From contig JANXTZ010000041.1 of NCBI GenBank assembly GCA_025352125.1, positions 7,756 to 71,755 of the forward strand: a DNA stretch of 64,000 nucleotides. Direction: 5' to 3'. Position 1 is the first letter of the stretch, and every line of letters starts with the position of its first letter. Source of the DNA: Deinococcales bacterium (GTDB lineage: Bacteria; Deinococcota; Deinococci; Deinococcales; JAAFIG01). The position numbers and the translations under genes are program-made. The notes beneath the pieces were generated by a model. That model did no database searches, had not been told where the DNA came from, and saw only the letters and a program-made list of their open reading frames with translations. Below are positions 1-64,000 of this stretch, in pieces.

Positions 1-821
1 ATGTTGCGCAAAAACCGCGACTCGAGCGTTAGCGTTCCAACCGTTATTGTCAGCAGCATCAAACCCAACCAGGCGGCATAAACGCGGTCATAGGCGGCGT
101 TGTACTGAACGTAGATGGCGCTCGAGAAAGTGTCAAAGCGGGTCAGTGAAACCACGCCAAAATCGCCCAGAACATGCAGCGCAATCAGCAATGCGCCAGA
201 CAACCAGGCGGGACGCAATTGCGGCAGGATCACGCGCCAAAAGACTCGCCACTGTGACAATCCCAAACTCCGCCCAGATTCCTCGAGACTCGGGTCAAGT
301 CCGCGCAGGGCATTCCAGAGGTTTAAGAACAGGTACGGGAAACTGAACAGTGCCAGCACGCCGAGCGCCCCAAAATAACCTTCGGGTCTGGGAATATTGA
401 CATGAAGGAGTTTCTCGAGCACCCCGTTTTGACCTGTCGCAGCCAGCATGGCGTAAGCCCCAACGTAACCTGGAACAGCAAGCGGCAGAACACCAATCAA
501 AGTCAAAACACCTTTGGCGGCAATGTTGGTTCTGGCGGTCAACCAAGCCAGCGGCAATGCAATCACACTGGAAACCAGCACCACGCCCAACCCGAGCGCC
601 ACGGTGTTCAGCAGCAGCTCAAGGTTGCGAACCCGAAAAACAATCTCGAGCAAGTCTTTGGGGTTTGCCTCGAGCGCCCGCAAAATCAGGTATGCCAAAG
701 GAATCAGAACTGCCAGGCAGGCAAAAAGTGCTGGAATCAAAAAAGTTTTTGGGGCGGGACGACCCACCCGAGGTTTGAAGCTCGAGATTTTAACTTGATT
801 TTGAGAGGATGTGCGTTGCAT
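1..821 (-). CDS. ABC transporter permease, iron(III)/thiamine type (FbpB-like); N-terminal part only, runs off the left edge
   Basis: Absent from the ORF track because it has no stop inside the window. My own reverse-strand translation from the ATG (complement of 819-821) reads MQRTSSQNQVKISSFKPRVGRPAPKTFLIPALFACLAVLIPLAYLILRALE... with no stop down to position 1. It has several hydrophobic helices and an EAA-loop-like LEESGRSLGLSQWRVFWRVILPQLRPA, typical of MetI-type permeases. Confidence 0.8.
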   Translation of the reverse strand, partial: MQRTSSQNQVKISSFKPRVGRPAPKTFLIPALFACLAVLIPLAYLILRALEANPKDLLEIVFRVRNLELLLNTVALGLGVVLVSSVIALPLAWLTARTNIAAKGVLTLIGVLPLAVPGYVGAYAMLAATGQNGVLEKLLHVNIPRPEGYFGALGVLALFSFPYLFLNLWNALRGLDPSLEESGRSLGLSQWRVFWRVILPQLRPAWLSGALLIALHVLGDFGVVSLTRFDTFSSAIYVQYNAAYDRVYAAWLGLMLLTITVGTLTLESRFLRN

Positions 822-901
822 ACGGATTGGGCGGTCGAATTCCGACTCGACCAATCAATTTACCAGGAATTAATGCGGGGCGTTTGACTGTGCGCTCACT
901 T

Positions 902-2809
902 TCATGTTGGAAGGTTTACGGCAGCTCGAGCGTGATGCGGCTGAGAAGTTCGAGAAGCAAGCAAGTACGGTGCGGCAAAAATCAAACCGCAGACGAAAAG
1001 CACCAATCCGATGTAAGCAGGCAGCAAATGCACAAAATTGGTGTAACCAACATGACTATGAATCCAAAGCGTCGCCACAAAACCAATTGAACCTGCCGCC
1101 AAAAGCAAGTACCACATCCAACGACGACCCCGTTCAAAACCCCACAAACTCGAGGTCAAAACCAGTAAACCCGTCGCCCAGAGCGCCCCACCAAAGCCGC
1201 TGCGATCATGGGCGATCAGTGCCAGCAATTTGGGGTTGGCTCGAGCCAGCGTTTCAGCACTGGTTTGCAAAAATAACAAATCTTCGGGCACGAAAACACG
1301 GATTGCACCGACCAATCCAATGGCAATGCCAGCCAGAATCAAGCCAACCCCGATCATCACAAACAACAATTGCCCGATCAAACCCAAACGCCAAACGGCA
1401 TCATTCTCGAGATCAAAACTTTCTACACTGCAAGCTTGAAATGGTGCGTAAATGCCAATCAAGAAAAAAGGCAGCAAGATCAGGCTGACCAATGCGTGCA
1501 AAACATCGAAATAACCGTAAAGAAAAAACAAGAAAAAACCGCTAAAACCAACAATCGCTGAGACTTGAATACTTTTTCGCGCCCAGTGCAAACCATTGCG
1601 CACACCAAAAAACGCCAATGCAGCAAACATCAAGCCCGCCGAGATCATGGTGCCCGAGAGCGTCACACGGTCATGACGCAAGAAATCAAGCAAGAACGGA
1701 TTAACACCCTCGAGTACCGCTCGAGACACCCCTAAAAAAGATTCATCGTAAGGCAGGGTGGCTCGAGTGATCCCGACGATTGCCACGACAATGCCAGCAA
1801 CGACCATGCCCAGACCAAACAAGCACAAGCAAATCCAAGCTGTGTTGCCCGAGGTGGTTTGGGCTGAATAATTTGTCAGGGCGTTGATGCGTTTGACCAA
1901 ACCTGGACCTGAGAACACCAAACCCGCATGAATTGCCACCAAATCGGCTGAGGCTTCAAAAAAATCTCTTGCGTCTCGAGGTTGAAACACGCCGCCAGCC
2001 GCAATGATCGGGGCGTTGGTGATGGTTTTGAATTGTTGTAAATCTTTGAGCGCAACAGCCTGAAGGCTCGGATTGGTCTGCACCTGACCAGCTTTGAAAA
2101 GACCATCAAACATCACAAAACCTTGCACACCAACTCCGAGCAGCGCATTCACCCATTGGGTTTTGTCGGCTTGTGAAAGCTCGAGCGGCAGCACCGCCAG
2201 CATCGGAAGCGAACAAACTCGAGTGAGCCGCGCAAAGTGTTCACAGCATTTCTCGAGTGAGCGCAATTTGCCATTTTCATCCAGAGGCGGCATCAGGCTA
2301 AACGCATGAACCTGCTTGGCAAGACCTTCAATAACACGGCTTTGCGCTAAAACATCATCGTTCCAGGCTACTCGAGCCATCAGGCGAAGATGAGGGTTGT
2401 TGTTTTGGCTGACACGCTCAATGGCTGTTTTGAGGTCAAGGCTGGCAACAAGCGAATAACGAATGGATTGTGTCTCGAGGTCACGTTCTACAGCATCAAG
2501 ATCACCCGAACCTGCAAGGCTGACCGCACCAAATTCGATCAATCCAACCCCAAACCGCGACAAGGCATTGATTGCCAACACGTGCGCGTCCAAACCTGCC
2601 GCCAGCACAACCCGAGATTGACATTCCAAACCCAAAAAACAAATATTTGCTTGGGTTGGACGCATGTGTCCAACAAATTCGATCAAGAGTTGCCCTGGTT
2701 TACCTCGTGCCAAAAAACCAATCGTTCCAAGGGTCAAGTCTCGAGCTTGATGGGCTGGAAACCGAAACAAAATATGGCGAAAAATATTTTGATATGACCA
2801 GTCAGGCAT
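902..2809 (-). CDS. Dihydroorotate dehydrogenase-like TIM-barrel domain fused to a C-terminal polytopic membrane domain
   Basis: 635-aa ORF. The N-terminal ~320 aa resemble class-2 PyrD (LGLECQSRVVLAAGLD..., PIIAAGGVFQPRDARDFFEASADLVAIHAGLVFSGPGLVKRI). The C-terminal ~300 aa form about 8 hydrophobic helices. Confidence 0.7.
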   Translation of the reverse strand: MPDWSYQNIFRHILFRFPAHQARDLTLGTIGFLARGKPGQLLIEFVGHMRPTQANICFLGLECQSRVVLAAGLDAHVLAINALSRFGVGLIEFGAVSLAGSGDLDAVERDLETQSIRYSLVASLDLKTAIERVSQNNNPHLRLMARVAWNDDVLAQSRVIEGLAKQVHAFSLMPPLDENGKLRSLEKCCEHFARLTRVCSLPMLAVLPLELSQADKTQWVNALLGVGVQGFVMFDGLFKAGQVQTNPSLQAVALKDLQQFKTITNAPIIAAGGVFQPRDARDFFEASADLVAIHAGLVFSGPGLVKRINALTNYSAQTTSGNTAWICLCLFGLGMVVAGIVVAIVGITRATLPYDESFLGVSRAVLEGVNPFLLDFLRHDRVTLSGTMISAGLMFAALAFFGVRNGLHWARKSIQVSAIVGFSGFFLFFLYGYFDVLHALVSLILLPFFLIGIYAPFQACSVESFDLENDAVWRLGLIGQLLFVMIGVGLILAGIAIGLVGAIRVFVPEDLLFLQTSAETLARANPKLLALIAHDRSGFGGALWATGLLVLTSSLWGFERGRRWMWYLLLAAGSIGFVATLWIHSHVGYTNFVHLLPAYIGLVLFVCGLIFAAPYLLASRTSQPHHARAAVNLPT

Positions 2810-2855
2810 GACTACTCAAAGCTTAACTCGAGCAACAACTTCAAGTGTCCCATAC

Positions 2856-3809
2856 TCAATATCCCTTCTCGCGGCTGACCAGATTCTCGAGCGTCTCCCC
2901 TGCCACAAACTTTTCGGCATTGCGCTCCAGGAGCGCATTGGCTTTGCCAATCAAATTGGGTCCACCGCCAGCAATGTGCGGCGTGAGAAGGCAGTTCTCG
3001 AGTGACCAGAGTTTGGAATCGCTGGGCAATGGTTCAGTTTCGGTCACATCCAAAGCCGCGCCGCCAATTTGATGATTCTCGAGTGCCGCAACCAGGGCAT
3101 TTTCGTCAATTGCACTACCGCGTCCGACGTTCACAACCCAAGCTCGAGGGCTTAAAAGTGCGAGTCGCTCTTTGTTCATGATGTGTTGGGTGGCTGGCGT
3201 GTCGGGCAGCACCATGATGACGGCATCGGCGCTGGGCAAGACCAAATCCAGGTCTTCGATGGCGTGCGTGACAAAACCTTCACGGTCGCCAGAAGTGTTG
3301 GCAACACCCTCGACGCTCGCACCAAACGGTTGAAGTCGGTGCGCAATCTCGAGTCCAATCGCGCCCATGCCCAGAATCAGCACGTTCGCCCCCTCGAGCG
3401 TCATCAGTTGCGTGCTGGGGGCGTTGACGGCTTGGTTGTAGAAGGCTTTGTCCCAACTTTTGGCGGTCTGGTGGTCGCGGTGCAGGTGCATTCGGCGCAC
3501 AGCACTCAGCAGTAAAGTCACGGCGAGTTCGGCGGTGGGCGCGTCGTGCAAGCCCTTGCCGTTGGAAACCATGATGCGACCCGAAGGGTTCAGATCGAGC
3601 ACGTGGTTGATCCCAGCCGTGAAGGTTTGAACCCATCTCAAACTTGGCATCTCGAGCAATGGCGCTAGACCTTTGCTGGTGATGCCCCACACGACCAGAC
3701 CTTCGGCGTCAAGCCCTTCCAGGCTTTCATGTCGGTTAAAACGCACAACCTCGAGTGGAAGTTCTGGAAGTTCCCAGGTGACGGAATCGGGGATCAGGAT
3801 TCTAGGCAT
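2856..3809 (-). CDS. D-isomer-specific 2-hydroxyacid dehydrogenase family (NAD-binding)
   Basis: 317 aa with Rossmann motif ILGMGAIGLEIAHRL, plus VNVGRGSAIDENALVAAL and LDVTETEPLP...LLTPHIAG family signatures. Confidence 0.85.
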   Translation of the reverse strand: MPRILIPDSVTWELPELPLEVVRFNRHESLEGLDAEGLVVWGITSKGLAPLLEMPSLRWVQTFTAGINHVLDLNPSGRIMVSNGKGLHDAPTAELAVTLLLSAVRRMHLHRDHQTAKSWDKAFYNQAVNAPSTQLMTLEGANVLILGMGAIGLEIAHRLQPFGASVEGVANTSGDREGFVTHAIEDLDLVLPSADAVIMVLPDTPATQHIMNKERLALLSPRAWVVNVGRGSAIDENALVAALENHQIGGAALDVTETEPLPSDSKLWSLENCLLTPHIAGGGPNLIGKANALLERNAEKFVAGETLENLVSREKGY

Positions 3810-3954
3810 GGGGTGATTCTAACGCGAGAAAGGTAGTTTGGACTTCAAGTTTTTCATGCTGGCGCGTTACACTGCGCCTCGGGTTGTAGCCCCAAGTTAG
3901 ACCAGTCAATCGAATTTCTTCTCGAGCAACACTCGAGTTCTCCCGAGGTAAACC

Positions 3955-4938
3955 ATGAAAAAACCGTTGTTGTATTTATTCACCGCCGTTTTACTTTCAC
4001 CCATGGCTTTATCGCAAAATGCGGTGACCAAAATCAAAGTCGGTTTGGGTTACTTGCCAGACGTGCAATTTGCGCCGTTTTACCTCGCCGAAACGAGCGG
4101 GGCGTACAAAAAAGCTGGTTTTGAGGTCGAGTTCCAGCATGGTTTCACCAACGAGTTGTACCCGCTGCTGGCGGCTGGCAAGCTCGATTACGTGGTTGCC
4201 GACGCCGAGGATGTGGTCTTGTTGCGCTCGGAAAATGCCAAAGCCGCGCCGTTCAAGTACATCATGGCATTGTATCAAAATGTGCCAAATGCGCTGTTCA
4301 GCAAAGCCGAAAAAAATATTAAAACCATCAAAGATTTAAAGGGCAAGACCATCGGCATTCCAGGCAAGTACGGCAACTCCTGGACGAGCCTGCAAGCGAC
4401 CCTCAAAGCCGCCAAACTCAAAGAATCTGACGTGAAGATTCTCGAGATTGGTTTCACCCAACTCGAGGCTGTCGTGGCGAACCGTGTCGATGTGGCAATG
4501 GGCTTTATCAACAACGAACCCGTCAAAGCCGCCGCGCAAAATATTAAGTTAAACGTCATCCTCGCGGCAAAGTACAACCGTGCCCCAGGCGTTGGCGTGA
4601 TTACGACAGATGCGAACCTCGAGAAACCAGAATTGGTCAAGGCATTCTTGGCGGCGAGCCAGGCTGCAATGGTCACGACCATCAACACGCCAAAAATCGC
4701 GTTTGAAGCCAGCAAAAAATACGTGCAAAACCTGGGCGACGAGGGCATGAAGGTGCTCGAGGCGAGCATTGGGTTGTACCAAAGCCCATTCACCCAAGCC
4801 GAGGGAATTGGTTTCAGCAACCCGAACGGCTGGCAGAGCGCGATTGATCTTTTAAAATCGGTTGGTCGCCTGCCAAAACCTGCAGGACGCAGCACGTTTT
4901 ACACGAACATTTACCTGAAAAACGTTCAGGCAAAATAA
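3955..4938 (+). CDS. ABC transporter substrate-binding protein, NMT1/THI5-like (NitT/TauT family)
   Basis: 327 aa with an N-terminal signal peptide (MKKPLLYLFTAVLLSPMALS). KIKVGLGYLPDVQFAPFYLAETSGAYKKAGFEVEF is typical of the family. Confidence 0.8.
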   Translation: MKKPLLYLFTAVLLSPMALSQNAVTKIKVGLGYLPDVQFAPFYLAETSGAYKKAGFEVEFQHGFTNELYPLLAAGKLDYVVADAEDVVLLRSENAKAAPFKYIMALYQNVPNALFSKAEKNIKTIKDLKGKTIGIPGKYGNSWTSLQATLKAAKLKESDVKILEIGFTQLEAVVANRVDVAMGFINNEPVKAAAQNIKLNVILAAKYNRAPGVGVITTDANLEKPELVKAFLAASQAAMVTTINTPKIAFEASKKYVQNLGDEGMKVLEASIGLYQSPFTQAEGIGFSNPNGWQSAIDLLKSVGRLPKPAGRSTFYTNIYLKNVQAK

Positions 4939-4949
4939 AAATCTCGAGC

Positions 4950-4979
4950 AACCGTGAGTGCCGATGCTCACGGTTTTTT
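4950..4979. terminator. Rho-independent terminator between the convergent SBP gene and purU
   Basis: AACCGTGAG-tgccgatg-CTCACGGTT stem-loop followed by TTTT on the + strand. It abuts the purU stop codon on the other side. Confidence 0.65.
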
Positions 4980-5872
4980 CAAAACACCACGGTTTTGTTC
5001 TGATGCACCAAAACCCGATCCTCGAGATGGGCTTTGACCGCCCTGGCGAGAACGTTGCGTTCAATGTCGCGCCCAATGCGGGTCAAAGCTTTCACATCGT
5101 CGCGGTGCGAAACCCGGGCGACATCTTGTTCGATGATCGGTCCCGCGTCGAGTTCTGAGGTCACGTAATGGGCGGTCGCGCCGACCAATTTGACCCCCCT
5201 GGCAAGGGCACTTTTGTACGGATTCGCGCCAACAAATGCGGGCAAGAAACTGTGGTGAATGTTGATCACGGGCATCTGGGTGTTCTCGAGAAAATCGCCC
5301 GAAAGAATTTGCATGTAACGCGCCAAGACCGCAAAATCGGCGTTGCCCTTTAACAACTCGAGAATTTTTTGCTCACTGGCGGTTTTGTCATTTTTTTCGA
5401 CTGGCACGTAATGAAATGGAATGCCAAAAGTGCGCACGTCAGGCTCGAGGTCTTGGTGGTTGCTGATGACAAACGGTATCTCGGCGTCGAATTCGCCGCG
5501 CCGCACCCGCCAGAGTAAATCCATGATGCAGTGATCGTATTTGCTGCACAAGATTGCCATGCGTTTGGGTTCAGAGGCGTACCAGACTTTCCAGTCCATG
5601 CCAAACGGTGTGGCAACGACTTCGTGAAAAGTTTTCTCGAATTGGGCTTTGGTCAAGTCCAGTCCCTCGAGGTGGAATTCTTGGCGCATAAAGAATGTAC
5701 CGCCTTCAGGATCGGTGCTGTGCTGGTCGCTGGAGATGATGTTGGCATTGTGGCTGTACAAGAACTGCGAGACGGCGGCGACGATGCCGCGCCGGTCTGG
5801 GCAGGAGATCAACAACCTTGCGGTGTTGGGGCGGGCGTAGGCTTTGGTGGTTGGTGTGGCGTCTGGTTGCAT
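4979..5872 (-). CDS. purU: Formyltetrahydrofolate deformylase
   Basis: 297 aa with an N-terminal ACT domain ([34 protein letters not shown]) followed by a formyltransferase domain ([18 protein letters not shown]). Confidence 0.9.
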
Positions 5873-6010
5873 CGATGTACAGTTTAACCCGTGGCTTTGA
5901 TTCGCCCGAGTATGTCAAGTTTTAACGACTTTTTGACAAGTATGCTTGACAAAAAGCCAAGTTTGATTTACATTGATGTCAAGCAACATTGACACCTCGA
6001 GATTCCAGAT

Positions 6011-6226
6011 GTGTCGAAAGGGCATTTCATGAACAGTGTTCAAATCAACCAGAAACTCGAGCAATTTCGCCGTGAGGCAACAATTCAAAATGCACTGGGC
6101 GAAATTCGTCGTCAGCACTTCAACACACTCAAAACTGCTGCTCGAACCATGCTGCTCGAATTGTCTGCACTGACCATCGGCAGCCTCGAGATGCCTGGCA
6201 ATGCACAGGTGCAAAAACATGTTTGA
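6011..6226 (+). CDS. Small hypothetical protein (71 aa from GTG 6011, or 65 aa from ATG 6029)
   Basis: The ORF stop (6224-6226) overlaps a candidate ATG (6219) of the downstream GNAT gene as ATGTTTGA, which suggests translational coupling. I recognise no homolog. Confidence 0.3.
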   Translation: MSKGHFMNSVQINQKLEQFRREATIQNALGEIRRQHFNTLKTAARTMLLELSALTIGSLEMPGNAQVQKHV

Positions 6227-7244
6227 GCTTGAACACCGCACCGCAAAAACCGTGTCTGAAACCGAAATTCGAGAATTCACCGCCCTTGCCAATGAATTGC
6301 GCAAGGAAACACAACCGGACGACCCACCGAGTCAAGCCGAAGTGCGAATCCAAGAGTTCAAAAACTTGCCCGATTTTGTCGAGGTTCACATCTGGCTTGC
6401 CACGGAGAACAACGCCGCCATCGGTTTTGCAAACCTGCAAATCGTACACTTGCCCGACAATCAGCACATGGCGCAATTCAACATTCAGATTCTTGCCGAG
6501 CACCGCAACAAAGGTCTGGGAAAAACGATCCTTAAAAAAGTGTTCGACACCGCCAAAAACGCAAATCGAAGCCTGCTCATTGCCATGAGTCACGACAAAA
6601 TTCCAGCCGGCGAAATCTTTCTCGAGCATTACGGATTTACGCGTGGCATGGAAACCAAAGTCAGCCAGTTGAGTGTCTATGAATTCGAGTCTGACAAACT
6701 CGAGCACTGGATCAACGGTGGTCAAACCCGAGCTTCTGATTACGTTCTGGGAAGTTGGAACGGCGCAATCCCAGAGAATGAACTTGCCGCTTTCGCCGTA
6801 CTGATGGATGTCATGAACACCCAACCCAAGGGTGACCTCGAGATGGAAGACGAGCATCTCTCGCCCGAAGTCATTCGTGACCTGGAAAAAGTCAAATTTG
6901 GTTCTGGTGGAAAGCGGGTCATCAGTTACGTCAAGCACCGCACAAGTGGCAAATTCGCAGGTTACACCGAACTGGAGTGGCATCCAACACGTGCCAGCAT
7001 CGTGACCCAACAGGCGACCGGCGTCAATCTTGAACATCGAAACATTGGGCTTGGACGCTGGCTGAAAGCCGCGAACCTTAAAGAAATGCTTGCCATGAAC
7101 CCGGAGGCAAAATTTGTCAGAACCGGCAACGCCAACGACAATGCCGCCATGCTCAAAATCAATCTCGAGCTTGGATTCAAACCGTATTTCGCCTCGACAG
7201 TCTGGCAGGGCAACACGGACACCATCTTTGAGAGACTCGCATAA
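6201..7244 (+). CDS. GNAT family N-acetyltransferase, possibly two tandem GNAT-like halves
   Basis: 347 aa with the acetyl-CoA motif region ILAEHRNKGLGKTILKKVF. Start is ambiguous (ATG 6201 or ATG 6219). The longer antisense ORF 6129-7367 has no recognisable features. Confidence 0.75.
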   Translation: MHRCKNMFELEHRTAKTVSETEIREFTALANELRKETQPDDPPSQAEVRIQEFKNLPDFVEVHIWLATENNAAIGFANLQIVHLPDNQHMAQFNIQILAEHRNKGLGKTILKKVFDTAKNANRSLLIAMSHDKIPAGEIFLEHYGFTRGMETKVSQLSVYEFESDKLEHWINGGQTRASDYVLGSWNGAIPENELAAFAVLMDVMNTQPKGDLEMEDEHLSPEVIRDLEKVKFGSGGKRVISYVKHRTSGKFAGYTELEWHPTRASIVTQQATGVNLEHRNIGLGRWLKAANLKEMLAMNPEAKFVRTGNANDNAAMLKINLELGFKPYFASTVWQGNTDTIFERLA

Positions 7245-7272
7245 TCCCAGGCATTTCTGAAAGAATGGACGC

Positions 7273-8427
7273 ATGACAAACACTGAAAACCCCGAAGCGG
7301 CAATCCTAACCGGCGACGACCTTGCCAAAGCCCGTTCCCGAGAGCAAGAAAACGTGGTTTCGAGCATTTTGGGACTGGTCCTGGCATTCGTTTTCTTTTT
7401 CGTCTGGGTCTACGGTGGTCTCTCGAGCGCCCTTCGTGACGCGCTGGGCGGTGACAAAGACTTGATCTCGAGAATCTTGTTTATTGTCGTATTTTTCGTG
7501 ATCTCGAGCATCACCGAATTTCCAATCTCGTACTATTTTGGTTTTCTCAGCGGCAAAAAATACGGGTTGTTAAAACAAGATTTTAAAGGTTGGCTGGTTG
7601 ACAACATCAAAGAAAATGTTGTCAATTCTGCCATGATTGGCTTGCTGTTATTTGGTTTTTACGCCGCCATTCGCGCCTTTCCAAACGCCTGGTTTCCGGT
7701 GGCGATGGCTGGCGTGACCGTATTTTTCGCTGTCATCTTGTTCATCAGTCCGTTTCTGGTCAAAATGCGTTTCAAAAGTGAGCCGCTCAACAATCCAGAA
7801 CTCGAGGCTCGGGTCAAAAAGATTTTTGCTGCCTCGGGCGTGAAACTGACCAAAACCAGCCGCTGGCTGTTTGGCGAGAAAACCAAACAGGGCAATGCGG
7901 CGTTGATACCAGACGGTTTCGGCTCAGAAGTCTTGATTTCAGACACGCTCATGGCAAGTATGCAGCCCGAAGGAATTGAAGTTGTTCTGGCACACGAAAT
8001 TGGGCACAAGGTCCACAAGGATTTGTACAAGGGCTTGGCGCTCAATTGGTTGTTGTTTGCCCTGATTGTTGCCGCCGCAAATTATTCGTTTTCGACCATC
8101 GGCATGGACGGAGGATTGCGCGGCTCGAGCGACATTGCCACGCTACCCGTGTTTTTCTTTGTTGCCACACTGATTGGTCAGGTGTTCAGCCTCATCACCA
8201 ATGCCACCACCCGAGCCGCCGAGTACGCCGCCGACAGGTTCGCACTCGAGATCACCAAAAACCCCAAAGCCTTTGAAGCCGCGTTTCGCAGCCTCGCCAG
8301 AGAGAATCTGTCCGACCCAAACCCGCCCGCCTGGGTCGAATTCTGGTTGCACAACCATCCCACAATCGAAAAACGCATTGCCGCCGCTCGGGTCTGGGCA
8401 AAAGACAAAGGAATCAACGTGACCTGA
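7273..8427 (+). CDS. M48 family (Ste24/HtpX-like) membrane zinc metalloprotease
   Basis: 384 aa with multiple TM helices, the HEXXH motif VLAHEIGHKVHKD, and the C-terminal NHPTIEKRI typical of M48. Confidence 0.85.
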   Translation: MTNTENPEAAILTGDDLAKARSREQENVVSSILGLVLAFVFFFVWVYGGLSSALRDALGGDKDLISRILFIVVFFVISSITEFPISYYFGFLSGKKYGLLKQDFKGWLVDNIKENVVNSAMIGLLLFGFYAAIRAFPNAWFPVAMAGVTVFFAVILFISPFLVKMRFKSEPLNNPELEARVKKIFAASGVKLTKTSRWLFGEKTKQGNAALIPDGFGSEVLISDTLMASMQPEGIEVVLAHEIGHKVHKDLYKGLALNWLLFALIVAAANYSFSTIGMDGGLRGSSDIATLPVFFFVATLIGQVFSLITNATTRAAEYAADRFALEITKNPKAFEAAFRSLARENLSDPNPPAWVEFWLHNHPTIEKRIAAARVWAKDKGINVT

Positions 8428-8642
8428 TGGAAAACCGCATCCGAGAACTCCGAGCCGTCAAACGCTGGTCGCAAGCCGATCTGGCACAAAAACTGGGGGT
8501 CAGCCGTCAGACGGTGAACGCACTCGAGACTGGAAAGTACGATCCGAGTTTGCCCCTGGCATTCAAATTATCCAGAATGTTCGGGTTGAACATTGAAAAC
8601 ATCTTCACACCCGAACTCGAGGATTTAAAGGAAGCATCATGA
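8427..8642 (+). CDS. XRE-family helix-turn-helix transcriptional regulator (short, y4mF-like)
   Basis: 71 aa: RIRELRAVKRWSQADLAQKLGVSRQTVNALETGKYDPSLPLAFKLSRMF. Its start shares one nucleotide with the protease stop (TGATG). Confidence 0.85.
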   Translation: MENRIRELRAVKRWSQADLAQKLGVSRQTVNALETGKYDPSLPLAFKLSRMFGLNIENIFTPELEDLKEAS

Positions 8643-9214
8643 GTTTGATTCTTGGCATTCTGTTGTTTTTCATAAAATTTTTGATTTTCGCATATTTTCT
8701 GTTGCGGGGTGTGCTGCTTTCGGGCTTGTTTTCAGTGCTCGAACCAACCGATTTTGGTCGCAAGGTCAAAAAATCTTTTATGGGAATCCGTGGTTTTCTT
8801 GAACTCGACGGCAGCAGCAAGATCGAACTGATACCACCCTGGGGAAATATCGCCTTTGGCATGGCAGGTTTTTTTGCACTTGCGTTTGTGCTCGAGACAA
8901 ATTTTGGATTTTTGGCATTGGCAATTGCCACGCTGGTGTCCGCCTGGATTCGGCGCAATCACACCTCAGAAATCATTGACGAGCGAAGCTTCGCGCAACT
9001 CTCGAGGATTCTGGCTGCCGCCAGCGAAATCACGTTGATGTTCGCCCTGGCGTTCTTTTTGATCTTTAGGATCAACCTGGACATTTTTGCTTTTCTAAGT
9101 GGACTTTTTGCGGTGCGAGAAATAGCCTTCGCGTACCTCGCACAGCAACTTGAAGATACTGAAAAGCCCGAGTTCGCTGAAGAGGTCGAGCGACTCGAGC
9201 CTTCAGTCGAGTAA
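8639..9214 (+). CDS. Small multi-pass membrane protein, usual partner of the short HTH regulator
   Basis: 191 aa with about 4 hydrophobic helices and an ATGA start/stop overlap with the HTH gene. Confidence 0.6.
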   Translation: MSLILGILLFFIKFLIFAYFLLRGVLLSGLFSVLEPTDFGRKVKKSFMGIRGFLELDGSSKIELIPPWGNIAFGMAGFFALAFVLETNFGFLALAIATLVSAWIRRNHTSEIIDERSFAQLSRILAAASEITLMFALAFFLIFRINLDIFAFLSGLFAVREIAFAYLAQQLEDTEKPEFAEEVERLEPSVE

Positions 9215-9766
9215 GTCTGTTGGCGTGTTGGCATTCAAAAAGAGATTGGAATTGAAATGCGGCTCGAGTTCAGACCATTTCACCACCCGAACATTGAGGT
9301 TTGAAAACCAATCCGTCATTTTTAAGTTTCTGGCTTTGAGGGCGGCATTGACATGCTCAAGACAATTTTTGCTGTAAATCGCCGCCAAAGGCTCGAGAAA
9401 ACCGTCTGCATTTTCTGCAATCAGAATGTCAAACCCTAAAAAGTTCGCCATAAATTCCCAATAATTTCTGGTTAAATTCGGCGTGTCGCAAGCGCTAATG
9501 GCAACTCGAGGGTATTTTGAAAGTTCGAGCGCTCGAGCCAAAGCGTACAAACTGCCCTGATGCAACTCGAGGTCAGAATGCACGGGCAAATTTAGAAAAC
9601 CGTAACGCTCGAGGTTGCCGCCAACGACAAACAGTTCCTGACAGCCCTCGAGCGCCGCCGCGACATGCTCGAGCAGCGTTTTTTGCTGCCAAACTTCCAG
9701 GGCTTTGTCTCGCCCAAATCGGCTCGAGCGTCCACCTGCCAGGATTGCGCCCGAAAGCTGATTCAT
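9203..9766 (-). CDS. mobA: Molybdenum cofactor guanylyltransferase
   Basis: LSGAILAGGRSSRFGRDKAL motif. I place the start at the internal Met (MNQLSG...) because that ATG forms an ATGA overlap with the stop of the upstream DUF1304 gene. The track ORF extends to 9874. Confidence 0.8.
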   Translation of the reverse strand: MNQLSGAILAGGRSSRFGRDKALEVWQQKTLLEHVAAALEGCQELFVVGGNLERYGFLNLPVHSDLELHQGSLYALARALELSKYPRVAISACDTPNLTRNYWEFMANFLGFDILIAENADGFLEPLAAIYSKNCLEHVNAALKARNLKMTDWFSNLNVRVVKWSELEPHFNSNLFLNANTPTDLLD

Positions 9767-10131
9767 ATTGACAAAAACACGAACAACATGGCAAACGCCC
9801 CAGGAATGGCTTGAACAAATAAAATTCGTGGACTGACTGTCAACGCACCAAAGATTCCGGCGACGATCACGCACGCCAAAAAGAAGATTTTCACGTCAAA
9901 ACCGGCAGCACCGAGCGTCAATCCCCAGATCAGTCCAGCCGCCAAAAAGCCGTTGTACAAACCCTGGTTGGCTGCCATGGCTTTGGTCGCCGTGGCAAAA
10001 TCGGCGTTCAAGTTGAACGCCCTCGCCGCCATCGGAGATTGCCACAAAAACATCTCGAGAATCAAAAAGAAACCATGCTCGAGTGCGACGACACCAATCA
10101 AAATGTTTGCGATGACTCCCATGATTTGCAC
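9763..10131 (-). CDS. DUF1304-like small membrane protein
   Basis: 122 aa with 4 TM helices and ...ANQGLYNGFLAAGLIWGL..., as I recall for DUF1304. Confidence 0.7.
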   Translation of the reverse strand: MQIMGVIANILIGVVALEHGFFLILEMFLWQSPMAARAFNLNADFATATKAMAANQGLYNGFLAAGLIWGLTLGAAGFDVKIFFLACVIVAGIFGALTVSPRILFVQAIPGAFAMLFVFLSI

Positions 10132-10188
10132 CTCTGGCTACAGTTTATACCCAGGGCTACTCTCATGGTTTTGCAGTCTAATACGGGC

Positions 10189-10992
10189 ATGAAATCAAGC
10201 TCGAGCAACTGGATGTTGAGTCTTGTCATCGCTGCCAGTCTCAGCGCCTTCACTGGCTTAAACATGCCCTTGGCGTTGGCGGCACAAAAATCCAATCTGA
10301 ATTTGCAAGTGACCGACCCGATCATTCGTGAACAAAATGGTTTTACCGTGGTGGCAAAAATGCGGGTTGAGGGCGAAAAAGTCAGCCTCGAAATGCGGGT
10401 CTTGCGTGACTCACGACCTTATGCCGGAATTGTTCACACGTATTTTGTTTCTAAAGATTTCAAGAATTTGTATTTTCAGTATCCCCAAACCGTTCAGCGC
10501 GGCAGTTACGAACTCGAGTTGCCAGCCATGAACGCTGGAACCTACGATTTGATTCTCGAGATTACGGGCGGCGGCGGTCACGAGCACAACAATCCTGCCT
10601 TTGTGCAGGTTTTTCCGATAGGACTGGAATTGAGCGCGGATTTTGGTGATACGGCGTGGCTCAAACGCCTCAGCCTCAAACCTGGGACGCTCGAGATTCA
10701 GGCGGCAGGCAAACCCTCAAAATTTGAATGGAACACGTTGCTCGATGCTCAACCTGTCGCTTGGGGCGATTATTACGTGCATCAGTTCGTTTTGGCAACC
10801 GATTGGTCGTACTTCAAGCACAATCATCCAAACAACACCAGCAAACTTGGTTTGGGTTCGGTCAGCTCGAGTTTTGCATTTCCCAAAGCGGGTCAGTACG
10901 CCATTTTCGTGTTTCTCGAGTCTGGAATAAGCGTGGATAAAACAGTTCGTTTCCCGACCTTGACCTATCCAGCTTTGCTCAACATTCCTTAA
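10189..10992 (+). CDS. Secreted hypothetical protein
   Basis: The internal Met at 10189 gives a signal peptide, MKSSSSNWMLSLVIAASLSAFTGLNMPLALAAQ. The upstream part of the track ORF (from 10039) overlaps the divergent gene. I recognise no family. Confidence 0.6.
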   Translation: MKSSSSNWMLSLVIAASLSAFTGLNMPLALAAQKSNLNLQVTDPIIREQNGFTVVAKMRVEGEKVSLEMRVLRDSRPYAGIVHTYFVSKDFKNLYFQYPQTVQRGSYELELPAMNAGTYDLILEITGGGGHEHNNPAFVQVFPIGLELSADFGDTAWLKRLSLKPGTLEIQAAGKPSKFEWNTLLDAQPVAWGDYYVHQFVLATDWSYFKHNHPNNTSKLGLGSVSSSFAFPKAGQYAIFVFLESGISVDKTVRFPTLTYPALLNIP

Positions 10993-11021
10993 GGTTACGC
11001 GACGGGTTAGACTTTCTGGCT

Positions 11022-11831
11022 ATGGAAACCATTTTGTTTGTTCGCGGCAACGGTTCGCTCGAGAACGCGATGTTGCTCATCACCAATCTCGGCTCTGAAA
11101 ATGCGTATATTGTCGTGTTGGCGCTGTATTCGTGGTTGGTTTCGCCCAAAATAGGTCGGCAGTTGGGAATCTGGTTTGGCATCAATGTGGCGCTCAATAC
11201 GGGGTTAAAACTGCTTTTTCACACCCAACGTCCGTATGAAATTGCGCCAGGGCTGGCAAGCCTCAAGGCGATTGCGACGGCGGGCAGTGGCGGAATGCCC
11301 AGCGGTCACGCCCAAAACTCGGCGTTCGTGTGGGGCTTTTTGGCGGACAAGCACCCCAAAACTTGGTTCGTTGTCATCTGCTTTTTGATTGCCGCTTTGA
11401 TCGGTTTCTCGAGAATTTACCTGGCGGTGCATTTCGCCCAGGATGTTTTGATTGGGCTTGGCATTGGTTTGTTGATCAGCCTGGTCGCCTCTAGATTCGA
11501 GATTCCTGTCTTGAAATTGAGGGCAAAAGGGATTGCCGTGGTCGTGGGTTTGGCAGTGTCAATTTTTGCCGGTCTGGACTTTGCACGTTCAATGGGTGTT
11601 GCCATCGCCTTCCTGATCTCGAGCGGTGATTTTGACGTGCCCAAAACTTGGCTGGCTCGGGTTTTGGTGGCACTGATCGGTTTGGCACTGGTGTTTGGCG
11701 TGTATTTTGCTTCGGGTTTGATTCCTGAAAGTGTACGCCATTTGGCATGGGTTTCGTATTTGCGCTATTTGCTGCTGGGATTGTTTGCCGTCGAGGGTTT
11801 CCCGCGTCTGATCTCTCGGTTTGTGCTTTAA
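11022..11831 (+). CDS. PAP2-family phosphatase (membrane)
   Basis: 269 aa with PAP2 motifs KLLFHTQRP, PSGHAQ and SRIYLAVHFAQDVLIG. Confidence 0.8.
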   Translation: METILFVRGNGSLENAMLLITNLGSENAYIVVLALYSWLVSPKIGRQLGIWFGINVALNTGLKLLFHTQRPYEIAPGLASLKAIATAGSGGMPSGHAQNSAFVWGFLADKHPKTWFVVICFLIAALIGFSRIYLAVHFAQDVLIGLGIGLLISLVASRFEIPVLKLRAKGIAVVVGLAVSIFAGLDFARSMGVAIAFLISSGDFDVPKTWLARVLVALIGLALVFGVYFASGLIPESVRHLAWVSYLRYLLLGLFAVEGFPRLISRFVL

Positions 11832-11871
11832 AACGTTCTGAAGCAGTACAAGCGTGTTCGCTGTATCTCGC

Positions 11872-11900
11872 TTGACGAAATCCGAGTGAATCAGTAGGAT
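11872..11900 (+). promoter_or_regulatory. Candidate sigma-70-type promoter of the iron SBP gene, with an overlapping imperfect palindrome
   Basis: TTGACG (11872-11877), 17-nt spacer, TAGGAT (11895-11900). GTGAATC-agtag-GATTAC overlaps the -10 region. Confidence 0.3.
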
Positions 11901-11946
11901 TACTCAAGTTTCTCGAGTTCGCTCGAGCATCAACCCTGGAGGAATC

Positions 11947-13014
11947 ATGCACAAAACCATTATTGTTGCGCTCAGCTCGAGCCTACTCGCCATTTGCGCA
12001 CTCGTCGCCACCTCAAGCCAAGCCGCCACCCAAAGCCTGACCGTCTACTCGGGGCGGTCATCGGGACTGGTTGACCCCATCGTGCAACAGTTCAAGAAAG
12101 ACACTGGCATCGATATCAAAATCCGTTACGCCACCGATGCCGCGCTGTTCGCCACGCTCGAGGAGGAGGGCGCACGCAGTCCCGCCGACGTGTACTGGGT
12201 GAATACGGCGGGAACGCTGGTCAACGCCGCCAAAAAAGGTTTGTTCGCCAAACTGCCAGCCAGCATTCTCAAACGCCCCGCCGAGTTTGTGCCCAAAAGT
12301 GGACTCTGGACGCCGCTCTCGGCACGTTTTCGCGTGGTCGCCTTCAACCCAAAGACCGTCAAGGACACTGAACTTCCCCAAACCGCACTCGAGATGCCCA
12401 AGCTGACCAAATTCAAGGGACGCATCGGTTGGACTCCCGTTTACTCGAGCTTCCAAGATTTTATCACCGCCATGCGCAGCGTCTACGGAGAGACAAAAGC
12501 CAAAACCTGGCTTCTCGAGATGAAAAAACTCGAACCCAAAGCCTATCCAAACAACACCGCCATGCTCGAGGCGATGCAGGCGGGCGAAATTGACGTGGCA
12601 CTGACCAACCATTATTACATTCAAAAAATCATCGCTGGCGTGCGCGAGGGCGAATTTGAGGGCACAGCCGAGGAGAAAGAAAAAACAACCGCGCCAAAAC
12701 CAGACATTATCGGCACGCATTATTTCAAGGCGGGTGATGTCGGCAACTTAGAGCTTGTGACTGGCGCAGGCATCCTCAAAACCAGCAAGAACGGCGCGGT
12801 CGCCACCAAATTCCTCGAGTATCTACTGAGCACCAAAACCCAGCAACTCACGACCAAAACGATTCTCGAGTACCCGGTGGTGAATGGTTTTGCGCTGCCT
12901 AAAACGTTGCTGCCCCTGTCTGAGGCAATCAAACGCAGTCCCAAAATTGATTTTGAAAAACTGGTGGACATTGACAACACCCTAAAATTGTTGCGGGACG
13001 TGGGCTTGCTGTAA
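11947..13014 (+). CDS. Fe(3+) ABC transporter substrate-binding protein (FbpA/AfuA-like)
   Basis: 355 aa with a signal peptide. LTVYSGRSSGLVDPIVQQFKKDTGIDIKIRY and ...DVALTNHYY... are typical of ferric-binding proteins. Confidence 0.85.
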   Translation: MHKTIIVALSSSLLAICALVATSSQAATQSLTVYSGRSSGLVDPIVQQFKKDTGIDIKIRYATDAALFATLEEEGARSPADVYWVNTAGTLVNAAKKGLFAKLPASILKRPAEFVPKSGLWTPLSARFRVVAFNPKTVKDTELPQTALEMPKLTKFKGRIGWTPVYSSFQDFITAMRSVYGETKAKTWLLEMKKLEPKAYPNNTAMLEAMQAGEIDVALTNHYYIQKIIAGVREGEFEGTAEEKEKTTAPKPDIIGTHYFKAGDVGNLELVTGAGILKTSKNGAVATKFLEYLLSTKTQQLTTKTILEYPVVNGFALPKTLLPLSEAIKRSPKIDFEKLVDIDNTLKLLRDVGLL

Positions 13015-13037
13015 ACCTCGAGCACCCGGTTCAATTT

Positions 13038-13065
13038 ATCCCCCATTTAATTTGGGGGATTTTTC
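13038..13065 (+). terminator. Rho-independent terminator
   Basis: ATCCCCC-atttaattt-GGGGGAT followed by TTTTT. Confidence 0.7.
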
Positions 13066-13118
13066 TGATTGTGGCGCGAGAGGGAACGTTTCTGCCGTTT
13101 CTCTCGTAGAATAAGCAT

Positions 13119-14429
13119 ATGAAACTCAAACCGATCTTTCTGCTGATCTTGACCGTGCTGGGTCTGTTCGGTTTTGCCCGAGGCGCGACCAGCACCATTC
13201 CTGGGGTCATCATCAAAATCGAGGGCGAAATTGACCCGAACCTGGCAGGCTTTTTGGAGCGTCAACTCGAGGAAGCCGCCAAACAAAACCGTCCGCTCGT
13301 GGTGCTCGACATTGACACGCCAGGAGGTCGGGTGGACAGCGCCATCAAAATGTCGGACGACATCATCAACTCGAGCGTTCCAACGATTGCGGTCGTGACC
13401 AACGCCTTCAGCGCTGGCGCGTTGATTGCCATGAGCGCCGAACAGGTCGTGATGCTGCCAGGTTCAGAGATTGGTGCGGCGCTGCCGATCTCGAGCGATG
13501 GCACGGCGATTCCTGGGCAGGTCGGCGAAAAAATCAACAGCGCCTTTCGCACCAAGTTTCGCAGCGTCGCCACCACCCGTGGACGCAACCCAGACGCCGC
13601 CGAGGGCATGGTCAACCCCAACAAGGTGATTCCTGGTTTAAAAGAAAAAGGCGAGATTTTAACGCTCACCTCGAGCGACGCAGTGAAGAACAAGATTGCC
13701 AATTTTGAAGCCAGAAATATTCAAGAGGCGGTGCAGGTCGCGGGTTTCTCGAACATCAAACTCGAGACGGTGCTGCTCTCTCCCGCCGAACAGGTCGGGG
13801 CGTTCTTGTCGCAACCCATCGTGGCGGGCATTCTGCTGGCAATCGGTGTGATTGGTATTTTGATCGAACTCTTGCACCCTGGCGTGGCACTGCCGGGCAT
13901 TGTCGGCGGAATCAGCCTGCTGGCGTACTTTGCGGGATCGTGGCTCTCAGGCAACGGTTCGAGCGTGGCGTTGCTGCTGTTGCTGGCAGGTCTGGGTTTG
14001 ATTGTCGCCGAAATTCTGTTTGTGCCTGGCTCAACCATCGTCGGGTTGCTCGGCGTTGTCAGCATTTTGGCAAGCGTTTACCTGCAATACGGCGACAAAT
14101 TCTGGCAAGTCGCCAGCGTCGGTTCAATCATTGGTGGTCTGGGATTGGCATTGATCATTTGGTTTTTGCCAACATCTTCGTTCGCCAGGCGTTTGTCCTT
14201 GCAAACCACCCTGACCGAAGGCAGCGCCAACTGGAATGCCAACGAAGCCCCAAAACTCGAGGGACGGTTTGGGGTTGCACTCTCCGACTTGCGCCCGAGC
14301 GGCATGGCAGACATTGAGGGCGAACGGGTTGACGTGGTCTCGAGCGGCGAATTTATCACGCTCGGCACGAAGCTCGAGGTGGTCAAGGTTGAAGGTCGGC
14401 GCGTGCTGGTCAAAGCCTTGAAGACTTAA
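13119..14429 (+). CDS. nfeD: NfeD-family membrane-bound ClpP-class serine protease
   Basis: 436 aa with a signal peptide, ClpP-like region (VVLDIDTPGGRVDSAIKMSDDI, FSAGALIAMSAEQVVMLPGSEIGAA), TM block and C-terminal OB-fold-like NfeD domain. Confidence 0.85.
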   Translation: MKLKPIFLLILTVLGLFGFARGATSTIPGVIIKIEGEIDPNLAGFLERQLEEAAKQNRPLVVLDIDTPGGRVDSAIKMSDDIINSSVPTIAVVTNAFSAGALIAMSAEQVVMLPGSEIGAALPISSDGTAIPGQVGEKINSAFRTKFRSVATTRGRNPDAAEGMVNPNKVIPGLKEKGEILTLTSSDAVKNKIANFEARNIQEAVQVAGFSNIKLETVLLSPAEQVGAFLSQPIVAGILLAIGVIGILIELLHPGVALPGIVGGISLLAYFAGSWLSGNGSSVALLLLLAGLGLIVAEILFVPGSTIVGLLGVVSILASVYLQYGDKFWQVASVGSIIGGLGLALIIWFLPTSSFARRLSLQTTLTEGSANWNANEAPKLEGRFGVALSDLRPSGMADIEGERVDVVSSGEFITLGTKLEVVKVEGRRVLVKALKT

Positions 14430-14485
14430 AGCTCGAGATGCCCAAAGAACGCGTAGACTGAAGTGAAGTTCAAGGAGGCTCTATT

Positions 14486-15460
14486 GTGGAAGCATTAATC
14501 GTACCGGCTGTGATCATCATTGTTTTGTTTATCTTTTTTTTCCAGATTATTCCAACCGGTTTGTGGATTCAAGCGCTGACCTCAGATGTGCCCGTGAACC
14601 CTCTGTCATTGATCGGAATGCGCTTGCGTCGCATCCCACCGAACCGAATTATTCAACCGCTGATCGCAGCTCGCAAAGCAGGTCTGTCTGATCTGACCCA
14701 GAATCAGCTCGAGGCGCACCTGATGGCTCGAGGTGACGTGGACAAGGTTGTGAGTGCCTTGATTGAAGCCAAAAAAGCCAATATTCCACTCAATTTTGAT
14801 CAAGCCAGCGGCATTGACTTGGCTGGTCGTGACGTGCTCGAGGGTGTGCGGGCGTTTGTGAAGCCCAAAGTGATTCAAACGCCAATGGTGCAGGGCGTGG
14901 CGCAGGACGGCATTCAACTTCTGGCAACCGCCAGAATTACGGTGCGCGTCAAGATTGACCGTCTGGTCGGCGGCGCTGGCGAGGAAACCATCATTGCCCG
15001 TGTTGGTGAGGGCATCGTCTCGAGCATCGGTAGCGCGTTGACCCACAACGAGGTGCTCGAGTATCCCGACAAAATCTCCAAGACTGTGCTGGCAAAAGGT
15101 TTGGACGCGGGTACGGCATTCGAGATTCTTTCAATTGATATTTCCGAGGTTGATGTCGGCAAGAACATTGGCGCTCAGTTGCGCACCGACCAAGCCGAAG
15201 CCGACAAGCGCATCGCGCAAGCCAAAGCCGAGGAACGCCGCGCGATGGCGGTGGCGCTCGAGCAAGAAAATGTTGCCAGGGTGCAAGAGATGCGCTCCAA
15301 GGTCGTCGAGGCAGAGGCGCAAGTGCCGCTCGCACTGGCAGAGGCGTTCAAAAATGGCAAGCTTGGCGTGATGGATTACTACAACATGCAGAACCTGCAA
15401 GCCGACACTGGAATGCGCGGCGCGATTTCTGAGAGTGCCAAACGAGACTCGAGCAAGTAA
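14486..15460 (+). CDS. floA: Flotillin-like protein FloA (SPFH domain, UPF0365/YqfA family)
   Basis: 324 aa. The N-terminal TM plus [31 protein letters not shown] is characteristic of YqfA/FloA. It lies directly downstream of nfeD, as in Bacillus yqeZ-yqfA. Confidence 0.85.
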
Positions 15461-15556
15461 TGCGGCGTGAAGCGAGTGAAATCACTCTTGAAACCCGAGC
15501 GTATCCGCCAGTTTTGGTTCAAGTGAAGTCAACAACACCAATCCGAGGACCCATCC

Positions 15557-16342
15557 ATGACTAACAATGGAATCCTGAGTTTGATTTTGACGTACCTGAT
15601 CTCTCACCCATTGATTTTGATCGCGTTGCTTGGATTTGTTTACAACTTATTGCGTCCAAAACCTGCAAAATCCAATTCGCAACGACCCAACACCGCCTCG
15701 CAAATGCTCGAGCGCAAACGCTTGCTCGAGGAGCAGACACGGCAAAAAGCGGCGCTCGACGATGCCGGAACATTCAGACGAACCGCTCCCAAATCGCTCG
15801 CCATGAACGACGAAGACCTTGACGATGACGGTCTGTTCACGACGGGCAAACCGGTGGTGATGCAATCGCAAACCGCCAGCGCCAATCAAAGTCCGCAAAT
15901 GACGGATTTTCAAGCCGATATTCTGGCGGCACTGGGCATGAAACCCGACCCAAGCAATACCAGCCCTCAAGAATCCTTGCGGCGTCAACTGGCGCAAAAA
16001 ATGGGGCGGTCTGCCAATTCATCACAAACCAGTCAACAACCCATCGTCAAGCAACTGACCGCCCAACAACAGATCATCGCCTCTCGAGAAGCCGAAAATC
16101 CCACTGCACGGGATTCCAGCGGCACGATCACCTCTAGTCTTAAATCTGAAATGACTTCCAACAGCACCAACAACATCGTGGACTCGAACGCAAGCGTCAC
16201 AAACACGAGTATGCAGGTCAACCTCAGCCGCGCACCAATTCCCATCAGGTCAAACTCGAGTTCATTTGGCAGCACAAACGATGTGGTTCGCGGCATGATC
16301 TGGTCTGAAATTCTGGCTAAACCCAAATCAACGCGTCGATGA
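15557..16342 (+). CDS. Membrane-anchored low-complexity (S/T/Q/N-rich) hypothetical protein
   Basis: 261 aa with a GAGGA Shine-Dalgarno 8 nt upstream and one N-terminal TM (ILSLILTYLISHPLILIALLGFVY). The rest is probably disordered. Confidence 0.5.
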   Translation: MTNNGILSLILTYLISHPLILIALLGFVYNLLRPKPAKSNSQRPNTASQMLERKRLLEEQTRQKAALDDAGTFRRTAPKSLAMNDEDLDDDGLFTTGKPVVMQSQTASANQSPQMTDFQADILAALGMKPDPSNTSPQESLRRQLAQKMGRSANSSQTSQQPIVKQLTAQQQIIASREAENPTARDSSGTITSSLKSEMTSNSTNNIVDSNASVTNTSMQVNLSRAPIPIRSNSSSFGSTNDVVRGMIWSEILAKPKSTRR

Positions 16343-16569
16343 AACTGCAACGCACATCAAACTTCAATAGCTCGAGTTGCTTAGACCGATTAAGCTTTAC
16401 ACTGCTTTCGGTTTTGGGCTTCTCGAGTTAATCTTGGTGTACAAAAATCGTTTTTGCATCACGAAAGGATACGACCACGTCAACTGCACCCATCACAGCC
16501 AGCATCCGCATTCGCAGTAGCGAAGAAGCCCTCGAATTATTTGGTGAAAACGACAAGAACCTGAAGCGA

Positions 16570-17430
16570 TTGCGCGAAAAACTGGGCGCTAAAATCATTG
16601 CCCGTGGCGACGCCATCAAACTCGAGGGAACGCCAGAAGACATTCGCGTTGCCGAAAGCCTGATTCGGGATTTGCTGTCCGTGGTGCGTCAGGGCGGCGT
16701 GTTCAGCCTTGACGAAATAGACCGTGGTGCACTGATATCCAGCAATGGCGGCAGCATGTTTGAAGACACGAACTTGGAAAACAAAGACCTAGAATTGCCC
16801 AAGCGCCTTCGTCCAAAAACCAAAGGGCAAAAGGCATACATTGAGGCAATTAACTCTTCAGACATTACCTTTGGAATAGGTCCGGCGGGTACAGGAAAAA
16901 GTTATTTGGCTGTGGCGATGGCGGTGGCGGCATTCAAAGCCAAACGCGTCAAACGAATTATTCTGACCCGTCCCGCCGTCGAGGCAGGAGAACGCCTCGG
17001 GTTCTTGCCAGGGGATTTGCAAGCCAAAATCGACCCGTATCTGCGTCCACTTTATGACGCGCTGTTTGACATGATCGATGCCGAACGCTTTGAGTCTTAC
17101 CTCTCGAGCGGTGCGATTGAGGTCGCGCCACTGGCATTCATGAGAGGAAGAACTCTTAATGATGCTTTCATTATTCTCGATGAGGCACAAAACACCACAC
17201 CAGAACAGATGAAAATGTTTTTAACCCGCATGGGTTTCTCGAGCAAAGTGGTCGTCACGGGCGACATCACGCAGGTTGATTTGCCAAAAAGCGTCACCAG
17301 TGGTCTCGAGCAAGCCAAACGCTACTTGCAGGGCATTGACGGCATCAATTTTGTCTATTTCACCGAGTCTGATGTGGTCCGTCATCCCTTGGTGGGGCGG
17401 ATTATTCACGCTTACGAAGAGCATTCTTAA
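16570..17430 (+). CDS. phoH: PhoH-like ATPase; the true start is probably upstream of the TTG used by the track
   Basis: Walker A GIGPAGTGKSYLAVAMAV and ILDEAQN, VVTGDITQVDLP motifs. The in-frame upstream stretch (16432-16569) encodes IRIRSSEEALELFGENDKNLKRL, which looks like the conserved PhoH N-terminus. Confidence 0.85.
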   Translation: MREKLGAKIIARGDAIKLEGTPEDIRVAESLIRDLLSVVRQGGVFSLDEIDRGALISSNGGSMFEDTNLENKDLELPKRLRPKTKGQKAYIEAINSSDITFGIGPAGTGKSYLAVAMAVAAFKAKRVKRIILTRPAVEAGERLGFLPGDLQAKIDPYLRPLYDALFDMIDAERFESYLSSGAIEVAPLAFMRGRTLNDAFIILDEAQNTTPEQMKMFLTRMGFSSKVVVTGDITQVDLPKSVTSGLEQAKRYLQGIDGINFVYFTESDVVRHPLVGRIIHAYEEHS

Positions 17431-17446
17431 GATTATTTTACTTTTA

Positions 17447-17491
17447 AAACCCGAGGTTTATCGTATTGCACGCGATAAACCTCGGGTTTTG
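17447..17491 (+). terminator. Rho-independent terminator of phoH
   Basis: Perfect 17-bp stem AAACCCGAGGTTTATCG / CGATAAACCTCGGGTTT followed by a T-rich run. Confidence 0.75.
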
Positions 17492-17670
17492 GATTTTCTT
17501 GCGCCAGGCGCGAAACTTTACGCTGCAACGGTGTTTCATCGCGTATAATCCCTTCAGTCGATACGCTATTGATTGCTTCATTTTGCCAGGAATTGCTGTT
17601 CTGGAAACTTTTTGGGTTTACTGGATTCTTGAGAACATCACATCAACAAATTTGAGATTGGGGGCTGTAC

Positions 17671-18849
17671 ATGATGGATACACTTTTAACAGAGGCTGGG
17701 ATTGATTTGAATGACATCGAAAGTCGTCTTGATGGTCAAGGTAAGACTTTGGTCATCACGGCAACGGAATTGATTTACACCGATGAAACTGGTTTGCAAC
17801 GCGCACCGCTACGTCAAGTGACCAAGGTTGCCATTGATAAAACGGGTTCGCTCGGGATTCGCAGCGCCACCAGCGACTTGATTACAGGCAACATTCGCGG
17901 TTTTGACCTGACCAGCCTAAAGTTTTTTCTCGAGGGTGCAAAATCTTCGATTGCCAAAGCCAAAGCACTGGCAAAAGCACCAACCATCGTCGAATCACTG
18001 CCAATAACGTCGCTGCCAGCAACATCTCTGCCAGCGACACCCGCTCCTGTTCCAGAAGTCACACCTCGAGCCGACACCGGCACGCTTGGCGACGACGCCT
18101 GGGGACACGATCCCGCCCACCGACAACCAACTTTTGACACCTGGTCAACTTTGAAGCCAGCCGACATGCAGACCAAAAGCCCGAGCGACATGCACAAATC
18201 CTTCGAGATTGCGCCAGATGACGACCTGCCAGCCAAATCGTCGGATGACAAGTTGGAATGGGTGGAAGATGCCACGACTGCGCCTACCAGCGTCGTTATG
18301 CCGCAACCTGATGCGGCGCCAACCCAAATACCGCTCAGTGCAACCGATGTTCATTCGGAAGTCCACGAGTGGAACGAAACCTTTAAAAGCCAACCAGTCC
18401 CTGAAACGCCGCCCTCCAATGCGGTCAGCGCTTCCGGCGCCGCGGATTGGAGTGGCGATATTCTCGAGGCATCAACATCGTTGCAAACCCCTTTAGACCA
18501 TCAAATGCCGGTCAACCCGAGCACCGCCATCAATGTCAGCAAAGACCCTACCCCGACCATTGACCGTCCCGTGCGGATTGGCAACCAGCCCAACCTTGCA
18601 CCATTTTCAAGATGGTTAAAAGGCTTGGCTCCAGTGGTGGGTTTGCTGGGCGTGGCTTCGGCGGCGTTGCAGTTTCCAACCGATTCAACAAAATGGGGCG
18701 AGAACCTGTTGCAAGTCGTGACCGCCGTCTCGAGCTTGGTGGTCGGTGTGATTCTGGCGCTCCTGGCTTACGGTGTGGCAGAGTTCTTTACCGCTTGGGG
18801 CGCTACGGCTGCCGACGTTCGGTCCATCAAACGCGAACGTTTGGAATAA
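17671..18849 (+). CDS. Hypothetical membrane protein with a P/T/S-rich linker
   Basis: 392 aa with an N-terminal ~100-aa globular part, SLPITSLPATSLPATPAPVP repeats, and two C-terminal TM helices. Confidence 0.55.
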   Translation: MMDTLLTEAGIDLNDIESRLDGQGKTLVITATELIYTDETGLQRAPLRQVTKVAIDKTGSLGIRSATSDLITGNIRGFDLTSLKFFLEGAKSSIAKAKALAKAPTIVESLPITSLPATSLPATPAPVPEVTPRADTGTLGDDAWGHDPAHRQPTFDTWSTLKPADMQTKSPSDMHKSFEIAPDDDLPAKSSDDKLEWVEDATTAPTSVVMPQPDAAPTQIPLSATDVHSEVHEWNETFKSQPVPETPPSNAVSASGAADWSGDILEASTSLQTPLDHQMPVNPSTAINVSKDPTPTIDRPVRIGNQPNLAPFSRWLKGLAPVVGLLGVASAALQFPTDSTKWGENLLQVVTAVSSLVVGVILALLAYGVAEFFTAWGATAADVRSIKRERLE

Positions 18850-18876
18850 AAAGAGCAGTGTTTTCACACTGCTCTT
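18846..18876 (-). terminator. Rho-independent terminator of the Nudix-SDR-folE operon
   Basis: AAGAGCAGTG-(6 nt)-CACTGCTCTT followed by TTTTTATT when read on the minus strand. Confidence 0.65.
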
Positions 18877-18918
18877 CAAAGCTCGAGCTTCGATCACCGG
18901 CGGTTTAACGGGTTTCGA

Positions 18919-19557
18919 TCACCGGCGATTGAACGGGTTTTGGATGCTTTCCATAAATTCTTTGCGGGTTCTGGAATCCTCGCGGAAGATGCCGAGCATA
19001 CTGGTCGTGACCGTGCTCGATTGCTGCTTTTCGACGCCGCGCATTGCCATGCACAAATGCTGCCCCTCGAGCACCACGCCAACCCCTTGAGGCTCGAGGA
19101 TTTCCATGATCGCATCGGCAATTTGGGTGGTGATGCGTTCCTGCACTTGCAAACGACGGGCAAACAGATCGGTGATGCGGGCGAACTTGCTCAAACCCAG
19201 AATTTTGGCGTTTGGAATGTAACCAATGTGCGCCCGACCAAAAAACGGCAGCATGTGATGCTCACACATCGAATAAAATTCGATGTCTTTGACAATCACC
19301 ATTTGCGAACCCTCGGCTTGAAACACCGCCTCATTGGCGACCTCCTCGAGCGTCTTGCGGTAGCCGCTGGTGATGAATTCCCAGGCTTTGGCAACTCGAG
19401 TCGGGGTTTTGAGTAGCCCTTCACGGTCCGGGTCTTCGCCAATCGCCTCGAGCCAATCGTGGGTGACGGTGGTGAGTCGTTCTTTGCGGGCGGCTGCCAG
19501 GGTTTGCGCCGCGATCAGTGTACCTGTTTCAAAGTCAGAGCTTAAGTCTTGCATCAT
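18919..19557 (-). CDS. folE: GTP cyclohydrolase I
   Basis: MMQDLSS...[15 protein letters not shown]...[22 protein letters not shown]...[13 protein letters not shown] place the start at ATG 19557, preceded by AGGAGG 6 nt upstream. The 359-aa track ORF is an N-terminal artefact overlapping the SDR gene. Confidence 0.9.
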
Positions 19558-19592
19558 GTTGTGCCTCCTGGTTTCTCGAGCCTCATGCTCGG

Positions 19593-20309
19593 TCATAAAT
19601 TCCAACCGCCCGCCACCTCGAGCGTCTGTCCGGTAATGTAATCGCTCGATTCTTGCAAATAAAACAAAACCGCCTGTGCCACCTCGAGCGTCGTGCCCAG
19701 GCGCTTCATGGGGATTTGGTCTAGCGGTTGAGAGATGCTGTTTTCGATGACTCCAGGTGCGACCAGATTGGCGGTGATGCCGTGCTCGGCTTCGGACTTG
19801 GCTATCGCCTTGGTCAGCAGCAACACGCCCGTTTTGGCGATGGCATACGGCGTGATGGTCGCTCGAGAAACCAGGTTCTGAGCGCCCGCAAAACCAATGT
19901 TGACAATCCGTCCAAATTTTTGTGTACGCATGATCGGAATGGCTGTGCGGCAAGTGTAAAACGTGGCGTTGAGGTTTGTGTCCATCATCAGGTTCCAATC
20001 AGAAATCTCGAGGTCGCTCAGTGGTTTTCGGGTGTAATCGCCAACATTGTTGACCAACACGCCCAAAGCACCCAAATTACTGGCGGCATCTTGCACCAAT
20101 TTCTCTGCCTCGAGCGGCTTGGTCACATCGGCTTGCAACGCAACAGCTTTCACGCCCAGCGCTTCAAGCTCGAGTTTGAAAGCTTCGGCTTCAGATTTGG
20201 ATTTTCGGTAGTGAATGGCAATGTCATAGCCATTTCGCGCCAATTCGAGCGCAATGCCGCGCCCGATTCCTTTTGCCGAACCTGTAACCAACGCAGTTTT
20301 GAGCTTCAT
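19593..20309 (-). CDS. Short-chain dehydrogenase/reductase (FabG-like; possibly a pteridine/sepiapterin reductase)
   Basis: [24 protein letters not shown] (TGxxxGIG), NNVG and YAIAK (YxxxK). Its start forms an ATGA overlap with the Nudix stop. Confidence 0.85.
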
Positions 20310-20743
20310 ATTCGACCTGGAAAATTGTGAATTTTGCACCACTCGAGCAGCCGCAAGGTGTAGACGTTGACGGGATAATTGAATGCCTCTGAAAGCGTGA
20401 CCCAGGCAAATTCTGCGATTTCTTCGTTCATGGTCACTACATCTTCGTTGCACCGCGCCACAAACTCGAGGCTGACAAAGTGCATGGGCTTGTGAAACTT
20501 GGGGTCTTCAATGATCTCAGAATTGAAAGCGAATTGCAAATCAAAAATTTCGAGTCCCACCTCTTCGCGCATTTCGCGTTTTAAAGCGGTTTCAATGGTT
20601 TCTCCGTAATCAATTTTGCCACCAGGCACGCCCCACAGACCGCTCCACTTGTGGGTGCGGACGATCAGGATTTGGTTTTTGGGGTTGGCGATCAACGCTG
20701 CCACGGCTGGAAGCGGGTAAATCTTGTTGGTTGTTGGTGTCAC
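20306..20743 (-). CDS. NUDIX hydrolase
   Basis: 145 aa with Nudix box GGKIDYGETIETALKREMREEVGLE and a GTG start. Confidence 0.85.
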   Translation of the reverse strand: MTPTTNKIYPLPAVAALIANPKNQILIVRTHKWSGLWGVPGGKIDYGETIETALKREMREEVGLEIFDLQFAFNSEIIEDPKFHKPMHFVSLEFVARCNEDVVTMNEEIAEFAWVTLSEAFNYPVNVYTLRLLEWCKIHNFPGRI

Positions 20744-20783
20744 GTCTTGTCCCTTGAGTAAGAATTTTTGAATCGGGCGACTT

Positions 20784-20812
20784 CGAGTTGATTGGTGCTG
20801 TCAATCAACTCG
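20784..20812. promoter_or_regulatory. Perfect 11-bp inverted repeat upstream of the Nudix-SDR-folE operon (candidate operator)
   Basis: CGAGTTGATTG-gtgctgt-CAATCAACTCG, about 40 nt upstream of the Nudix GTG. No T-tract follows it on either strand. Confidence 0.35.
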
Positions 20813-20981
20813 GTCAGTATGCTTTAAATAGAACCAAAAGCCTGTGATGCGCGATACATCTGCAACACATAAATGGCTTATTTCGTAAGCCAAACTGCGA
20901 TTGAAAACAAGCCAAAAGTGTGCCACACCGCTAAGCGATTAAAACTCGAGAATGAGGTGGAAGTCACAGAATAAGGTCGAG

Positions 20982-21010
20982 AAAAGGGAGGACACGTTGC
21001 AGTGTCCTCC
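20982..21010 (-). terminator. Rho-independent terminator of the 438-aa gene
   Basis: GGAGGACAC-tgcaac-GTGTCCTCC followed by CTTTTCT on the minus strand. Confidence 0.65.
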
Positions 21011-21040
21011 TGAAATTTTATAGATTTTTGTGGCTCGAGG

Positions 21041-22357
21041 TTAAGGGATTTTTAGTGATAACCAAGTTTGAACTTTTTCTCGAGCATAGTCATGAGCATC
21101 CAGCAACATTTCTTCGAGCACCCATTCTGGTAGACAATCCAGTTCGTTCATGAGTTCAACAACATGTAACCGACAACTGACACAACTGCCCGCTTCATAC
21201 AATTGAAAAAGAGTTTTTAGGGCATTTGCTGAAGGGTTGGTTTCAATTACCTTGCGGGTTTGGACAATCAATTTCTCGCAATGGTCGTCGGATAAATCAA
21301 CCGTTAGACTCTCGAGTAGCTCCCAATCTTCTTGCTCGAAATTCAGTTCAAGCAAGTACATTCCTTGGCGCTGCATTTCTGGATTTCCCAAAAACTCGAG
21401 CGCAAGTTCTCGAATTCTGGAATCAGAAAACCACGACAGCGCTTGACAGGCAACCCAAACAACATCTTCGTTTTTATGACGACAAAGCTCGAGAAGCAAG
21501 GTGTAATCCAACGGGAACGGGCGTTCTGCAAAAATACTGAGCGCCCGTTCCAATTTTTTTACACCACGAATTTCAGGAATTCTTTGCGCCACACGAATAA
21601 GCGACTCCTCGCTCGCATCTTGTCCCCAAAACTCAAGAGACACTCGACCACCTCGAACACCTTTTTCAATTGCCCGAGCAGCCCATTCATACGGCAATTT
21701 TTCGTACCTTCGACCTTTACGTCTGGACTTCAAAGTCTTTCGACAAAACTCAAGGTATTCAGAAGCCTTCGGTTTGTTCAATTCTAGAAATGCTTGATTG
21801 ACAGCTTCTGCACCAAGCGATTCACTAAAATCCCGAACGTAATGCCGAGGTATCACATCTTGATCCTCCGTTCCTACCAATCCTCCAAAAAATCGGGAAA
21901 TAAACAGTAAACCTTTTAACCCATCAAGCGTGACAATTTCTCGTCCACTACGCCCATCGAAACCAGTTTTGACAGTTTCAACAAAATCTTTGTATAAAGC
22001 TTCTCGAGCCTTTGCCACACCTGCTTTTGCAAACTCGAGAATCAATTCTTTTGAAGGACGTTCATCTTCATCTGGAGGAATGGTTTGAAAAGCATTCAGG
22101 ATTTGGTTTTTCAAATCCTGCGAATCTTCAAAAACATCTAAAAGTTCTACAAAATACGGAGCTTTATTGTAGAAAAAGTGACGAGAATGTGCTAAATCTT
22201 TCATACAAGTCTCGAGAATAATTTCTTTGTACGGCATAGGATCATGCTTTTTCAAACACAAAATAGCGCGACCTAAACCTTGCTCCAGCGCTCGTTTAAA
22301 TTCGTCGGGGGTCAGTGGTTCTTTGGCGGCACGGATTTCTGGTCGTGCTTGGGGCAT
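21041..22357 (-). CDS. Hypothetical all-helical (HEAT/ARM-like repeat?) protein in AT-richer DNA
   Basis: 438 aa, Leu/Glu-rich, no TM and no catalytic motif I recognise. C-terminal ...YEAGSCVSCRLHVVELMNELDCLPEWVLEEML.... Confidence 0.6.
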   Translation of the reverse strand: MPQARPEIRAAKEPLTPDEFKRALEQGLGRAILCLKKHDPMPYKEIILETCMKDLAHSRHFFYNKAPYFVELLDVFEDSQDLKNQILNAFQTIPPDEDERPSKELILEFAKAGVAKAREALYKDFVETVKTGFDGRSGREIVTLDGLKGLLFISRFFGGLVGTEDQDVIPRHYVRDFSESLGAEAVNQAFLELNKPKASEYLEFCRKTLKSRRKGRRYEKLPYEWAARAIEKGVRGGRVSLEFWGQDASEESLIRVAQRIPEIRGVKKLERALSIFAERPFPLDYTLLLELCRHKNEDVVWVACQALSWFSDSRIRELALEFLGNPEMQRQGMYLLELNFEQEDWELLESLTVDLSDDHCEKLIVQTRKVIETNPSANALKTLFQLYEAGSCVSCRLHVVELMNELDCLPEWVLEEMLLDAHDYAREKVQTWLSLKIP

Positions 22358-22480
22358 TGGTGCTCCTTTTTTGTAAGGGCGAAGTGTTGAAAACCAATGC
22401 GGTCAGGTAAATCATAAAACCACCTCCAAGCTCGAGTTTAACGTCTCGGGCTTACAAAACGTATACGCACTTTGGCAGAT

Positions 22481-23368
22481 TCAAAAAAATATTGAAGGGT
22501 GTTTTCCTTGCAAAACCGCCCTGGCTCGAGCCTCACGCCGAACTTGCAAGACCACCACAGTTAACCCGCAAAATAAAACAAACCACAAAAACAATTTTGG
22601 AACGCCAAGCACCAAGCACAACCCCAACACAGCCAATTGCGTGCTCAACTCGAGGTTTGCCAGCACCAGCAAACTATCAGCCTCAAAATATTCAATTCTG
22701 GCAATGGCACGAAGGTCTGGTCTGGGAAACTGCAAGTAAACTTTTTCAAATCGGGATTCGGAAAAATTTCTGATCGCCACATCTTGCGGTTTGAAAAATC
22801 CAGTATACACACGCTCGAGGAACCTTAAAACGCTTTGGTTTTCGGTGCTGGTGTCTGGACTGGCTCGGAATGGTTCATTGCGCTCGAGACGGTAAAGGTA
22901 CTCCCAGTTGAAATCAAAACTGAGCAACAGTGTGAACGTCACAATTGCCAGGAACGCCAAAAACCATGCGCCCGTGATTGCGCCCAGACCTGCGAACAAC
23001 GCGGCATTGACCAGCGTATCGCCTTCGGTGTCCAAATAACGCCCGATTTCTGTCATCATGTTGGACGCTCGAGCAAGTTGACCGTCGGCATTATCGAGAA
23101 CGGTTTTGACTTGAATTAGTATTGCGGCAATCCAAAATTCGCCTCGAGCAATCAAAAAGCCACAAAACACGCCCAAGCACGTGTGAAACACCACCAACCA
23201 AGTGGGCTGAACTTTTAAAGGCAGCAAGGCTTGCACCACCAAATGCGCGATGGGGCGAAAAAAATACTCGCTCGAGAATTCAATTCTGGGGCGTGGTTTG
23301 AGTGAACGCTGATACACGCTTTTTGAATCGTTGGCGGGTTGGCTCATGGGTATGAGATTGTACTGCAT
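22481..23368 (-). CDS. CDP-alcohol phosphatidyltransferase family protein
   Basis: 295 aa, multi-TM, with signature DNADGQLARASNMMTEIGRYLDTEGDTLVNAA (DGxxAR...G...D...D). Confidence 0.8.
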   Translation of the reverse strand: MQYNLIPMSQPANDSKSVYQRSLKPRPRIEFSSEYFFRPIAHLVVQALLPLKVQPTWLVVFHTCLGVFCGFLIARGEFWIAAILIQVKTVLDNADGQLARASNMMTEIGRYLDTEGDTLVNAALFAGLGAITGAWFLAFLAIVTFTLLLSFDFNWEYLYRLERNEPFRASPDTSTENQSVLRFLERVYTGFFKPQDVAIRNFSESRFEKVYLQFPRPDLRAIARIEYFEADSLLVLANLELSTQLAVLGLCLVLGVPKLFLWFVLFCGLTVVVLQVRREARARAVLQGKHPSIFF

Positions 23369-23379
23369 CGGGCTTCTGG

Positions 23380-23419
23380 GAAGTGAGACGCAAATTGCAT
23401 CTTGATTGCTCGAGATTCA
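23380..23419. repeat. 40-bp direct repeat, copy A (3' flank of the toxin-antitoxin cassette)
   Basis: GAAGTGAGACGCAAATTGCATCTTGATTGCTCGAGATTCA. It matches 24038-24078 with one substitution and one 1-nt indel. Confidence 0.85.
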
Positions 23420-23764
23420 CAAGCCCTGAATTAACCGCAATCCATCTTCAACGCGCCGCAACAGTTCTGCTGGCAAGATGCCAATGCGAGACTCGAGAAA
23501 CTCCCGATCTATCGTGACCACCTGGGTCACGTTCACGACGCTCTCTTGCTCGAGTCCAGCGCTAAATGCAGGAATCAGGACATTGCCTGGAAGGTCAGCC
23601 AGTGCCAAGTTGGTTGTGATTGACACGGCAAGCACTGTTGCCAATCTCGAGCGGTTAAAGCGGTTGATTTGAACAATCAAAACTGGGAGGCGAAACCCTG
23701 GTTCACTGCCGACAGGTTCGGGCAGGTTTGCCCACCACACGTCGCCACGAGAGATTTCATCCAT
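23417..23764 (-). CDS. MazF/PemK-family type II toxin (endoribonuclease)
   Basis: MDEISRGDVWWANLPEPVGSEPGFRLPVLIVQ...NVTQVVTIDREFL is typical of PemK. The track ORF starts 18 nt further upstream (23782). Confidence 0.85.
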   Translation of the reverse strand: MDEISRGDVWWANLPEPVGSEPGFRLPVLIVQINRFNRSRLATVLAVSITTNLALADLPGNVLIPAFSAGLEQESVVNVTQVVTIDREFLESRIGILPAELLRRVEDGLRLIQGL

Positions 23765-23988
23765 GGCGCTCGAGGGTCGCACCTTGCAATCGTTTTAAAC
23801 CCGACAAGACGTGTGTCCACCCGATCTGCAACACGGTTTATGGCTTCGGTGAGCGGATCAATTTGGTTTGTCTCGAGAAACACTTCGAGCGCTTGGGCGT
23901 AAACGGCACTGCGGGTCAGACCGCGTTCCCTTGCAAAGCGTTCGGCGGCTTCAAAGACTTCGTTTGGCAGTGAAACAGCAGTTTTCAT
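23677..23988 (-). CDS. Ribbon-helix-helix (CopG/MetJ-type) antitoxin; the 3' end is suspect
   Basis: MKTAVSLPNEVFEAAERFARERGLTRSAVYAQALEVFLE is a classical RHH N-terminus. As read, the ORF overlaps the toxin by 88 nt with a Cys-rich tail that looks non-native (see findings). Confidence 0.7.
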   Translation of the reverse strand: MKTAVSLPNEVFEAAERFARERGLTRSAVYAQALEVFLETNQIDPLTEAINRVADRVDTRLVGFKTIARCDPRAPWMKSLVATCGGQTCPNLSAVNQGFASQF

Positions 23989-23994
23989 GACTCG

Positions 23995-24023
23995 AGTATA
24001 CCAGGCGTAATACCCGATTTCAA
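23995..24023 (-). promoter_or_regulatory. Promoter of the toxin-antitoxin cassette, predicting a leaderless mRNA
   Basis: On the minus strand: TTGAAA, 17-nt spacer, TATACT, then 6 nt (cgagtc) to the antitoxin ATG at 23988. Confidence 0.45.
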
Positions 24024-24037
24024 CGGGATTCTTAAGT

Positions 24038-24078
24038 GAAGTGAGACGCAAATTGCAGCTTGGATTGCTCGAGATTCA
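24038..24078. repeat. 40-bp direct repeat, copy B (5' flank of the toxin-antitoxin cassette)
   Basis: GAAGTGAGACGCAAATTGCAGCTTGGATTGCTCGAGATTCA. Confidence 0.85.
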
Positions 24079-24119
24079 AACGAAAGGGACATAATCTTGA
24101 CTAAATTTATTTAGAGATC

Positions 24120-24689
24120 TTAAGTATGAAATTCATTCACAGGGATAAACTGACACCCAGTTATTCCAGAAGTCTCGAGGCTAGATTTCAGAGATTGATG
24201 GATTAACACAAAGCAATAAAATTCTGCTATTCGCAGCAAGGGTCGTTGCATATCCAGAATCTCTTGTTTTAGTTCTAATTTTTTAATTTCTATAATGAAT
24301 TCAGCATCTTCTGTATCAAAAACAAGCTCTGAATTTTTAAGGTCAATCGATTCATGTTTTTCGAGCAGATGAAATGCCGAGTAATTTAAATCCAGTTGAA
24401 CTCTGGACTTGAGATCAAACACGTCTGAGGGAATGCTCTCAGAATTAACTCCGTGCTGCTCGAGAATATCAAGCATTCGTTGCGAATACATATCAATACC
24501 ACTTCCGCAATTGTAATTGTCAAATTTTGGTCCAGAACCATCGATCAAAAATTTGAATCGTTGTGGTTTTTTGGTTAAAGGCTCTGCCAACCACCAATGA
24601 GGCTCACAGTCTCGTAATAATGGTTCTGATCTTGCGAGAAGAGTCTTGTTGTGCCAGCTTTTTAATTCTGCTCGAAATACAAAGTACAT
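24120..24689 (-). CDS. Hypothetical protein resembling DUF1629/Imm11-type polymorphic-toxin immunity proteins
   Basis: 189 aa in markedly AT-rich DNA (about 38% GC in a 120-nt hand count). ...GSGIDMYSQRMLDILEQHGV... and C-terminal FVLIHQSLKSSLETSGITGCQFIPV resemble that family from memory only. Confidence 0.45.
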   Translation of the reverse strand: MYFVFRAELKSWHNKTLLARSEPLLRDCEPHWWLAEPLTKKPQRFKFLIDGSGPKFDNYNCGSGIDMYSQRMLDILEQHGVNSESIPSDVFDLKSRVQLDLNYSAFHLLEKHESIDLKNSELVFDTEDAEFIIEIKKLELKQEILDMQRPLLRIAEFYCFVLIHQSLKSSLETSGITGCQFIPVNEFHT

Positions 24690-24772
24690 ACTGACCTCGT
24701 GAAAAAAGTATACGTTTAAATTCTTTCATTTGAAGCAAGTGAAATACGAAAATTATCTTCATCTCGAGCATC

Positions 24773-24802
24773 AAAAAAGCGTGAAGGGTTTCCCCTTCAC
24801 GC
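24773..24802 (-). terminator. Rho-independent terminator of groES-groEL
   Basis: GCGTGAAGGG-gaaa-CCCTTCACGC followed by TTTTTT on the minus strand. Confidence 0.8.
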
Positions 24803-24808
24803 CGTAAC

Positions 24809-24844
24809 CTCGAGTTTTCTCGAGTTTTCTCGAGTTTTCTCGAG
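24809..24844. repeat. Tandem array (CTCGAGTTTT)x3 plus a fourth CTCGAG
   Basis: Read directly: cctcgagttttctcgagttttctcgagttttctcgagg. It lies between the groEL stop (24847) and its terminator. Confidence 0.95.
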
Positions 24845-24846
24845 GT

Positions 24847-26574
<1,728 letters not shown>

Positions 26575-26874
26575 TTAACCAATGACGGCGAGGATGTCAC
26601 GTTCGGAAAGAATGGTGTAATCCACGCCTTCAACGTTGACTTCGGTGCCACCGTATTTGGCAAAGTACACCACGTCGCCAACCTTGACTTCGACGGCAAC
26701 TTTGCTGCCGCTATCCAGGGTGCGACCGCTTCCAACGGCGACGACCTTGCCGCGTTGGCTTTTTTCTTTGGCGGTGTCTGGAATGAACAGACCGCCTTTG
26801 GTCTTTTGTTCTGACTCTTCGACGACTTCGATCACGATGCGGTCACCCAGGGGCTTTAATGCGTGCTTCGCCAT
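26575..26874 (-). CDS. groES: Co-chaperonin GroES (Cpn10)
   Basis: [50 protein letters not shown]..., with AGGAGG 5 nt upstream of the ATG at 26874. The track ORF is N-terminally over-extended. Confidence 0.95.
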
Positions 26875-26905
26875 AATTCCTCCTAAAAGAATATTGGTAT
26901 TGGTT

Positions 26906-26932
26906 TTGGCAGTCTCGAGTCTCGAGTGCCAA
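26906..26932 (-). promoter_or_regulatory. CIRCE-like 9-N9-9 inverted repeat in the groES leader
   Basis: In gene orientation, TTGGCACTC-GAGACTCGA-GACTGCCAA versus CIRCE TTAGCACTC-N9-GAGTGCTAA (8/9 and 7/9). It contains two CTCGAG copies. Confidence 0.4.
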
Positions 26933-26942
26933 TTCGTTCCAG

Positions 26943-26972
26943 AGTATACGGTGCTTGTCAGCTTTGAGTCAA
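26943..26972 (-). promoter_or_regulatory. Candidate groES-groEL promoter
   Basis: On the minus strand: TTGACT (26967-26972), 18-nt spacer, TATACT (26943-26948), about 68 nt upstream of the groES ATG. Confidence 0.5.
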
Positions 26973-27091
26973 GCTGCTGCGCAGCAGATGTGAGTGTCAT
27001 GTGCTCAAGTTAGACGCTCAAGCCCTGCTTATATTCTTGATTTATATTCTTTACTTGAATTCTTTACTTTATGTTGATAAGCTTATAAAAT

Positions 27092-27322
27092 ATGAAAAGT
27101 ACCATCAGCACCAAAGGGCAAGTCACCATCCCCATCGATATTCGTAGCGAACTGGGCGCAAAACCAGGGGATCAAATCGAATTTATCAAACACAACAACG
27201 AAATTGTGGTTCGGGTCGCTCGAACAAAAGACAATCCTTTCGATCAATGGATTGGGCGCTTCCCACTGCCTAAAGGTCAAGATGCCGTTACTTGGGTACG
27301 AGAACTTCGGGACGCAGAGTGA
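27092..27322 (+). CDS. vapB: AbrB/SpoVT-type antitoxin (VapB-like)
   Basis: 76 aa: MKSTISTKGQVTIPIDIRSELGAKPGDQIEFI is a canonical SpoVT-AbrB swapped-hairpin motif. Confidence 0.8.
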   Translation: MKSTISTKGQVTIPIDIRSELGAKPGDQIEFIKHNNEIVVRVARTKDNPFDQWIGRFPLPKGQDAVTWVRELRDAE

Positions 27323-27735
27323 GAACTGCCATTGATACCAACATCATTTTGGCAGTTTGGAACAATGAACCTAACGCCGCACAACTTTCACAAGAATTAC
27401 AAAATGCCAGACAGCAAGGAGGATTGGTGGTTTGTGGTGCTGTTTTCGCAGAATTGCTGGCGCATCCTGGCATGAGTCCAACGCTGCTCGAGAAAACATT
27501 GACCCAGGCAGACATTGACATTGATTTTATGACAAGCAAATCCATTTGGAGCGGAGCAGGAAAAGCTTTTTCTGAATATGTTGATCGTCGCAAAAATGCT
27601 CAAACTGGACTTACCAAACAACTCCTGACCGATTTCATCATTGGCGCACATGCCAGCGAACGGGCAGATCAACTTCTGACCCTTGATCCAAAACGCTACG
27701 CTCAAGGATTCTCGAGTCTCAAGTTAATCCCTTAA
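27319..27735 (+). CDS. vapC: PIN-domain toxin (VapC-like ribonuclease)
   Basis: The GTG at 27319 overlaps the antitoxin stop (GTGA). VRTAIDTNIILAVW... has the N-terminal acidic residue and ...LLTDFIIGAHA... the later conserved Asp region. Confidence 0.8.
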   Translation: MRTAIDTNIILAVWNNEPNAAQLSQELQNARQQGGLVVCGAVFAELLAHPGMSPTLLEKTLTQADIDIDFMTSKSIWSGAGKAFSEYVDRRKNAQTGLTKQLLTDFIIGAHASERADQLLTLDPKRYAQGFSSLKLIP

Positions 27736-27738
27736 AAT

Positions 27739-30129
27739 TTATTCCCAAGCGGGGTTCAGTCTCCCCTTTTCGTCCCTCGAGTACGGCGTCCAAGCCAGCG
27801 CAAAGAGTTGCAAGCTGATATCGGTGGCTTTTGGTTTGACAGAGATTTGCTCGAGTTGTTCGTTTACGTCCACGCCATTCACCGCATCCAGTTCGGCTTG
27901 CAGTTGCGCTTGAAGCTCATTCAACTGCGCTTGCACGGCTTCAACCGTATCGGCTGCTCGAGACACGTCCTGACCCTCGCGGTAGGCTTTACCCGCCGTT
28001 TTCATGGCACTGGCGGCTTTGGAAACCACGTTGGTTTTTCGACCACCGCCAAACAACGCGCCCAGAATGCCCATGCCAACGTTCACCACCGTCTCGAGTT
28101 GGGCTTGCTTGGCTTGCGCAGCCTGGGTGTCCTGCGCGGCTTGGGCTTTACGAACGCGTTCCTCGAGCGTGTTGAATTTATTCTGGTAACTGGCTTTGAT
28201 CTGTTCGGCTTGAGCGTCACGCAATTCTCGAGCGGTGGTTTGAAGCCGAATCCGAAAATCTTGCTCGGTTTCGTCTGGGTTTGAAAACACCTCGAGTTTG
28301 CTCGAGTAGAGCAGTGTCAAGGCTTGATTGCCTTGCAACCATTTGTTGAAGTCTTTGCTCCATTTGTCGAAGTTTTTCGCATTTCCCGCCGAAGTTGGCG
28401 CGTCCGCAAAATCTGCGCCGTCCATTGGATCATTCAGCAAAGAATTCACATCAATCTCGAGTTTGGTGGCTTCATCCCAGGTGACTGGCACGGGATTGTC
28501 CGTGATTTCTGCCAGAAGTTGCACGGTTTTGCTCGAGTCAATCTTGTACTTGGTGCTGGCGTACCGCACATCTGCCGCACCGAGCGCCATTGGGTAGTAA
28601 ATCACGCCTGCTTCGGCACTGGCAGGAATGAAAAATTGTTTAACCTGCGGGGGTAAAACGGGACGACTCGAGGTGGCGGGTTTGGCGACTGGTGATGTTG
28701 AAACCGTAGCTGCATCTGCCCCTACAATTGCGCCTGCCTTTTTCGCTGACATCAGCACTTTGATCTGATCGTTGGTCATCGGACCCGCCAAGTAACTCAT
28801 TGTCCAACGGGTTTGAAAGGTGATCGGACCCGATTCGTGAACGTTGTGCATCAAAAACACGCGCTTCCCGAGGCTCGAGAGGGTGCGGTTGAGGTCGCCA
28901 CTCGCGCCAGTGCCTTGTAATGCCTCGAGCACGCGGGCTTTGTCGTTGTCGGTTTGTAAACGTCCGACAAACCACGTGCCAGCGTTCGAGAGTCCTTTGT
29001 AATCCAGATCGACTGGGTTTTGGGTGCTCAAGACCAGTCCCAGCCCGAAGGCTCGAGCCTGCTTTAAAAGCGTCAGCATCGGGGTTTTGCTGGGCGGGTT
29101 GCCATTTGGCGGGAAGAAACCGAAGATTTCATCCATGTAGAGCACGGCGCGGAGGCTCGAAGTTCCTGGTTGTGAGCGCATCCAGCCGAGCATCTGGTTT
29201 AAAAGTTGGGTGACAAAAAACATCCGTTCGGCGTCGCCAAGATGCGCGATGCTGAAGACGGTGCAACGCGGTTTGCCTGTGGCGGTGAAAAGCATGTTCT
29301 TGATCTCGAACGGTTCGCCCTCCATCCAACTCGAGAATCCTGGGCTGGCGAGCAAATTATTCAGGTTCATGGCGAGTTCAAAGCGGTCTTTGCTGGGGTA
29401 AAAACTTTCGATATCCATGACGCCAATTTTTTGAAATGGCGGTTGTTGAATCGAGGCGATCATGCCGCCCAAATCCAGGTTCTTGCCGGCATTCCAGGAA
29501 CTCGAGATGATGTTCGAGACCAGAATGTGCTCTCTGGAGCGGATTGGGTCCGCGTCAATGCCGAGCAGCCCGAGCAAGCCCGTGACGGTGGTTTGAATTC
29601 GTTCTCGGAGCGCGTCAGAGTCAGACATGACGGCTGGTTCTGGCACGTCGAACGAACGCAGGACCGAAACTTGCAATCCGGCGCTCGAGCCTGGGGTGTA
29701 AATCGAGAAATCAATGCTGTCACGCATTTTCTTGATGCGGCTGGCATCCTGACCCCAATCGGCTAAACCTTTTTTCCAGAATTCGGCTTGTTGTGCCGCG
29801 AATGCGTCAGGGTCAAGGTTTTGACGGTTTGCTTCCTCGAGGTTGACCCAAGGACGAAATTCTTCTTTGGAAAGGTCTGGAAAACCTAAGAGCAAATTAC
29901 TCAGGTCGCCTTTTGGATCAATGGCGATCACAGGAATGTTATCGACCAGCGCTTCCTCAAGAAGCCCAATGCCCAAACCTGTCTTGCCCGAACCGGTCAT
30001 GCCGATAATCACGGCGTGGGTGGTCAAATCTTTGGAGTCGTACAAAATCAGGTCGTCGGTTAATTTCCCGCCAACGGTGTCAAATTTTTTGCCCAAGTAA
30101 AACGCGCCCAGTTTCTCAAAATCCTGCAT
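27739..30129 (-). CDS. HerA/FtsK-superfamily P-loop ATPase (DUF87/DUF853-like) with a long coiled-coil C-terminal extension
   Basis: 796 aa with Walker A HAVIIGMTGSGKTGLG, IAIDPKGDLSNL, Walker B-like LRAVLYMDEIFGFFPP and LVLSTQNPVDLDYK. The C-terminal Q/A-rich coiled coil has a Gly-rich hydrophobic patch (VVNVGMGILGALFGGG). GGAGG lies before the ATG. Confidence 0.75.
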   Translation of the reverse strand: MQDFEKLGAFYLGKKFDTVGGKLTDDLILYDSKDLTTHAVIIGMTGSGKTGLGIGLLEEALVDNIPVIAIDPKGDLSNLLLGFPDLSKEEFRPWVNLEEANRQNLDPDAFAAQQAEFWKKGLADWGQDASRIKKMRDSIDFSIYTPGSSAGLQVSVLRSFDVPEPAVMSDSDALRERIQTTVTGLLGLLGIDADPIRSREHILVSNIISSSWNAGKNLDLGGMIASIQQPPFQKIGVMDIESFYPSKDRFELAMNLNNLLASPGFSSWMEGEPFEIKNMLFTATGKPRCTVFSIAHLGDAERMFFVTQLLNQMLGWMRSQPGTSSLRAVLYMDEIFGFFPPNGNPPSKTPMLTLLKQARAFGLGLVLSTQNPVDLDYKGLSNAGTWFVGRLQTDNDKARVLEALQGTGASGDLNRTLSSLGKRVFLMHNVHESGPITFQTRWTMSYLAGPMTNDQIKVLMSAKKAGAIVGADAATVSTSPVAKPATSSRPVLPPQVKQFFIPASAEAGVIYYPMALGAADVRYASTKYKIDSSKTVQLLAEITDNPVPVTWDEATKLEIDVNSLLNDPMDGADFADAPTSAGNAKNFDKWSKDFNKWLQGNQALTLLYSSKLEVFSNPDETEQDFRIRLQTTARELRDAQAEQIKASYQNKFNTLEERVRKAQAAQDTQAAQAKQAQLETVVNVGMGILGALFGGGRKTNVVSKAASAMKTAGKAYREGQDVSRAADTVEAVQAQLNELQAQLQAELDAVNGVDVNEQLEQISVKPKATDISLQLFALAWTPYSRDEKGRLNPAWE

Positions 30130-30192
30130 GTTGCCTCCAAAAGTTTGCGTCAGACAATGATACCAGTTGGTGGCTAGAGCGGGTACAAAATC

Positions 30193-30221
30193 AAAAAGCT
30201 CGAGCCTTCAAACTCGAGCTT
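30193..30221 (-). terminator. Rho-independent terminator ending the vWA-FHA-PP2C-STK-PPK2 operon
   Basis: On the minus strand: AAGCTCGAG-tttgaagg-CTCGAGCTT followed by TTTTG. Both stem arms contain CTCGAG. Confidence 0.7.
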
Positions 30222-30238
30222 CAATGCGAGCACAGAGG

Positions 30239-31051
30239 TTACACCACTTTCAAATTTGCAAAGTCCACGGTTTTATCGCCTGCCGGATACTCGAGTTTCA
30301 TGGCTTCGAGCGCGTCCACGATAATGCTGGCGATCACGTAATTGCGGTACCAGCGTTTGTCACCTGGAATCACATGCCAGGGCGCTTCGTCGATGCTGGT
30401 GGCGGCAATCGCTTCCTGGTACACGCGCATGTAATCGTCCCAAGATTTGCGTTCAACAAGGTCGCCTGGATTGAACTTCCAGCGTTTTGTCGGGTCGTCG
30501 ATGCGTTCTTGCAGTTGAATCGCTTGCTCCTCTAAGCTGATGCGCAGGTGCAATTTAACAATGGTCGTGCCGTTCTCAACCAGCATTTGCTCGAAGTTGC
30601 GAATCTGAGCGAAGCGTTTTTCGGCGGTTTTGTCATCCACCCAACCATGAACCCGAGTGATGAGCACGTCTTCGTAATGCGAGCGGTTGAAGATGCCAAC
30701 AATCCCTTTTGGCGGGCAGGCGTTGTGAATGCGCCACAGGTAATCGTGGCTCAGCTCGAGCGAGTTGGGGGCTTTGTAATAGGTGACTTGCACACCGTTT
30801 GGGTTGAGGCTGTCAAAAACATTGCCAACCAGGCTGTCTTTGCCAGAACCATCCATCGCCTGAATGACCACCAGCAGGGCATGGTTGCGCGAGGCAAACA
30901 ACAAATTTTGCAGCTTTGCCATTTTTTCTTTGAGGTCAGCGGTTTTGGCTTCGCATTCAGCTCGAGTCTCAGCGCTAAACTTTCCAGTGTCGTCTGGTTT
31001 GATGCTCGAGATTTTGAATTTCTGACCAGGTTTGACCACGTACTTGTCCAT
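30239..31051 (-). CDS. ppk2: Polyphosphate kinase 2 family (polyphosphate:nucleotide phosphotransferase)
   Basis: MDKYVVKPGQKFKIS...VVIQAMDGSGKDSLV (Walker A)...FNRSHYEDVLITRVHG. I place the start at ATG 31051, which has an AGGAG. Confidence 0.88.
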   Translation of the reverse strand: MDKYVVKPGQKFKISSIKPDDTGKFSAETRAECEAKTADLKEKMAKLQNLLFASRNHALLVVIQAMDGSGKDSLVGNVFDSLNPNGVQVTYYKAPNSLELSHDYLWRIHNACPPKGIVGIFNRSHYEDVLITRVHGWVDDKTAEKRFAQIRNFEQMLVENGTTIVKLHLRISLEEQAIQLQERIDDPTKRWKFNPGDLVERKSWDDYMRVYQEAIAATSIDEAPWHVIPGDKRWYRNYVIASIIVDALEAMKLEYPAGDKTVDFANLKVV

Positions 31052-31076
31052 GAAATGCTCCTGTGAGACTCGAGAT

Positions 31077-32471
31077 TTACTTGAAATAACCGTTGAAGTA
31101 GGCAAAAGCAGCACCAGCGGCGATCAACAACACGATGCGTCCAATCCAAGTGCCGATCAGCCACTGCAAGAAAATATAGGCGGTCAGCAATACAGTGCCG
31201 TACAGTCCACCCAGAATTGCGTACTGCGAAAAAGCACCCAGCACCCTGAAATAGCCCGCAATAAACAACGCGCCCAAAATCGCGTATGGAATCCAAGCCC
31301 AATCCCAGACGCTCGAGGTGCTGGTGGCGGCTTGGACGGGTGTGTTTGGGTTGTAATTGGCGGGTGGGTTGCCTTGAAAGACTGGGGTGTTTGGATTGTT
31401 GACGGGCGGCGCAGCATTGCCCGGCAACCAAGTGTTTGGTGGGGTTTGAGGCATGGTTTGGGTGCGGTTGTTCGAGACTTGCTGGGTTTTTTGATAACTT
31501 GGCGCATTGCCAGCTTTTCCGCCCACCGCCTTCTCGAGTTCGGACAAAAATTGATCGGCGCTTTGTGGACGCTCGTCAATTTTCATCGCCATCGCTCGGG
31601 TCAAAACATCCGACATGCCTTTGGAGACTTTGGGATTGACCTCTCGAGCGGAGGGTTGCTTGGTTCCTGCCGCACGGTCTGTTGCCGCCACCGGAACGTT
31701 TCCGGTCAGGGCGTTGTACAGTGTGCCAGCCAAGGCGTAAATGTCGGTGTACGGTCCGCGTTTGGCTTCACTGGCGTACTGCTCGAGCGGGGCATAGCCT
31801 GGGGTCACCAGCACATCTTGTTTGCCCGGGGTTTTCATGGATCGCGCCGAACCGAAATCAATCAAGACTGCGCCCCTGGCAACCATCATGATGTTGTCGG
31901 GCTTGATGTCGCGGTGCAACAAACCGGCTTTGTGAACGTCATCCAGGGCGGTGATGACCTGGCGGGCAATCTCGATGACCTCGGATTCCGGCAGCGTGCC
32001 ACGGTCTTCGACGACTTTGGAGAGCACTTTGCCCTCGAGAAATTCCATCGCGTAATATGAGGTTTCATTCTCGGCGAAGACATCGTAAACCCGCACAATG
32101 TTGGGGTTCGGGTTCGTGACCGTCAGTTGCGCCACAAGGCGTGCCTCATCGGCAAAACTGGCTCGGGTGTCGGAAAATTCTTGAGGCTGCATTGTGACCG
32201 GCGATTTGAGGCTCGTGCCAGACCGTGATGCCCCCTGCGGGAAATATTCTTTGACCACCAGCGGAATTCCGAGCGCGACGCTGAACGCCTTGTAGGTGAT
32301 GCCAAAACCGCCCTGACCCAGGGCTTTCTCGAGTTTGTATTTGCCATTTTGCAGCATGGTTCCGGCTGGAAGTGCCGATGGAAATTTTGCACCGCTCAAA
32401 TTCGCACCGCAAGTTTTGCAGGTTGTTGCGTTGTCGTCGTTTTCGGTGGCGCAGTACGGACAAACAATCAT
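31077..32471 (-). CDS. Ser/Thr protein kinase with an N-terminal zinc ribbon and C-terminal TM helices
   Basis: MIVCPYCATENDDNATTCKTCG (CxxC..CxxC). Kinase motifs LGQGGFGITY, VVKEY, HRDIKPDNIMM, DFGSAR and GYAPLEQ. A Pro/Asn-rich linker precedes about 3 TM helices. Confidence 0.9.
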   Translation of the reverse strand: MIVCPYCATENDDNATTCKTCGANLSGAKFPSALPAGTMLQNGKYKLEKALGQGGFGITYKAFSVALGIPLVVKEYFPQGASRSGTSLKSPVTMQPQEFSDTRASFADEARLVAQLTVTNPNPNIVRVYDVFAENETSYYAMEFLEGKVLSKVVEDRGTLPESEVIEIARQVITALDDVHKAGLLHRDIKPDNIMMVARGAVLIDFGSARSMKTPGKQDVLVTPGYAPLEQYASEAKRGPYTDIYALAGTLYNALTGNVPVAATDRAAGTKQPSAREVNPKVSKGMSDVLTRAMAMKIDERPQSADQFLSELEKAVGGKAGNAPSYQKTQQVSNNRTQTMPQTPPNTWLPGNAAPPVNNPNTPVFQGNPPANYNPNTPVQAATSTSSVWDWAWIPYAILGALFIAGYFRVLGAFSQYAILGGLYGTVLLTAYIFLQWLIGTWIGRIVLLIAAGAAFAYFNGYFK

Positions 32472-32513
32472 TCACTCACTCCTGGCTTTGGGACGCTGGG
32501 GTCATTATGACAT

Positions 32514-34562
32514 TTACAGGGGCTGGCGTTCCTGATACTCGAGCACCATTGCCGTGGCATTGTCGCTCGAGCCGTTCTCCAGGGCTTGACGCACCAGATG
32601 GTCGGCGAGGTCTTGGGTGCTCTGGTCGGCTTGAATGGCTTGCTCAAATTCGGCGGGCAGGTACGCGCCCCAAACGCCGTCGGTCACCAGAATCAAACGG
32701 TCGTTTGGTTGCATGTTGACCTCGTGAGCGTCAACGTATTCTGCGCCCATGTCTCGAGACGAACCGAGCGCCCGCATGACTTTGTTGGAATCGGGATGGT
32801 TGTGCGCGGCTTCGGGCGTGATGACCCCCATTTTGACCAGCATGGCAACCATCGAATGGTCGTCCGAAATTTGTTGCACGGGTTCGGCGCGACTGGCGCG
32901 AACCAAATAGGCTCGAGTGTCGCCGACGTGTGAGAGCACCACCCTGTTGCCATCGGCGATCACGCCCGTGAATGTGCAACCGCCAGACTTGCCCTCGAGC
33001 GCCTCGAGCACCTTACGGTTGGCTTCGATGGTGGCATTTTTGGCTATCGATATACTTGCTTCGAGCATGTCAAACTCGAGAAAGGCGTGAACGGCGGCTT
33101 GCGACGCCGCCTCACCCTTTGCCATGCCGCCCATGCCGTCCGAAACGCAGGCGAGCAGCAAGCCACCGCGTCCGGCATCGCCGAGTTGCAAGACGTTTCG
33201 GTAACCGGCGGCGTCTTCGTTGACGCTGCGGTCGGGGTTCAAACCGACGCTCGAGGCGAGTCCGACTTGCCAGGAGGCTCGGGCTTCAAAGTTCTGATTT
33301 AAGCGCGTGACCAAGTCGAGCGCTTCCCCTGCCGAGGCTCGGGTGTCTGGGGCTGCCAGCATGTTGGTGAAGACTTGCGGCGCACCTGGGGTGGTTGGGA
33401 AGTCTTGCACCAGTTCGCCCTCGGTCAGGGCGCGACCCATCAGGGTGTGATAGAGCAACGCACCGAGGCTGTAAACGCCCTCTGTGCCGTTGACACTCAA
33501 GCCTGCGGCACGTTCGGGCGCACCGTAGCGCGGGGCTTCGGCGGGAGGCGTGTCGCCGATGCGCTGGACTCTAGGAAGGCGCAGCAAGCGCGTCGGAGAC
33601 AGCAAAATGTCTCTGGGGTCAAGTCCGGTAAGACTAAAACCCCTGGCAAAAACGTAACGGTTAAAGCGTGCCAGATCGACAATCGCACTGACCGCCGCTC
33701 GTTTGTCAGCCTCGAGAATCGCACTTTCCAGCGTTCGACCCTCGGGTTTTGGGTGCGCGATCAGGGTCGTGCCGTCTCGTTGCACAGTGTCGATCAAGCC
33801 TGGCAACATCGGGTGCGGATAGAGGGTACGGGTCAATTCCGCGCCGCTCTTGTACGAGACAATCATGACCTCAGTGCCGTCGGGCGCGGTGGCAAACGTG
33901 CGTCCAAAAGCGTCGTGATCCAAAATTTTGTACTCGCCGCGCTCGAGGTGAATGGTTGACGCGTCGCTCAGGGTTTGGGTGTTTAAGCTGGTTGGCGCGG
34001 CATCTTCGGACAGCAGCACCTCATCCTCTAGATAACCCGCGTCGGAACTGGTGTCTTTTTCGGTCAGTCTTGCAGGTGGGGAAGCGTCATCATCGGGGAT
34101 GAAAACCCCATCTTCGGTTTCCAGGTTGTGGGGCGTGTCACGAACTTCGAGTTCGGTTTTCTCGAGCGGGTCTGGAATGTCTTCAAAGTGTGGTTCGATA
34201 GAGTGTGGTTCGATAGAGTGTGGTTCGATCAAAGCGCCCGTCATGACCTCGGAGTTTGAGGAGTCTGCCGTCACCTTGTTCGAGTTTGTCTCAGGATTTG
34301 GGTTCTCGCCGCTTGAATCGGTAAACGGTTTTTCTTGAGCAGGTTCGGCTTGAGGCTCTGGTTTCACAACAACCTCCGCCGAAGTCGGGTCTTCGACGGG
34401 TGTCGGTTCTGTTTTTGCTTCACCGTTGTCCACGGCTGTTCCTTCTGGCGCAAGGCTCGGGTTTATCGACTCGAGGTCGTCTGCGGGTATCGTTTGACCA
34501 GGGTCTTTTGGCGGTTGCGGCTCGAGTTGTGCATCGTGTTGCTTCTTATTTCGGTCGTTCAC
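32514..34562 (-). CDS. PP2C-family Ser/Thr phosphatase fused to a degenerate kinase-like domain and an acidic disordered N-terminus
   Basis: 682 aa. The C-terminus carries PP2C motifs (LLLACVSDGMGGMAKGEAAS, VLSHVGDTRAYL, LILVTDGVWG, GSSDNATAMVL). The middle ~230 aa are kinase-fold-like but lack GxGxxG, the VAIK Lys and HRD (LTGLDPRDILLSP). A GTGA overlap joins it to the FHA gene. Confidence 0.85.
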   Translation of the reverse strand: MNDRNKKQHDAQLEPQPPKDPGQTIPADDLESINPSLAPEGTAVDNGEAKTEPTPVEDPTSAEVVVKPEPQAEPAQEKPFTDSSGENPNPETNSNKVTADSSNSEVMTGALIEPHSIEPHSIEPHFEDIPDPLEKTELEVRDTPHNLETEDGVFIPDDDASPPARLTEKDTSSDAGYLEDEVLLSEDAAPTSLNTQTLSDASTIHLERGEYKILDHDAFGRTFATAPDGTEVMIVSYKSGAELTRTLYPHPMLPGLIDTVQRDGTTLIAHPKPEGRTLESAILEADKRAAVSAIVDLARFNRYVFARGFSLTGLDPRDILLSPTRLLRLPRVQRIGDTPPAEAPRYGAPERAAGLSVNGTEGVYSLGALLYHTLMGRALTEGELVQDFPTTPGAPQVFTNMLAAPDTRASAGEALDLVTRLNQNFEARASWQVGLASSVGLNPDRSVNEDAAGYRNVLQLGDAGRGGLLLACVSDGMGGMAKGEAASQAAVHAFLEFDMLEASISIAKNATIEANRKVLEALEGKSGGCTFTGVIADGNRVVLSHVGDTRAYLVRASRAEPVQQISDDHSMVAMLVKMGVITPEAAHNHPDSNKVMRALGSSRDMGAEYVDAHEVNMQPNDRLILVTDGVWGAYLPAEFEQAIQADQSTQDLADHLVRQALENGSSDNATAMVLEYQERQPL
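34188..34229. repeat. 15-bp in-frame tandem repeat (2.8 copies) inside the PP2C gene
   Basis: gtgtggttcgataga x2 plus gtgtggttcgat, encoding IEPHS-IEPHS-IEPH on the minus strand. Confidence 0.9.
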
Positions 34563-35317
34563 GCCTCGGCGGATTCGGTGTACAAGAATTTGGTGTTCCC
34601 AAACGCAACCTCGTCACCGTCGTTCAAGATCTCTGGTTGCGCAATTCTTGGACCGTAGGCGGTTTGACCCACGCGCTTGAGGTAGACGCCGTTGGTCGAT
34701 CCCAGATCGCGCACCACCCATTTGCCGTTCTCGAGCGCAAATTCGGCGTGGCGACGCGAAATGTGCGCCTCGCCTTTCATGCCTGAAAGGTCAATGTCAA
34801 CGGGTCCGGTCGAGCTGTCAAACCGTCCGACGCTGACCCGTTCACCGACCAGTGGGAAGGTTTCGGTGGTGCTTGCGCCGTAATCGCGTGGCACAAGGCG
34901 AGCGCTTTTGATTCCGCCACCAACCACGGTTGGCGCACTGACGACAGATGTACTGACCACAGGCGCTGGCGCGAGCGGTTCTTCGATCAACGTGTTGTGT
35001 GGGTTGACCGCCTCGGCAGAAATATTTGGCATCGCTTCGGCAAGCACTGGCGCAACGACTTCAGGGATGGGTACAGCCGCCTCAATGACTGGTGTAACCG
35101 TTTGGGCAACAACTGGCGCGACCAATGCCTCTTCGACCACCATTTGGGCGAGATCGACGGGCGCAGTTCCAATCGGTGCTGCAACAACTGGCGCTGCACC
35201 AACTGGTACAGCAGCAACGGCGGCACTCGAGGCTGGCGCACTGAGTTCAACGCCGCAGCCTTCACAAAATTTCGTACCTTCAGGATTTTCGGTTCCGCAA
35301 ACGTGGCAGACAGTCAT
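34559..35317 (-). CDS. Zinc-ribbon plus FHA domain protein
   Basis: MTVCHVCGTENPEGTKFCEGCG, an Ala/Pro/Val-rich linker, then FHA: VSVGRFDSSTGPVDIDL...HISRRHAEFALENGKWVVRDLGSTNGVYL. AAGGAG lies before the ATG. Confidence 0.88.
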   Translation of the reverse strand: MTVCHVCGTENPEGTKFCEGCGVELSAPASSAAVAAVPVGAAPVVAAPIGTAPVDLAQMVVEEALVAPVVAQTVTPVIEAAVPIPEVVAPVLAEAMPNISAEAVNPHNTLIEEPLAPAPVVSTSVVSAPTVVGGGIKSARLVPRDYGASTTETFPLVGERVSVGRFDSSTGPVDIDLSGMKGEAHISRRHAEFALENGKWVVRDLGSTNGVYLKRVGQTAYGPRIAQPEILNDGDEVAFGNTKFLYTESAEA

Positions 35318-35395
35318 TTTTACTCCTTGATTGGTCTCTCTCGAGACGGGGAATTTTACGCATTGTACGGGTTTATGTCATTTTTTTCAGGAATG

Positions 35396-36745
35396 TTACG
35401 CGCCTGTCAATTTGCGAATCTCTTCATCCGATGGCAAGCCACCGCTCGGTGCGCCACCATCGTTTGGACCGCCAACCTTGATGGTCTGGGTTTTCGCACC
35501 CATCTTGATGGTTTTCGCCGTGCCACTCGAGATGCCCTTGGTTTGCTCGAGTTCGGCTTTGGCTTGATCGAGGGCTACCGTCATGGCGGAGTTGCCCAAG
35601 CGCACCGTCATTTGACGGGCAATCTCGATGGTTTTGGCAGCCTGTCCAGGGTTGGACTGTGCCTCTTGCGCCGCCTGCTTGACCAGACCCTCGAGGTTAC
35701 GTTGCTGGACGTAACCCATGACTTCTGGGTTGACGGCAGCCGTTTGGTTTTCGTCGAAGGTAAACTCGACGACCACATCGGTTGGTGGGATTTCACCGCG
35801 AACACCCTCGCCCGGCACGTCAAAGGTCAAACCAATTTGGGCAATGCGCACCTTGGCTGGCGGGCGCGGCGGCAGGGTCAACTCGAGCAGGAACGCGGTT
35901 TGGGTGCTGGCTTCCAGGTTGCCCGCTTTGGCTTTCGCACCGCCCTCGAAGCGTGCCAGGTCAATTTCGGCAAGAAACGGGTAGACCCGCGTCACACGGT
36001 CCAAAGTCACGCCCTTCACACCGCGAAGCGTGAACTCGAGGTTGGTGATGACCTCGGAGGCGGCACGGCGAAATTCGTCGCCCAACACCGTGGGCAAATC
36101 GGACGCCAGAACGCTGGCTGGTGGGCTGGCGTTTTTTGCCACCACGTGAATCACGCGACCGCCCGTGCGATCCGAGATTTCGCCCATCAGGTCCTCGTTG
36201 AATTCGTCGCCCACGCCCAGAGACGTGATCGTGATGCCCTGCGCGACATAGGTTCCGGTCACGGCGCGGCAGGCGTCCTCGTCAAAGGTTGCGCCGTCGG
36301 TCAGGAGCATCATGCGTTTGTTCTTCGAGCCGCTGGCGACATTGGTCAGCGCCTCGAGCATCCCAAGACCCATCATCGTGCCGCCCGAGTGCTTGCGCAG
36401 CGCGTCAACCGCCTGCGCCAGACGACCACGGTCCGAGGTCAGGTTGGTCAGGGTGCTGGCGTCATCGTCAAATTGCACGATTGCGATTTGATCGCTCGAG
36501 GTCAGGTCAGAGCTTTGCACCAAACTGGTCAGCGCCTGCGTCACAAGCTCGAGTTTGTTTTTTCCACCCTCCACTTTTTCACGCATCGACCCAGAAGTGT
36601 CCACCACGAAGGTTAACGCCAGTGGCGCTCGGGTGGTGATTTGCGGCGTGAGTTGCGCCAACAAAAAGAGTTTTTGCGTTTCCGTGCTGCCCTCGGGCGA
36701 GGCACGCAAAAACCCGCGATGCGGGGTGAGATTGACTTGAATCAT
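35396..36745 (-). CDS. von Willebrand factor type A (vWA) domain protein
   Basis: 449 aa with MIDAS motif LTFVVDTSGSM, then ...MMLLTDGATFD. The C-terminal half is beta-rich with a Gly/Pro tail. Confidence 0.85.
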   Translation of the reverse strand: MIQVNLTPHRGFLRASPEGSTETQKLFLLAQLTPQITTRAPLALTFVVDTSGSMREKVEGGKNKLELVTQALTSLVQSSDLTSSDQIAIVQFDDDASTLTNLTSDRGRLAQAVDALRKHSGGTMMGLGMLEALTNVASGSKNKRMMLLTDGATFDEDACRAVTGTYVAQGITITSLGVGDEFNEDLMGEISDRTGGRVIHVVAKNASPPASVLASDLPTVLGDEFRRAASEVITNLEFTLRGVKGVTLDRVTRVYPFLAEIDLARFEGGAKAKAGNLEASTQTAFLLELTLPPRPPAKVRIAQIGLTFDVPGEGVRGEIPPTDVVVEFTFDENQTAAVNPEVMGYVQQRNLEGLVKQAAQEAQSNPGQAAKTIEIARQMTVRLGNSAMTVALDQAKAELEQTKGISSGTAKTIKMGAKTQTIKVGGPNDGGAPSGGLPSDEEIRKLTGA

Positions 36746-37008
36746 GAAGCCTCCTTGAATCTAGGAACAGTCTACCAATCTTGGCACTGGAATGCTCGAG
36801 AATGCCTGCTCGAGACCTCCTGGTGATACGACTTCAACAGTCTACAAGTTCCCAAGGAATTTGTAAGATTCTGCGAACGTCTCGGGTATTTCTCGAGAAG
36901 CTGCAATCACAGCCCGAACTTGCCAAGACCAAAGATTTTGACTGGTATCAGGCATACATTGGCGGCTGGTGAATTCATATTTTGACGGCTTAAACGTTTT
37001 CAGGAGTC

Positions 37009-38337
37009 TCAATTTCCAGTGACTTCAAACCCAGCAGATGCCCGAGGCAAGCGAACGATCACGCACGAACCCTTGCCAATTTCGCTCTCGATCCAGATGC
37101 GTCCACCGTGCGCCGTGGCGATGGCGCGGGCAATCGGCAGACCGAGTCCTGTACCGTTCGTGTCGTTGCCCCTCGCCGATTTGGCACGGTAGAAACGCTC
37201 GAACACCCGCTCGAGTTCTGAATCCGCAATACCAACCCCAGAATCCCGAACCCGCAACTCGAGTTGATCGCCAACGTTGCTGGCGCTGACCTCGACACGA
37301 CCTGGCGCGGGTGTGTACTTGCAGGCGTTGTCAATCAAAAGCACCACCAGTTGCTTGAGCCGGTCCGCATGTCCCAAAACCCGACCTGAGGCTGTGATGT
37401 TCAAGGTCAGGCTGTGATCGTGTGCCAGTGAACGCGATTCTTCAATGCTCGAGCGGACCACCTGCGCGAAATCGAGAGAGGTGTAGGTATCGATTTGAAA
37501 TGAACCGTTGCGGGCAAGGTGCAACAGGTCAGACACCAATCTGGACAGGCGTTCGGTTTCCGCTTTGGCTTCGACCAACGCGGTTTCGCGTTCAGGCAAA
37601 TCCAGGTCAGGATATTTCAGGATCAGGTCAATGTTGCCTTGAATCAACATCAGTGGTGTTCGCAATTCGTGCGAGGCATCTGCCACAAAACGTTTTTGCG
37701 CGTCGTTCAAGGTACGCAGTTCCTCGAGACGCGCCGCAAGCTCGAGATTGACCTCAGCCAGTGACCGCTCGGCTTGAATGGCACGTGCAGCCGTAAGACG
37801 TGCCTCGAGATCATCCATCACCATAGCGGCAAGATCATTGATGGTTTCACGCTGTGATTTGGTCAAATCTGGACGGGGCTTAAAGTCGTACATGCACAAG
37901 GTTCCAATGTTGTGACCCTCGGAGGTTCGCAAAGAAGCGCCCGCATAGAAACGCACGCCAAGTTGGAGCACCACAGGGTTGTCTTTAAAACGTTGATCTT
38001 TGAGCGCGTCTGGCACAACCATGACGTCATTGGTCAGAATCGTGTGACCACAAAAAGACAGGGCACGGGTGTTTTCGCGCAAGTCTATTCCAATGCAGGC
38101 TTTGAACCATTGGCGGTCACGGTCAACAAAGCTCACCATGGCAATCGGGACTTCAAAAAGCCGCGCCACCAGATTGACCACACGTTCAAACGCCACCTCG
38201 CTTGGCGTGTCGAGGACGCTATAGCGCTCGAGATTCGCCAATCTTTGAACTTCAAACTCGGGGATGGAAGGTGCGATCATTTGAATTGAATAATACGCCC
38301 AGTTTTGGGATAGAGCAATCAATAGGGTCACTTTCAC
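37009..38337 (-). CDS. GAF-domain sensor histidine kinase
   Basis: GAF (LERYSVLDTPSEVAFERVVNLVARLFEVPIAMVSFVDRDRQWFK), HisKA H-box FVADASHELRTPL and HATPase_c (DSGVGI, GTGLGLPIA). Start is uncertain (GTG 38337 or ATG 38280). Confidence 0.85.
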   Translation of the reverse strand: MKVTLLIALSQNWAYYSIQMIAPSIPEFEVQRLANLERYSVLDTPSEVAFERVVNLVARLFEVPIAMVSFVDRDRQWFKACIGIDLRENTRALSFCGHTILTNDVMVVPDALKDQRFKDNPVVLQLGVRFYAGASLRTSEGHNIGTLCMYDFKPRPDLTKSQRETINDLAAMVMDDLEARLTAARAIQAERSLAEVNLELAARLEELRTLNDAQKRFVADASHELRTPLMLIQGNIDLILKYPDLDLPERETALVEAKAETERLSRLVSDLLHLARNGSFQIDTYTSLDFAQVVRSSIEESRSLAHDHSLTLNITASGRVLGHADRLKQLVVLLIDNACKYTPAPGRVEVSASNVGDQLELRVRDSGVGIADSELERVFERFYRAKSARGNDTNGTGLGLPIARAIATAHGGRIWIESEIGKGSCVIVRLPRASAGFEVTGN

Positions 38338-38376
38338 GAAAATTGGAAACGACGAATTTTAAAGTTTTTTCGATGG

Positions 38377-39399
38377 TCAGTAGATCAGCATCGCATCGCC
38401 CAAGCTGTAAAAACGGTAATCGTGCTCGAGCGCCACTTTGTAGGCTTGGGTCATGGTTTCAAAGCCTGCAAATGCCGCCACCAGCATTAACAGCGTGCTT
38501 TTGGGCAGGTGAAAATTGGTGATCAGCGCGTCAACGACTTTAAATTGGTACGGCGGACGAATGAAAATGCTTGTCTCCCCAGTCCCAGGCTCGAGCATTC
38601 CACCATTGACGCCTTGAACCCAGGCACTCTCGAGGGTGCGCACCGAAGTCGTTCCCACCGCAACCACGCGCCGACGCTCGAGTTTGGCGCGGTTGACCGC
38701 CAGGGCGGTTTCACTGGGAATTTCAAAAACCTCGGCGTGCATGACGTGATCTTCAATGCTCGAGTTGACGGGTTTGAAGGTTCCAGCGCCGACGTGAAGC
38801 GTGACAGGCATGATTTCCACGCCCATGCTGTTGAGTTCCTCGAGCAGGTTTTGGGTGAAATGCAAGCCTGCCGTTGGCGCGGCAACGCTGCCAGGTTCGC
38901 TGCCGTAGACGGTCTGATAACGCTCGCCGATGTTCGGGTTTTGAATGTAGGGCGGTATTGGCAGTGCACCCAAGGTCGCCAGATGCACACGAATGTCGGC
39001 ATTGAATTTTAGCACCCGAGCGCCGTCGTCAAGTACCTCGAGCACGGTAGCCTGAACTGGTCCAAAGTCAACCATCCCGCCGATCTGGACGCGCTTGGCA
39101 GGTTTCAAGTAGGCACTCCAAACGCAGTACTCGAGTTCGCGCAGCAACAAAACCTCGAGCTTGCCGCCAGAAGATTTTTTTGCCTCAAGCCTTGCCGGTA
39201 TCACTCGGGTTCGGTTCAAGATCAGCACATCGCCAGACCTAAAATAATCGGCAATGTCCCTGAAGATCTTGTGCTCGAACTCGAGATTGTGTTTTCGCCC
39301 AACCAGCAATTTGCTGGTATCTCGAGGCTCCAGTCCAAACTGCGCAATGCGCGATTCGGGCAAGAAAAAATCGTAATCCAAAAGCTCAAAACCGTTCAT
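38377..39399 (-). CDS. queA: S-adenosylmethionine:tRNA ribosyltransferase-isomerase
   Basis: 340 aa: LDYDFFLPESRIAQFGLEPRDTSKLLV...PIPPYI...YQTVYGSEPGSVAAPTAGLHFT...LHVGAGTFKPV. Confidence 0.92.
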   Translation of the reverse strand: MNGFELLDYDFFLPESRIAQFGLEPRDTSKLLVGRKHNLEFEHKIFRDIADYFRSGDVLILNRTRVIPARLEAKKSSGGKLEVLLLRELEYCVWSAYLKPAKRVQIGGMVDFGPVQATVLEVLDDGARVLKFNADIRVHLATLGALPIPPYIQNPNIGERYQTVYGSEPGSVAAPTAGLHFTQNLLEELNSMGVEIMPVTLHVGAGTFKPVNSSIEDHVMHAEVFEIPSETALAVNRAKLERRRVVAVGTTSVRTLESAWVQGVNGGMLEPGTGETSIFIRPPYQFKVVDALITNFHLPKSTLLMLVAAFAGFETMTQAYKVALEHDYRFYSLGDAMLIY

Positions 39400-39411
39400 T
39401 GCCGCCAGACT

Positions 39412-40005
39412 TTAACTGATCAAAGACTCGAGCGGCGTGCCCTCCGCCACCGTCTCGAGCGACTCGCCGTTGTTGCGTTCCCGAAGCGGCATGAACGCGC
39501 CCTCAATGTCGGGTAGGTGCGTGAACTTGTCCACGCCGTCGATCAATTTCTGGGCGGTGGTTTCTTTGAAACCAATCACCTCGACGCGTTTGCCGCGTTC
39601 CATCATGACCTCGAGAATGTCCAGAAAGTCACCGTCGCCACTGCCGAGCACGATCACGTCCAGGTGATCGACCAGACGCACGATGTCGGCGCACATGCCC
39701 ATGTCCCAATTGCCCTCCCAGATCGTTTTGCCGCTTTCGGTGGTGTGGTGCACGTGAAGCGTCATGCGTTTGACCTTGTAACCCAGCGTTGAAAGCTTGT
39801 AAATGAATGGCCAGGCGCTGGTGTCGCCCTCACGTTCGACGACGTAGGAGATGGCACGGAGCAACTCACGGTTTTCACCCACACCGTAACGCAGCAAACT
39901 CTCGAAATTGACGGTTCGCTGATAGTAATCTCGAGCCGAGTGGTACAAATTTTGCGTGTCAATAAACACGCCCACGTTTGGGCGAATACGCATGAGTTGT
40001 GACAT
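39412..40005 (-). CDS. NYN-domain (LabA/DUF88-like) protein
   Basis: 197 aa: VGVFIDTQNLYHSARD...VIVLGSGDGDFLDILEVMMERGKRVEVIGF. Confidence 0.8.
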   Translation of the reverse strand: MSQLMRIRPNVGVFIDTQNLYHSARDYYQRTVNFESLLRYGVGENRELLRAISYVVEREGDTSAWPFIYKLSTLGYKVKRMTLHVHHTTESGKTIWEGNWDMGMCADIVRLVDHLDVIVLGSGDGDFLDILEVMMERGKRVEVIGFKETTAQKLIDGVDKFTHLPDIEGAFMPLRERNNGESLETVAEGTPLESLIS

Positions 40006-40085
40006 TGTTCCTCCAAATTTGTAAATCTAAAAACCAGAATGCGAAAATTGATGCCAGAAAACGATTTGCGAAAAACCCCCGAGAC

Positions 40086-40116
40086 AAAAAGAATCAGACT
40101 CGAGTTAACCCGAGTC
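40086..40116 (-). terminator. Candidate rho-independent terminator
   Basis: On the minus strand: AGACTCGGG-ttaa-CTCGAGTCT (one G-U pair) followed by GATTCTTTTT. Confidence 0.5.
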
Positions 40117-40139
40117 TATCAGGTTTTGCAGCCCAATGA

Positions 40140-40613
40140 CTAAAACGCGCTTTTGACGTGGCGCAAGGCATACGCCCCGAGTGCGGCAAACACCAGCAAC
40201 CAAATGCTGTACTGAATGATTGGCGTGCTGGCTCGAGAGGCTTCCTGGTCGAAGCGAAACTCGTAGGTGTTGGTTTGCAAGTCTTGGATATTGGCAACGT
40301 TGGCGTAATTTTTGCCGTTTTTCGAGTAGCGCACAGTCACGTGAACCACGTCGCTGAGCGGTTTGATGGTCGCCTGAAGTTTGGGATCACCAATTTTGCC
40401 CAACTCCAACTGTTGCGCCTCAGCGTCTTGCGCTCCATCAATAATCACACTCAACACTGCACCTTCAAGCCCTTGGGCTTCGGTCACGTTGGCGGTGATG
40501 GTCGTCTCCTGCCCAGCTTTGAGCGGACCCGACGTGGTCAAGGTGACTTTGGCAGCCAAAGCTGGAATCAGGTTCAGTGCCAGAATGGTTAAAAGAGTGT
40601 AAAAAGCCTTCAT
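40140..40613 (-). CDS. Hypothetical exported protein with a C-terminal membrane anchor
   Basis: 157 aa with a signal peptide (MKAFYTLLTILALNLIPALAA) and a C-terminal TM (IIQYSIWLLVFAALGAYAL). Confidence 0.55.
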   Translation of the reverse strand: MKAFYTLLTILALNLIPALAAKVTLTTSGPLKAGQETTITANVTEAQGLEGAVLSVIIDGAQDAEAQQLELGKIGDPKLQATIKPLSDVVHVTVRYSKNGKNYANVANIQDLQTNTYEFRFDQEASRASTPIIQYSIWLLVFAALGAYALRHVKSAF

Positions 40614-40699
40614 GCCGTCATTCTAACCCTCAAACGCGCCAAAACTCGAGGGATGAAACCAACACTCGAGAAAAATCATAAAAACGCTTATTCTGGATC

Positions 40700-41197
40700 A
40701 TGCTCTGTTCGTTTCAGGAAGCCATTCAAATGCCCGTTCAATTGGTCGGTGCAGAAATCAAAAAACTTGCGGCTGCCAACACGGTTGGTTTTGTGTTTAC
40801 GGCTCGAGCCGAGGAACAGTTTTACTTGACCAACAACTTGCCTGAACAACTCGGTAGCCTGTTTGCGGGCATCAACCCGCGCAGGTTGGACGAGGATGTG
40901 CTCGAGTTGCAAGCCAGGAAAGCGGTCAGGCTGATGCTCGATTCGTACATGCTCGAAGATTTTATTGCGCAGTCTTACCTTGCCATGAAAAATTCAAAAC
41001 TCGAGGGCGGGCAGATGATCTTGCGCCGCCCAGATTCCAAAATGTTCGAGGCAGCCAATGACAAACGCGGCGCGTTGATCGCCTTGAAACGCGTTTGGTC
41101 GAACGATTGGGCGTTTGACGCCGTGATCAAACGCCTGGATGCCAAGGGCAAGGTCGGGATTGATGCCAGGGCGACTTATATTCTTGCCAAAATTTGA
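40700..41197 (+). CDS. Hypothetical protein
   Basis: 165-aa ORF. The segment ALIALKRVWSNDWAFDAVIKRL faintly resembles the PEP-utilising-enzyme PPDK_N region. This is unverified. Confidence 0.45.
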   Translation: MLCSFQEAIQMPVQLVGAEIKKLAAANTVGFVFTARAEEQFYLTNNLPEQLGSLFAGINPRRLDEDVLELQARKAVRLMLDSYMLEDFIAQSYLAMKNSKLEGGQMILRRPDSKMFEAANDKRGALIALKRVWSNDWAFDAVIKRLDAKGKVGIDARATYILAKI

Positions 41198-41241
41198 CAT
41201 CGGGTTGACCCGACGTTGCAAGCTGATTCCAGGAGGAAGAC

Positions 41242-41424
41242 ATGAGATCAGAATCCAACCACAAGCTCGAGCAATTGCATTTTGAGGCTAAGATCGAGCG
41301 TTTGTTGCGAGAGAAAGATCAAGATTATCAAAGCTGGACTGAACTCGAGCGGCTGACCGAACGAATTTTGAAACTTCGATTTTGGGGCGTGCAACTCGAG
41401 GTCAGGCGTTGGGTGGCGCAATGA
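41242..41424 (+). CDS. Small (60 aa) helical protein translationally coupled to the MerR-like gene
   Basis: Strong AGGAGG 6 nt before the ATG. Its stop overlaps the next ATG (ATGA at 41421-41424). Confidence 0.5.
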   Translation: MRSESNHKLEQLHFEAKIERLLREKDQDYQSWTELERLTERILKLRFWGVQLEVRRWVAQ

Positions 41425-42134
41425 ACACCACAATTCAAATGGTCAGCAAAGCCGAATTCGATCAATTGCAACAAGAATACTCGGCAGCGCTCGAGAATCC
41501 AGAAACGTGCGAGATTTTCGTGGCAATGTGTGGCTCGAGCGAAATTGCCCAAGCTTTTGCCAACCCAAAAGGCGTTGGCATGGCTACCTTTGCCAAACTG
41601 GTGAAATTGCCCGTGACCACCGTGCGACACTGGATCGAAATGGGTTTGGTCAGCCCAATGCAATTGTTTGGCAAATTCAAATTCATGGCGTTTAACGTGC
41701 CCCAAATTGAAAGCGTTCGGCAGTGGCGCGATCTTGGCTTGTCGCTCGAGGAAATCGTGATTCGTCGGCAGAATTTGGGCGAGGGCGTGCTCTTAAAAGA
41801 TGTCATGGTGAATCCAATCGAATCGCTGGGTGAATCGTCTGAGCAACCGGTCATTCAGGTGATGCACGCCCAAAATCCAGAACAACGCGCCAAATCCAGG
41901 CAAGAATTTGAAGAACGCCGCCAGCGCGGCAAACATGGCATTGTGATCGAAAGCTTCGATCACGGCGCACAAATCCCAGGCATTCAAACCGATTACAAAA
42001 TACTTCAGATCGAGCTTCAACTCGAGTACGGCAGTGCGATTCAAAAACTCGAGGCGAAGAAACTCGAGCTTGAAAAACGGATCACTCGAGCCAAGCGCAT
42101 TGAAGAAAAACTGAAACATAAACCCAAGTCCTGA
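41421..42134 (+). CDS. MerR-family HTH protein with a long charged C-terminal coiled coil
   Basis: GMATFAKLVKLPVTTVRHWIEMGLVSP...QWRDLGLSLEEIV is MerR-type. I place the start at the ATG that overlaps the upstream stop. Confidence 0.7.
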   Translation: MNTTIQMVSKAEFDQLQQEYSAALENPETCEIFVAMCGSSEIAQAFANPKGVGMATFAKLVKLPVTTVRHWIEMGLVSPMQLFGKFKFMAFNVPQIESVRQWRDLGLSLEEIVIRRQNLGEGVLLKDVMVNPIESLGESSEQPVIQVMHAQNPEQRAKSRQEFEERRQRGKHGIVIESFDHGAQIPGIQTDYKILQIELQLEYGSAIQKLEAKKLELEKRITRAKRIEEKLKHKPKS

Positions 42135-42156
42135 CACGAAGCGGTTAAACTGAACC

Positions 42157-42960
42157 GTGATTCGACTGATCTTGATTGACATTGACGGGACGCTAATCGG
42201 CGAGGACGCCACCATTCACCCGAGCACCTATCCAGCCTTGGAGCGTGCCAGAAAGGCTGGAATCCATTTGGGCATCGCCACTGGTCGCCCTGGTTTTGGC
42301 GTGGCGCTCGAGTTTGCGCGGGTGGTGTCCGAGTTTGATTTGCACATTTTTAATTCTGGCGCGACCATTTCCAAGCCTGGACAGAAAGCCGTTTTTACTG
42401 CCGATTTACCTCGCAGCGCTTACCTAGAATTGGTTGCCATTTCGCGCCGCGAAGCCGTGCCGCTCGAGGTATACACCGAAGACGAGTTTTACCTCGAGCG
42501 CGAAGATGCGCTGGTCAAACATCACAGTAAACATTTGCACTGGACGCCCAAACACACCGACTTGCTGGCGCTCGAGGGGCATATCGTGCGGGTTCAGTGG
42601 GTGGTGCACGAGAGCGTCTGGGAGAAATTTCATGCGCTGACCAAAGTCCTGCCCAACCTCGAGATCAGTCCCGCGACCGCGCCGTGGTCGCCTGGGACAG
42701 TCTTTGCCAGCATTACCAAAGCTGGCTCGAGCAAGCTGGGTGCGGCGAAATGGTTGGCAAAGCATTACGGTTGCAATTTAGAGAATGTGATGATGGTTGG
42801 CGACGCGGACAACGATGTCGAATTGATTGCGGGCGCGGGTTTTGGCGTGGCGATGGGCAATGGGTCGGTGAATGCCAAAGCGGTGGCGAAAAAAATCGTG
42901 GCGAACGTCGATGACGGCGGTCTGGCACAGGCAATTGATCTGGCATTGCAAACCCTGTAA
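42157..42960 (+). CDS. HAD-superfamily hydrolase, Cof-type (subfamily IIB)
   Basis: LILIDIDGTLIG (DxDGT) ... MMVGDADNDVELIAGAGFGVAMGNG. Confidence 0.85.
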   Translation: MIRLILIDIDGTLIGEDATIHPSTYPALERARKAGIHLGIATGRPGFGVALEFARVVSEFDLHIFNSGATISKPGQKAVFTADLPRSAYLELVAISRREAVPLEVYTEDEFYLEREDALVKHHSKHLHWTPKHTDLLALEGHIVRVQWVVHESVWEKFHALTKVLPNLEISPATAPWSPGTVFASITKAGSSKLGAAKWLAKHYGCNLENVMMVGDADNDVELIAGAGFGVAMGNGSVNAKAVAKKIVANVDDGGLAQAIDLALQTL

Positions 42961-42989
42961 TTCGAGCATCAGTGCGAGACACTCCAAAA

Positions 42990-44042
42990 TCACTTGAGAA
43001 GTTTTGGGACTTCTTTGATCCAGCGTTTGAGTCCGTCACCGACAGCCCACTGCGCCATGATGACAGCCTCATTTGGTTTCAAGACGAAACTCGAGATTTT
43101 ACCGACGCTGGGTTTGCCGCCCCAGACTTTGTAAAGCTCGAGCGTTCCAGGTTTCAAAATCGCCATCAGGTCTTTGTTTGGTGAAAACAACCAATCTTTG
43201 GCAGTCACTTGGTACGGAATTTCGGGATCAAATGCACCAACCACGGCTTGTAACGTTTCTGGAAGAACGTCCACGGTGACGTACTGCTCGAGTGACGAAT
43301 TTAATCCTGCCCGAATCATCCAACCGCCGGTGCGACGAACCACACCCCAATTGTCATCTTCAGGTTTTTTCTGGTCGGCGATTTTGGCGCTGTCTGCTTC
43401 AGAAAGTGCGTTGATGCCGTCAAGCCAGGCACTGTTGTGAGCGTCGCTGGCTTCTTGCCCAAAACTCGAGAGTTTGATGTTTTCGGGTGTGAACGTGACC
43501 GTGAACGGTTTTTGATCGCCTGGGTTAAATTGCAATTGCGAGAATTCGTTGACCTCGAGCGCGTTGTAAGCGCCGTAATGGCTGCATGGTTTTAAAGCTC
43601 GAGCACGTTTTTCGTGCGAGACATACTTCGCGCCGACGTACAAAATGGTCTCTGCATACTTAAAGTTTCCGTCGTATTCTGCTTCGGAGCAGTTCACCTC
43701 GGGCGCGTGAGTCAAGTCTTTCAAGCCTGGTTTTGAAACTGGGTGCGCGAAAATCACGTCGATACCACCCGCGCCGATGGTTTCTCGAGCCACGCCAACA
43801 CGCCACCAGCCGTCGTCCCGAGCCACCAGAATGCCTGGGGCTTGGGCTTGAAGTTTTGCGCCAACGTCGTTGGCGTTGCTGGGTGCAATCCAGAGCGTGC
43901 GGTAACCCGAGCGTCCTGTTTTTGGGTTGTCTTGGCGCAAACCGAGCAGCAAGCCAGACATGGTGGGTTGGGTGTTCTGAGCGATGGCGGCAAGGAGTGC
44001 GCTCGAAATAAAGAGGACTGCCACGAGGTCGCGTTTTTTCAT
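42990..44042 (-). CDS. Secreted hypothetical protein
   Basis: The internal Met at 44042 gives a signal peptide, MKKRDLVAVLFISSALLAAIAQN. The upstream part of the track ORF overlaps the pepF promoter region. Confidence 0.6.
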   Translation of the reverse strand: MKKRDLVAVLFISSALLAAIAQNTQPTMSGLLLGLRQDNPKTGRSGYRTLWIAPSNANDVGAKLQAQAPGILVARDDGWWRVGVARETIGAGGIDVIFAHPVSKPGLKDLTHAPEVNCSEAEYDGNFKYAETILYVGAKYVSHEKRARALKPCSHYGAYNALEVNEFSQLQFNPGDQKPFTVTFTPENIKLSSFGQEASDAHNSAWLDGINALSEADSAKIADQKKPEDDNWGVVRRTGGWMIRAGLNSSLEQYVTVDVLPETLQAVVGAFDPEIPYQVTAKDWLFSPNKDLMAILKPGTLELYKVWGGKPSVGKISSFVLKPNEAVIMAQWAVGDGLKRWIKEVPKLLK

Positions 44043-44179
44043 GGGTTTTAGTTTAAAGCCCAAACTTGATTTTGAACTTAGGCACTGATTTTGTTCGTTC
44101 AAAATAAAAAATTGAAAGCTCGAGCCAAAGTTGCAATTTTGCGACAACTTGGAAACCGTATTTTTCGTAAACTGAATGT

Positions 44180-45979
44180 ATGAGCCTACCCAAACGCAGT
44201 GAAGTCCCAAAAGAAAAAACCTGGAGCGTCGAAACCGTCTTTGCCAACCCAACCGAGTGGCGACAGGCGCTCGAGTCCCTGCCCGCTTCGGCAGGCGAAA
44301 TTGGCAAGTACGCGGGCAGGTTAAACGAATCTGGCACGATTTTATTTGAGGCTCTAGAGCTTCGTGACCGCATCATGATGGAGGCGTACAAGATCAGCAT
44401 GTACGCCAGTTTGCTGGCATCAATCGAAGGCACGAACACCATTTACTCGAGCATGAATGCCGAGATGGCTTCGGCGGGGGCGCAATTGTCTGGGGCGGCG
44501 GCATTTTTTGGTCCAGAATTAATTGCATTTGACGACGCGAAACTCGAGCAATTCATGCGGGACGAACCCAAGCTTGAAATCTATAAGCACTATTTTGACG
44601 AGTTGCGTTCCCAGGGCAAGCATGTGCGCAGCTTTGAGGTCGAAACGCTGCTGGCGCAAGCCAGCGATCCGCTTGGGGCGGTGCATGGCATCTCAAGCGC
44701 GGTGAACGATGCCGACATGAAATTCAAAAGCATTGTGCAGGGTGGGCAAGAAGTTGAGGTCTCTCACTCAAGCGTTGGCGAGTATCTGTCGGACACCAAC
44801 GCCGATTTGCGCCGTGCGGCGTTTGAAGCCTACGCTGACGGTCATCTGGCGTTTCAGAACACGCTGGCGGCAACGTTACAGGGCAGCGTCAAAAGTTATG
44901 TTTTCAGGGCGCGAGCCAGAAATTACGGCTCGAGTTTGGAAATGAGCCTGGCACGAAACCACATTCCATTGCGTGTCTATGAAAACCTGCTCAAGACGTT
45001 TGAAGAATACCAGCCCGTCTGGCACAAGTATTGGCGGCTTCGCAAACAAGCCATGAACGGGGAATTGCGTACCAGCGATGTGCCGATTTACGAATCTCCC
45101 GCGCCGCTCGTGCCAAGCACCAAAGTCACGTTTTTGGAAGCTTCGCATTTGATCATTAAAGGCATGGAACCGCTCGGCGCAGAGTACACCGATCCGATGC
45201 GCAAGGGTTTGCTCGAGCAACGCTGGGTCGATTGGGGTCAGAATCAAGGCAAGGGCGCGGGCGCGTACTCGAGCGGCGCTCAGGGGACGCATCCGTTTAT
45301 TTTTATGAGCTGGACGGACGACCTGTACTCGCTTTCGACCTTGGCACACGAACTTGGGCATTCGATGCACAGCTATTTCAGCAACGCCACCCAACCCGCG
45401 ATTTACACCGAATACAGCATGTTTGTTGCCGAGGTTGCCAGCAATTTCAATCAGGCAATGGTTCGTCACGACCTGTTGAAATCTGCGACCAACAAAACCG
45501 CGAAATTGGCGTTGCTCGAGGAGGCGTTCTCGAATTTTCACCGCTATTTGTTCGTCATGCCGACCCTGGCACAACTCGAGCGTGAAATGTTTGAACGCGT
45601 CGAGCGCGGCGGTTCGATCAACGCACCGTTTTTGAGCGAACGATTGGTCGAATTGTTTTCCGAGGGTTACGGCGGCGCAGTCGAGATTGATACGGTGCGT
45701 TTGGGTGCGTCGTGGATGAATTTCGGGCATTTGTACTCGCCGTTTTATGTCTACCAGTACGCCACAGGCATTGCCGCCGCGAATGCGTTGGCAGCCGATG
45801 TGCTGACAGAGGGCGAACCAGCCGCCAAGCGCTACCTGGATTTCTTGAAAACTGGCAGCTCAAGGTATCCGATAGATGCCCTGAAACAGGCTGGCATTGA
45901 CATGAACAGCTCCGAACCTGTGCAACGCGGTTTTGAAGTGCTTAAAAGTATGGTGGACGAACTCGAGACTGTAATTTAA
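44180..45979 (+). CDS. pepF: Oligoendopeptidase F (M3B)
   Basis: 599 aa with zinc motif LAHELGHSMHSYF and family-typical length and C-terminus. Confidence 0.92.
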   Translation: MSLPKRSEVPKEKTWSVETVFANPTEWRQALESLPASAGEIGKYAGRLNESGTILFEALELRDRIMMEAYKISMYASLLASIEGTNTIYSSMNAEMASAGAQLSGAAAFFGPELIAFDDAKLEQFMRDEPKLEIYKHYFDELRSQGKHVRSFEVETLLAQASDPLGAVHGISSAVNDADMKFKSIVQGGQEVEVSHSSVGEYLSDTNADLRRAAFEAYADGHLAFQNTLAATLQGSVKSYVFRARARNYGSSLEMSLARNHIPLRVYENLLKTFEEYQPVWHKYWRLRKQAMNGELRTSDVPIYESPAPLVPSTKVTFLEASHLIIKGMEPLGAEYTDPMRKGLLEQRWVDWGQNQGKGAGAYSSGAQGTHPFIFMSWTDDLYSLSTLAHELGHSMHSYFSNATQPAIYTEYSMFVAEVASNFNQAMVRHDLLKSATNKTAKLALLEEAFSNFHRYLFVMPTLAQLEREMFERVERGGSINAPFLSERLVELFSEGYGGAVEIDTVRLGASWMNFGHLYSPFYVYQYATGIAAANALAADVLTEGEPAAKRYLDFLKTGSSRYPIDALKQAGIDMNSSEPVQRGFEVLKSMVDELETVI

Positions 45980-46310
45980 ACCTCGAGATTCAAGTCTTGG
46001 AATTTGAGTTTATATTCTGTGTTGACTATCATTAAATTGATGGATTCGAAGTGGAAAATGCACACAAAATTACTTTGACTTAAGTACAAAAAAATTTAAA
46101 ATGATCTGATATAAACGCCAAAATCAGTACATTTTAGACCAAGTTTAGACTTGTTCAACAATGCCGCCCACAGAACAAAAATTCAGTCGATTTTCAGCTC
46201 GTCCCGTTATAATTAGAACTGTGTACAATTTGATGATGGAAGACTTAAAAACCAGCCGTCAAAACGAAAAATGGAAATCGCCAGAGTTCAAAATTTATGA
46301 AGGAGTTACC

Positions 46311-46508
46311 ATGAGCATCAATACAATTGATTCAAACCTCCAAACGCCGCTCTCCGAGCAAAAACCCTATCAAACCCCCAAACTCGAGGTTCACGAAAGA
46401 TACAACGCCTTGACCGCCGGCATCGGGCTTTCCATCGGTTTGGTACAACCATTCCCCTCTTTGTTGGACGATTCCGTTAGCCTCGATCCAAAGGAGCTTG
46501 AGATATGA
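46311..46508 (+). CDS. Small (65 aa) peptide ORF with a RiPP-leader-like motif
   Basis: GAAGGAG lies 6 nt before the ATG at 46311. Sequence: MSINTIDSNLQTPLSEQKPYQTPKLEVHERYNALTAGIGLSIGLVQPFPSLLDDSVSLDPKELEI. Its stop overlaps the next ATG (ATGA). Confidence 0.5.
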   Translation: MSINTIDSNLQTPLSEQKPYQTPKLEVHERYNALTAGIGLSIGLVQPFPSLLDDSVSLDPKELEI

Positions 46509-47707
46509 ATCTCAAAAATGCCTTCTGGATTCTGCCACTTTTCCTGACTATTTCGTGCTCGCAAACGCCAAGCATCAACACCAACGCCGCCGCCTCGAGC
46601 AACATTATTGGCACGGTTTCACTGGGTATTGGTTCTGACGCTGGAAGCTCGAGCGTCCATTTTTCACCCCGTGCTGCCGTGGCAGATACTGCCGTAACGT
46701 TTGGCACACCAACTTTTGTGGATTTTGTTTACGCAACCAGCGGCGACCGTTACCTTAGCGCGACTTTCCCAGTGACCGCAAATATCCCTTTCAGCAATTT
46801 AACCTTGCACGCTTACAACAAAGTTGGTTCTGGCATCGGTGGAACAGCCATCGAAAACATGATCAATTTTAGTGGGGGAGCACCCACCAGCAACGCCCAA
46901 AGCCTGCTGCCAATCCATAAAACCGACGCAGGAATTCTGAACCCAACCATTGACATTACCAAAGCAGACTTTCAGGGATTTACCCTGGATGAAATAGCTC
47001 AAGTCACCACCGAAGCAAATAACCTTATTCCCAAGACCATCGCCGCAGGCGACACCATCTTGCAATACGGCTTCGTAGCTCGCAACAGCACCAATGGTCG
47101 GGTCTTCGTTGCAGGCGGTACAGGCACCATCACCATTGCCTACAAACTTCCAAATGCAAACGTCAGCGCTGCCTACAAATTCAAAGCAGACTTTGTGATC
47201 GCAGATGATACCAACACCCGAGTCACCCGTGGTCTTGGTGACACAACCACAAATGCCAACGCTCGAGCAACGACAATCAGCGCTGATGACGTGTACTTGG
47301 CTGGCGCCGACGCCGACGTTGCCAGTGTGGCGTTCACAACAACTCGAGTTTGGAACTTGCTGACCAGCACAACTTCCGTCTGTTTGCTCAGCATTTCATG
47401 CGATATCAACCCCGTTGTGGATATCAGCGCCAACAGTACAACCGCCAAAGTTGGCGTCAATTACCCGCTGAACGTCACTTACAGGGCAGCCGCCGGTACA
47501 TCCGTTACAGACATTACAGTTGACTGGGGCGATGGAACTGCTGCTGATTCGTTCACTGGCGTCACATTGACAACAACGCCCATTGCTGCCACCCACACTT
47601 TCACTGTCGCCACCCCCGCTGGAACTCCTAACACCGTTAGTGTTGATTTAACCGACTCAACCACGACGACCACATCAACCACTTTGGATGTTGACGTACT
47701 ACCGTAA
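46505..47707 (+). CDS. Lipoprotein with a C-terminal PKD-like domain
   Basis: Lipobox LFLTISC and the PKD-type motif ITVDWGDGTAADSF. Thr/Ala/Asn-rich. Confidence 0.7.
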   Translation: MNLKNAFWILPLFLTISCSQTPSINTNAAASSNIIGTVSLGIGSDAGSSSVHFSPRAAVADTAVTFGTPTFVDFVYATSGDRYLSATFPVTANIPFSNLTLHAYNKVGSGIGGTAIENMINFSGGAPTSNAQSLLPIHKTDAGILNPTIDITKADFQGFTLDEIAQVTTEANNLIPKTIAAGDTILQYGFVARNSTNGRVFVAGGTGTITIAYKLPNANVSAAYKFKADFVIADDTNTRVTRGLGDTTTNANARATTISADDVYLAGADADVASVAFTTTRVWNLLTSTTSVCLLSISCDINPVVDISANSTTAKVGVNYPLNVTYRAAAGTSVTDITVDWGDGTAADSFTGVTLTTTPIAATHTFTVATPAGTPNTVSVDLTDSTTTTTSTTLDVDVLP

Positions 47708-47739
47708 CCTTTTGATATCCACATCAACATGTGAACAGC

Positions 47740-47780
47740 AATCTCGAGAGACATTTGATCGTCTCTCGAGATTTTTTTTA
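47740..47780 (+). terminator. Rho-independent terminator
   Basis: AATCTCGAGAGAC-atttgatc-GTCTCTCGAGATT followed by a T-run (8 consecutive T including the last stem base). Both arms contain CTCGAG. Confidence 0.85.
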
Positions 47781-47837
47781 TGACAAATTAAAATTAGAAT
47801 AAATCTCGAAATTGAGTATGACTTTGAATCTCGAGTT

Positions 47838-48980
47838 TTACTGCCAATCGTTTGGTCGGTTATTCAAACCAAGTTTCCACGCCACCGCCTCCGCCACGCG
47901 TTTCGAGGCGTACCCATCGCCGTAAGGGTTGGGTTTGCCGCGCATTGCGTTTAACGCCTCATCGCTCGAGAGCAGTTCATTGACCGTATTGAACACGCCC
48001 TCACCTGTTGTTCCAGCCAGTTTCAGGACGCCGGCCACCAAACCCTCTGGGCGCTCGGTGACGTTACGAAGCACCACCACAGGCACGCCAAGCGTCGCGC
48101 CGCTCTCCTGCACCCCACCAGAATCCGTGACCAGCAAACTCGAGCGAGCCATCAGCGCCGCCATCGCGCCAAACTCGAGCGGCTCGAGCAAACTGAAATT
48201 CGGGATGTTCTCGAGTTCGGGGTAAATCGCCTCGCGCACGGCAGGGTTGAGATGCACCGGAATCACAAAATGCGTGTCTAAGTGCAGGTTCGCAACTCGA
48301 GCCAAAGCGGCAGCGAGTTCGCGCATCACGGGCAGGTTCTCGCGGCGGTGCATGGTCACGGTCACGATGCGTTTCCCTGCTGGGAGTTCGGGTGCAACAC
48401 CTCGAGTGCTGGCGTACAACACCGCATCAACTTCGGTTTGACCCGTCACAACCACGCTCGAACTTGATTTTCCGTCTCGGTACAAATTCTCGGCTGATCC
48501 CCTGGTTGGCGGCAAATCCAGATCGGTGATGACGCTGGTCAGTTTGCGGTTGGCTTCCTCTGGAAAGGGTTCGCGTAGACTGCCCGAACGAAGTCCCGCC
48601 TCGACGTGCGCGACAGGAATCTGCTCGAAGAATGCTGCCAGTGCCACCGCAAAAGAGGTCAGCGTATCGCCGTGAACCAGCACGTAATCTGCCTTCAATT
48701 CGCGTAATTTATCGGCTGCGGCGGGAACAATTTTGCCCATCAAACCTGGCAGGGTTTGCCGCTCGGTCATGACCTGCAAATCATCGTCGGGCACGATGCC
48801 AAAAATTTTAAGACCATCTTCAACCTGCTGACGTTGCTGCCCCGTGCTCAGGACTTTCACCTCGAGCAAGGGATTTTCACGCAACTCCAATATCACCGGA
48901 GCCATCTTGATTGCCTCAGGACGCGTTCCAAACGCCACCACCACACGTTTTAACTGGCTAATAACTTCACACTCCCTCAA
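47838..48980 (-). CDS. wecB: UDP-N-acetylglucosamine 2-epimerase (non-hydrolysing)
   Basis: [17 protein letters not shown]...[11 protein letters not shown]...[10 protein letters not shown]... Confidence 0.9.
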
Positions 48981-48989
48981 CGCTCGAGT

Positions 48990-50090
48990 TTAAGAATTTG
49001 GGTTGGCGAGCGCTTTTTTTGCCTCGAGCTTGACTTCACGAAGCCGCACCTGCGCGACAAACGCCAGCATCACAACCACACCAACAACGGTGGTGATGAT
49101 CAACACGGCTCGAGCGTGTTGCAAAATCATACCCAGCACATTTAACGCCAGCGTCGCGCCCCACAAAATCAGCACGCTGCGGCGCTGGTCAAAACCACGT
49201 TTCAAGAGCAAATGATGCAAATGGTCTTTGCCTGGAGTGTCAGGACGCACCCCGCGCATCAGGCGTTTTACCACCACTTGGGTCGTGTCGATAATTGGAA
49301 CGAGCAAAATAACCACGGGCGCAAGCAAACTGGCAAACGCCGCAATTTTCACCGTGCCCAAAACGGACACGGCTGCCAGCGTGTAACCAATAAAAGTCGC
49401 ACCGGCATCGCCGAGAATGATTCTGGAAGGGTTAAAGTTGTGACGCAAAAATCCCAGACACGCACCAGCAAGTGCCGCCAGAATCAGGGTCGCGGCGGCT
49501 CGAGAAGAAAATTGGGCGCTGAGGGCAAGCAGGCAAATAGAACTGATAAAGCCCAAACCGCCAACATTGCCATCGATACCATCTAAAAGATTGACTGCGT
49601 TGGTGATGCCAACCACCCAGAACAAAGTCAGTGCCATGTCCGCCCAGACTGGCAAAAAAGAAATATCGATGCGGATGCCGTTGACGACCAACAACCCCGC
49701 GCACAAAAATTGAACCCCAAGCCTGAAGACGCTCGGCAACTCGAATTGATCGTCGATAAAACCGATCAACACCAGAATTGCCCCGCCCAAAATGATCGCC
49801 AGGACTTGAACGTTGACCGTTGCCAAAATCAGGGGCTTGAGCGCGATTGCCACAATAAGCGCCGCAATCACACCTGCAAACACACTCAAGCCACCCAAGT
49901 TCGGCAGAATTTCCTTGTTCAAACGCCGTTCGTTGGGTTTATCGCCCAAACTTTTTTCCACCGCATAATCTCGCACCCTGGGCACAAAAAACCAAGTCAC
50001 CAAAATTGCCGTCAAAAAAATCGACGTCACGGGCAACAACCCAACCTCGAGCGCCCCAGACACGCCCAGCATTTTTAAGAACTCAGTCAC
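48990..50090 (-). CDS. Glycosyltransferase family 4 (MraY/WecA/TagO-type undecaprenyl-phosphate HexNAc-1-P transferase)
   Basis: 366 aa, about 10 TM, with NAVNLLDGIDG. Confidence 0.88.
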   Translation of the reverse strand: MTEFLKMLGVSGALEVGLLPVTSIFLTAILVTWFFVPRVRDYAVEKSLGDKPNERRLNKEILPNLGGLSVFAGVIAALIVAIALKPLILATVNVQVLAIILGGAILVLIGFIDDQFELPSVFRLGVQFLCAGLLVVNGIRIDISFLPVWADMALTLFWVVGITNAVNLLDGIDGNVGGLGFISSICLLALSAQFSSRAAATLILAALAGACLGFLRHNFNPSRIILGDAGATFIGYTLAAVSVLGTVKIAAFASLLAPVVILLVPIIDTTQVVVKRLMRGVRPDTPGKDHLHHLLLKRGFDQRRSVLILWGATLALNVLGMILQHARAVLIITTVVGVVVMLAFVAQVRLREVKLEAKKALANPNS

Positions 50091-50136
50091 GCCGTAATTC
50101 TACTCGAGATCATGAGGGAAGTTCTCACGGTGCGCT

Positions 50137-50763
50137 TTATTTGGTTCCGTAAATCCGGTCGCCCGCATCGCCAAGCCCAGGCACGATGTACGCGTGGTCA
50201 TTCAGGTGCGAGTCGAGCGCCGCCACCACAATCTCGACATCTGGATGTGCCTGTTGAACTCGAGCCACCCCCTCTGGTGCGGCAATGATATTAAGGAGTT
50301 TGATGTTTGACGCACCTGCCTTTTTCAGTTCCGCAATGGCGTCCACCGCGCTGCCGCCCGTGGCAAGCATCGGGTCAACAATGAACACGCGACGTTCCGA
50401 AATGTCGCTCGGGAGCTTGGCGTAATAGCGCACCGGTTGTTTGGTCACAGGATCGCGGTACGTGCCGATATGCCCGACCTTGGCGGCAGGTACGAGCTTT
50501 AAAATGCCGTCCACCATAATCAAACCCGCCCGAAGAATGCCAACCAACGCCAGTTTCTTGCCCGATAGCATTTTGACGGTCGCGCCCTGAACTGGCGTGG
50601 TGATTTCCACATCCTCGAGTTCCAAATCGCGCATGGCTTCAAACGCCATGAGCATGGTGATTTCGGTCACGAGTTCACGAAAATCCTTGCTGCCCGTGCG
50701 TTCATCACGAACGAGCGCGAGTTTGTGTTGGACGAGGGGATGGTTGATGACGGTCAGGCTCAT
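50137..50763 (-). CDS. upp: Uracil phosphoribosyltransferase
   Basis: 208 aa: ...[27 protein letters not shown]...[13 protein letters not shown]. Confidence 0.95.
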
Positions 50764-50904
50764 GACATGAGGCTAACACGAAAACCAAGACGAAACGACA
50801 GACTGCGATGTCAAGGCTTTTTGATTTCCAGCAAAAGGGTGAACACGAGGTTTATCCCTACAGGACAGCATTTTTTGAGAAAACTTGAGAATGATGTTGA
50901 GAAT

Positions 50905-51732
50905 TCAAACCATCTCGAGCATCAACAACGCCCGTTTCAATTTCTCTTCAAAATTACTGTGATAGGCAGCTTCATCACGCTCGAGAAACCAGTAGAGATC
51001 GTGCAACGTGGTCAGGGCAACTTGGGCTGGAAGTCTGGAAGCCACACTTTCAGACTCGGCGGTTGCCAGCTCGAGGGCGTATTTGACCGCAATTTCGGGC
51101 TTTAGCGTGTCAAAAGTTCCAGTCATCAAAAGCGCGTAATCTCTGGCAGGATCGTCCCAGGTGCTTTTTGCCCAATCCACAATTAGAACGTTGTCTGGTG
51201 CAGCGAACAAGACATTGGCGTGCCACAAGTCAAGGTGACATAAACCGGCGACACCATCAAAAACCGAATTCTCGAGCGCATTGTGAACGGTCTGAAAAAG
51301 TGGCTCGAGTTGAGATCGCTCAGCCACAGTGTCCAAAGTGCCATGAAACCGCTCGAGACGGGTTTGAATCGCGGATTGATTGATCGGGTTCGCCATGTGA
51401 CCATGCAATTCGCGCAAGAATTTCCCAAGGTTTGGTAGCGCGGCAACCACGTCAACGGATTGCAACGGTGCACCGTGAAACCGCCGCATGACCAGCACAT
51501 CCCAACCCTCGAGTTCAAACGTGCCGAGCACAAACGCGCCGAGCCCCGCCCGTGCCATGTGTGCCGCCTCGAGTTTGTGCATTCCCGTGCTTTTTCGGTA
51601 GACCTTGACCACTGAATCCCGAGATACAGACAGGTAGACCCTCGAGTGAAAACCGCCACCCAAACGGGTTAACGCCCCAAGATGGTCTTCGAGTTCTTGT
51701 TCGATTCGGTCACTGACGCGCACACCGCGCAT
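50905..51732 (-). CDS. Aminoglycoside phosphotransferase-like (APH/ChoK family) kinase
   Basis: CHLDLWHANVLF (HxDxxxxN) and LIVDWAKS. Confidence 0.7.
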   Translation of the reverse strand: MRGVRVSDRIEQELEDHLGALTRLGGGFHSRVYLSVSRDSVVKVYRKSTGMHKLEAAHMARAGLGAFVLGTFELEGWDVLVMRRFHGAPLQSVDVVAALPNLGKFLRELHGHMANPINQSAIQTRLERFHGTLDTVAERSQLEPLFQTVHNALENSVFDGVAGLCHLDLWHANVLFAAPDNVLIVDWAKSTWDDPARDYALLMTGTFDTLKPEIAVKYALELATAESESVASRLPAQVALTTLHDLYWFLERDEAAYHSNFEEKLKRALLMLEMV

Positions 51733-51896
51733 CTTAACCCGAGCGCAGCATTCGATAATAGTTTATCAAATTTGTAATTTACACGACGCTCGAAACGTCC
51801 CAAATGAAGCATGATAACATTGACTTTGAAACTGGCAACAACCACTCAACCTCGAGACTCTCGAGTCACACGCGCAAGTCACACGGAGGAAATAAC

Positions 51897-52751
51897 ATGT
51901 CATACGTTCATCCCGAAGTTCTGGTCAGCACCGATTGGGTACTCGAGCATCACAACAATGCAAACATCAAACTGATCGAAGTCAACGAGGATTTCTTGCT
52001 TTTTGAGCAAGCCCACATTCCAGGCGCGGTCAAAATGGACTGGCACACCAATTTGCAACGCGACGACATCCGCGACTTTATCGACGAAAAAGCCTTCGCC
52101 GCCCTCGTCTCGAGCCTCGGCATCAGCAACGACGACACCGTGATTTTCTACGGCGACAAGAACAACTGGTGGGCGTGCTACGCCTTCTGGTTCTTCAAGT
52201 ACAACGGACACAAGGACGCTCGCGTCATGAACGGCGGACGTGCCAAATGGATGGCGGACGGCAAACCAACCACCACCGAAGTGGTGACTTATCCCACAGG
52301 CAAATACGTTGTCCCGTACCGCGATGCCAGCATCCGCGCCTTCTCGCTGGATGTATTAAAGCACCTGGTCGATGTCAACCGAGGCACGGGCGCGCTGGTG
52401 GACGTGCGCAGCCCCGACGAATTCAGCGGCAAAGTCACCCACATGCCCAACTACCCACAAGAAGGCGCACTGCGCGGCGGACACATTCCAGGCGCTCAGA
52501 GCATCCCGTGGTCACAAGCCGCCAACGAAGACGGCACGTTCAAAAGCTTTGACGAACTGACCGCGTTGTACGCTGGAAAAAACGTCACGCCAGACAAAGA
52601 CGTGATCGCCTACTGCCGCATTGCCGAACGCTCGAGCCACACCTGGTTTGTGCTGAAATACTTGCTCGGGTTTGAGAACGTGCGCAATTACGATGGAAGC
52701 TGGACGGAGTGGGGCAATATTGTTGGTGTGCCAATCGAAAAGAACGTGTAA
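51897..52751 (+). CDS. sseA: Thiosulfate/3-mercaptopyruvate sulfurtransferase (tandem rhodanese)
   Basis: I place the start at ATG 51897 (GGAGG upstream). [18 protein letters not shown]...HIPGA...[17 protein letters not shown] (active-site Cys loop). Confidence 0.88.
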
Positions 52752-52769
52752 GGAAAAGCAATTGGCAAG

Positions 52770-52799
52770 GACGGGAAGAAAACCTCTTCCCGTCTTTTT
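52770..52799 (+). terminator. Rho-independent terminator
   Basis: GACGGGAAGA-aaacc-TCTTCCCGTC followed by TTTTT. Confidence 0.8.
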
Positions 52800-52849
52800 G
52801 ATGCTCGAGATTCAATCGAAATCTCGAGAAACTGATTTAGAATCGGTTT

Positions 52850-53194
52850 GTGAACCTTGAAGCTCGAGTTGTGATTGCTTCCGAAGTGAATCTCCGCATC
52901 CTGTCAATTCGTGATGTGTCCGATGCGTTGGGCGCGGTTTATGGTGCAAGTGGTTTGTTGCTAACCGAAACCGAACTTTCACCAGAATTCTTTGATCTGC
53001 GTTCAGGAATTGCCGGAGAACTTTTTCAGAAATTCACCAACTATCAAATTCTCCTGGCAATTGTGGTGAACAATCTCGAGGTGTACGGCGAACGTTTTGG
53101 CGAACTGGCTTTCGAGCACCGAAACCACAAATTGATTCGCTTTTTTGATAATCTCGAAACTGCCAAATTGTGGCTTTTGAACCAAGCGAGTTAA
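52850..53194 (+). CDS. DUF4180-like protein
   Basis: 114 aa with a GTG start. ...PEFFDLRSGIAGELFQKFTNYQILLAIVV... matches my recollection of DUF4180. Confidence 0.65.
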   Translation: MNLEARVVIASEVNLRILSIRDVSDALGAVYGASGLLLTETELSPEFFDLRSGIAGELFQKFTNYQILLAIVVNNLEVYGERFGELAFEHRNHKLIRFFDNLETAKLWLLNQAS

Positions 53195-54864
53195 ACTTTT
53201 TTTGAAGCTCGAGTTTGGGTAAAAAACCTAGAGACCAAAGCACTGGATTGTTTCTCGAGCACTCCAGTTCTGACCTCAATTCGGTGTGACCAAGCGGCTC
53301 GGGTGGCATCCATTACACCACCCATTGCGCCGTTTTTACTCGAGTTTGCCCCAAACACCACGCGTTTCACCCGCGCCTCGAGAATTGCGCCCAAACACAT
53401 CAGGCACGGCTCGAGCGTCACGACCAAAGTGCATTCGGTTAAGTACGGCGTCTCGAGTTTTTGGCTTGCGTTTCTGATGACTTCAAGTTCGGCATGTCGG
53501 GTCATGTCGGAAAGCGCGAAGCTACGATTGCGTCCAACGCCGACGACCTCTCCTCGATACAAGATGACCGCACCAACTGGAACTTCACCCGCTTCAAAGG
53601 CTTCCTGCGCAAGCCCGAGCGCGTGTTTCATGGCGTCAATTTCAATATCTCGAGTCACACCAATTCGCACGTCAAGAATGGGCGGCTCGAGTCCAACATA
53701 AAGCACTTGTGAACCTTGCGCGACAACGGAAATGCTGTCACGGGTTTCTCGGGGAATTTTTTTGTCGATCAAAACGTCCGAAAGTTTTCGGGTTCCGCCA
53801 GAAAGTTGAATCTTATCTCCTGCGGCTCGGGTTCGCTGTATGGCGTTTGGGAACCTCGAGAAATCCAGGTTGCGAGGTTCTGTAGGGGTGAACACAAGGT
53901 TCACCCTTGTCACGAGATCGGTACGCACGTCTGAATTCGCAACTTTTAAAACTTCAAGTTTGCCGTTTTGCACAACGCCAACATGATCTTTTGGGAGTGA
54001 AACTCGAGTCACAACAGGATTCTCGAGTTTGCTGCGAATCTCTTCCAAGTGCGCGAAAGCAGCGTTTAAACCAGCATTCTCGAGTTGACGCCGAATTTGA
54101 CGGCGTTGCAAAACTTTTGGTTCGAGCGCCAGATTCGCCCAGGTTGGAATTTTTGCGGTCATTTCCTCGAGAAACGCATCTTCGTCTCGAGCCAAAGTGC
54201 CGTACCGTGCGAGTGATTCGGCGGTTTTGGGAAAGCGCTCGAGAAGTTTGGGCATGACCTCGAGACGAATCCAATTGCGGGTGTACGTCGGGTCGGTGTT
54301 GCTCGAGTCTTCGCGCCAGGTAAGACCGCGTTCAAGCAGATATTGCTCAAGCTCAAATTTTGAAATCTCGAGCAATGGGCGCAAAATCAAACCGCGTCGC
54401 AGGGGAATTCCTGTCGCTCGAGCCGTGCCGCGTAGGAGTTGCATCAAAACCGTTTCGGCGTTGTCCTCGAGATGGTGCGCTGTCAGAATGGCGCTCGAGT
54501 TTGTTTCCTTGGCAATCCGCGTCAAGAATTCGTATCTAATTTTTCGTGCGGCTTCCTCGAGACTCCAACCACGTTTGACCGCAATTTCTAGGATGTTCAC
54601 GCGTTCAGAAAAAAGCTGTACCTCGAGCTTTAGGCATGTCTCACAAACGAAATCCGCATCGAGACTCGAGTCTTCTCGAATTCCGTGATCCAAGTGCGCG
54701 ACTGAAAACGGAATGCCAACCTCGAGCATCAAATAAAGCAGAGCCATCGAATCTCGTCCACCAGAAACCGCCAGCAGCACAGCCACCAGCCCTATTTTTG
54801 GCTTTTGGTTTGCCAATTCCTCGAGTTTGGTTTTGATTTGATCTGCAAGCTTCACGCCTTGCAT
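53191..54864 (-). CDS. tilS: Bifunctional tRNA(Ile)-lysidine synthase TilS / tRNA adenosine(34) deaminase TadA fusion
   Basis: The N-terminus has the PP-loop LLAVSGGRDSMALL. The C-terminus has the CDA fold HAELEVIRNA...TLEPCLMCLGAI. I place the start at ATG 54864, because the longer track ORF overlaps the divergent hydrolase gene. Confidence 0.85.
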   Translation of the reverse strand: MQGVKLADQIKTKLEELANQKPKIGLVAVLLAVSGGRDSMALLYLMLEVGIPFSVAHLDHGIREDSSLDADFVCETCLKLEVQLFSERVNILEIAVKRGWSLEEAARKIRYEFLTRIAKETNSSAILTAHHLEDNAETVLMQLLRGTARATGIPLRRGLILRPLLEISKFELEQYLLERGLTWREDSSNTDPTYTRNWIRLEVMPKLLERFPKTAESLARYGTLARDEDAFLEEMTAKIPTWANLALEPKVLQRRQIRRQLENAGLNAAFAHLEEIRSKLENPVVTRVSLPKDHVGVVQNGKLEVLKVANSDVRTDLVTRVNLVFTPTEPRNLDFSRFPNAIQRTRAAGDKIQLSGGTRKLSDVLIDKKIPRETRDSISVVAQGSQVLYVGLEPPILDVRIGVTRDIEIDAMKHALGLAQEAFEAGEVPVGAVILYRGEVVGVGRNRSFALSDMTRHAELEVIRNASQKLETPYLTECTLVVTLEPCLMCLGAILEARVKRVVFGANSSKNGAMGGVMDATRAAWSHRIEVRTGVLEKQSSALVSRFFTQTRASKKV

Positions 54865-54878
54865 GATACGGTTTATCA

Positions 54879-55757
54879 ATGCCTGAAAATCTCTGGGAGG
54901 AACATCGTCTGAAGGTGGCTGACCTCGAGCTTGGTTTTTCGGTGTGTGGTTCGGGCGAGGTGTTGGTGCTGTTGTCGGGTGGTCCTGGCGACCCGTGTGA
55001 TTACTTGCGGGATGCACACCAGAATTTGACGACAGGTTTTACCTGCGTGGCATTTGACCAGCGAGGCACGGGAAAATCCAAACTCGAGCTTCAAAATACT
55101 GTGACCTTAAACGCCATGAAGTTTGTGGATGATCTCGAGGCGTTACGGCAGCATTTAAAACTCGAGAAACTTAATTTGCTCGGGCATTCTTGGGGCGCAA
55201 ACTTGGCAATGTTGTACGCCGCAGTTCATCCAACCCGAACTGGAAAAGTGGCTGCGATTGCGTCTGGTCCAATCAATCCTCTAATGCGGGCGGTGGCGGG
55301 TTCAAACGTGAAGCGGGCGTTCTCGAGCGAGGACATATCGGACTTTGCGGCACTGCGAGAACAGCAGCAAAAAGCGTTTGAATCGGGAAATCTCGAGCAA
55401 TTTCGGGCATTGCACCTTGAAAGCACGACCCGATTTTGGGCGCGAAACGCTATTTTCTCCAACTATGCTCGAGCGAAATTCAACGCGGGTTTTAACGCAG
55501 ACGATTTTAATCCAGTGGTGAACCGCGTGACATGGCAATCGTATTCAAGCTTGGGGCATGACAAAATGCTGTCCAACATCAGCGCAGATTTACTGGTCTT
55601 GTACGGCTTTCAAGACTTTGGATCAATCACTCAAGCGTACCTCATCCGCGAAGAAGTTCCGCACGCCAAACTCGAGTTTATCAACGATTGCGGGCATGTT
55701 CCGTGGCTCGAGCAAGCCGAAACATATTACGATGTGTTAACCAAATTTTTGAATTGA
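54879..55757 (+). CDS. Alpha/beta hydrolase (proline iminopeptidase-like)
   Basis: 292 aa with nucleophile elbow LLGHSWGA and C-terminal ...CGHVPWLEQ. Confidence 0.85.
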   Translation: MPENLWEEHRLKVADLELGFSVCGSGEVLVLLSGGPGDPCDYLRDAHQNLTTGFTCVAFDQRGTGKSKLELQNTVTLNAMKFVDDLEALRQHLKLEKLNLLGHSWGANLAMLYAAVHPTRTGKVAAIASGPINPLMRAVAGSNVKRAFSSEDISDFAALREQQQKAFESGNLEQFRALHLESTTRFWARNAIFSNYARAKFNAGFNADDFNPVVNRVTWQSYSSLGHDKMLSNISADLLVLYGFQDFGSITQAYLIREEVPHAKLEFINDCGHVPWLEQAETYYDVLTKFLN

Positions 55758-55769
55758 ATAGGGGATTTC

Positions 55770-57236
55770 ATGTCTTATATTCTTGCCCTAGACCAAGGCA
55801 CAACCTCGAGCCGCGCCATTGTTTTTGGCTTAACGGGTCGTCCCGTTGCCAGCGCCCAGCGCGAATTCAAACAGTTTTACCCGCAACCTGGTTGGGTCGA
55901 ACACGATCCGCTCGAAATTCTGGAATCCCAAATCACGGTGGCTCGGCAGGCGCTCGAGCAATCACCTGGTGAGGTGCTGGGGATTGGCATCACCAACCAA
56001 CGGGAAACGGTGGTGCTCTGGGAGCGTACCAGTGGCAAACCAGTGCACAACGCCATTGTCTGGCAGGATCGGCGCACGGCTGGGTTTTGTGATGAATTGA
56101 AAGCGCGTGGTTTTGAGAAAACCCTGATTGAAAAAACGGGTTTGCTGGTTGACCCGTACTTTTCTGGAACAAAACTGGCGTGGTTGCTCGAGCATATTCC
56201 TGGACTTCGCAGCCGAGCCGAGGCTGGAGAACTGGCTTTTGGCACGGTGGATTCGTGGTTGATCTGGAATCTGACGGGCGGCAAAGTTCATGCGACCGAT
56301 GTCACGAATGCCGCCAGAACGTTACTGCTGAACATTCACACGCTCGAGTGGGATTCTGAAATCCTCGAGATTCTGAAGATTCCGCGTGTGTTGCTGCCCG
56401 AAGTCCGAGCCTCGAGCGGCAGTTTTGGAAATGCTGAAATGCTGGGCGGCTTACCGATTTTGGGCGTGGCGGGCGATCAACACGCCGCATTGTTTGGGCA
56501 AGCCTGCTTAGAGCCTGGAATGGCAAAAAATACTTACGGCACGGGTTGTTTCATGCTGATGAACACTGGCGAGAAATTGATTCCAAGCCACAATAAACTG
56601 CTCACCACACCCGCCTGGAAACTCGAGAAAACAACTTTTGCGCTCGAAGGAAGCGTGTTTATCGCTGGGGCGATAGTGCAATGGTTACGGGATGAGATGC
56701 AGTTTTTCAGTTCTGCCGCCGAAGTGGAATTGCTCGCCTCGAGCGTGAATGACAACGCTGGGGTCTACATCGTGCCAGCGTTCGCGGGTTTGGGTGCGCC
56801 GCACTGGGATGCGTATGCTCGAGGAACGATTCTGGGGTTGACCAGGGGTTCGGGAAAGGCACACATTGCACGGGCGGCGCTCGAGTCGATTGCCTATCAA
56901 ACCCGGGATTTGCTGAGGGCAATGCAAAAAGATTCTGGCATTCAGTTAAAAGAACTTCGGGTTGACGGCGGCGCGACACAAAACAATTTGTTGATGCAGT
57001 TTCAAGCCGACATTCTGAATGTTCCCGTGGTTCGACCTGCTGTGACCGAAACCACGGCGTTGGGCGCGGCGTACCTGGCTGGTTTGGCGCTTGGCGTGTT
57101 CACCCTCGAGGGAATCCGTCAAAATTGGGCGCTCGAGCGCCGTTTTGAACCCAGCATGAATCCCGATCAGCGCGAAAAGCTAATTCATGGTTGGGATCGG
57201 GCTGTGGGACGTGCCAAAGGTTGGCTCGAGGCATGA
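55770..57236 (+). CDS. glpK: Glycerol kinase
   Basis: [19 protein letters not shown]...[13 protein letters not shown]... Confidence 0.95.
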
Positions 57237-57289
57237 ATTGGGTTTGTAAAAGTAAGAACTTTCCACTTCTCGAAGAATCACTTAAACTC

Positions 57290-57313
57290 CCTTCTCCCGC
57301 AAGCGGGAGAAGG
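57290..57313 (+). terminator. Stable GNRA-capped hairpin after glpK (possible terminator or processing site; no T-tract)
   Basis: CCTTCTCCC-GCAA-GGGAGAAGG, read as an 11-bp palindrome closing on a GCAA tetraloop. Confidence 0.35.
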
Positions 57314-57375
57314 CGACCATGCCTGAAGGTGCGTTTTATGGTCAAGAGGGTTGGGGATGAGGGTGGAAAGTACAA

Positions 57376-58635
57376 TTGGTGTATTTCCACACAAAGGAAA
57401 ATATGCTCGAGTGTCAAAGATTCGGAGTCTCTCGAGTGACCTATTCCTCCGACATCAAAATCTTGTTCGTCACCCGTGGCGTGCGAACCTTTGCGTATGG
57501 CTCACTGGCGGTCATCATTGCGCTGTTTTTGGCGGCTCGAGGTTTTGGCGATAAAGGCATTGGGTTGTTGTTCACCTTGACCTTGGTTGGCGATGCGCTT
57601 CTCAGTTTGGGTGTCTCGAGTGTCGCTGATCGGGTTGGGCGCAAGCGCTTGTTGGTGCTGAGTTGCGCCTTGGTGGTCATGGCGGGGCTTGTATTCGCGT
57701 TAACGACTTCCAGTGTCCTGCTGGTCTTGGCGGCGATTGTGGGCACAATCAGTCCAAGCGGGGCGGAGGTCGGTCCGTTCTTGTCGCTCGAGCAAGCCGC
57801 CATCGCCCAGGAAGTCTCGAGTGAAGACCGAACCAAGGTTTTTGCCTGGTATCAGGTGACTGGAAGTTTGTGCAATGCGTTCGGCGCTCTGGCGGCGGGT
57901 TGGTTTGCAAGAAGTTTGCAAGTTTCTGGCAGCACCAACCTCGAGTCGTACCGTGCGATTATTTTGGTGTATGCCGCGTTGGGCGTCGTGTTGGCAATTT
58001 TATTCTCAAAGTTGACGCCAAAAATTGAGGCTCCAAAACGAACTGGTCAGCAAAAAACTGTCGGTTTGCACCGTTCTCGAGCGGCAGTGCTCAGACTCTC
58101 GAGTTTGTTTGCGCTGGATTCGTTCGGATCGGGTTTGGTGGTGCAAAGTTTGATCGCGTACTGGTTGCACCGACGGTTTAACGCCGATGTGGGAGCGTTG
58201 GGCGGGATTTTCTTTTTTGTCAATATTTTTTCTGGAGTTTCGGCGCTGGCGAGTGTTCGGGTGGCGAAACGTTTTGGACTGGTTAACACGATGGTCTGGT
58301 CGCACATTCCAGCCAATATTTTGCTGATTTTGTTCCCACTCATGCCGACCCTCGAAACGAGCGTGGCAATTTTGCTGGCGCGTTTTTTGACCTCGCAGAT
58401 GGATGTTCCCGCCCGCATGAGTTACACGATGGCAATTGTGGACGCCGACGAACGCAGCGCCGCCAGTGGTTTTAGCAACAATGCCAAACTCATTGGCTCG
58501 AGTTTGGGACCTCTGATTTCTGGTTTGATTGGCTTGAACGCAATTCCGTTCATTCTGGGTGGAACGCTTAAAATTATCTATGATTTGTCACTCTACAGGC
58601 TGTTTATTGCCGTCAAGCCTCCTGAAGAAAAGTAA
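57376..58635 (+). CDS. MFS transporter
   Basis: 419 aa, about 12 TM, with DRVGRKRLL in loop 2-3. Start is uncertain (57376 to GTG 57436). Confidence 0.85.
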   Translation: MVYFHTKENMLECQRFGVSRVTYSSDIKILFVTRGVRTFAYGSLAVIIALFLAARGFGDKGIGLLFTLTLVGDALLSLGVSSVADRVGRKRLLVLSCALVVMAGLVFALTTSSVLLVLAAIVGTISPSGAEVGPFLSLEQAAIAQEVSSEDRTKVFAWYQVTGSLCNAFGALAAGWFARSLQVSGSTNLESYRAIILVYAALGVVLAILFSKLTPKIEAPKRTGQQKTVGLHRSRAAVLRLSSLFALDSFGSGLVVQSLIAYWLHRRFNADVGALGGIFFFVNIFSGVSALASVRVAKRFGLVNTMVWSHIPANILLILFPLMPTLETSVAILLARFLTSQMDVPARMSYTMAIVDADERSAASGFSNNAKLIGSSLGPLISGLIGLNAIPFILGGTLKIIYDLSLYRLFIAVKPPEEK

Positions 58636-58638
58636 GTC

Positions 58639-59523
58639 GTGATGGACCTCGAGCAAATTCTTTTCAACCAGTGGAAGCTCAAAGCGCAAGACTTCGAGTT
58701 GATGTCTGATCGGGCGCACAGCGTTTGGCATTTTGCAGCGGCTGGTCAGATTTTTTATGCGCGGTTGTCCAAACCCCATATTTTTGGTGAACGCATTTGG
58801 GGCAGTGCGGCACGGTTTTTGCGTCATGCGTTTGATTCTGGCGTGCCAGTCTGCGAAATTTTGCCCTCAAACCAAGAAAACCTGATTGAATCGCTAACGG
58901 TAAATGATGAACTTCGGTTGGTGCAAGTCTTGCGCGGCGTCCCAGGACGAGAGTTAAATCTTGAATTGCTCGAGAATCCAAGGATTCTGGAAGCTTACGG
59001 CGAATCTTTGGGACAACTTCACGCGGCGGCGACAACGCTGGACACAACCAACCTCGAGTTTTACAAGTATTCAACGTTCTGGCAGAACGTCAAAAAGAAC
59101 ATTCTAGCCACTGAACCTGGGATTCAACTCGAGTACGACATGATATCGGCTTGGCTAACAACCCAAATTGAAACTCGAGATTTTGGACTCAATCACGGCG
59201 ATTTCCGTCCTGGAAATGCATTTTGGGACGGGCATCAAGTCTGGTTGATCGACTTTGACGAACCCGTTTGGCATTGGTTCGCCAACGATGTCGCACGGGC
59301 AATGCTCGAGTTCAGAGGTTCGATTGAGGACCGCCACCAGAAGCTCGAGACTTTTATGAATGGTTACAGAAAACACCGTGATCTTGAATTTTCATATCAG
59401 GATTTTGCCATGTTCGCACGCTTTCGGGTCATGCTGATGTACTTGTGGTCGCTTGAAGCCAGTGAAGTTTTTGACGACCAGTACGATTTGTACGGTCGAA
59501 TTTTGAAGCCGTACCTGTGGTGA
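58639..59523 (+). CDS. Phosphotransferase (APH/ChoK-like kinase) family protein
   Basis: LNHGDFRPGNAFW...WLIDFDE (HxDxxxxN ... D). Confidence 0.75.
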   Translation: MMDLEQILFNQWKLKAQDFELMSDRAHSVWHFAAAGQIFYARLSKPHIFGERIWGSAARFLRHAFDSGVPVCEILPSNQENLIESLTVNDELRLVQVLRGVPGRELNLELLENPRILEAYGESLGQLHAAATTLDTTNLEFYKYSTFWQNVKKNILATEPGIQLEYDMISAWLTTQIETRDFGLNHGDFRPGNAFWDGHQVWLIDFDEPVWHWFANDVARAMLEFRGSIEDRHQKLETFMNGYRKHRDLEFSYQDFAMFARFRVMLMYLWSLEASEVFDDQYDLYGRILKPYLW

Positions 59524-59591
59524 AACTTTTGTTTTGAACTCGGGTTTGAACAGAACCATGTGCCCAAGTGGTTTGGTGTATTATTCTAAAA

Positions 59592-61178
59592 ATGAACAGG
59601 GAGAACAGCATTGCGAGGCTGGAGCAGAGCAAATCCGAGCCTTTTGATTTCGTGATTATTGGCGGCGGCGCAACCGGTTTGGGCGCAGCCGTCGAAGCTG
59701 CGGCGCGAGGCTTCAAGGTCGCGCTGCTCGAGGGACACGATTTTGCCAAAGGCACAAGCTCGCGCAGTACCAAATTGGTACACGGTGGCGTGCGTTACCT
59801 GGCGCAGGGCAACATCGGTCTGGTGCGCGACGCGCTGCGCGAACGTGGTCGAATGCGGCGCAACGCCCCGCATTTGGTGCGTGACCTCGAGTTTGTTGTT
59901 CCCGCTTACGACTGGTGGGCTGGACCATATTACGGCATCGGTTTAAAGCTTTACGATGTCTTGGCTGGCAAACTCAATTTGGGCAGCTCCAAACTGATCT
60001 CTCGAGCCTCCGCGATTGAACGCATCCCGACCATTCATACTGACGGTTTGCAGGGTGGTGTGGTCTATTTTGACGGACAATTTGATGATACGCGCCTTGC
60101 CGTGACGTTGGCGCAAACTGCCGCCGACAAGGGCGCAACAATTGCCAATTATGTCAACGTCGAACGACTGCTGCACACTTCAGACCGTGTGACGGGCGTG
60201 GTCGTGCGTGACCTCGAATCTGACACGGAGATTGAAGTTCACGGCAAAGCGGTGATTAATGCCACAGGCATCTGGGCAGACAATGTACGCAAAATGGATG
60301 ATCCAGACGCCAAGAATGCGGTTTCGCCGTCGCAAGGTGTTCATTTGGTGCTTCCTAGGGAATTCTTACCAGGCACGACCGCACTCATGGTTCCGCGCAC
60401 CGATGACGGACGCGTCTTGTTTGTCGTGCCGTGGCACGGAAAAGCCATTGTTGGCACAACCGATACGGCTGTGCCAACCGCCGAGTACGAACCCAAGCCG
60501 CTCGAGGAAGAAATCGCGTTTTTGCTCGAGCACGCGGGGCGTTATTTGAATCGAACGCCGAAACGCGAGGAGGTGCTGGCTGTTTACGCCGGTTTGCGTC
60601 CGCTGGTCAAAGCCGAAGGTGCAGATTCTACAGCACAGCTTTCACGGGATCACACGATTTTGGTTTCACGCACGGGCTTGTTGACGATTGTGGGCGGCAA
60701 GTGGACGACCTACCGCAAAATGGGCGAGGATGTCATCAACCGTGCCAGTGTGGTGGCGAATCTCGAGGTCAAAGAATCGCCAACGCCTGACATGCGCCTT
60801 CATGCCGCACCAGAATTTAAAGATGCCCCGAGTTTTGAACCAGGATCATCCGCCGAGGCGCTCAGCATGTACGGTCTGGAAGCCGATCAAGTGCGTGCCC
60901 TGGCAAGCGAGAACCCCGCGCTGGCAGCCCCAATTCATGCCAATTTGCCATACATCAAAGCCGAAGTCGTCTGGGCGGTGCGCCGTGAAATGGCTCGCAC
61001 CCTCGAGGATGTTTTGTCAAGACGCACCCGCAGCCTGACCTTAAACGCCCGAGCCGCACTCGAAGCCGCGCCCGAGGTGGCGAGACTGATGGCGGTCGAA
61101 TTGACGCGTGGCGCGGCTTGGGAAGAGGGTCAACTCGAACAGTTCAGGGTTCGGGTGGCTGAAAGCGTACTGACTTAA
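59592..61178 (+). CDS. glpD: FAD-dependent glycerol-3-phosphate dehydrogenase
   Basis: FDFVIIGGGATGLGAAVEAAARG...SSRSTKLVHGGVRYL.... Confidence 0.9.
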   Translation: MNRENSIARLEQSKSEPFDFVIIGGGATGLGAAVEAAARGFKVALLEGHDFAKGTSSRSTKLVHGGVRYLAQGNIGLVRDALRERGRMRRNAPHLVRDLEFVVPAYDWWAGPYYGIGLKLYDVLAGKLNLGSSKLISRASAIERIPTIHTDGLQGGVVYFDGQFDDTRLAVTLAQTAADKGATIANYVNVERLLHTSDRVTGVVVRDLESDTEIEVHGKAVINATGIWADNVRKMDDPDAKNAVSPSQGVHLVLPREFLPGTTALMVPRTDDGRVLFVVPWHGKAIVGTTDTAVPTAEYEPKPLEEEIAFLLEHAGRYLNRTPKREEVLAVYAGLRPLVKAEGADSTAQLSRDHTILVSRTGLLTIVGGKWTTYRKMGEDVINRASVVANLEVKESPTPDMRLHAAPEFKDAPSFEPGSSAEALSMYGLEADQVRALASENPALAAPIHANLPYIKAEVVWAVRREMARTLEDVLSRRTRSLTLNARAALEAAPEVARLMAVELTRGAAWEEGQLEQFRVRVAESVLT

Positions 61179-61367
61179 AAGTTTTTACCAATGGTTTTGT
61201 TACCATGCGGCGATTGAACCCCAAGAAATGAAAAATCCTTTTAGAATTGAGCCAACGCCAATGCTGGTGATTTGCGTGTGAAGTACGATAACGGTTAAAC
61301 TCGAGCGTAAGAGTCTGTTTACTGCACAGTTTTACAAATTGATTTCAAAGAGGTTTTATAACCAAAC

Positions 61368-61901
61368 ATGCAAATCCGTAAGGCAACAAAACAAGACATT
61401 CCTGGTATCGCCCGCGTCTATCAATTGTGTTGGCGCGAACAGTACGGCGCGTTCGTCCCCAGCGATATCTTTGAATCTTTAGCCATTGGTCAAGACAAGC
61501 GTTGGGATAACATTCTCGATGCCTCGACTTACGGCGATGAGGTCGCGTTTATTGCCGAAGAGAACGGTGAGATCATTGGTTATGCCAGCGGCGGTCCCGA
61601 ATGGGGCGGGCATCCATCCATCGAAGCCGAATTGTACTCCTTGTATGTCATGAACGGACATCAGGGCAAAGGTTTGGGCAAAAGATTGTTGCAATCGGTT
61701 GCCGCCGCCCTGCAAAGCATGAGCATGAATTCAATGCTGGTGCACCTGCGATCTGGCAACCCGACACCTCGAGTTTACAACGCGCTGGGCGCGGAATACT
61801 TGGGAACCCAAGCCATCAGCGTCGATGGTGTGACAATTCAAGAAATGACTTACGGCTGGAAAGACCTTAAAAAATTGGTCGAATCCAACGAGAAGAATTA
61901 A
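61368..61901 (+). CDS. GNAT family N-acetyltransferase
   Basis: 177 aa: ...LYVMNGHQGKGLGKRLLQSV.... Confidence 0.85.
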   Translation: MQIRKATKQDIPGIARVYQLCWREQYGAFVPSDIFESLAIGQDKRWDNILDASTYGDEVAFIAEENGEIIGYASGGPEWGGHPSIEAELYSLYVMNGHQGKGLGKRLLQSVAAALQSMSMNSMLVHLRSGNPTPRVYNALGAEYLGTQAISVDGVTIQEMTYGWKDLKKLVESNEKN

Positions 61902-61955
61902 ATTCTCACACGCTTGTCTCGAGCCAAACTCATCTTATGGCTTAAACTAGGCTAG

Positions 61956-62795
61956 ATGCGAACAAGCTTGTCTTTACTGATGTTTTCGGGTGTTGCCCTC
62001 GTGGCTTGCAACAACAACAATGCCGCCACCGGCGAAACCGTGCGGTTTTTAACCACGAATTTGAACCCAATGTTTGTCGGTGAGCCGTTCTCTCAAGACA
62101 TTCAAGTCACGTCTGGCACCCGCCCGTTCAGCCTGCGGGTGGTTCGCGGCGCACTGCCGACGGGCTTGAGTATCCCCAAAGGTTCACGCCAAATTACTGG
62201 AACGCCCACCGAAGAAAAAACGTTTGAATTTACCCTTGAGGTCAACGACGCGAACCTTTCCAATAAAGTCCAGGATTTTAAGGTCAGCGTTGCCAAAATT
62301 CCTCCAGCTTTACTGGTTTGGAAAGCGCCACCCACCGCAGTGAGTGGTGAAATCAAGATTCCGTTTGTCTTGCAGTACGCCAAGAAAGTCAAGAGTTTTC
62401 AAGCTCGAGTTGCAATGGCAAACAATGTGAAATTTGTCAAACTCGAGGGTGCAACCGGCAGACCGATTTTTATCTCGAGCATCAAAGACAATGTGCTGCG
62501 GATTGACGGGGCATTGTTGGATGCCATTACCACCAACCGTGAAGTGACCGTTTTTTACCTGACGCTTGAGGCTCCAAAAGATTATAAATTTGCTGGAAAC
62601 ATCGGTTACGATTTGCGGGCTGGCGGCAAAAGGCTATCAACTGGTGTGCTCGAGATTGCAAAACCCATCACCACTCCAACCGCACCGGTCACTCCGACAA
62701 CGCCAACCGCACCTGTCGCTCCAACGACCCCAACCACTCCGACACCACCGCCTTCAACGCCACCAATCACACCACCGGCAGGGGGCACAAAATGA
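61956..62795 (+). CDS. Lipoprotein with a putative Ig-like domain and C-terminal Pro/Thr linker
   Basis: Lipobox GVALVAC, LRVVRGALPTGLSIPKGSRQITGTPTEEKTFEFTLEV (He_PIG-like) and the tail TTPTAPVTPTTPTAPVAPTTPTTPTPPPSTPPITPP. Confidence 0.65.
   Translation: MRTSLSLLMFSGVALVACNNNNAATGETVRFLTTNLNPMFVGEPFSQDIQVTSGTRPFSLRVVRGALPTGLSIPKGSRQITGTPTEEKTFEFTLEVNDANLSNKVQDFKVSVAKIPPALLVWKAPPTAVSGEIKIPFVLQYAKKVKSFQARVAMANNVKFVKLEGATGRPIFISSIKDNVLRIDGALLDAITTNREVTVFYLTLEAPKDYKFAGNIGYDLRAGGKRLSTGVLEIAKPITTPTAPVTPTTPTAPVAPTTPTTPTPPPSTPPITPPAGGTK
62672..62760. repeat. Imperfect ~27-bp tandem repeats encoding the TPTAPV(T/A)PT linker
   Basis: ccaaccgcaccGgtcActccGacaacG / ccaaccgcaccTgtcGctccAacgacC, read directly. 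Confidence 0.6.
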
Positions 62796-63289
62796 AATCT
62801 CGAGTTGCCACAATTGCACTCATCTTGATTTTCGGCACGGCGTTCGCCACGACATACGCCAAATTAAGCCTGGAGCAACAGGTCGAAAAAGCCGATGTGA
62901 TTGTCCGAGCCAGCATCAAACAAAAATCCCTGGAAACCCGATCTGGAAAAATCTGGACGGTGTATTCGCTCAATATTGCCAAATTTTACAAGGGCAGCTT
63001 GGACACGTTCAAAGACTCGAGCTTTGCCGTGTTTGACTCTGAAAAAGTCAAACTTGAGGGCGCACCACGATTTGCCCAGAATGATGACCTGTTCTTGCTC
63101 TTGTACACCAAAAGTTACGACAGCCCAATTGTTGGCTTCAGACAGGGCGCGTACAAAGTGCTTGAGGGTGCAAAAATTGTTGGCTTAGACAACAAACCCG
63201 TCATGATCGACACGGATGGCAAACCCACCGAAGCCACCACAGAAACGTTCACAAAACAACTCGAGACGTTGACAGCAGGTGCAAAATGA
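62792..63289 (+). CDS. Secreted hypothetical protein
   Basis: 165 aa with a signal peptide (MKSRVATIALILIFGTAFATTYA). ATGA overlaps occur at both its start (62792-62795) and its stop (63286-63289). Confidence 0.55.
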   Translation: MKSRVATIALILIFGTAFATTYAKLSLEQQVEKADVIVRASIKQKSLETRSGKIWTVYSLNIAKFYKGSLDTFKDSSFAVFDSEKVKLEGAPRFAQNDDLFLLLYTKSYDSPIVGFRQGAYKVLEGAKIVGLDNKPVMIDTDGKPTEATTETFTKQLETLTAGAK

Positions 63290-64000
63290 AAATCTCGAGA
63301 CTCGCTGGCATCATTATTCTGAGTTCCCTTGCCATTGGTGCACCCGTCACGTACTGGGTGATGACCAGCGACGGTACACCTGCCGATTTTGCCAAACAGG
63401 TGGACAATGCCTTTAACGCCTGGAGAGCCGTTCCAGCCACAACCTTAAAACTCGAGAAGAACAAAGACTCGAGCCTGCAATTTGCCTGGAATGTCGCCGC
63501 CGAAGACGTGCCAATCAACCCCGATGCCATCACGCGCACGATCCAAACCACCAGCGAAGACGCCAAAACCACGCGCACCACCGTCACCGTCAACCCAGAC
63601 CAATCTGAGAACCTCGAGGCTGGCTTGCTGGTCGAGGCTGGCTTGCGCTTGGGCGTGACCCTCGAACCGAGCATTGAGGGAAAGCGCGGCGTGGGCGAAG
63701 CTGAGGCAAACGCACTTCGCACCCAATTTGGGCAAACGGGCGACCTGAACGGCGACCAGAAAGTCAACTTGGACGACCTCGAAATTCTTGCCAGCAATTA
63801 CGGCAAGAAGGGTTTACCCAGCGTCAACTTGAACGGCGATTTCAACGGCGATGGAGTCGTGAACGATTCTGACCTTGAGATCATGAAAACAACCTACAGT
63901 TTCGAGATTGCGCCAGAAAAGAGTTTGACGCCAGAAAATCCTACGGCTCCGACCGCTCCAACAAAACCTGAAACTCCGTCCGCGCCGACAGCACCGACCG
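63286..64000 (+). CDS. Secreted protein with dockerin/EF-hand-like Asp-rich repeats and a PT linker; runs off the right edge
   Basis: Absent from the ORF track (no stop in the window). My translation reads MKISRLAGIIILSSLAIGAPVTYWVMTSDG...GDLNGDQKVNLDDLEILASNYG...GDFNGDGVVNDSDLEIMK...PENPTAPTAPTKPETPSAPTAPT. Confidence 0.65.
   Translation, partial: MKISRLAGIIILSSLAIGAPVTYWVMTSDGTPADFAKQVDNAFNAWRAVPATTLKLEKNKDSSLQFAWNVAAEDVPINPDAITRTIQTTSEDAKTTRTTVTVNPDQSENLEAGLLVEAGLRLGVTLEPSIEGKRGVGEAEANALRTQFGQTGDLNGDQKVNLDDLEILASNYGKKGLPSVNLNGDFNGDGVVNDSDLEIMKTTYSFEIAPEKSLTPENPTAPTAPTKPETPSAPTAPT

Follow-up and report, generated by a model that had tools for sequence, protein, structure and literature searches.

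The analysed window, a stretch of 64,000 nucleotides from an uncultured Deinococcales lineage, carries groES and groEL, nfeD, a peptidase M3 gene and a gene that fuses a TilS-type PP-loop domain to a TadA-type deaminase, among others. The palindrome CTCGAG is scattered through the whole of it. The features referred to in the text are listed below.

1..64000, unstranded: CTCGAG population, 428 copies, mean spacing 149 nt, maximum gap 738 nt
13012..13022, + strand: stop codon and motif (TAA-AC-CTCGAG); site kept in relatives L002, L003 and L007, flanking bases variable
13370..13375, + strand: out-of-frame CTCGAG in nfeD, read AAC-TCG-AGC (Asn-Ser-Ser)
21041..22357, − strand: AT-rich open reading frame, 438 aa, 43% GC, 7 CTCGAG (5.3 per kb)
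24809..24844, − strand: four CTCGAG repeating every 10 bp exactly (on the groEL strand, CTCGAG-AAAA four times)
24847..26502, − strand: groEL, 6 CTCGAG, all in-frame CTC-GAG, at 6 of 10 Leu-Glu dipeptides
26567..26577, − strand: groES stop codon and motif (TAA-AC-CTCGAG)
45977..45987, + strand: stop codon of the peptidase M3 gene and motif (TAA-AC-CTCGAG)
47743..47779, + strand: predicted terminator-like hairpin, read by eye off the sequence, with two CTCGAG copies as stem ends (CTCGAGAGAC...GTCTCTCGAG), then a T run
53191..54879, − strand: TilS/TadA-type fusion gene, the densest long gene, 26 CTCGAG

Abundance of CTCGAG and the repeat unit

A direct count gave 428 exact copies of CTCGAG (6.7 per kb), and the motif covered 4.0% of all bases in the window. 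The mononucleotide expectation was 16.9 copies, which corresponded to a 25-fold excess, and dinucleotide shuffles of the window contained 12.1 copies on average (sd 3.3, maximum 24), a 35-fold excess. The roughly 30-fold hyper-iteration claimed in the original prediction was thereby borne out (428 observed against 12-17 expected). Its hand counts of 26 copies in positions 1-3150 and 20 in 30,190-33,075 were exact, and its site coordinates held apart from a few that were off by 1-2 nt. CTCGAG was the most frequent hexamer of the window, followed by its own overlaps TCGAGC (181) and GCTCGA (172), and no unrelated hexamer exceeded 86 copies. The enrichment was not a local artefact, since the same genome beyond the window (L132-L134) carried 4.8-6.1 copies per kb. 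No published description of CTCGAG hyper-iteration was found in the literature searched.

The repeat unit was the bare hexamer. Its flanks showed a weak AAN/NTT preference (A at -3 and -2), and the commonest 10-mer around CTCGAG occurred 9 times, so nothing was conserved past the hexamer. Each of the one-mismatch neighbours was present in at most 40 copies in the window, and the transition neighbours TTCGAG/CTCGAA and CCCGAG/CTCGGG were about 2-fold enriched.

Coding frames, intergenic DNA and spacing

Coding DNA contained 372 copies (6.4 per kb), compared with 54±7 under synonymous-codon shuffles and 21±4 under codon-order shuffles. The copies occupied all three frames, with 236 read as CTC-GAG (64%), 77 as xxC-TCG-AGx and 59 as xCT-CGA-Gxx, that is, 136 outside the Leu-Glu codon pair. 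The use of more than one phase, including that of the nfeD copy, was as predicted. Depending on the frame, 40-70% of the synonymous opportunities for CTCGAG were occupied (40-45% for out-of-frame copies). Leu-Glu was written CTCGAG in 236 of 336 cases (70% occupancy), whereas only about 14% of the remaining Leu codons were CTC and about 33% of the remaining Glu codons were GAG. In intergenic DNA (5.8 kb, 44% GC), 56 copies were counted where 1.2±1.1 were expected; at 9.7 per kb it was denser than genes, in agreement with the prediction. The intergenic, out-of-frame and shuffle counts together support the claim that the enrichment is a DNA-level rather than a dicodon effect.

The motif density varied among genes. 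The groEL gene, in which the ten Leu-Glu dipeptides were encoded by 6 CTCGAG, 3 CTCGAA and 1 CTTGAG exactly as predicted, had one of the lowest densities of any long gene (3.6 per kb) and contained the largest gap of the window. None of the 8 Leu-Glu dipeptides in the groEL of Deinococcus psychrotolerans was written CTCGAG. The TilS/TadA-type fusion gene reached 15.4 copies per kb, with 23 Leu-Glu in 562 aa. AT-richer DNA also carried the motif, as had been noted: besides the copies in the 438-aa open reading frame, which was without a family match, 8 were present in a toxin-antitoxin cassette (about 23400-24100). Leu-Glu was the most over-represented dipeptide of the window (O/E 2.45, with 0.88 for Glu-Leu), compared with an O/E of 1.15 in D. 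psychrotolerans, and Ser-Ser was also in excess. Judging by the Leu-Glu excess, proteins appear to have been altered by the pressure for CTCGAG.

CTCGAG sites avoid one another. The coefficient of variation of their spacings was 0.835, lower than both the Poisson value (0.993±0.047) and that of an opportunity-matched null (0.951±0.044, p about 0.001), and the sites were therefore more even than chance. Spacings of 40 nt or less numbered 68, against about 100 under Poisson and 83±6 under the matched null. The close pairs that had been described as frequent were hence under-represented. No 10-11-bp helical phasing of the sites was found in the window.

The predicted placement just after stop codons was significant, since CTCGAG started 1-4 nt past the stop in 14 of 61 genes when about 2.4 were expected (Poisson p = 2e-7). 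The four-copy array at 24809..24844 lay between the groEL stop codon and the groEL terminator hairpin. In relatives L010 and L135, the stem of the groEL terminator was built like the hairpin at 47743..47779 (CCC-CTCGAG-loop-CTCGAG-GGG-Tn).

Distribution and conservation in related genomes

The relatives were uncultured Deinococcales MAGs, which agreed with the predicted Deinococcus-like genome. The enrichment was common to all sampled relatives with a GroEL identity of at least 83%. Ten related loci with a GC content of 48-61% showed a CTCGAG O/E of 12-28, and intergenic copies numbered 41 in L009 and 23 in L008 against 1.0 expected. Two Deinococcus species lacked the enrichment (O/E 0.3 and 0.55). 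The Meiothermus-group species A. silvanus and M. rufus had an in-frame CTC-GAG bias only (2.6-3.2 per kb; 53 of 62 and 49 of 55 copies in frame, respectively), and intergenic CTCGAG at these two loci was at expectation. Some phage contigs showed the same all-frame density.

CTCGAG sites were kept in relatives in 51-88% of cases, compared with 27-45% for background hexamers. Where Leu-Glu was conserved, the site was retained in 65-91% of cases against the 7-42% expected from independent retention of CTC and GAG. Intergenic sites were retained at 64% against a background of 38% (Fisher p = 6e-4), and retention was therefore about twice that of background hexamers with intergenic DNA included. 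Post-stop sites were retained while their flanks changed. Substitutions at sites that were lost or gained followed the spectrum expected from coding constraint, and no methylation signature was found among them. With 70% of Leu-Glu sites occupied at equilibrium, independent re-creation could account for much of the apparent conservation, so that conservation does not tell selection and drive apart.

Proposed role and comparison with known systems

We proposed that CTCGAG is a lineage-specific, genome-wide iterated palindrome or tag of the HIP type, with a CTCGAG m6A methyltransferase as its likely reader or writer, and we hold the chances of this reading to be about even. The hexamer would be a double-stranded DNA signal that a symmetric sequence-specific protein recognizes as a 6-bp palindrome, with a weak preference for AAN...NTT flanks; by analogy with related Thermaceae this would most likely be a CTCGAG-specific N6-adenine methyltransferase. 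A directional force would hold the sites at about one per 150 bp; it would be selection for them, or else a bias of conversion, repair or uptake in their favour. Such a force would have the strength to fix synonymous substitutions in each of the three frames, and apparently amino-acid changes too, resulting in the Leu-Glu and Ser-Ser excess, while unconstrained intergenic DNA would fill first. The even spacing suggests a need for one site per stretch of roughly 100-200 bp, which fits a tag that would mark self DNA for repair, recombination or transformation.

Active Type II m6A methyltransferases specific for CTCGAG were described in Meiothermus ruber, M. chliarophilus and Marinithermus hydrothermalis (M.Mru1279II, M.Mch9957IV and M.Mhy14884I), where 94-99.5% of the sites were methylated (PMC4752239, supplementary file 4). 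These orphan enzymes share the recognition sequence, belong to the same phylum as the window clade and are listed without a restriction partner; no CTCGAG methylation is listed for A. silvanus (PMC4752239). A further orphan enzyme occurs in Nocardia, whose non-coding DNA near dnaA carries local clusters of the motif (PMC4752239). Unlike in the window clade, genome-wide hyper-iteration is unreported in the hosts of these enzymes, the clusters in Nocardia do not extend beyond the replication origin, and the two Meiothermus-group loci show no intergenic excess. The methyltransferase idea of the original prediction gained indirect support from the Thermaceae enzymes. No methyltransferase, Vsr-like or restriction gene was found in the window or among the Pfam-listed genes of the related loci, which covered about 20 kb of further sequence from the same genome, about 60 kb from close relatives and about 80 kb from four more distant CTCGAG-rich genomes, and no methyltransferase could be obtained from the clade. 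A methyltransferase alone may be insufficient for hyper-iteration, because the M. ruber enzyme is active and yet its congener M. rufus, a different species, has only the in-frame bias.

Among the closest known systems is HIP1 (GCGATCGC) with the alternate cyanobacterial HIPs (GGGATCCC, GGCGCC, RCCGGY and CAGGCCTG), and the choice of HIP1 as a precedent was correct. Like CTCGAG, HIP1 is a short palindrome that exceeds expectation more than any other word of its genome (15- to 300-fold), is found in every coding frame as well as outside coding DNA, and is kept at orthologous positions more than conservation of the codons would explain; the motif differs among lineages. HIP1 has cognate methyltransferases for the same sequence (PMC4390886, PMC5861425), whereas that of CTCGAG is putative in this clade and known only in related Thermaceae (PMC4752239). 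Methylation-dependent stimulation of transformation by HIP1 belongs to the same parallels (PMC5861425, PMC4390886 and 10.1101/2024.09.10.611283, cited jointly). HIP abundance was stated to be absent outside cyanobacteria (PMC5861425), whereas CTCGAG is iterated in Deinococcota. Cyanobacterial HIPs also show a periodicity of 10-90 kb. Unlike HIP1, a GC-rich 8-mer present at 300-2,700 copies per Mb, CTCGAG is a 6-mer of 67% GC at about 6,700 per Mb, is densest in intergenic DNA and is accompanied by a measurable excess of the dipeptide it encodes. At one CTCGAG every 150 bases or so, the motif is more densely packed than the unexplained HIP1, whose counterpart it is in another phylum.

The sites could instead be an inert by-product of sequence-specific repair or gene conversion of near-cognates toward CTCGAG, by a very-short-patch type nicking enzyme or through a methyl-directed mismatch-repair ratchet such as Elhai reportedly proposed for HIP1. 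This would explain why the filling of each frame and of intergenic DNA scales with its freedom to change and why phage contigs share the density, if any DNA replicating in such cells is converted; re-creation at 70% occupancy can also mimic conservation. We consider it unlikely, as a purely site-autonomous drive does not predict even spacing or depleted close pairs, and no such enzyme was found in the gene lists of the window or related loci. Very-short-patch repair in E. coli enriches its own site by less than about 2-fold, nowhere near 25-fold, and the substrates of a Vsr-type enzyme should be depleted when TTCGAG, CTCGAA and the other transition neighbours were enriched. The original prediction, which had not chosen among mechanisms, was supported as to the DNA-level palindrome and the HIP1 precedent, and was not supported as to close pairs or a Vsr-type signature. 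A DNA-uptake signal, with competence or post-uptake recombination preferring CTCGAG DNA and sites imported by molecular drive, seems a still more doubtful explanation. Deinococcus and Thermus are naturally competent, and CTCGAG resembles the USS of Pasteurellaceae and the DUS of Neisseriaceae in its genome-wide over-representation in genes and intergenic DNA. USS are evenly spaced, uptake sequences influence encoded peptides and inverted DUS pairs serve as terminator stems in Neisseria, all of which have likenesses here. However, uptake sequences are 9-12 nt long, non-palindromic and present at about 1 per kb, a 6-mer offers weak discrimination per site, Thermus uptake is regarded as not sequence-specific, and no content of the window bears on competence. 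Biased uptake via a known receptor is demonstrated for USS and DUS, whereas the role of CTCGAG is putative. The motif is clade-specific, as are DUS dialects (PMC3630211), and HIP1 boosts transformation and was proposed as an uptake signal (10.1101/2024.09.10.611283; 10.64898/2026.06.24.733823).

Regular coverage by an abundant nucleoid-associated or chromosome-organising protein that binds CTCGAG is improbable. The even spacing of about 150 bp, the short-range exclusion and the palindromic, weakly AT-preferring flanks typical of a dimeric binder would suit it, but helical phasing was absent and no candidate protein was identified. No nucleoid protein is known to leave a 25-fold excess of an exact hexamer, and the sites of known ones are degenerate. 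A chromosome-structure role was favoured for HIP1 by Xu et al. (PMC5861425). A Leu-Glu codon-pair or translational bias without DNA-level meaning agrees with the in-frame majority of coding copies, and such a bias does exist in the phylum, given the almost purely in-frame excess in A. silvanus and M. rufus. It deserves very little credence and is refuted for the window clade by the intergenic DNA being the densest compartment here and in L009 and L008, and by the 136 out-of-frame copies; synonymous shuffles recover only 54 of the 372 coding copies. Virtually no weight is left for a dispersed mobile repeat (REP/MITE) or for an artefact of assembly or adapters that brought in an XhoI site, which would explain the high copy number and nothing more. 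This reading is refuted by the lack of any conserved sequence past the hexamer, by in-frame copies inside conserved genes such as groEL and by the recurrence of the pattern in independent NCBI, ENA, JGI and Logan assemblies of about 10 genomes.

Restriction-site avoidance and Dcm/Vsr word bias likewise move a palindromic Type II-like word far from its expected frequency. Avoidance is a depletion, unlike the 25-fold enrichment of CTCGAG, and the excess also goes far beyond the approximately 2-fold effects of very-short-patch repair, with one-off neighbours not depleted. In the same genome GGCC was extremely avoided (O/E 0.01), and word-level forces are therefore clearly at work in it.

Abundance and placement of CTCGAG in the window

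The 64,000-base window (GC 52.1%) contained 428 copies of CTCGAG, i.e., one per 149 nt or 6,700 per Mb, and 4.0% of its bases lay inside the motif. The number expected from base composition was 16.9 (a 25-fold excess), and 100 dinucleotide-preserving shuffles gave a mean of 12.1 copies (sd 3.3, maximum 24; a 35-fold excess). The original prediction of an approximately 30-fold over-representation was confirmed by this measured 25- to 35-fold range (428 copies against 12-17 expected), the case as a whole is stronger than had been stated, and the hand counts of 26 copies in positions 1-3150 and 20 in 30,190-33,075 were exact. CTCGAG ranked first among the hexamers, both in the window and at 10 related loci. 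In the window it was followed by its own overlaps, the commonest unrelated hexamer reached 86 copies, and no other palindromic hexamer had an observed/expected ratio (O/E) above 3. Markov models of order 3 and order 4 predicted 129 and 348 copies, respectively; such high-order nulls were dropped as uninformative, because their sub-words consist of the motif itself, to which 61% of the TCGA and 86% of the CTCGA occurrences in the window belong. The enrichment was not a local artefact, since three loci of the same genome beyond the window carried 4.8-6.1 copies per kb.

Self-trained gene calling yielded 63 genes covering 91% of the window, and the calls were checked with Pfam on about 45 proteins. 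Coding DNA held 371 copies (6.4 per kb; 372 when tallied within gene sequences, as one extra copy straddled a gene boundary), and 56 copies were found in 5.8 kb of intergenic DNA of 44% GC (9.7 per kb). All three reading frames were used: 236 coding copies were read as CTC-GAG, 77 as xxC-TCG-AGx and 59 as xCT-CGA-Gxx. These occupied 70% of the Leu-Glu opportunities (236/336), 45% of the x-Ser-[Ser/Arg] opportunities (77/170) and 40% of the [SPTA]-Arg-[VADEG] opportunities (59/148), when outside the motif CTC accounted for about 14% of Leu codons and GAG for about 33% of Glu codons. A synonymous-codon shuffle within genes, a null in which the protein sequence and the raised counts of these codons are already preserved, gave 54±7 copies (maximum 79) against the 372 observed. 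Shuffling of codon order gave 21±4 coding copies, and a first-order Markov simulation of intergenic DNA gave 1.2±1.1 against 56. As all of these values fell far below the observed ones, the motif is not a mere Leu-Glu dicodon effect, which is what the original prediction had held.

The pressure appears to reach the proteins and to have shifted the composition of the proteome. Leu-Glu was the most over-represented dipeptide in the window (n=336, O/E 2.45), the reverse dipeptide Glu-Leu had an O/E of 0.88, and that of Ser-Ser was 1.69. Two CTCGAG-rich relatives at a greater distance had a Leu-Glu O/E of 1.9-2.0, and lower ratios were obtained for Meiothermus (1.6-1.7) and Deinococcus psychrotolerans (1.15).

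The repeated unit was found to be the bare hexamer with a weak symmetric preference for A at positions -3 and -2 (AAN-CTCGAG-NTT), where the frequency of A was 0.54 and 0.49 in intergenic DNA and 0.38 and 0.32 in coding DNA. Beyond ±3 the flanks had background composition. The commonest 10-mer was present in only 9 copies and conservation did not extend past the core, therefore a dispersed repeat of the REP or MITE type was ruled out. The one-mismatch neighbours of CTCGAG occurred in 3-40 copies each. A slight rise was confined to the six transition neighbours (22-40), a pattern resembling a halo of mutants around a huge stock of sites. Away from the motif, TCGA was as frequent as expected (273 copies, about 250 expected). 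A very-short-patch signature of the Dcm/Vsr type was rejected: the T:G-derived neighbours TTCGAG (36 copies) and CTCGAA (40 copies) were about 2-fold above expectation rather than depleted, and the target was enriched 25-fold, not modestly.

The sites were spaced more evenly than chance. The coefficient of variation of the spacing was 0.835, whereas random placement gave 0.993±0.047, and a null in which sites were drawn from the synonymous and intergenic opportunities really available gave 0.951±0.044 (p ~0.001). Pairs of sites 6-20 nt apart occurred at 0.61 of expectation; close pairs, which had been put forward as a feature of the motif, were thus rarer than expected, not commoner. No helical phasing of 10-11 bp was detected among the sites of the window.

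A frequent position just after stop codons had also been predicted, and it was borne out. In 14 of 61 genes CTCGAG started 1-4 nt past the stop codon, when about 2.4 would be expected even at the intergenic density (p = 2e-7); examples among the 14 are the stop codons at 13012, 14427, 45977, 26575 and 24847. The motif lay exactly 2 nt past the stop (TAA-AN-CTCGAG) in eight genes. It was kept after the stop in three loci of close relatives (L002, L003 and L007); in the CTCGAG-rich relatives that are more distant (L008-L010 and L135), it followed the stop in 1 of 75 genes. The arrangement TAA-AN-CTCGAG is specific to the lineage of the window, in which CTCGAG may have taken on a secondary function of its own at the 3' ends of genes. 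Two CTCGAG copies can make up a terminator stem, as at 47743-47779 of the window and downstream of groEL in L010 and L135. A separate arrangement was observed after the groEL stop codon and before the terminator hairpin of that gene:

24809-24844, four CTCGAG copies at an exact spacing of 10 bp (one helical turn), with AAAA between them

Conservation and distribution across Deinococcota

The CTCGAG sites of the window were also CTCGAG in 51-88% of cases in five relatives of 78-86% nucleotide identity, compared with 27-45% for background hexamers. At conserved Leu-Glu dipeptides 65-91% of the sites were kept, when 7-42% was expected from the retention of CTC and GAG elsewhere, and intergenic sites were kept in 64% of cases against 38% for background hexamers (p = 6e-4). 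Post-stop sites persisted while the adjoining bases changed. As judged from the aligned sequences, this conservation shows a persistent directional force, be it selection or drive, since at an equilibrium occupancy of 70% an independent re-creation of sites would mimic conservation. Lost and gained sites carried no methylation-type mutational signature; the differences lay at synonymous positions, as coding constraint predicts.

A scan with the NfeD protein, restricted to one genome per species, matched only metagenome-assembled genomes (MAGs) of uncultured Deinococcales at 82-96% identity. Judging by their names, the MAGs presumably come from studies of glacier-fed streams. All of these relatives carried CTCGAG at 3.7-7.2 copies per kb. 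The sampling was extended to stretches of about 21 kb that surround groEL, in genomes of progressively lower GroEL identity. The MAGs that emerged from the analysis as a whole were CAXTTL01, JAYVRX01, JANMUC01, JAYTKL01, JANLWR01 and GCA_965188805, beside a 5.08-Mb contig from ERZ26165376.

CTCGAG at groEL-region loci of Deinococcota (locus; GroEL identity; GC; O/E; placement or count)
524-kb contig (L008); 89%; 61%; 11.9; intergenic 23 copies, 1.0 expected
5.08-Mb contig (L009); 86%; 58%; 16.5; intergenic 41 copies, 1.0 expected
GCA_965188805 (L135); 84%; 54%; 18.3; most frequent hexamer
Logan contig (L010); 83%; 48%; 23; most frequent hexamer
Allomeiothermus silvanus (L137; CP002042, 582902-604542); 80%; 63%; 9.6; in frame in 53 of 62 coding copies, intergenic at expectation
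Meiothermus rufus (L139; AUHY01000008); 79%; 63%; 7.9; in frame in 49 of 55 coding copies, intergenic at expectation
Deinococcus psychrotolerans (L011; CP034183); 79%; 59%; 0.3; 2 copies in 21.6 kb, depleted
Deinococcus aquiradiocola (L138; BMOE01000004); 80%; 70%; 0.55; 4 copies in 21.6 kb, depleted

The trait was present in every sampled relative with a GroEL identity of at least 83%. Enrichment extended over loci of 48-61% GC and was absent at the DNA level from the two Meiothermus-group and the two Deinococcus genomes sampled, therefore the DNA-level trait marks a deep uncultured clade, whatever the GC content. We know of no cultured member of this clade.

The two Meiothermus-group genomes displayed a weaker and different phenomenon, a true codon-pair (dicodon) bias. 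CTCGAG was their commonest hexamer (2.6-3.2 per kb, O/E 8-10), almost always as in-frame CTC-GAG, and encoded 47-60% of Leu-Glu, about 3-fold over synonymous shuffles. The DNA-level trait may have arisen from such a bias, or the bias may be what is left of the trait. At the two Deinococcus loci only 1 of 50 Leu-Glu dipeptides was encoded by CTCGAG, when synonymous-codon shuffles predicted 5.5. This depletion contrasts with the enrichment in the sister clade and resembles the usual avoidance of restriction sites.

Precedents, candidate enzymes and competing explanations

HIP1 and its variants, the highly iterated palindromes (HIP) of cyanobacteria, are present in 15- to 300-fold excess at 300-2,700 copies per Mb, use every frame, show conservation and are matched by cognate methyltransferases (PMC4390886; PMC5861425). 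Their proposed functions include a methyl-directed repair ratchet, chromosome architecture and, recently, a methylation-dependent stimulation of natural transformation (PMC4390886; PMC5861425; 10.1101/2024.09.10.611283; 10.64898/2026.06.24.733823). A HIP in the sense of Elhai 2015 and Xu et al. 2018 is further defined by a methyltransferase for the motif or its core, encoded by the same genome, and by a quasi-periodicity of 10-90 kb, and according to Xu et al. HIP-like abundance had not been seen outside cyanobacteria (PMC5861425).

The original prediction had named HIP1 as the closest precedent, and the analogy proved apt in abundance, density, use of frames and conservation. CTCGAG is likewise a short palindrome and the most over-represented oligomer, with a 25- to 35-fold excess in the window where 15-fold or more marks a HIP. 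It occurs in all coding frames and in non-coding DNA, is unexplained by codon usage, and its sites are conserved beyond background and codon conservation, a measure inflated by the high occupancy. Its 6,700 copies per Mb in the window, with 3,900-7,200 per Mb in relatives, exceed the published HIP range of 300-2,700 per Mb (PMC4390886). However, its host is an uncultured member of the Deinococcales and not a cyanobacterium, and the motif is neither GCGATCGC nor a derivative of it. With a Deinococcales host and no copy of CGATCG in the window, CTCGAG is therefore HIP-like and not a member of the HIP1 family in the strict sense. No prior description of CTCGAG hyper-iteration was found in the literature searched, the reach of which left most subscription journals outside.

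The search for a cognate enzyme relied on Pfam scans of the approximately 45 window proteins, on NCBIfam and PADLOC for proteins with no Pfam hit, and on a regular-expression scan for DPPY, NPPY and PCQ motifs in all ORFs of the window and the loci. Neither the window nor the Pfam gene lists of related loci contained a methyltransferase, a Vsr-like gene or a restriction gene. A search with M.TaqI as a route to the CTCGAG methyltransferase of Thermaceae, the M.TaqI sequence of which was verified against PDB 1aqj, listed 120 homologues, all of them close TaqI orthologues, and did not reach the clade. A search of 50%-identity representatives, a ranking by Leu-Glu richness and dipeptide likelihood, and a cluster look-up gave no protein that could be assigned to the clade.

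Active Type II m6A methyltransferases of CTCGAG, listed with no restriction partner, have been reported in Thermaceae by Blow et al. 2016 (PMC4752239, supplementary file 4): M.Mru1279II of Meiothermus ruber (99.5% of sites methylated), M.Mch9957IV of M. chliarophilus (94.1%) and M.Mhy14884I of Marinithermus hydrothermalis (94.6%). A CTCGAG methyltransferase standing alone is thus well documented for this phylum. The same source lists no CTCGAG methylation for M. (Allomeiothermus) silvanus, and describes an orphan CTCGAG methyltransferase in Nocardia, where the motif clusters near dnaA (PMC4752239). Such a methyltransferase alone apparently does not lead to hyper-iteration.

Taken at the level of DNA, a strong, persistent and clade-wide force favours the exact duplex hexamer; it acts at all positions that are open to change, and its effect tapers off where another site is already close. 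It was proposed that CTCGAG would be read by a symmetric, sequence-specific protein, for which the most economical candidate would be a CTCGAG m6A methyltransferase inherited within Deinococcota, and that at least one further component would make the methylated site favoured. The reading as a HIP-type, methylation-linked self-tag may be right or wrong with about equal chance in our estimation. A functionless by-product of biased repair is rather unlikely; its Vsr-type version would deplete TTCGAG and CTCGAA, which were instead enriched. Molecular drive on an uptake signal was considered less probable still. The even spacing and the inverted pairs in terminators at 47743-47779, L010 and L135 resemble those of DNA uptake sequences, but the latter are non-palindromes of 9-12 nt at about 1 per kb, unlike a palindromic 6-mer with weak flanks at 6.7 per kb. 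A site for a nucleoid protein is improbable, as the 10-11-bp phasing is absent.

The two remaining explanations are effectively excluded for this clade. Codon-pair bias is real in A. silvanus and M. rufus, yet it is very improbable here, where the excess covers all frames and intergenic DNA in the window, L008 and L009. A mobile repeat or an artefact has the smallest probability of all, with no conserved sequence beyond the hexamer and its weak flanks. Within the self-tag reading, it is only tentatively suggested that the clade uses CTCGAG, probably m6A-methylated, as a tag of self DNA read in recombination, repair or natural transformation. If so, cyanobacteria and proteobacteria would no longer be the only bacteria known to have a system of the HIP or uptake-sequence type, and this one would be the densest known. 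About 4% of the genome would have been rewritten, with the proteome apparently shifted toward Leu-Glu, and an origin independent of HIP1 would provide a second natural experiment on such palindromes.

How a short palindrome fills a genome, and what it does there, has been unsettled for HIP1 for three decades, and nearly all knowledge comes from one phylum. CTCGAG hyper-iteration is apparently an undescribed second instance of the puzzle and the densest yet: an independent case with another sequence, another phylum, a higher density and a clear phylogenetic boundary. This boundary lends itself to comparative tests of each hypothesis, in which one asks what gene for methylation, repair or competence has the same distribution as the trait. 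A DNA-level signal that apparently shifts the proteome composition measurably is of interest in itself, and CTCGAG offers a simple signature for binning these organisms and their phages. Being an ordinary XhoI site, it makes methylation status and site function testable with standard reagents.

Viral contigs, other word biases and genes of the window

A scan of viral contigs for three clustered CTCGAG copies returned at least 120 loci. Among the matches listed, O/E exceeded 12 in 18 of the 109 viral loci of at least 3 kb, many high-GC viral contigs had O/E values of 4-17, and seven phage contigs (L040, L107, L025, L080, L036, L079 and L099) carried 4-10 copies per kb. The 14-kb contig L040 (IMGVR_UViG_3300010354_016671; GC 57%) held 73 copies and a head-tail connector gene. 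In L040 and L107 (GC 57-58%) the enrichment extended over all frames with a median spacing of about 125 nt, and GGCC was avoided too (O/E 0.11-0.15), as in the window lineage. If these two infect the clade, a resident CTCGAG restriction enzyme would be unlikely. Contig L080 (GC 64%) had 96 copies in 9.9 kb and a portal gene, and favoured the extended forms GCTCGAGC and AGCTCGAGCT. The high-GC, CTCGAG-rich contigs L079 and L099 encoded N6_N4 DNA methyltransferases. Tetranucleotide correlation did not discriminate between hosts for the CTCGAG-rich phage contigs.

GGCC was present in 2 copies (39809 and 48033) against 294 expected in the window, an O/E of 0.01 that was the same under an order-2 Markov null. 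Typical restriction-site avoidance is far weaker than this. One copy was found in about 60 kb of close relatives and none in L010 or in the three loci of the same genome outside the window; L009 and L135 avoided the word in part (O/E 0.4), and L008, Meiothermus and Deinococcus showed no avoidance. The phylogenetic range of GGCC avoidance is narrower than that of the CTCGAG trait. Many further palindromic hexamers, e.g., GAGCTC, GTCGAC, GGATCC, CAGCTG, CGATCG and TCCGGA, were present in 0-1 copies against 14-20 expected, and CCGG had an O/E of 0.24 in the window. Words with CTAG, TATA or TAG were 5- to 15-fold depleted, which was explained by the lower-order depletion of TA and TAG (Markov O/E ~1).

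The following genes of the window were recorded alongside:

23417-24051 (-), PemK/MazF toxin and an upstream partner ORF
27092-27735 (+), MazE-type antitoxin and a 102-aa partner
27739-30129 (-), 796-aa DUF87/HerA-like ATPase adjoining toxin-antitoxin genes, with weak PADLOC hits to mads_8 and HerA
31077-36745 (-), Ser/Thr protein kinase, 682-aa PP2C/SpoIIE phosphatase, FHA-domain protein and von Willebrand A protein
21041-22357 (-), 438-aa ORF of 43% GC with atypical codon usage, no match in Pfam, NCBIfam or PADLOC
53191-54879 (-), single ORF in which a TadA/MafB19-type cytidine/adenosine deaminase domain is fused to a PP-loop ATPase resembling TilS (with TilS_C; tRNA-Ile lysidine synthetase type)

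The cluster at 31077-36745 is a eukaryote-like signalling module. The AT-richer ORF at 21041-22357 carried 7 CTCGAG copies, in agreement with the earlier count; either this ORF has been present for some time, or sites accumulate fast in incoming DNA. The TilS-TadA fusion was the most CTCGAG-dense long gene, with 15.4 copies per kb.

What the first reader, a model, noticed from the sequence alone, without database searches (positions are those of the whole stretch)
23380..24078. MazEF-type toxin-antitoxin cassette bracketed by 40-bp direct repeats
GAAGTGAGACGCAAATTGCA[T/G]CTT[-/G]GATTGCTCGAGATTCA occurs at 23380-23419, overlapping the toxin stop, and again at 24038-24078, just upstream of the cassette promoter. 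The two copies are 658 bp apart and enclose exactly the two-gene module and nothing else. No integrase, transposase or attC-like structure is visible. Three readings are possible:
- the footprint of a site-specific insertion
- a duplication of a 40-bp target during cassette capture
- two copies of a dispersed intergenic element that can excise the cassette by recombination

Each copy ends in a CTCGAG.
Basis: seen in the sequence. Interest (0 to 1): 0.6.

Follow-up and report, generated by a model that had tools for sequence, protein, structure and literature searches.

The report
Toxin-antitoxin cassette with long target duplication
A small, now decaying MazEF toxin-antitoxin gene pair was inserted in front of a lipid-synthesis gene and copied about 40 bases of the insertion site to both of its ends, with no recombinase nearby; this mode of entry is published for restriction-modification genes but turns out to be common for toxin-antitoxin cassettes in this Deinococcales genome.

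Summary
A 40/41-nt direct repeat lies at 23380-23419 and 24038-24078 and brackets exactly one mazE-mazF operon with its promoter.

- **Not a dispersed element.** The repeat occurs nowhere else in this genome or in 18 related genomes.
- **Empty site.** One congener (G002) has a single copy in front of the same gene and no cassette.
- **Hot spot.** Another congener (G003) has three copies separating two toxin-antitoxin (TA) cassettes, mazEF and phd-vapC. A third (G001) has a MITE inside the same 40-mer.
- **Repeat comes from the target.** A homologous mazEF cassette in another genus sits elsewhere, between a different 27-nt repeat.
- **No recombination machinery.** I found no integron integrase, no attC-like fold, no terminal inverted repeats, and no tyrosine recombinase gene on the 104-kb contig.
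- **General pattern.** At least 13 other small TA-type cassettes here carry locus-specific 21-111-nt brackets, as do MazEF loci in five other phyla.

This fits 'insertion with long target duplication', published for restriction-modification genes.

The insertion is old. In this genome the toxin has lost its catalytic arginine and the antitoxin is frameshifted.

Repeat boundaries tend to lie at the hyper-abundant CTCGAG palindrome. That is a mechanistic clue I could not explain. Interest is moderate.

The parts
22481..23368 (-). CDP-alcohol phosphatidyltransferase gene. This is the target gene; its ATG lies 12 nt from repeat copy 1.
   Evidence: Pfam CDP-OH_P_transf, E 2.6e-12. Orthologues at 82-87% nt identity in five congeners.
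23380..23419 (.). Direct repeat copy 1 (40 nt), the target copy that stayed next to the CDP gene. Its last 3 nt are the mazF stop codon.
23417..23764 (-). mazF (PemK/MazF-fold toxin, 115 aa from the ATG at 23764). The conserved catalytic Arg is Leu here (codon at 23687-23689).
   Evidence: Pfam PemK_toxin, E 4e-23. PDB best hit M. tuberculosis MazF6, E 1.4e-30; 'fRLPvlivq' aligns to 'kRRPvlviq'. G003, G004 and G010 have RRP and G005 has HRP.
23677..23988 (-). mazE (ribbon-helix-helix antitoxin), frameshifted by a 2-nt deletion between 23804 and 23805. The last ~18 codons are replaced and the frame runs on to 23677.
   Evidence: Alignment with G003, G004, G005 and G010 and translations. The intact G003 version matches MazE6, E 5e-5.
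23995..24023 (-). Cassette promoter TTGAAA-17-(TG)TATACT. The mazE ATG at 23988 begins 7 nt after the -10 box, so the mRNA is probably leaderless.
   Evidence: Best promoter match in the region, 10 of 12. Conserved in G003, G005 and G010.
24038..24078 (.). Direct repeat copy 2 (41 nt). It continues into flank (ATTCAAACGA) that is collinear with the single-copy site of G002.
24079..24760 (-). AT-rich segment holding an Imm43-like gene (24120-24689). It is a further variable slot of the same hot spot.
   Evidence: GC 36% and 2.9 CTCGAG/kb, against 53% and 9.7/kb in the mazEF cassette. Pfam Imm43, E 1.7e-4, below the curated cut-off. Replaced by an unrelated 176-aa ORF in G003 and absent in G004.
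24736..24776 (.). Possible third, degenerate copy of the repeat (AAGTGAAATACGAAAATTATCTTCATCTCGAGCATCAAAA) between the AT-rich gene and the groEL terminator. Tentative.
   Evidence: Local alignment score was reached by 0.4-1.1% of random windows.
24778..24803 (-). groEL terminator hairpin, the outer boundary of the variable region.
   Evidence: Conserved in G003, G004 and G005.

Best explanation
A self-contained mazE-mazF operon, about 620 bp including its own promoter, was inserted into the short spacer in front of the CDP-alcohol phosphatidyltransferase gene. The event duplicated about 40 bp of the target, so one copy now lies on each side of the insert. This is 'insertion with long target duplication'.

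The cassette carries no recombinase and no recombination site of its own. The repeat is local sequence, not part of the element.

**Shown:**
- the duplication itself;
- its uniqueness to this locus;
- a single-copy site in a congener;
- a different repeat around the homologous cassette in another genus;
- the absence of integrase, attC and terminal inverted repeats.

**Inferred mechanism.** The join was illegitimate and guided by microhomology. It was either a template switch during replication or repair (out to cassette DNA, then back about 40 nt upstream), or capture of the cassette between staggered breaks followed by fill-in. One break or switch point lay next to a CTCGAG.

**Age and state.** The insertion predates the split of four species-level genomes. 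The same 40-mer was later hit again. In this genome the module is decaying: the toxin catalytic Arg is now Leu and the antitoxin C-terminus is frameshifted. The two repeat copies have been homogenised (97% identical).
For: - **Repeat and uniqueness.**
- **Single-copy site.** G002 has one copy of the 40-mer 11 nt upstream of the orthologous CDP gene and no cassette. Homology runs on past the repeat into the flank of copy 2: ATTCAAA[T/C]GA.
- **Three copies, two cassettes.** G003 has three copies separating two TA cassettes. These are phd-vapC (Pfam PhdYeFM 2e-13, PIN 2e-13) and mazEF.
- **MITE in the same target.** G001 has a 225-bp MITE with 18-nt terminal inverted repeats and a 9-bp target duplication inside the same 40-mer.
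- **Different repeat in another genus.** G010 has the homologous cassette (75% nt identity) at another locus, between ACGGG[G/C]CGGGAATGGGTGGCGCTC[G/A]AG repeats.
- **Junction microhomologies.** ATTCA in G000 and ACGGG in G010.
- **No machinery.** No PF00589 (Phage_integrase) gene on contig C70. No integron integrase above the cut-off in six genus genomes, best 62 bits against 265. Repeat folds are no better than shuffles, z -1.8 to +1.2. No Rfam hit.
- **Genome-wide.** 14 of 36 toxin loci have flanking repeats of at least 20 nt, against 0 of 127 shifted controls. Their cargo was checked by Pfam: PIN, PIN_3, ParE, HigB, PemK, HicA, RelE, XisH/XisI.
- **Single copy elsewhere too.** For the C7:140071 cassette, relatives lacking the cassette have one repeat copy.
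- **Other phyla.** MazEF loci in five other phyla carry 30-81-nt brackets.
- **Published precedent.** Described for restriction-modification (RM) genes with 30-400-bp repeats that are unique in the genome, mostly in naturally competent species including Thermus (PMC2853133).
- **Decay.**
Against: - **Empty site is imperfect.** In G002 and G001 the outer flanks on both sides are not syntenic with G000. Only the CDP gene and the 40-mer are orthologous.
- **Repeated hits.** Three or four independent events in one 40-bp target are unexpected for a purely illegitimate process and hint at site preference.
- **G004.** It has mazEF with only copy 1. I read this as a later deletion between two CTCGAG sites, but that is an inference.
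- **Biased count.** The 14 of 36 figure comes from a query panel largely ascertained through repeats. Among paralogues not so ascertained it is 3 of 25.
- **Mechanism untested.** No step of the proposed mechanism has been observed.
Confidence: 0.68

Rival explanations
1. The 40-mer is a site-specific recombination site of the att, attC, res or dif type. Circular cassettes are inserted and excised there by a recombinase encoded elsewhere in the genome. The locus would then be an integrase-less cassette array, like a CALIN or a res-site hot spot.
For: - Different cassettes (mazEF, phd-vapC, perhaps the AT-rich gene) sit between copies of the same repeat in G003 and G000.
- The left boundary of the duplication is the same base for the mazEF and phd-vapC events.
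- The repeat holds an imperfect 17-nt palindrome, AGAYGCAAAYTGCATCT.
- Twelve tyrosine recombinase genes exist elsewhere in the genome.
- Precedent: a Photorhabdus ParE/RelE module lies between two res-I-like palindromes, with a single copy in the empty relative (PMC13617665).
Against: - The homologous cassette in G010 is flanked by an unrelated repeat.
- Every other bracketed TA cassette in this genome has its own unique repeat, so there is no common site.
- The 40-mer exists at one locus only in 19 genomes.
- No attC-like fold and no integron integrase.
- The palindrome is not conserved in the single-copy site of G002.
- The right boundaries of the two duplications differ: 35 nt against 41 nt.
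Confidence: 0.15
2. The repeat did not arise at insertion. A local duplication or rearrangement copied the CDP upstream region to the far side of a pre-existing mazEF operon. Examples would be a tandem duplication followed by a partial deletion, or unequal exchange between sister chromosomes.
For: - G004 has mazEF next to the groEL terminator with only one repeat copy.
- The PIN_3 cassette on C35 lies on different sides of a 530-bp segment in different congeners, so local reshuffling around cassettes does occur.
- The two copies in G000 are 97% identical, although orthologous copies differ by 8-22%.
Against: - It needs several steps where one suffices.
- It does not explain why the same layout, with unrelated repeats, surrounds 13 or more other TA cassettes here and MazEF cassettes in other phyla.
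- It does not explain why relatives lacking a cassette have one repeat copy.
- The G004 junction lies exactly at CTCGAG sites present on both sides in G003, as expected for a secondary deletion.
Confidence: 0.08
3. The repeat is a chance match or an artefact of metagenome assembly.
For: The genome is a metagenome-assembled genome of 84 contigs.
Against: Shuffles expect 0.01 matches. The same layout is found in three independently assembled congeneric genomes (G003, G004, G005) at 83-89% identity.
Confidence: 0.01

Closest known systems
Insertion with long target duplication of restriction-modification gene units (Nobusato et al. 2000, Gene 259:99; Furuta, Abe and Kobayashi 2010, PMC2853133)
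   Same: - Small selfish 'addiction' module with no mobility gene.
- Flanked by direct repeats longer than 30 bp that are unique in the genome and match a single copy in an empty-site relative.
- The repeat lies at a gene start or end, so the target gene stays whole.
- Occurs in lineages known for natural competence (Thermus is listed).
- Mechanism unknown.
   Different: - The cargo is a type II toxin-antitoxin operon, not RM genes. That paper never uses the word 'toxin', and I found no paper describing this for TA modules.
- The same 40-bp target was duplicated repeatedly, giving an array.
- Repeat boundaries are associated with a hyper-abundant palindrome.
Integron cassette arrays and CALINs, which often hold TA cassettes with their own promoters (reviewed in PMC2654758)
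   Same: Short (0.5-1 kb) cassettes, including TA operons with their own promoter, separated by copies of a repeat. A stop codon lies inside the repeat.
   Different: - No integron integrase.
- The repeat has no attC-type hairpin.
- The repeat is target-derived and locus-specific, not cassette-borne.
Photorhabdus ParE/RelE module flanked by two res-I-like palindromes (Mol Biol Evol 2026, PMC13617665)
   Same: A TA operon lies between two copies of a short sequence, and a close relative has one copy and no TA.
   Different: There the repeat resembles a Tn3-family resolution site shared with a plasmid transposon. Here the repeats resemble no known site and differ at every locus.
MazEF6 of Mycobacterium tuberculosis (PDB 5HK0, 5HK3, 8ZWS for the toxin; 7WJ0 for the MazE6 antitoxin)
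   Same: Best structural-database matches for the toxin (E 1.4e-30) and for the antitoxin N-terminal ribbon-helix-helix domain (E 5e-5). Same gene order, with overlapping stop and start.
   Different: In this genome the Arg aligned to the RRP motif is Leu, and the antitoxin tail is frameshifted.
Decay of the chromosomal ccdO157 islet in E. coli (Mine et al. 2009, as summarised in PMC3879964 and PMC2654758)
   Same: A chromosomal TA islet with no mobile element. It decays by toxin inactivation first and antitoxin loss afterwards.
   Different: A different TA family. Long target duplication is not mentioned in the texts I could read.

Membership tests
Insertion with long target duplication (ILTD) | Direct repeats longer than 30 bp flanking the insert | tested here: met
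   40 and 41 nt, differing by one mismatch and one indel.
Insertion with long target duplication (ILTD) | The repeat aligns to a single copy at the corresponding site of a genome without the insert | tested here: met
   G002 has one copy 11 nt upstream of the orthologous CDP gene. Caveat: the outer flanks are not syntenic.
Insertion with long target duplication (ILTD) | The repeat is unique in the genome (not an IS, MITE or dispersed repeat) | tested here: met
   Two copies only in 4.53 Mb. Found only at this locus in 19 family genomes.
Insertion with long target duplication (ILTD) | No integrase or transposase in or next to the insert | tested here: met
   ORFs and Pfam. No PF00589 match on the 104-kb contig.
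Insertion with long target duplication (ILTD) | Cargo is a restriction-modification gene unit (as published) | tested here: not met
   The cargo is mazEF.
Type II MazEF toxin-antitoxin | PemK/MazF-fold toxin preceded by a small DNA-binding antitoxin in one operon | tested here: met
   PemK_toxin 4e-23. MazF6 1e-30. MazE6 ribbon-helix-helix domain 5e-5. Overlapping stop and start in G003.
Type II MazEF toxin-antitoxin | Catalytic Arg of the toxin and an intact toxin-binding tail on the antitoxin | tested here: not met
   Arg to Leu, and a 2-nt frameshift, in this genome only. That this Arg is the catalytic residue is my own knowledge of E. coli and B. subtilis MazF.
Integron cassette / CALIN | attC site: imperfect palindrome folding into a bulged hairpin, with a GTTRRRY core | tested here: not met
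   Fold energies are within the range of shuffles. No such core in the sequence.
Integron cassette / CALIN | Integron integrase in the genome | tested here: not met
   TIGR02249 best score is 62 bits against a cut-off of 265 in six genus genomes. The assemblies are 79-93% complete.
Transposon / MITE | Terminal inverted repeats and a short (2-14 bp) target duplication | tested here: not met
   No inverted repeat pair at the cassette ends. The duplication is 40 bp.
res/dif-type module | The same recombinase-binding site flanks modules at different loci | tested here: not met
   The repeats differ at every locus.

The most novel reading that the evidence does not exclude
The spacer in front of the CDP-alcohol transferase gene is a recombinase-free cassette-capture hot spot. 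Serial long target duplications of one 40-bp site build an integron-like array of addiction and immunity cassettes. The hyper-abundant CTCGAG palindrome marks where strands break or switch template, which would link a genome-wide iterated palindrome to gene acquisition in polyploid, transformable Deinococcales.
Probability: 0.2. Interest if true: 0.75.

Novelty: new variant of a known kind. Interest (0 to 1): 0.5.

Why it matters
How chromosomal toxin-antitoxin modules spread without any mobility gene is an open question; they are usually just said to arrive 'by horizontal transfer'.

This locus and its relatives show the scar of a specific route: a long, locus-specific target duplication. That route has been published only for restriction-modification genes.

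- The scar marks up to about a third of the sampled toxin loci in this genome (14 of 36 with a repeat-ascertained panel; 3 of 25 in the unbiased subset).
- It also marks MazEF loci in several phyla.

That suggests one shared entry mechanism for 'addiction' modules.

The three-copy array in G003, the 5-nt junction microhomologies and the link to CTCGAG give concrete handles for working out the mechanism in a transformable laboratory strain.

For annotation, such brackets are a simple marker of recently or anciently acquired islets.

Tried and rejected
- **Sequencing reads.** Nothing at read level was tested.
- **Dispersed element.** Rejected.
- **XhoI-type restriction enzyme or Vsr nickase as the source of breaks at CTCGAG.** No PF04555 or PF03852 match in this genome or its family. 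Other nuclease folds were not searched.
- **attC-like hairpin or known RNA.** None found.
- **Integron integrase.** None found.
- **Polarity.** I asked whether the CTCGAG-side junction always meets the 3' end of the operon. By my own tabulation from the coordinates, it does so in 8 of 12 cases, which is not significant.
- **phd-vapC homologue in G000 (C74:9682-10346).** No flanking repeat of 18 nt or more.
- **G000 region orthologous to the right neighbour in G002 (C55).** Uninformative.
- **Failed scripts.** Two scripts using fuzzy regular expressions timed out and were replaced by BLAST or aligners.
- **CTCGAG as a highly iterated palindrome.** A literature search found nothing.

Full report
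**1. The observation**

They differ by one T/G mismatch and one extra G. A 20-nt core occurs exactly twice in the window, while shuffles give 0.01 on average.

In the whole assembly (84 contigs, 4.53 Mb; the window is C70:7756-71755) the repeat is found only at these two places. Everything else is 11-20-nt matches centred on CTCGAG. A degenerate pattern search with up to three mismatches in all 19 genomes of the family finds it only at this one locus.

The repeat is therefore real, far beyond chance, and not a dispersed element.

**2. What lies between the copies**

All genes here are on the minus strand.

- **Toxin.** The 23417-23764 ORF is a PemK/MazF toxin (Pfam E 4e-23). Its best solved relative is M. 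tuberculosis MazF6 (E 1.4e-30).
- **Antitoxin.** It starts at 23988. The intact G003 version matches the ribbon-helix-helix domain of MazE6 (E 5e-5).
- **Promoter.** The best promoter match of the region, TTGAAA-17-TG-TATACT, lies at 24023..23995. It ends 7 nt before the mazE ATG, so the mRNA is probably leaderless.

Copy 1 supplies the toxin stop codon. Copy 2 lies 15 nt upstream of the -35 box.

**3. The module is decaying in this genome**

I aligned the cassette with those of four other genomes. The G000 mazE has a 2-nt deletion between 23804 and 23805. This replaces the last ~18 codons, which by my knowledge of this antitoxin type form the toxin-binding tail.

In G000 MazF, the Arg of the conserved RRP motif is Leu. 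The motif is RRP in G003, G004, G010 and MazF6, and HRP in G005. From my knowledge of E. coli and B. subtilis MazF, this Arg is a catalytic residue.

Toxin inactivation followed by antitoxin loss is the order described for ccdO157 (PMC3879964).

**4. The same locus in relatives (uncultured Deinococcales MAGs)**

| Genome | Layout |
|---|---|
| G005 | Same as G000 |
| G003 | CDP, repeat a, phd-vapC on the opposite strand, repeat b, mazF-mazE, repeat c, an unrelated AT-rich 176-aa ORF, groEL terminator |
| G004 | CDP, repeat, mazEF, then directly the groEL terminator |
| G002 | One copy of the 40-mer 11 nt upstream of the CDP gene, no cassette |
| G001 | Same single site as G002, split by a 225-bp MITE |

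- In G003, the vapC stop overlaps the left end of repeat b and the mazF stop overlaps its right end.
- In G004, the junction lies at a CTCGAG that is present at both ends of the missing segment in G003. I read this as a secondary deletion.
- In G002, homology runs past the repeat into the sequence that follows copy 2 in G000.
- The G001 MITE has 18-nt terminal inverted repeats and a 9-bp target duplication.
- The outer flanks in G001 and G002 are not syntenic with G000. The empty site is therefore supported by the CDP gene and the 40-mer only.

A weak third copy may lie at 24736-24776, between the AT-rich Imm43-like gene and the groEL terminator (p about 0.004-0.01).

The spacer between groEL and the CDP gene is thus a hot spot that has taken up several small cassettes.

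**5. Is the repeat part of the element or of the target?**

The decisive comparison is G010, from another genus. It has a mazEF cassette of 75% nt identity next to an ABC-transporter gene. That cassette is bracketed by a different 27-nt repeat, ACGGG[G/C]CGGGAATGGGTGGCGCTC[G/A]AG.

Cassette homology between G000 and G010 runs from just outside the toxin stop to about 45 nt upstream of mazE (CAACGG). Beyond that each locus has its own sequence. The repeat is therefore local target sequence.

Each event shows a 5-nt microhomology at one junction: ATTCA in G000 and ACGGG in G010.

**6. Generality**

*Within this genome.* A scan for isolated direct repeats 350-1600 nt apart found many small cassettes with locus-specific brackets of 22-111 nt. 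Pfam shows their cargo:

- PIN_3 with a ParD-like gene
- ParE with ParD
- HigB with an HTH gene
- PIN_3
- PIN (twice)
- PemK with a small antitoxin-like gene (weak HicB-like match)
- ParD with HicB and HicA
- XisH with XisI
- RelE with an HTH gene
- DUF6932 with an HTH gene
- a retropepsin-like pair
- a YhcG nuclease
- a nucleotidyltransferase

Of 36 testable toxin loci, 14 have flanking repeats of at least 20 nt, against 0 of 127 shifted control positions. The query panel was largely ascertained through repeats. Among paralogues not so ascertained the figure is 3 of 25.

For one other cassette (C7:140071), relatives lacking it carry a single repeat copy.

*Outside the order.* MazEF loci in Desulfobulbaceae, Chloroflexota, Dehalococcoidia, Terriglobia and Acidobacteriota have 30-81-nt brackets around 700-800-bp inserts. 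Six to eight of 67 loci have brackets of 30 nt or more, against one of 60 controls.

*Earlier notes of this scan.* They report the same pattern in other genomes. I treat them as leads only.

**7. What is absent**

- No tyrosine recombinase gene on the 104-kb contig.
- No integron integrase above the cut-off in six genus genomes.
- No attC-like fold; z-scores from -1.8 to +1.2.
- No Rfam family.
- No inverted repeats at the cassette ends.

**8. The CTCGAG clue**

CTCGAG occurs 428 times in the window against 17 expected, and 28,215 times in the genome, or 6.2 per kb.

- In 13 of 20 hand-curated bracketed cassettes, a CTCGAG lies within 6 nt of one repeat boundary, and flush with it in four.
- In the objective set of 86 repeat pairs the count is 18 against 7.4 expected. 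The maximum of 2000 randomisations was 19.
- The G004 deletion junction and the borders of repeat c in G003 are also CTCGAG.
- No XhoI-family nuclease or Vsr is encoded.

The association is suggestive and unexplained.

**9. Mechanism**

The pattern matches 'insertion with long target duplication'. This was described for restriction-modification genes, with repeats of 30-400 bp that are unique in the genome. Those repeats often span a gene start or stop, and most cases are in naturally competent species, including Thermus. The mechanism is unknown (PMC2853133).

My proposal is an inference. Either a 3' end switches template by microhomology into cassette DNA and then back about 40 nt upstream. 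Or the cassette is captured between staggered breaks, possibly on two chromosome copies, since by my knowledge Deinococcales are polyploid. Fill-in would follow.

The two copies in G000 are 97% identical, while orthologous copies differ by 8-22%. This suggests later gene conversion between them.

**10. Rivals**

- **Trans-acting site-specific recombinase.** This would explain the repeated use of one site and has a res-site precedent (PMC13617665). It does not explain the unrelated repeats at other loci.
- **Local duplication unrelated to insertion.** This needs more steps and does not explain the generality.
- **Artefact.** Excluded by three independent assemblies.

**11. Novelty**

I found no paper that describes long target duplication for toxin-antitoxin modules. 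The RM papers do not mention toxins.

I file this as a new variant of a known kind. It is the same scar with a different class of addiction module. Two things are added: serial duplication of one target, and a link to an iterated palindrome.

Noticed in passing
window 1-64000 (whole genome): CTCGAG is hyper-abundant. It occurs 428 times in the window against 17 expected, and 28,215 times in the genome (6.2 per kb). No XhoI-family or Vsr gene is found in the family. Foreign AT-rich segments carry fewer copies.
   Followed up: partly
window 24809-24848: Four tandem copies of CTCGAGTTTT lie directly downstream of the groEL stop codon, next to its terminator.
   Followed up: no
L006 (G001:C415), minus strand about 1294-1070: A 225-bp MITE with 18-nt terminal inverted repeats (CAGGGCAACCGCAAAGTC) and a 9-bp target duplication (ACCGCATCT) is inserted inside the same 40-mer. 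A related full-length copy lies at G000 C75:30174-30394. An inner ~40-nt piece is itself multi-copy.
   Followed up: partly
window 24079-24760; L011 (G003:C177) 271-815: An AT-rich slot lies between repeat copy 2 and the groEL terminator. It holds an Imm43-like gene in G000 and G005 and an unrelated 176-aa ORF with no Pfam match in G003. It is absent in G004, where the junction lies at a CTCGAG.
   Followed up: partly
G000 C28:53556-54553: Two nested direct-repeat pairs (25 nt and 26 nt) surround a PIN cassette. This looks like one bracketed insertion inside another.
   Followed up: no
G000 C35:170700-172850 (L016) and relatives: The same PIN_3 cassette (85-88% nt identity) lies on one side of a 530-bp segment in G000 and G005 and on the other side in G001, G002 and G003. 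The site used in G000 is empty, with a single repeat copy, in G003. The 530-bp segment is itself multi-copy.
   Followed up: partly
window 27092-27735: A second TA pair (an AbrB/SpoVT-like antitoxin by its sequence pattern, and a PIN-like toxin) lies 3 kb away. It has no flanking direct repeat of 18 nt or more.
   Followed up: partly
L065, L075, L085, L115, L049: MazEF cassettes in Desulfobulbaceae, Chloroflexota, Dehalococcoidia, Terriglobia and Acidobacteriota MAGs are bracketed by unique 63-, 81-, 61-, 62- and 30-nt direct repeats. In some, the repeat covers the 3' end of the neighbouring gene.
   Followed up: partly
window 23368-23420: No terminator-like site lies between mazF and the CDP gene, 48 nt downstream on the same strand. 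The CDP gene may now be read through from the cassette promoter.
   Followed up: no

Follow-up and report, generated by a model that had tools for sequence, protein, structure and literature searches.

A putative Ser/Thr phospho-switch cassette related to archaeal ArnA/ArnB, with an adjoining class III PPK2 gene in one Deinococcales lineage

Results and Discussion

Organization of the locus

The DNA analyzed here is a 64,000-nucleotide stretch of contig JANXTZ010000041.1 from a Deinococcales bacterium, referred to below as the window. Five open reading frames on the (-) strand, spanning 30239-36745, encode a vWA protein, a Zn-ribbon-FHA protein, a PP2C-type phosphatase fused to a pseudokinase, a Zn-ribbon Ser/Thr kinase (STK) and a class III PPK2 (Table 1). 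The vWA and FHA genes are separated by 78 nt and the PP2C and STK genes by 42 nt, while the FHA and PP2C genes share a 4-nt GTGA overlap that is called identically in two relatives (L084 and L085). For PPK2 we prefer the ATG at 31051, which is preceded by a CAGGAG ribosome-binding site (RBS); a longer GTG reading frame extending up to 31114 is an unlikely start. The hairpin 3' of PPK2 has a free energy of -17.1 kcal/mol (z = -2.3 versus shuffles), and the same hairpin with its T-run recurs 3' of PPK2 in L084 and L085. A preliminary description made from the sequence alone had given the same layout, spacings and terminator hairpin, all of which are borne out by the reading frame coordinates and the hairpin; its domain assignments also proved correct.

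Alignment with L084, L085 and L087 revealed long invariant blocks in the region upstream of the vWA gene; scanning this region with a simple consensus gave no sigma-70 match. The vWA-FHA spacer did yield a promoter-like match in such a scan, CTGAAA-17-TACAAT, and the sequence CCCGTACAAT in the spacer is near-invariant across five aligned relatives, one of which carries CCCGTAAAAT.

Table 1. Genes, domains and candidate regulatory features of the five-gene locus (window positions)
Feature	Position	Strand	Remarks
vWA gene	35396..36745	(-)	449 aa
Zn-ribbon-FHA gene	34559..35317	(-)	252 aa
FHA protein, Zn ribbon	35252..35308	(-)	residues 4-22
FHA protein, FHA domain	34598..34834	(-)	residues 162-240
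Pseudokinase-PP2C gene	32514..34562	(-)	682 aa, GTG start
PP2C protein, kinase-fold domain	33243..33950	(-)	residues ~205-440
PP2C protein, PP2C domain	32535..33230	(-)	residues 445-676
Zn-ribbon Ser/Thr kinase (STK) gene	31077..32471	(-)	464 aa
STK, Zn ribbon	32397..32462	(-)	residues 4-25
STK, Hanks kinase domain	31554..32339	(-)	residues 45-306
STK, C-terminal hydrophobic helices	31095..31286	(-)	residues 396-459
Class III PPK2 gene	30239..31051	(-)	270 aa; final gene of unit, only in this lineage
STK-PPK2 junction	31052..31076	(-)	25 nt, CAGGAG RBS, too short for a terminator
Intrinsic-terminator-like hairpin 3' of PPK2	30195..30222	(-)	12-bp stem and U-tract
vWA upstream region, candidate promoter/operator	36746..36900	(-)	two TTG(G)TAGACTG copies
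CCCGTACAAT in vWA-FHA spacer, possible internal -10 element	35362..35371	(-)	conserved

The vWA and FHA proteins

The vWA protein (Pfam VWA, E 3e-21) has an ArnB-like tripartite architecture. A beta-sandwich (residues 1-34 and 231-329) is interrupted by the vWA domain (42-202, with the MIDAS motif DTSGS at residue 49) and followed by a C-terminal helical bundle (340-419) and a tail, both of which contain conserved threonines. T380, T409 and T412 are invariant in all 33 homologs, and T372, T389, T421 and T447 are present in 25-29 of the 33. Foldseek comparison of the AF2 model (pLDDT 88.3) with the PDB matched 4fx5 (TM 0.79/0.83) and ArnB 8s05 (TM 0.67/0.77, E 6e-24), and the vWA profile (A3) matches ArnB with E 6e-14. 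The vWA gene is the slowest-evolving in the cluster; its protein is 97-98% identical within the window's clade.

The FHA protein (Pfam FHA, E 1e-12; Zn_Ribbon_1, E 6e-6) is ArnA/FraH-like, with a Zn ribbon, an Ala/Val/Pro-rich linker and an FHA domain carrying the GR, SRRH and NG motifs. In sequence searches of the PDB it best matches ArnA 5a8i, at a modest E of 2.8e-7, and 8s05_C.

ArnA and ArnB form an archaeal motility-repression module acted on by the kinases ArnC and ArnD and the phosphatase PP2A (PMC6509490, PMC12852372; PDB 8s05, 5a8i, 5a8j), and the switch reacts to nutrient starvation (PMC12852372). In comparisons of both sequence and fold with the PDB they rank first or nearly so; the tripartite fold with threonine-rich C-terminal helices of ArnB, the order of Zn ribbon, flexible linker and FHA in ArnA, and the adjacency of the two genes are all shared with the window, and the archaeal pair is likewise a target of Hanks-type kinases and a phosphatase. 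Judged by sequence and modelled fold, the archaeal ArnB/ArnA phospho-switch has its nearest counterparts in bacteria in these vWA and Zn-ribbon-FHA proteins. The two systems also differ. Identity in structural alignment is only 15-18%, there is no archaellum on the bacterial side, and the bacterial operon encodes its own kinase and PP2C whereas the archaeal system uses PP2A. The archaeal kinases are of other architecture, while the bacterial kinase also has a Zn ribbon and the bacterial phosphatase bears a pseudokinase.

The kinase and the shared Zn ribbon

The STK (Pfam Pkinase, E 4.8e-35; Zn_Ribbon_1, E 5e-5) contains the VVKE Lys, HRDIKPDN at 186 and DFG at 205. Its Hanks domain is followed by a Pro/Asn-rich linker and, as suggested by hydropathy, by approximately three hydrophobic helices at the C-terminus. 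The Zn ribbons of the STK and the FHA protein are 46% identical over 26 residues. Across the surveyed loci an N-terminal CxxC-x(8-16)-CxxC was present in 22/22 FHA proteins and 39/42 kinases, and an N-terminal Zn ribbon on both proteins is a hallmark of the entire cassette family. The suggestion in the preliminary description that the shared ribbon is a docking module fits this conservation, as well as the ArnA-ArnB co-crystal in which the zinc ribbon of ArnA docks onto the vWA protein ArnB (PMC12852372).

The pseudokinase-PP2C protein

The phosphatase matches Pfam PP2C (E 9e-10), PP2C_2 and NCBIfam Stp1_PP2C (E 8.5e-45), and its PP2C domain carries NEDA, DGMGG (at 475), GDTR, DGVWG (at 628) and SDN motifs. 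The approximately 200 N-terminal residues are disordered and acidic, and the next domain adopts a kinase fold but lacks the catalytic residues; it was undetected in a Pfam search of the protein. The PP2C-protein profile (A1) matches StkP, PknB and PknA (E 1e-13 to 1e-10) at profile positions 141-322, and hhalign comparison of the domain with the window's STK gave 84% probability. For its AF2 model (pLDDT 86.5) all of the top 50 Foldseek matches are protein kinases (best E 4.5e-11). The Asp of the HRD motif is replaced by Gly, the Lys and Asn of the catalytic loop are both replaced by Asp and DFG is absent; APE is retained. The catalytic-Asp position is occupied by Gly, Thr, Ala or Ser in the window's clade, and Deinococcus and Meiothermus homologs still have Asp there. 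Profile and fold evidence thus bear out the pseudokinase proposed earlier to precede the PP2C domain. The catalytic motifs that had been read as intact were likewise all located in the vWA, FHA, PP2C, STK and PPK2 proteins.

Distribution of the four-gene cassette and related systems

The vWA, Zn-ribbon-FHA, pseudokinase-PP2C and Zn-ribbon-STK genes co-occur at approximately 25 species-level loci in at least six phyla; hosts include Deinococcota, many cyanobacteria, Abditibacteriota, Chloroflexota and Planctomycetota. At two of the loci (L004 and L005) the cassette terminates at a convergent gene. Based on sequence comparison, the first four genes of the window are assigned as orthologs of D. 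radiodurans DRA0331-DRA0334, making them members of a widespread and partly studied cassette. DRA0331-DRA0334(-DRA0335) encode the same four proteins, orthologous over their full length or over all conserved domains: the vWA proteins are 45% identical over the full length, the PP2C proteins 38% over residues 209-675, and both D. radiodurans kinases are 46-49% identical to the window's. The two operons also share Zn ribbons on the FHA protein and kinases, C-terminal transmembrane helices on the kinase (three are described in DRA0332; bioRxiv 10.64898/2026.01.23.701218) and the N-terminal non-catalytic domain of the PP2C protein. In Deinococcus the genes run vWA-STK-FHA-PP2C, sometimes with a second STK, while the window has the vWA-FHA-PP2C-STK order seen in cyanobacteria. 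Unlike that of the window, the Deinococcus cassette has no PPK2.

Such gene neighbourhoods had been described as functionally uncharacterised, a label now outdated by in vitro experiments on the D. radiodurans orthologs (bioRxiv 10.64898/2026.01.23.701218). In that work the kinase phosphorylates the FHA protein, the phosphatase shows Mn-dependent activity and dephosphorylates the kinases, and the FHA protein and phosphatase compete. The preprint's statement that the cluster is unique to D. radiodurans is contradicted by its spread across at least six phyla, and the N-terminal domain of DRA0334, which it names "KI-FHA", is instead a kinase fold by profile and Foldseek. DRA0333 has been called an ortholog of FraH (bioRxiv 10.64898/2026.01.23.701218), which is known for heterocyst membrane remodelling in Anabaena (PMC11500504, PMC9035410). 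FraH has the Zn ribbon, Pro-rich linker and FHA architecture of the window's FHA protein, on which this likeness is based, and FraH-like genes also turn up in cassettes from cyanobacteria (L016-L025).

Another family with similar components is the TerY-P triad, consisting of the vWA protein TerY, a PP2C and a Zn-ribbon Ser/Thr kinase and associated with Ter or restriction systems (Anantharaman et al. 2012, as cited in PMC10542128). The shared domain types, a phosphorylation switch around a vWA protein and the zinc ribbon on the kinase could indicate that the cluster is a TerY-P-type anti-phage or conflict system, perhaps including the HerA-like ATPase encoded downstream, which has weak PADLOC matches to HerA and mad8. 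We consider this very improbable. The PADLOC TerY match of the vWA protein is marginal (E 1e-5, 23 bits) and covers only 40 residues; TerY is a short vWA protein with no equivalent of the beta-sandwich and helical domains that resemble ArnB. TerY-P has neither an FHA protein nor a pseudokinase on the phosphatase, and its kinases carry the Zn ribbon at the C-terminus, not the N-terminus. The neighbours of the cassette are housekeeping genes (GroES/EL, QueA, GTP cyclohydrolase I), and its vertical conservation is unlike that of fast-turnover defence islands. The ATPase gene lies behind the terminator and has a conserved upstream region of its own; in L087, ABC-F takes its place.

The PPK2 gene

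The last gene encodes a single-domain PPK2 (Pfam PPK2, E 2.8e-68; TIGR03709, 339 bits versus a cutoff of 247) with Walker A (GSGKD), Walker B and lid motifs; NRSHYED and RWKFN are present. The best PDB matches are 6aqe, 5lc9, 5o6k and 3rhf (E 2e-82 to 1e-72), which we take to be class III enzymes; in the PDB table the class III label is attached to 6au0 alone. Chains that we presume to be class I score only about 1e-24. Over the class III structures from Meiothermus ruber, D. radiodurans, Arthrobacter and Cytophaga, which are likewise single domains of about 270 aa, E ranges from 1e-82 to 1e-64. The window's enzyme differs from these relatives in being encoded behind a Ser/Thr kinase gene and in having Gly76 and His226 where most have Arg/Lys and Tyr. 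The PPK2s of the linked clade share the Gly at P-loop+5, a position occupied by Arg or Lys in 72 of 85 other class III enzymes; only three clade-specific changes were found. A search for a Zn ribbon, FHA domain or extension on PPK2 revealed no extra domain.

Among contigs with a PPK2 at least 79% identical to the window's, the gene lies directly behind the kinase gene in all seven examined, with a conserved RBS and gaps of 17-25 nt (L084-L087) or, from gene coordinates, 48 nt (L174-L176). The flanks of the five-gene block vary within this clade: the window alone has a GAF histidine kinase gene, and either DUF87 or ABC-F lies downstream. Elsewhere the linkage disappears. PPK2 was next to the cassette at none of 83 loci from species-representative genomes, about 25 of them cassette-bearing. 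The orthologs of the next relatives (68-70% identical) are free-standing in three different contexts, one of them, in a sister-lineage genome, approximately 740 kb from the cassette on the same 5.09-Mb contig. A neighbouring kinase gene occurs at one of 80 other class III PPK2 loci, in divergent orientation. The preliminary description had called for a synteny survey and had treated PPK2 as operon-linked and integral to the phospho-Ser/Thr module. The operon-like position holds throughout the window's clade and not elsewhere; PPK2 is not consistently linked outside the closest relatives, which speaks against an integral role. Since PPK2 begins 17-48 nt behind the kinase gene throughout the clade, with no intervening terminator, its co-transcription with the cassette is plausible there. 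PPK2 joined the cassette only in one narrow Deinococcales lineage, and a general polyphosphate (polyP)-driven signalling system is therefore not supported; the data describe one lineage-specific gene juxtaposition.

On balance we lean towards an explanation in which the first four genes form a Ser/Thr phospho-switch cassette corresponding to ArnB/ArnA, and PPK2 is a lineage-specific, co-transcribed addition without dedicated biochemical coupling. By analogy with the archaeal system, the vWA protein would be the hub, onto which the Zn ribbons of the membrane-anchored kinase and of the FHA protein may dock as ArnA does on ArnB. The kinase would phosphorylate itself, the FHA protein, a step shown for D. 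radiodurans, and probably the conserved threonines of the vWA C-terminal domain. The FHA domain could then clamp a phospho-threonine to give a tight complex, which PP2C would reset. The catalytically dead kinase-fold domain may target PP2C to the kinases, or regulate them, via kinase-pseudokinase pairing. An ordinary single-copy-type class III PPK2 gene appears to have come to adjoin the kinase gene in one narrow uncultured lineage, where it is most likely the last gene on the cassette transcript; it would therefore share the regulation of the switch, plausibly in response to starvation or stress.

A functional role of PPK2 in the module seems unlikely to us, if not negligibly so. The enzyme could regenerate ADP/ATP from polyP at the membrane kinase, so that signalling would persist at low ATP, or it could be a phospho-regulated output mobilising polyP on a starvation signal. 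Use of polyP would make sense given the starvation response of ArnAB (PMC12852372); the tight, RBS-bearing junction in every clade member examined, the position of the only terminator after PPK2 and the Gly shared by the linked clade, which hints at altered properties, point the same way. Retention of this junction while both flanks were rearranged could reflect selection for coupling. However, the linkage is a single evolutionary event in one narrow clade, neither the other cassette-bearing species nor unrelated PPK2 loci repeat it and the sister-lineage ortholog stands alone. The enzyme has no docking module, and a non-basic residue 76 also occurs in unlinked PPK2s.

More doubtful still is an adjacency without any effect on expression, with PPK2 read from its own promoter within the 3'-terminal part of the kinase gene and the gene order kept only because the relatives sampled are close. 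PPK2 is monocistronic in relatives and often changes neighbourhood, conserved internal promoter-like elements occur elsewhere in the cluster, and the NYN-QueA synteny upstream is also kept within the clade, suggesting little time for rearrangement. Yet no promoter-like site emerged from a consensus scan of the 3' part of the kinase gene, and the kinase-PPK2 gap is short and terminator-free. Both flanks of the five-gene block have been altered while the STK-PPK2 junction has not.

Organization of the gene cluster

The best-supported reading of the cluster at 30239-36745 is a cassette encoding an ArnAB-like Ser/Thr phospho-switch, partly characterized in D. radiodurans. In the lineage of the window, the class III PPK2 gene has come to lie behind this cassette and is probably transcribed with it. 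The preliminary description had given five co-directional open reading frames, a series of catalytic and ligand-binding motifs and a terminator, and these held up: the open reading frames and their junctions (78 nt, a 4-nt GTGA overlap, 42 nt and 25 nt in gene order) have the geometry described, every motif named is present, and a hairpin followed by a U-run closes the cluster. The PPK2 gene starts with ATG at 31051, with a CAGGAG ribosome-binding site just 5' of it. The kinase C-terminus consists of about three hydrophobic helices without an extracytoplasmic domain. Ordinary chromosomal genes surround the cluster: NYN, QueA and GAF histidine kinase genes upstream, and DUF87/HerA-like ATPase, GroES/GroEL and other genes downstream. 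A search for phosphate or polyP genes around the locus found housekeeping genes alone.

Features of the cluster and its surroundings in the window
Feature	Position	Strand	Description
Histidine kinase	37009-38337	minus	GAF-HisKA-HATPase
Spacer block	36746-36900	minus	about 155 nt, 5' of vWA gene
vWA	35396-36745	minus	449 aa; Pfam VWA
Zn-ribbon-FHA	34559-35317	minus	252 aa; Pfam FHA and N-terminal Zn_Ribbon_1
Pseudokinase-PP2C	32514-34562	minus	682 aa; Pfam PP2C
Zn-ribbon-STK	31077-32471	minus	464 aa; Pfam Pkinase and N-terminal Zn_Ribbon_1
PPK2	30239-31051	minus	270 aa; Pfam PPK2
Hairpin, 12-bp stem then U-run	30195-30222		-17.1 kcal/mol
DUF87/HerA-like P-loop ATPase	27739-30129	minus	796 aa
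ORF beside groEL	24120-24689	minus	189 aa; weak Immunity protein 43 match (E 1.7e-4, below Pfam cutoff)

The spacer block is almost invariant between the window and three contigs of its closest relatives (L084, L085 and L087). It contains two copies of TTG(G)TAGACTG about 65 nt apart and probably serves the cassette as promoter or operator. The DUF87/HerA-like ATPase, directly downstream and behind the terminator, lies outside the cassette; its C-terminal half is long, coiled-coil-like and Gln/Ala-rich, and its gene is preceded by a separate conserved block containing GGTATGATTGT. L084 and L085 encode this ATPase with 91-92% identity, and an ABC-F gene takes its place in L087. The histidine kinase gene between QueA and the vWA gene was found only in the window. 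In relatives this position is empty or holds a reversed hypothetical gene, and in a sister genome (L091) a HAMP histidine kinase comes after the cassette kinase instead.

Distribution and conservation of the cassette

One genome per species was scanned with an alignment of the PP2C protein, followed by tblastn with all window proteins (threshold E 1e-5) in flanks of 8-10 kb, some contigs ending sooner. Among the best 80 of at least 559 PP2C matches, the vWA, Zn-ribbon-FHA, pseudokinase-PP2C and Zn-ribbon-STK genes are found side by side at about 25 loci, counted at species level. Their hosts include Deinococcota (Deinococcus species, Meiothermus and uncultured Deinococcales), many cyanobacteria (Anabaenopsis, Microcystis, Desmonostoc, Sphaerospermopsis, Dolichospermum and Xenococcaceae), Abditibacterium, a Chloroflexota MAG, an Isosphaeraceae MAG and others. 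Cyanobacteria and the nearest Deinococcales MAGs (L004 and L005) share the gene order of the window, and in these MAGs a convergent gene closes the cassette. In Deinococcus a second kinase gene is inserted between the vWA and FHA genes.

The D. radiodurans locus is DRA0331-DRA0335 on chromosome II, to which tblastn aligned the vWA protein at 45% over residues 1-449, the FHA protein at 37% over 3-248, the PP2C protein at 38% over 209-675 and the kinase at 46-49% over 2-317. All four window proteins are homologous to the DRA0331-DRA0334 cassette over their full conserved length and are clustered co-directionally, and in both cassettes the FHA protein as well as the kinase carries a CxxC...CxxC zinc ribbon at its N-terminus. 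The Deinococcus cluster is not unique, and the cassette is common to cyanobacteria and other phyla.

Among the components, the vWA protein is conserved best by a wide margin. Its identity to the window protein is 97-98% within the window's own clade (72-84% for the other cassette proteins), 80-81% in L004 and L005 (46-60% for the others) and 40-45% in cyanobacteria, where the PP2C protein reaches 27-31%. The zinc ribbon common to the FHA protein and the kinase had been noticed at the outset, and Pfam Zn_Ribbon_1 was indeed found in both window proteins. As an N-terminal CxxC-x(8-16)-CxxC motif it occurs in 22 of 22 FHA proteins and 39 of 42 kinases of the surveyed loci, window included, and is a family-wide hallmark.

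Some cassettes contain extra Zn-ribbon kinases (L001-L003, L006, L009, L016 and L028), which suggests that one vWA hub can be fed by several kinases. The second Zn-ribbon kinase of D. radiodurans is fused to SH3 and beta-helix repeats, four kinases stand in tandem at an Abditibacterium locus, and a further FHA-kinase pair is encoded at a Xenococcaceae locus.

Bacterial counterparts of archaeal ArnA and ArnB

In archaea, ArnA consists of a zinc ribbon, a linker and an FHA domain, and ArnB is a vWA hub (PMC12852372; PMC6509490). The co-crystal shows the ArnA zinc ribbon bound to the beta-sandwich and helical domain of ArnB (PMC12852372). The kinase ArnC phosphorylates threonines of the ArnB helical domain sequentially, upon which the FHA domain is recruited and the complex tightened, and complex formation is reversed by a phosphatase (PMC12852372; PMC6509490).

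The AlphaFold2 model of the window vWA protein (pLDDT 88.3) shows a beta-sandwich interrupted by the vWA domain and then a helical bundle. Its best Foldseek matches were 4fx5 (TM 0.79/0.83), ArnB in the ArnA-ArnB complex 8s05 (E 6e-24, TM 0.67/0.77) and 5a8j, the ArnB paralog ArnE (E 5e-21), followed by the trunk-sandwich-helical core of Sec23/24. ArnB was also the third-best match of the vWA profile against PDB (E 6e-14), and ArnA was the top PDB sequence match of the Zn-ribbon-FHA protein (E 2.8e-7). The window vWA protein shares with ArnB the split beta-sandwich, the C-terminal helical (RHB) domain and the order of secondary structure elements. Its partner, like ArnA, has a zinc ribbon, a flexible linker and an FHA domain, and is encoded by the adjoining gene. 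In the region corresponding to the ArnB helical domain, the window protein has a conserved cluster of 7-8 threonines within residues 372-447, candidate sites for multi-site phosphorylation as in ArnB, of which T380, T409 and T412 are invariant among 33 homologs, T372, T389, T421 and T447 are found in 25-29 and T419 in 22.

We conclude that the vWA and Zn-ribbon-FHA proteins are bacterial counterparts of ArnB and ArnA, which provides a tested structural model for the cassette: tethering by the zinc ribbon, then clamping of phosphothreonine by the FHA domain. Since the kinase bears the same zinc ribbon as the FHA protein, it may use the same docking site on the vWA hub. However, the archaeal phosphatase is a PP2A and the archaeal kinases are ArnC (OB/TPR) and ArnD, whereas the phosphatase of the window is a PP2C joined to a pseudokinase domain, and its kinase has a Zn ribbon and transmembrane helices. 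The cassette would therefore work like ArnAB around a homologous core but is not the same system.

A pseudokinase domain fused to the phosphatase

In the PP2C protein, residues 1-440 gave no Pfam match. A profile of 42 homologs (A1) matches the bacterial Hanks kinases StkP, PknB and PknA in the region before the PP2C domain (E 1e-13 to 1e-10), and hhalign aligned this region to the window's own kinase from the alpha-C to the alpha-F helix with 84% probability. Residues 195-445 were modeled by AlphaFold2 with a pLDDT of 86.5, and the top 50 PDB matches of this model are all protein kinases (E down to 4.5e-11, TM about 0.6). In the alignment, the HRD aspartate is replaced by Gly and the catalytic-loop Lys and Asn are both replaced by Asp; DFG is missing and the beta-3 lysine is not conserved, while APE and the proline of the catalytic loop are retained. 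Given these kinase-fold matches and the loss of catalytic residues, the domain was rightly called a pseudokinase in the preliminary description.

The same domain of DRA0334 has been labelled "KI-FHA" (bioRxiv 10.64898/2026.01.23.701218). Our results contradict this label: what precedes the PP2C domain is a pseudokinase and not an FHA-like domain, which changes the reading of the published domain-swap experiments. Of the D. radiodurans proteins, DRA0334 is reported to have Mn-dependent phosphatase activity and to dephosphorylate DRA0332, RqkA and DR1243, and the FHA protein to be phosphorylated by DRA0332 and to compete with the phosphatase (bioRxiv 10.64898/2026.01.23.701218). The catalytically dead phosphatase still stimulates kinase autophosphorylation via its N-terminal domain (bioRxiv 10.64898/2026.01.23.701218), as, in our interpretation, a kinase-pseudokinase pairing would predict. 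The metal-binding PP2C motifs are intact in the window protein; Mn2+-dependent activity on the cognate kinase, and phosphorylation of the FHA protein by the kinase, are reported for the D. radiodurans proteins only.

Comparison with other known systems

The TerY-P triad is a three-gene unit without FHA whose kinase has a C-terminal zinc ribbon or OB fold (PMC10542128). The window vWA protein matches PADLOC TerY weakly (E 1e-5, 23 bits) and only over residues 34-74. In contrast to TerY-P, the zinc ribbon of the window kinase is N-terminal, its C-terminus is made of hydrophobic helices, and the cassette includes an FHA gene. PADLOC returned generic kinase (PD-T4-6) matches and marginal TerY and HerA matches on the locus and nothing else, and a defence system was dropped as the main explanation.

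The actinobacterial FhaA/FhaB-PstP-RodA-PbpA-PknA-PknB operon contains intervening cell-wall genes and PASTA kinases, whereas the window cassette has no RodA or PbpA and its kinase scores far below the cutoff of the PknB_PASTA model (172 vs 450 bits). At the actinobacterial loci of our survey (L030-L082), the PP2C domain alone matches. The reported FraH partners Alr0547 and Alr0548 were also considered as cyanobacterial cassette genes and rejected: Alr0548 is an FHA-kinase fusion and alr0546 encodes a histidine kinase, so this locus differs from the cassette.

PPK2 and its linkage to the cassette

The PPK2 protein matches 6aqe, 5lc9, 5o6k and 3rhf with E 2e-82 to 1e-72; these are class III enzymes of D. 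radiodurans, M. ruber and Arthrobacter. Matches to the class I chains 5llb and 4yeg were about 1e-24, the two-domain 3czp gave 6e-56, and TIGR03709 scored above its cutoff. By these comparisons PPK2 is a normal class III enzyme with a single PPK2 domain. It has the Walker A, Walker B and lid motifs, and the predicted class III activity is polyP-dependent phosphorylation of AMP and ADP.

PPK2 lies 17-48 nt behind the kinase gene in the closest relatives (L084, L085/L086, L087 and L174-L176), seven contigs from different samples; the clade is known from metagenomic contigs only. PPK2 is 79-86% and the PP2C protein 72-83% identical to the window proteins in these contigs. Their flanks vary: a reversed hypothetical gene stands at the histidine kinase position in L085/L086, and DUF87 or, in L087, ABC-F follows PPK2. 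The hairpin is kept in L084 and L085.

The preliminary description had named a lack of PPK2 synteny with the module in relatives as a ground for refutation, and outside the narrow clade such synteny is indeed lacking. In the survey, for which the best 80 of at least 559 PP2C matches were taken, PPK2 was found in none of 83 genome loci, searched up to 10 kb on each side. At the next level of relatedness examined (68-70% identity), PPK2 stands alone in three different neighbourhoods, and in one 5.09-Mb contig the cassette (2.27-2.29 Mb) and the PPK2 ortholog (3.01-3.03 Mb) lie about 740 kb apart. Metagenomic contigs scanned with PPK2 yielded distant homologs only (45-54% identical, used as a background set) and none of the window's clade. 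Among 80 unrelated class III PPK2 loci, one has a Ser/Thr kinase neighbour, divergently oriented. With linkage in the close clade and none in the other loci examined, the arrangement is a single evolutionary event kept in a narrow clade.

Phospho-motifs and added domains were sought in the linked PPK2s, and nothing was found beyond three clade-specific changes: a one-residue deletion, Gly76 (P-loop+5) and His226, both residues being present in all of them. Among 85 other class III PPK2s, residue 76 is Arg or Lys in 72 and residue 226 is Tyr in 72. The two replacements may affect how the enzyme handles its substrate or polyP.

Co-regulation of PPK2 with the cassette is plausible from gene geometry, and comparative evidence does not support a dedicated biochemical coupling of the kinase to polyP. 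The polyP-driven Ser/Thr signalling proposed earlier reduces to one lineage-specific gene juxtaposition, which matters only if experiments show coupling. We consider it unlikely that this lineage recruited its class III PPK2 to serve an ArnAB-like starvation switch as working output or energy supply. In such a scheme polyP-to-ATP conversion would be either governed by the membrane-anchored kinase, FHA protein and vWA hub or needed for their function, and Ser/Thr signalling would be directly linked at the molecular level to polyphosphate mobilisation.

An abundant palindrome

The hexamer CTCGAG occurs 428 times in 64 kb, compared with 12.1 +/- 3.3 expected from dinucleotide-preserving shuffles, which amounts to one copy every 150 bp, in genes as well as in spacers. 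No other hexamer in the window is nearly as common, the next palindromic one having 41 copies, and the bases flanking CTCGAG show a weak bias. A literature search gave no specific description of this hyper-abundance. Related Deinococcales and Meiothermus-type contigs (L004, L005, L011 and L084-L091; GC 46 to 64%) contain 3-7.5 copies per kb, and the loci of Deinococcus species, cyanobacteria and Abditibacterium 0-0.2 per kb. CTCGAG resembles the highly iterated palindromes of HIP1 style, in this case one of a Deinococcales clade.
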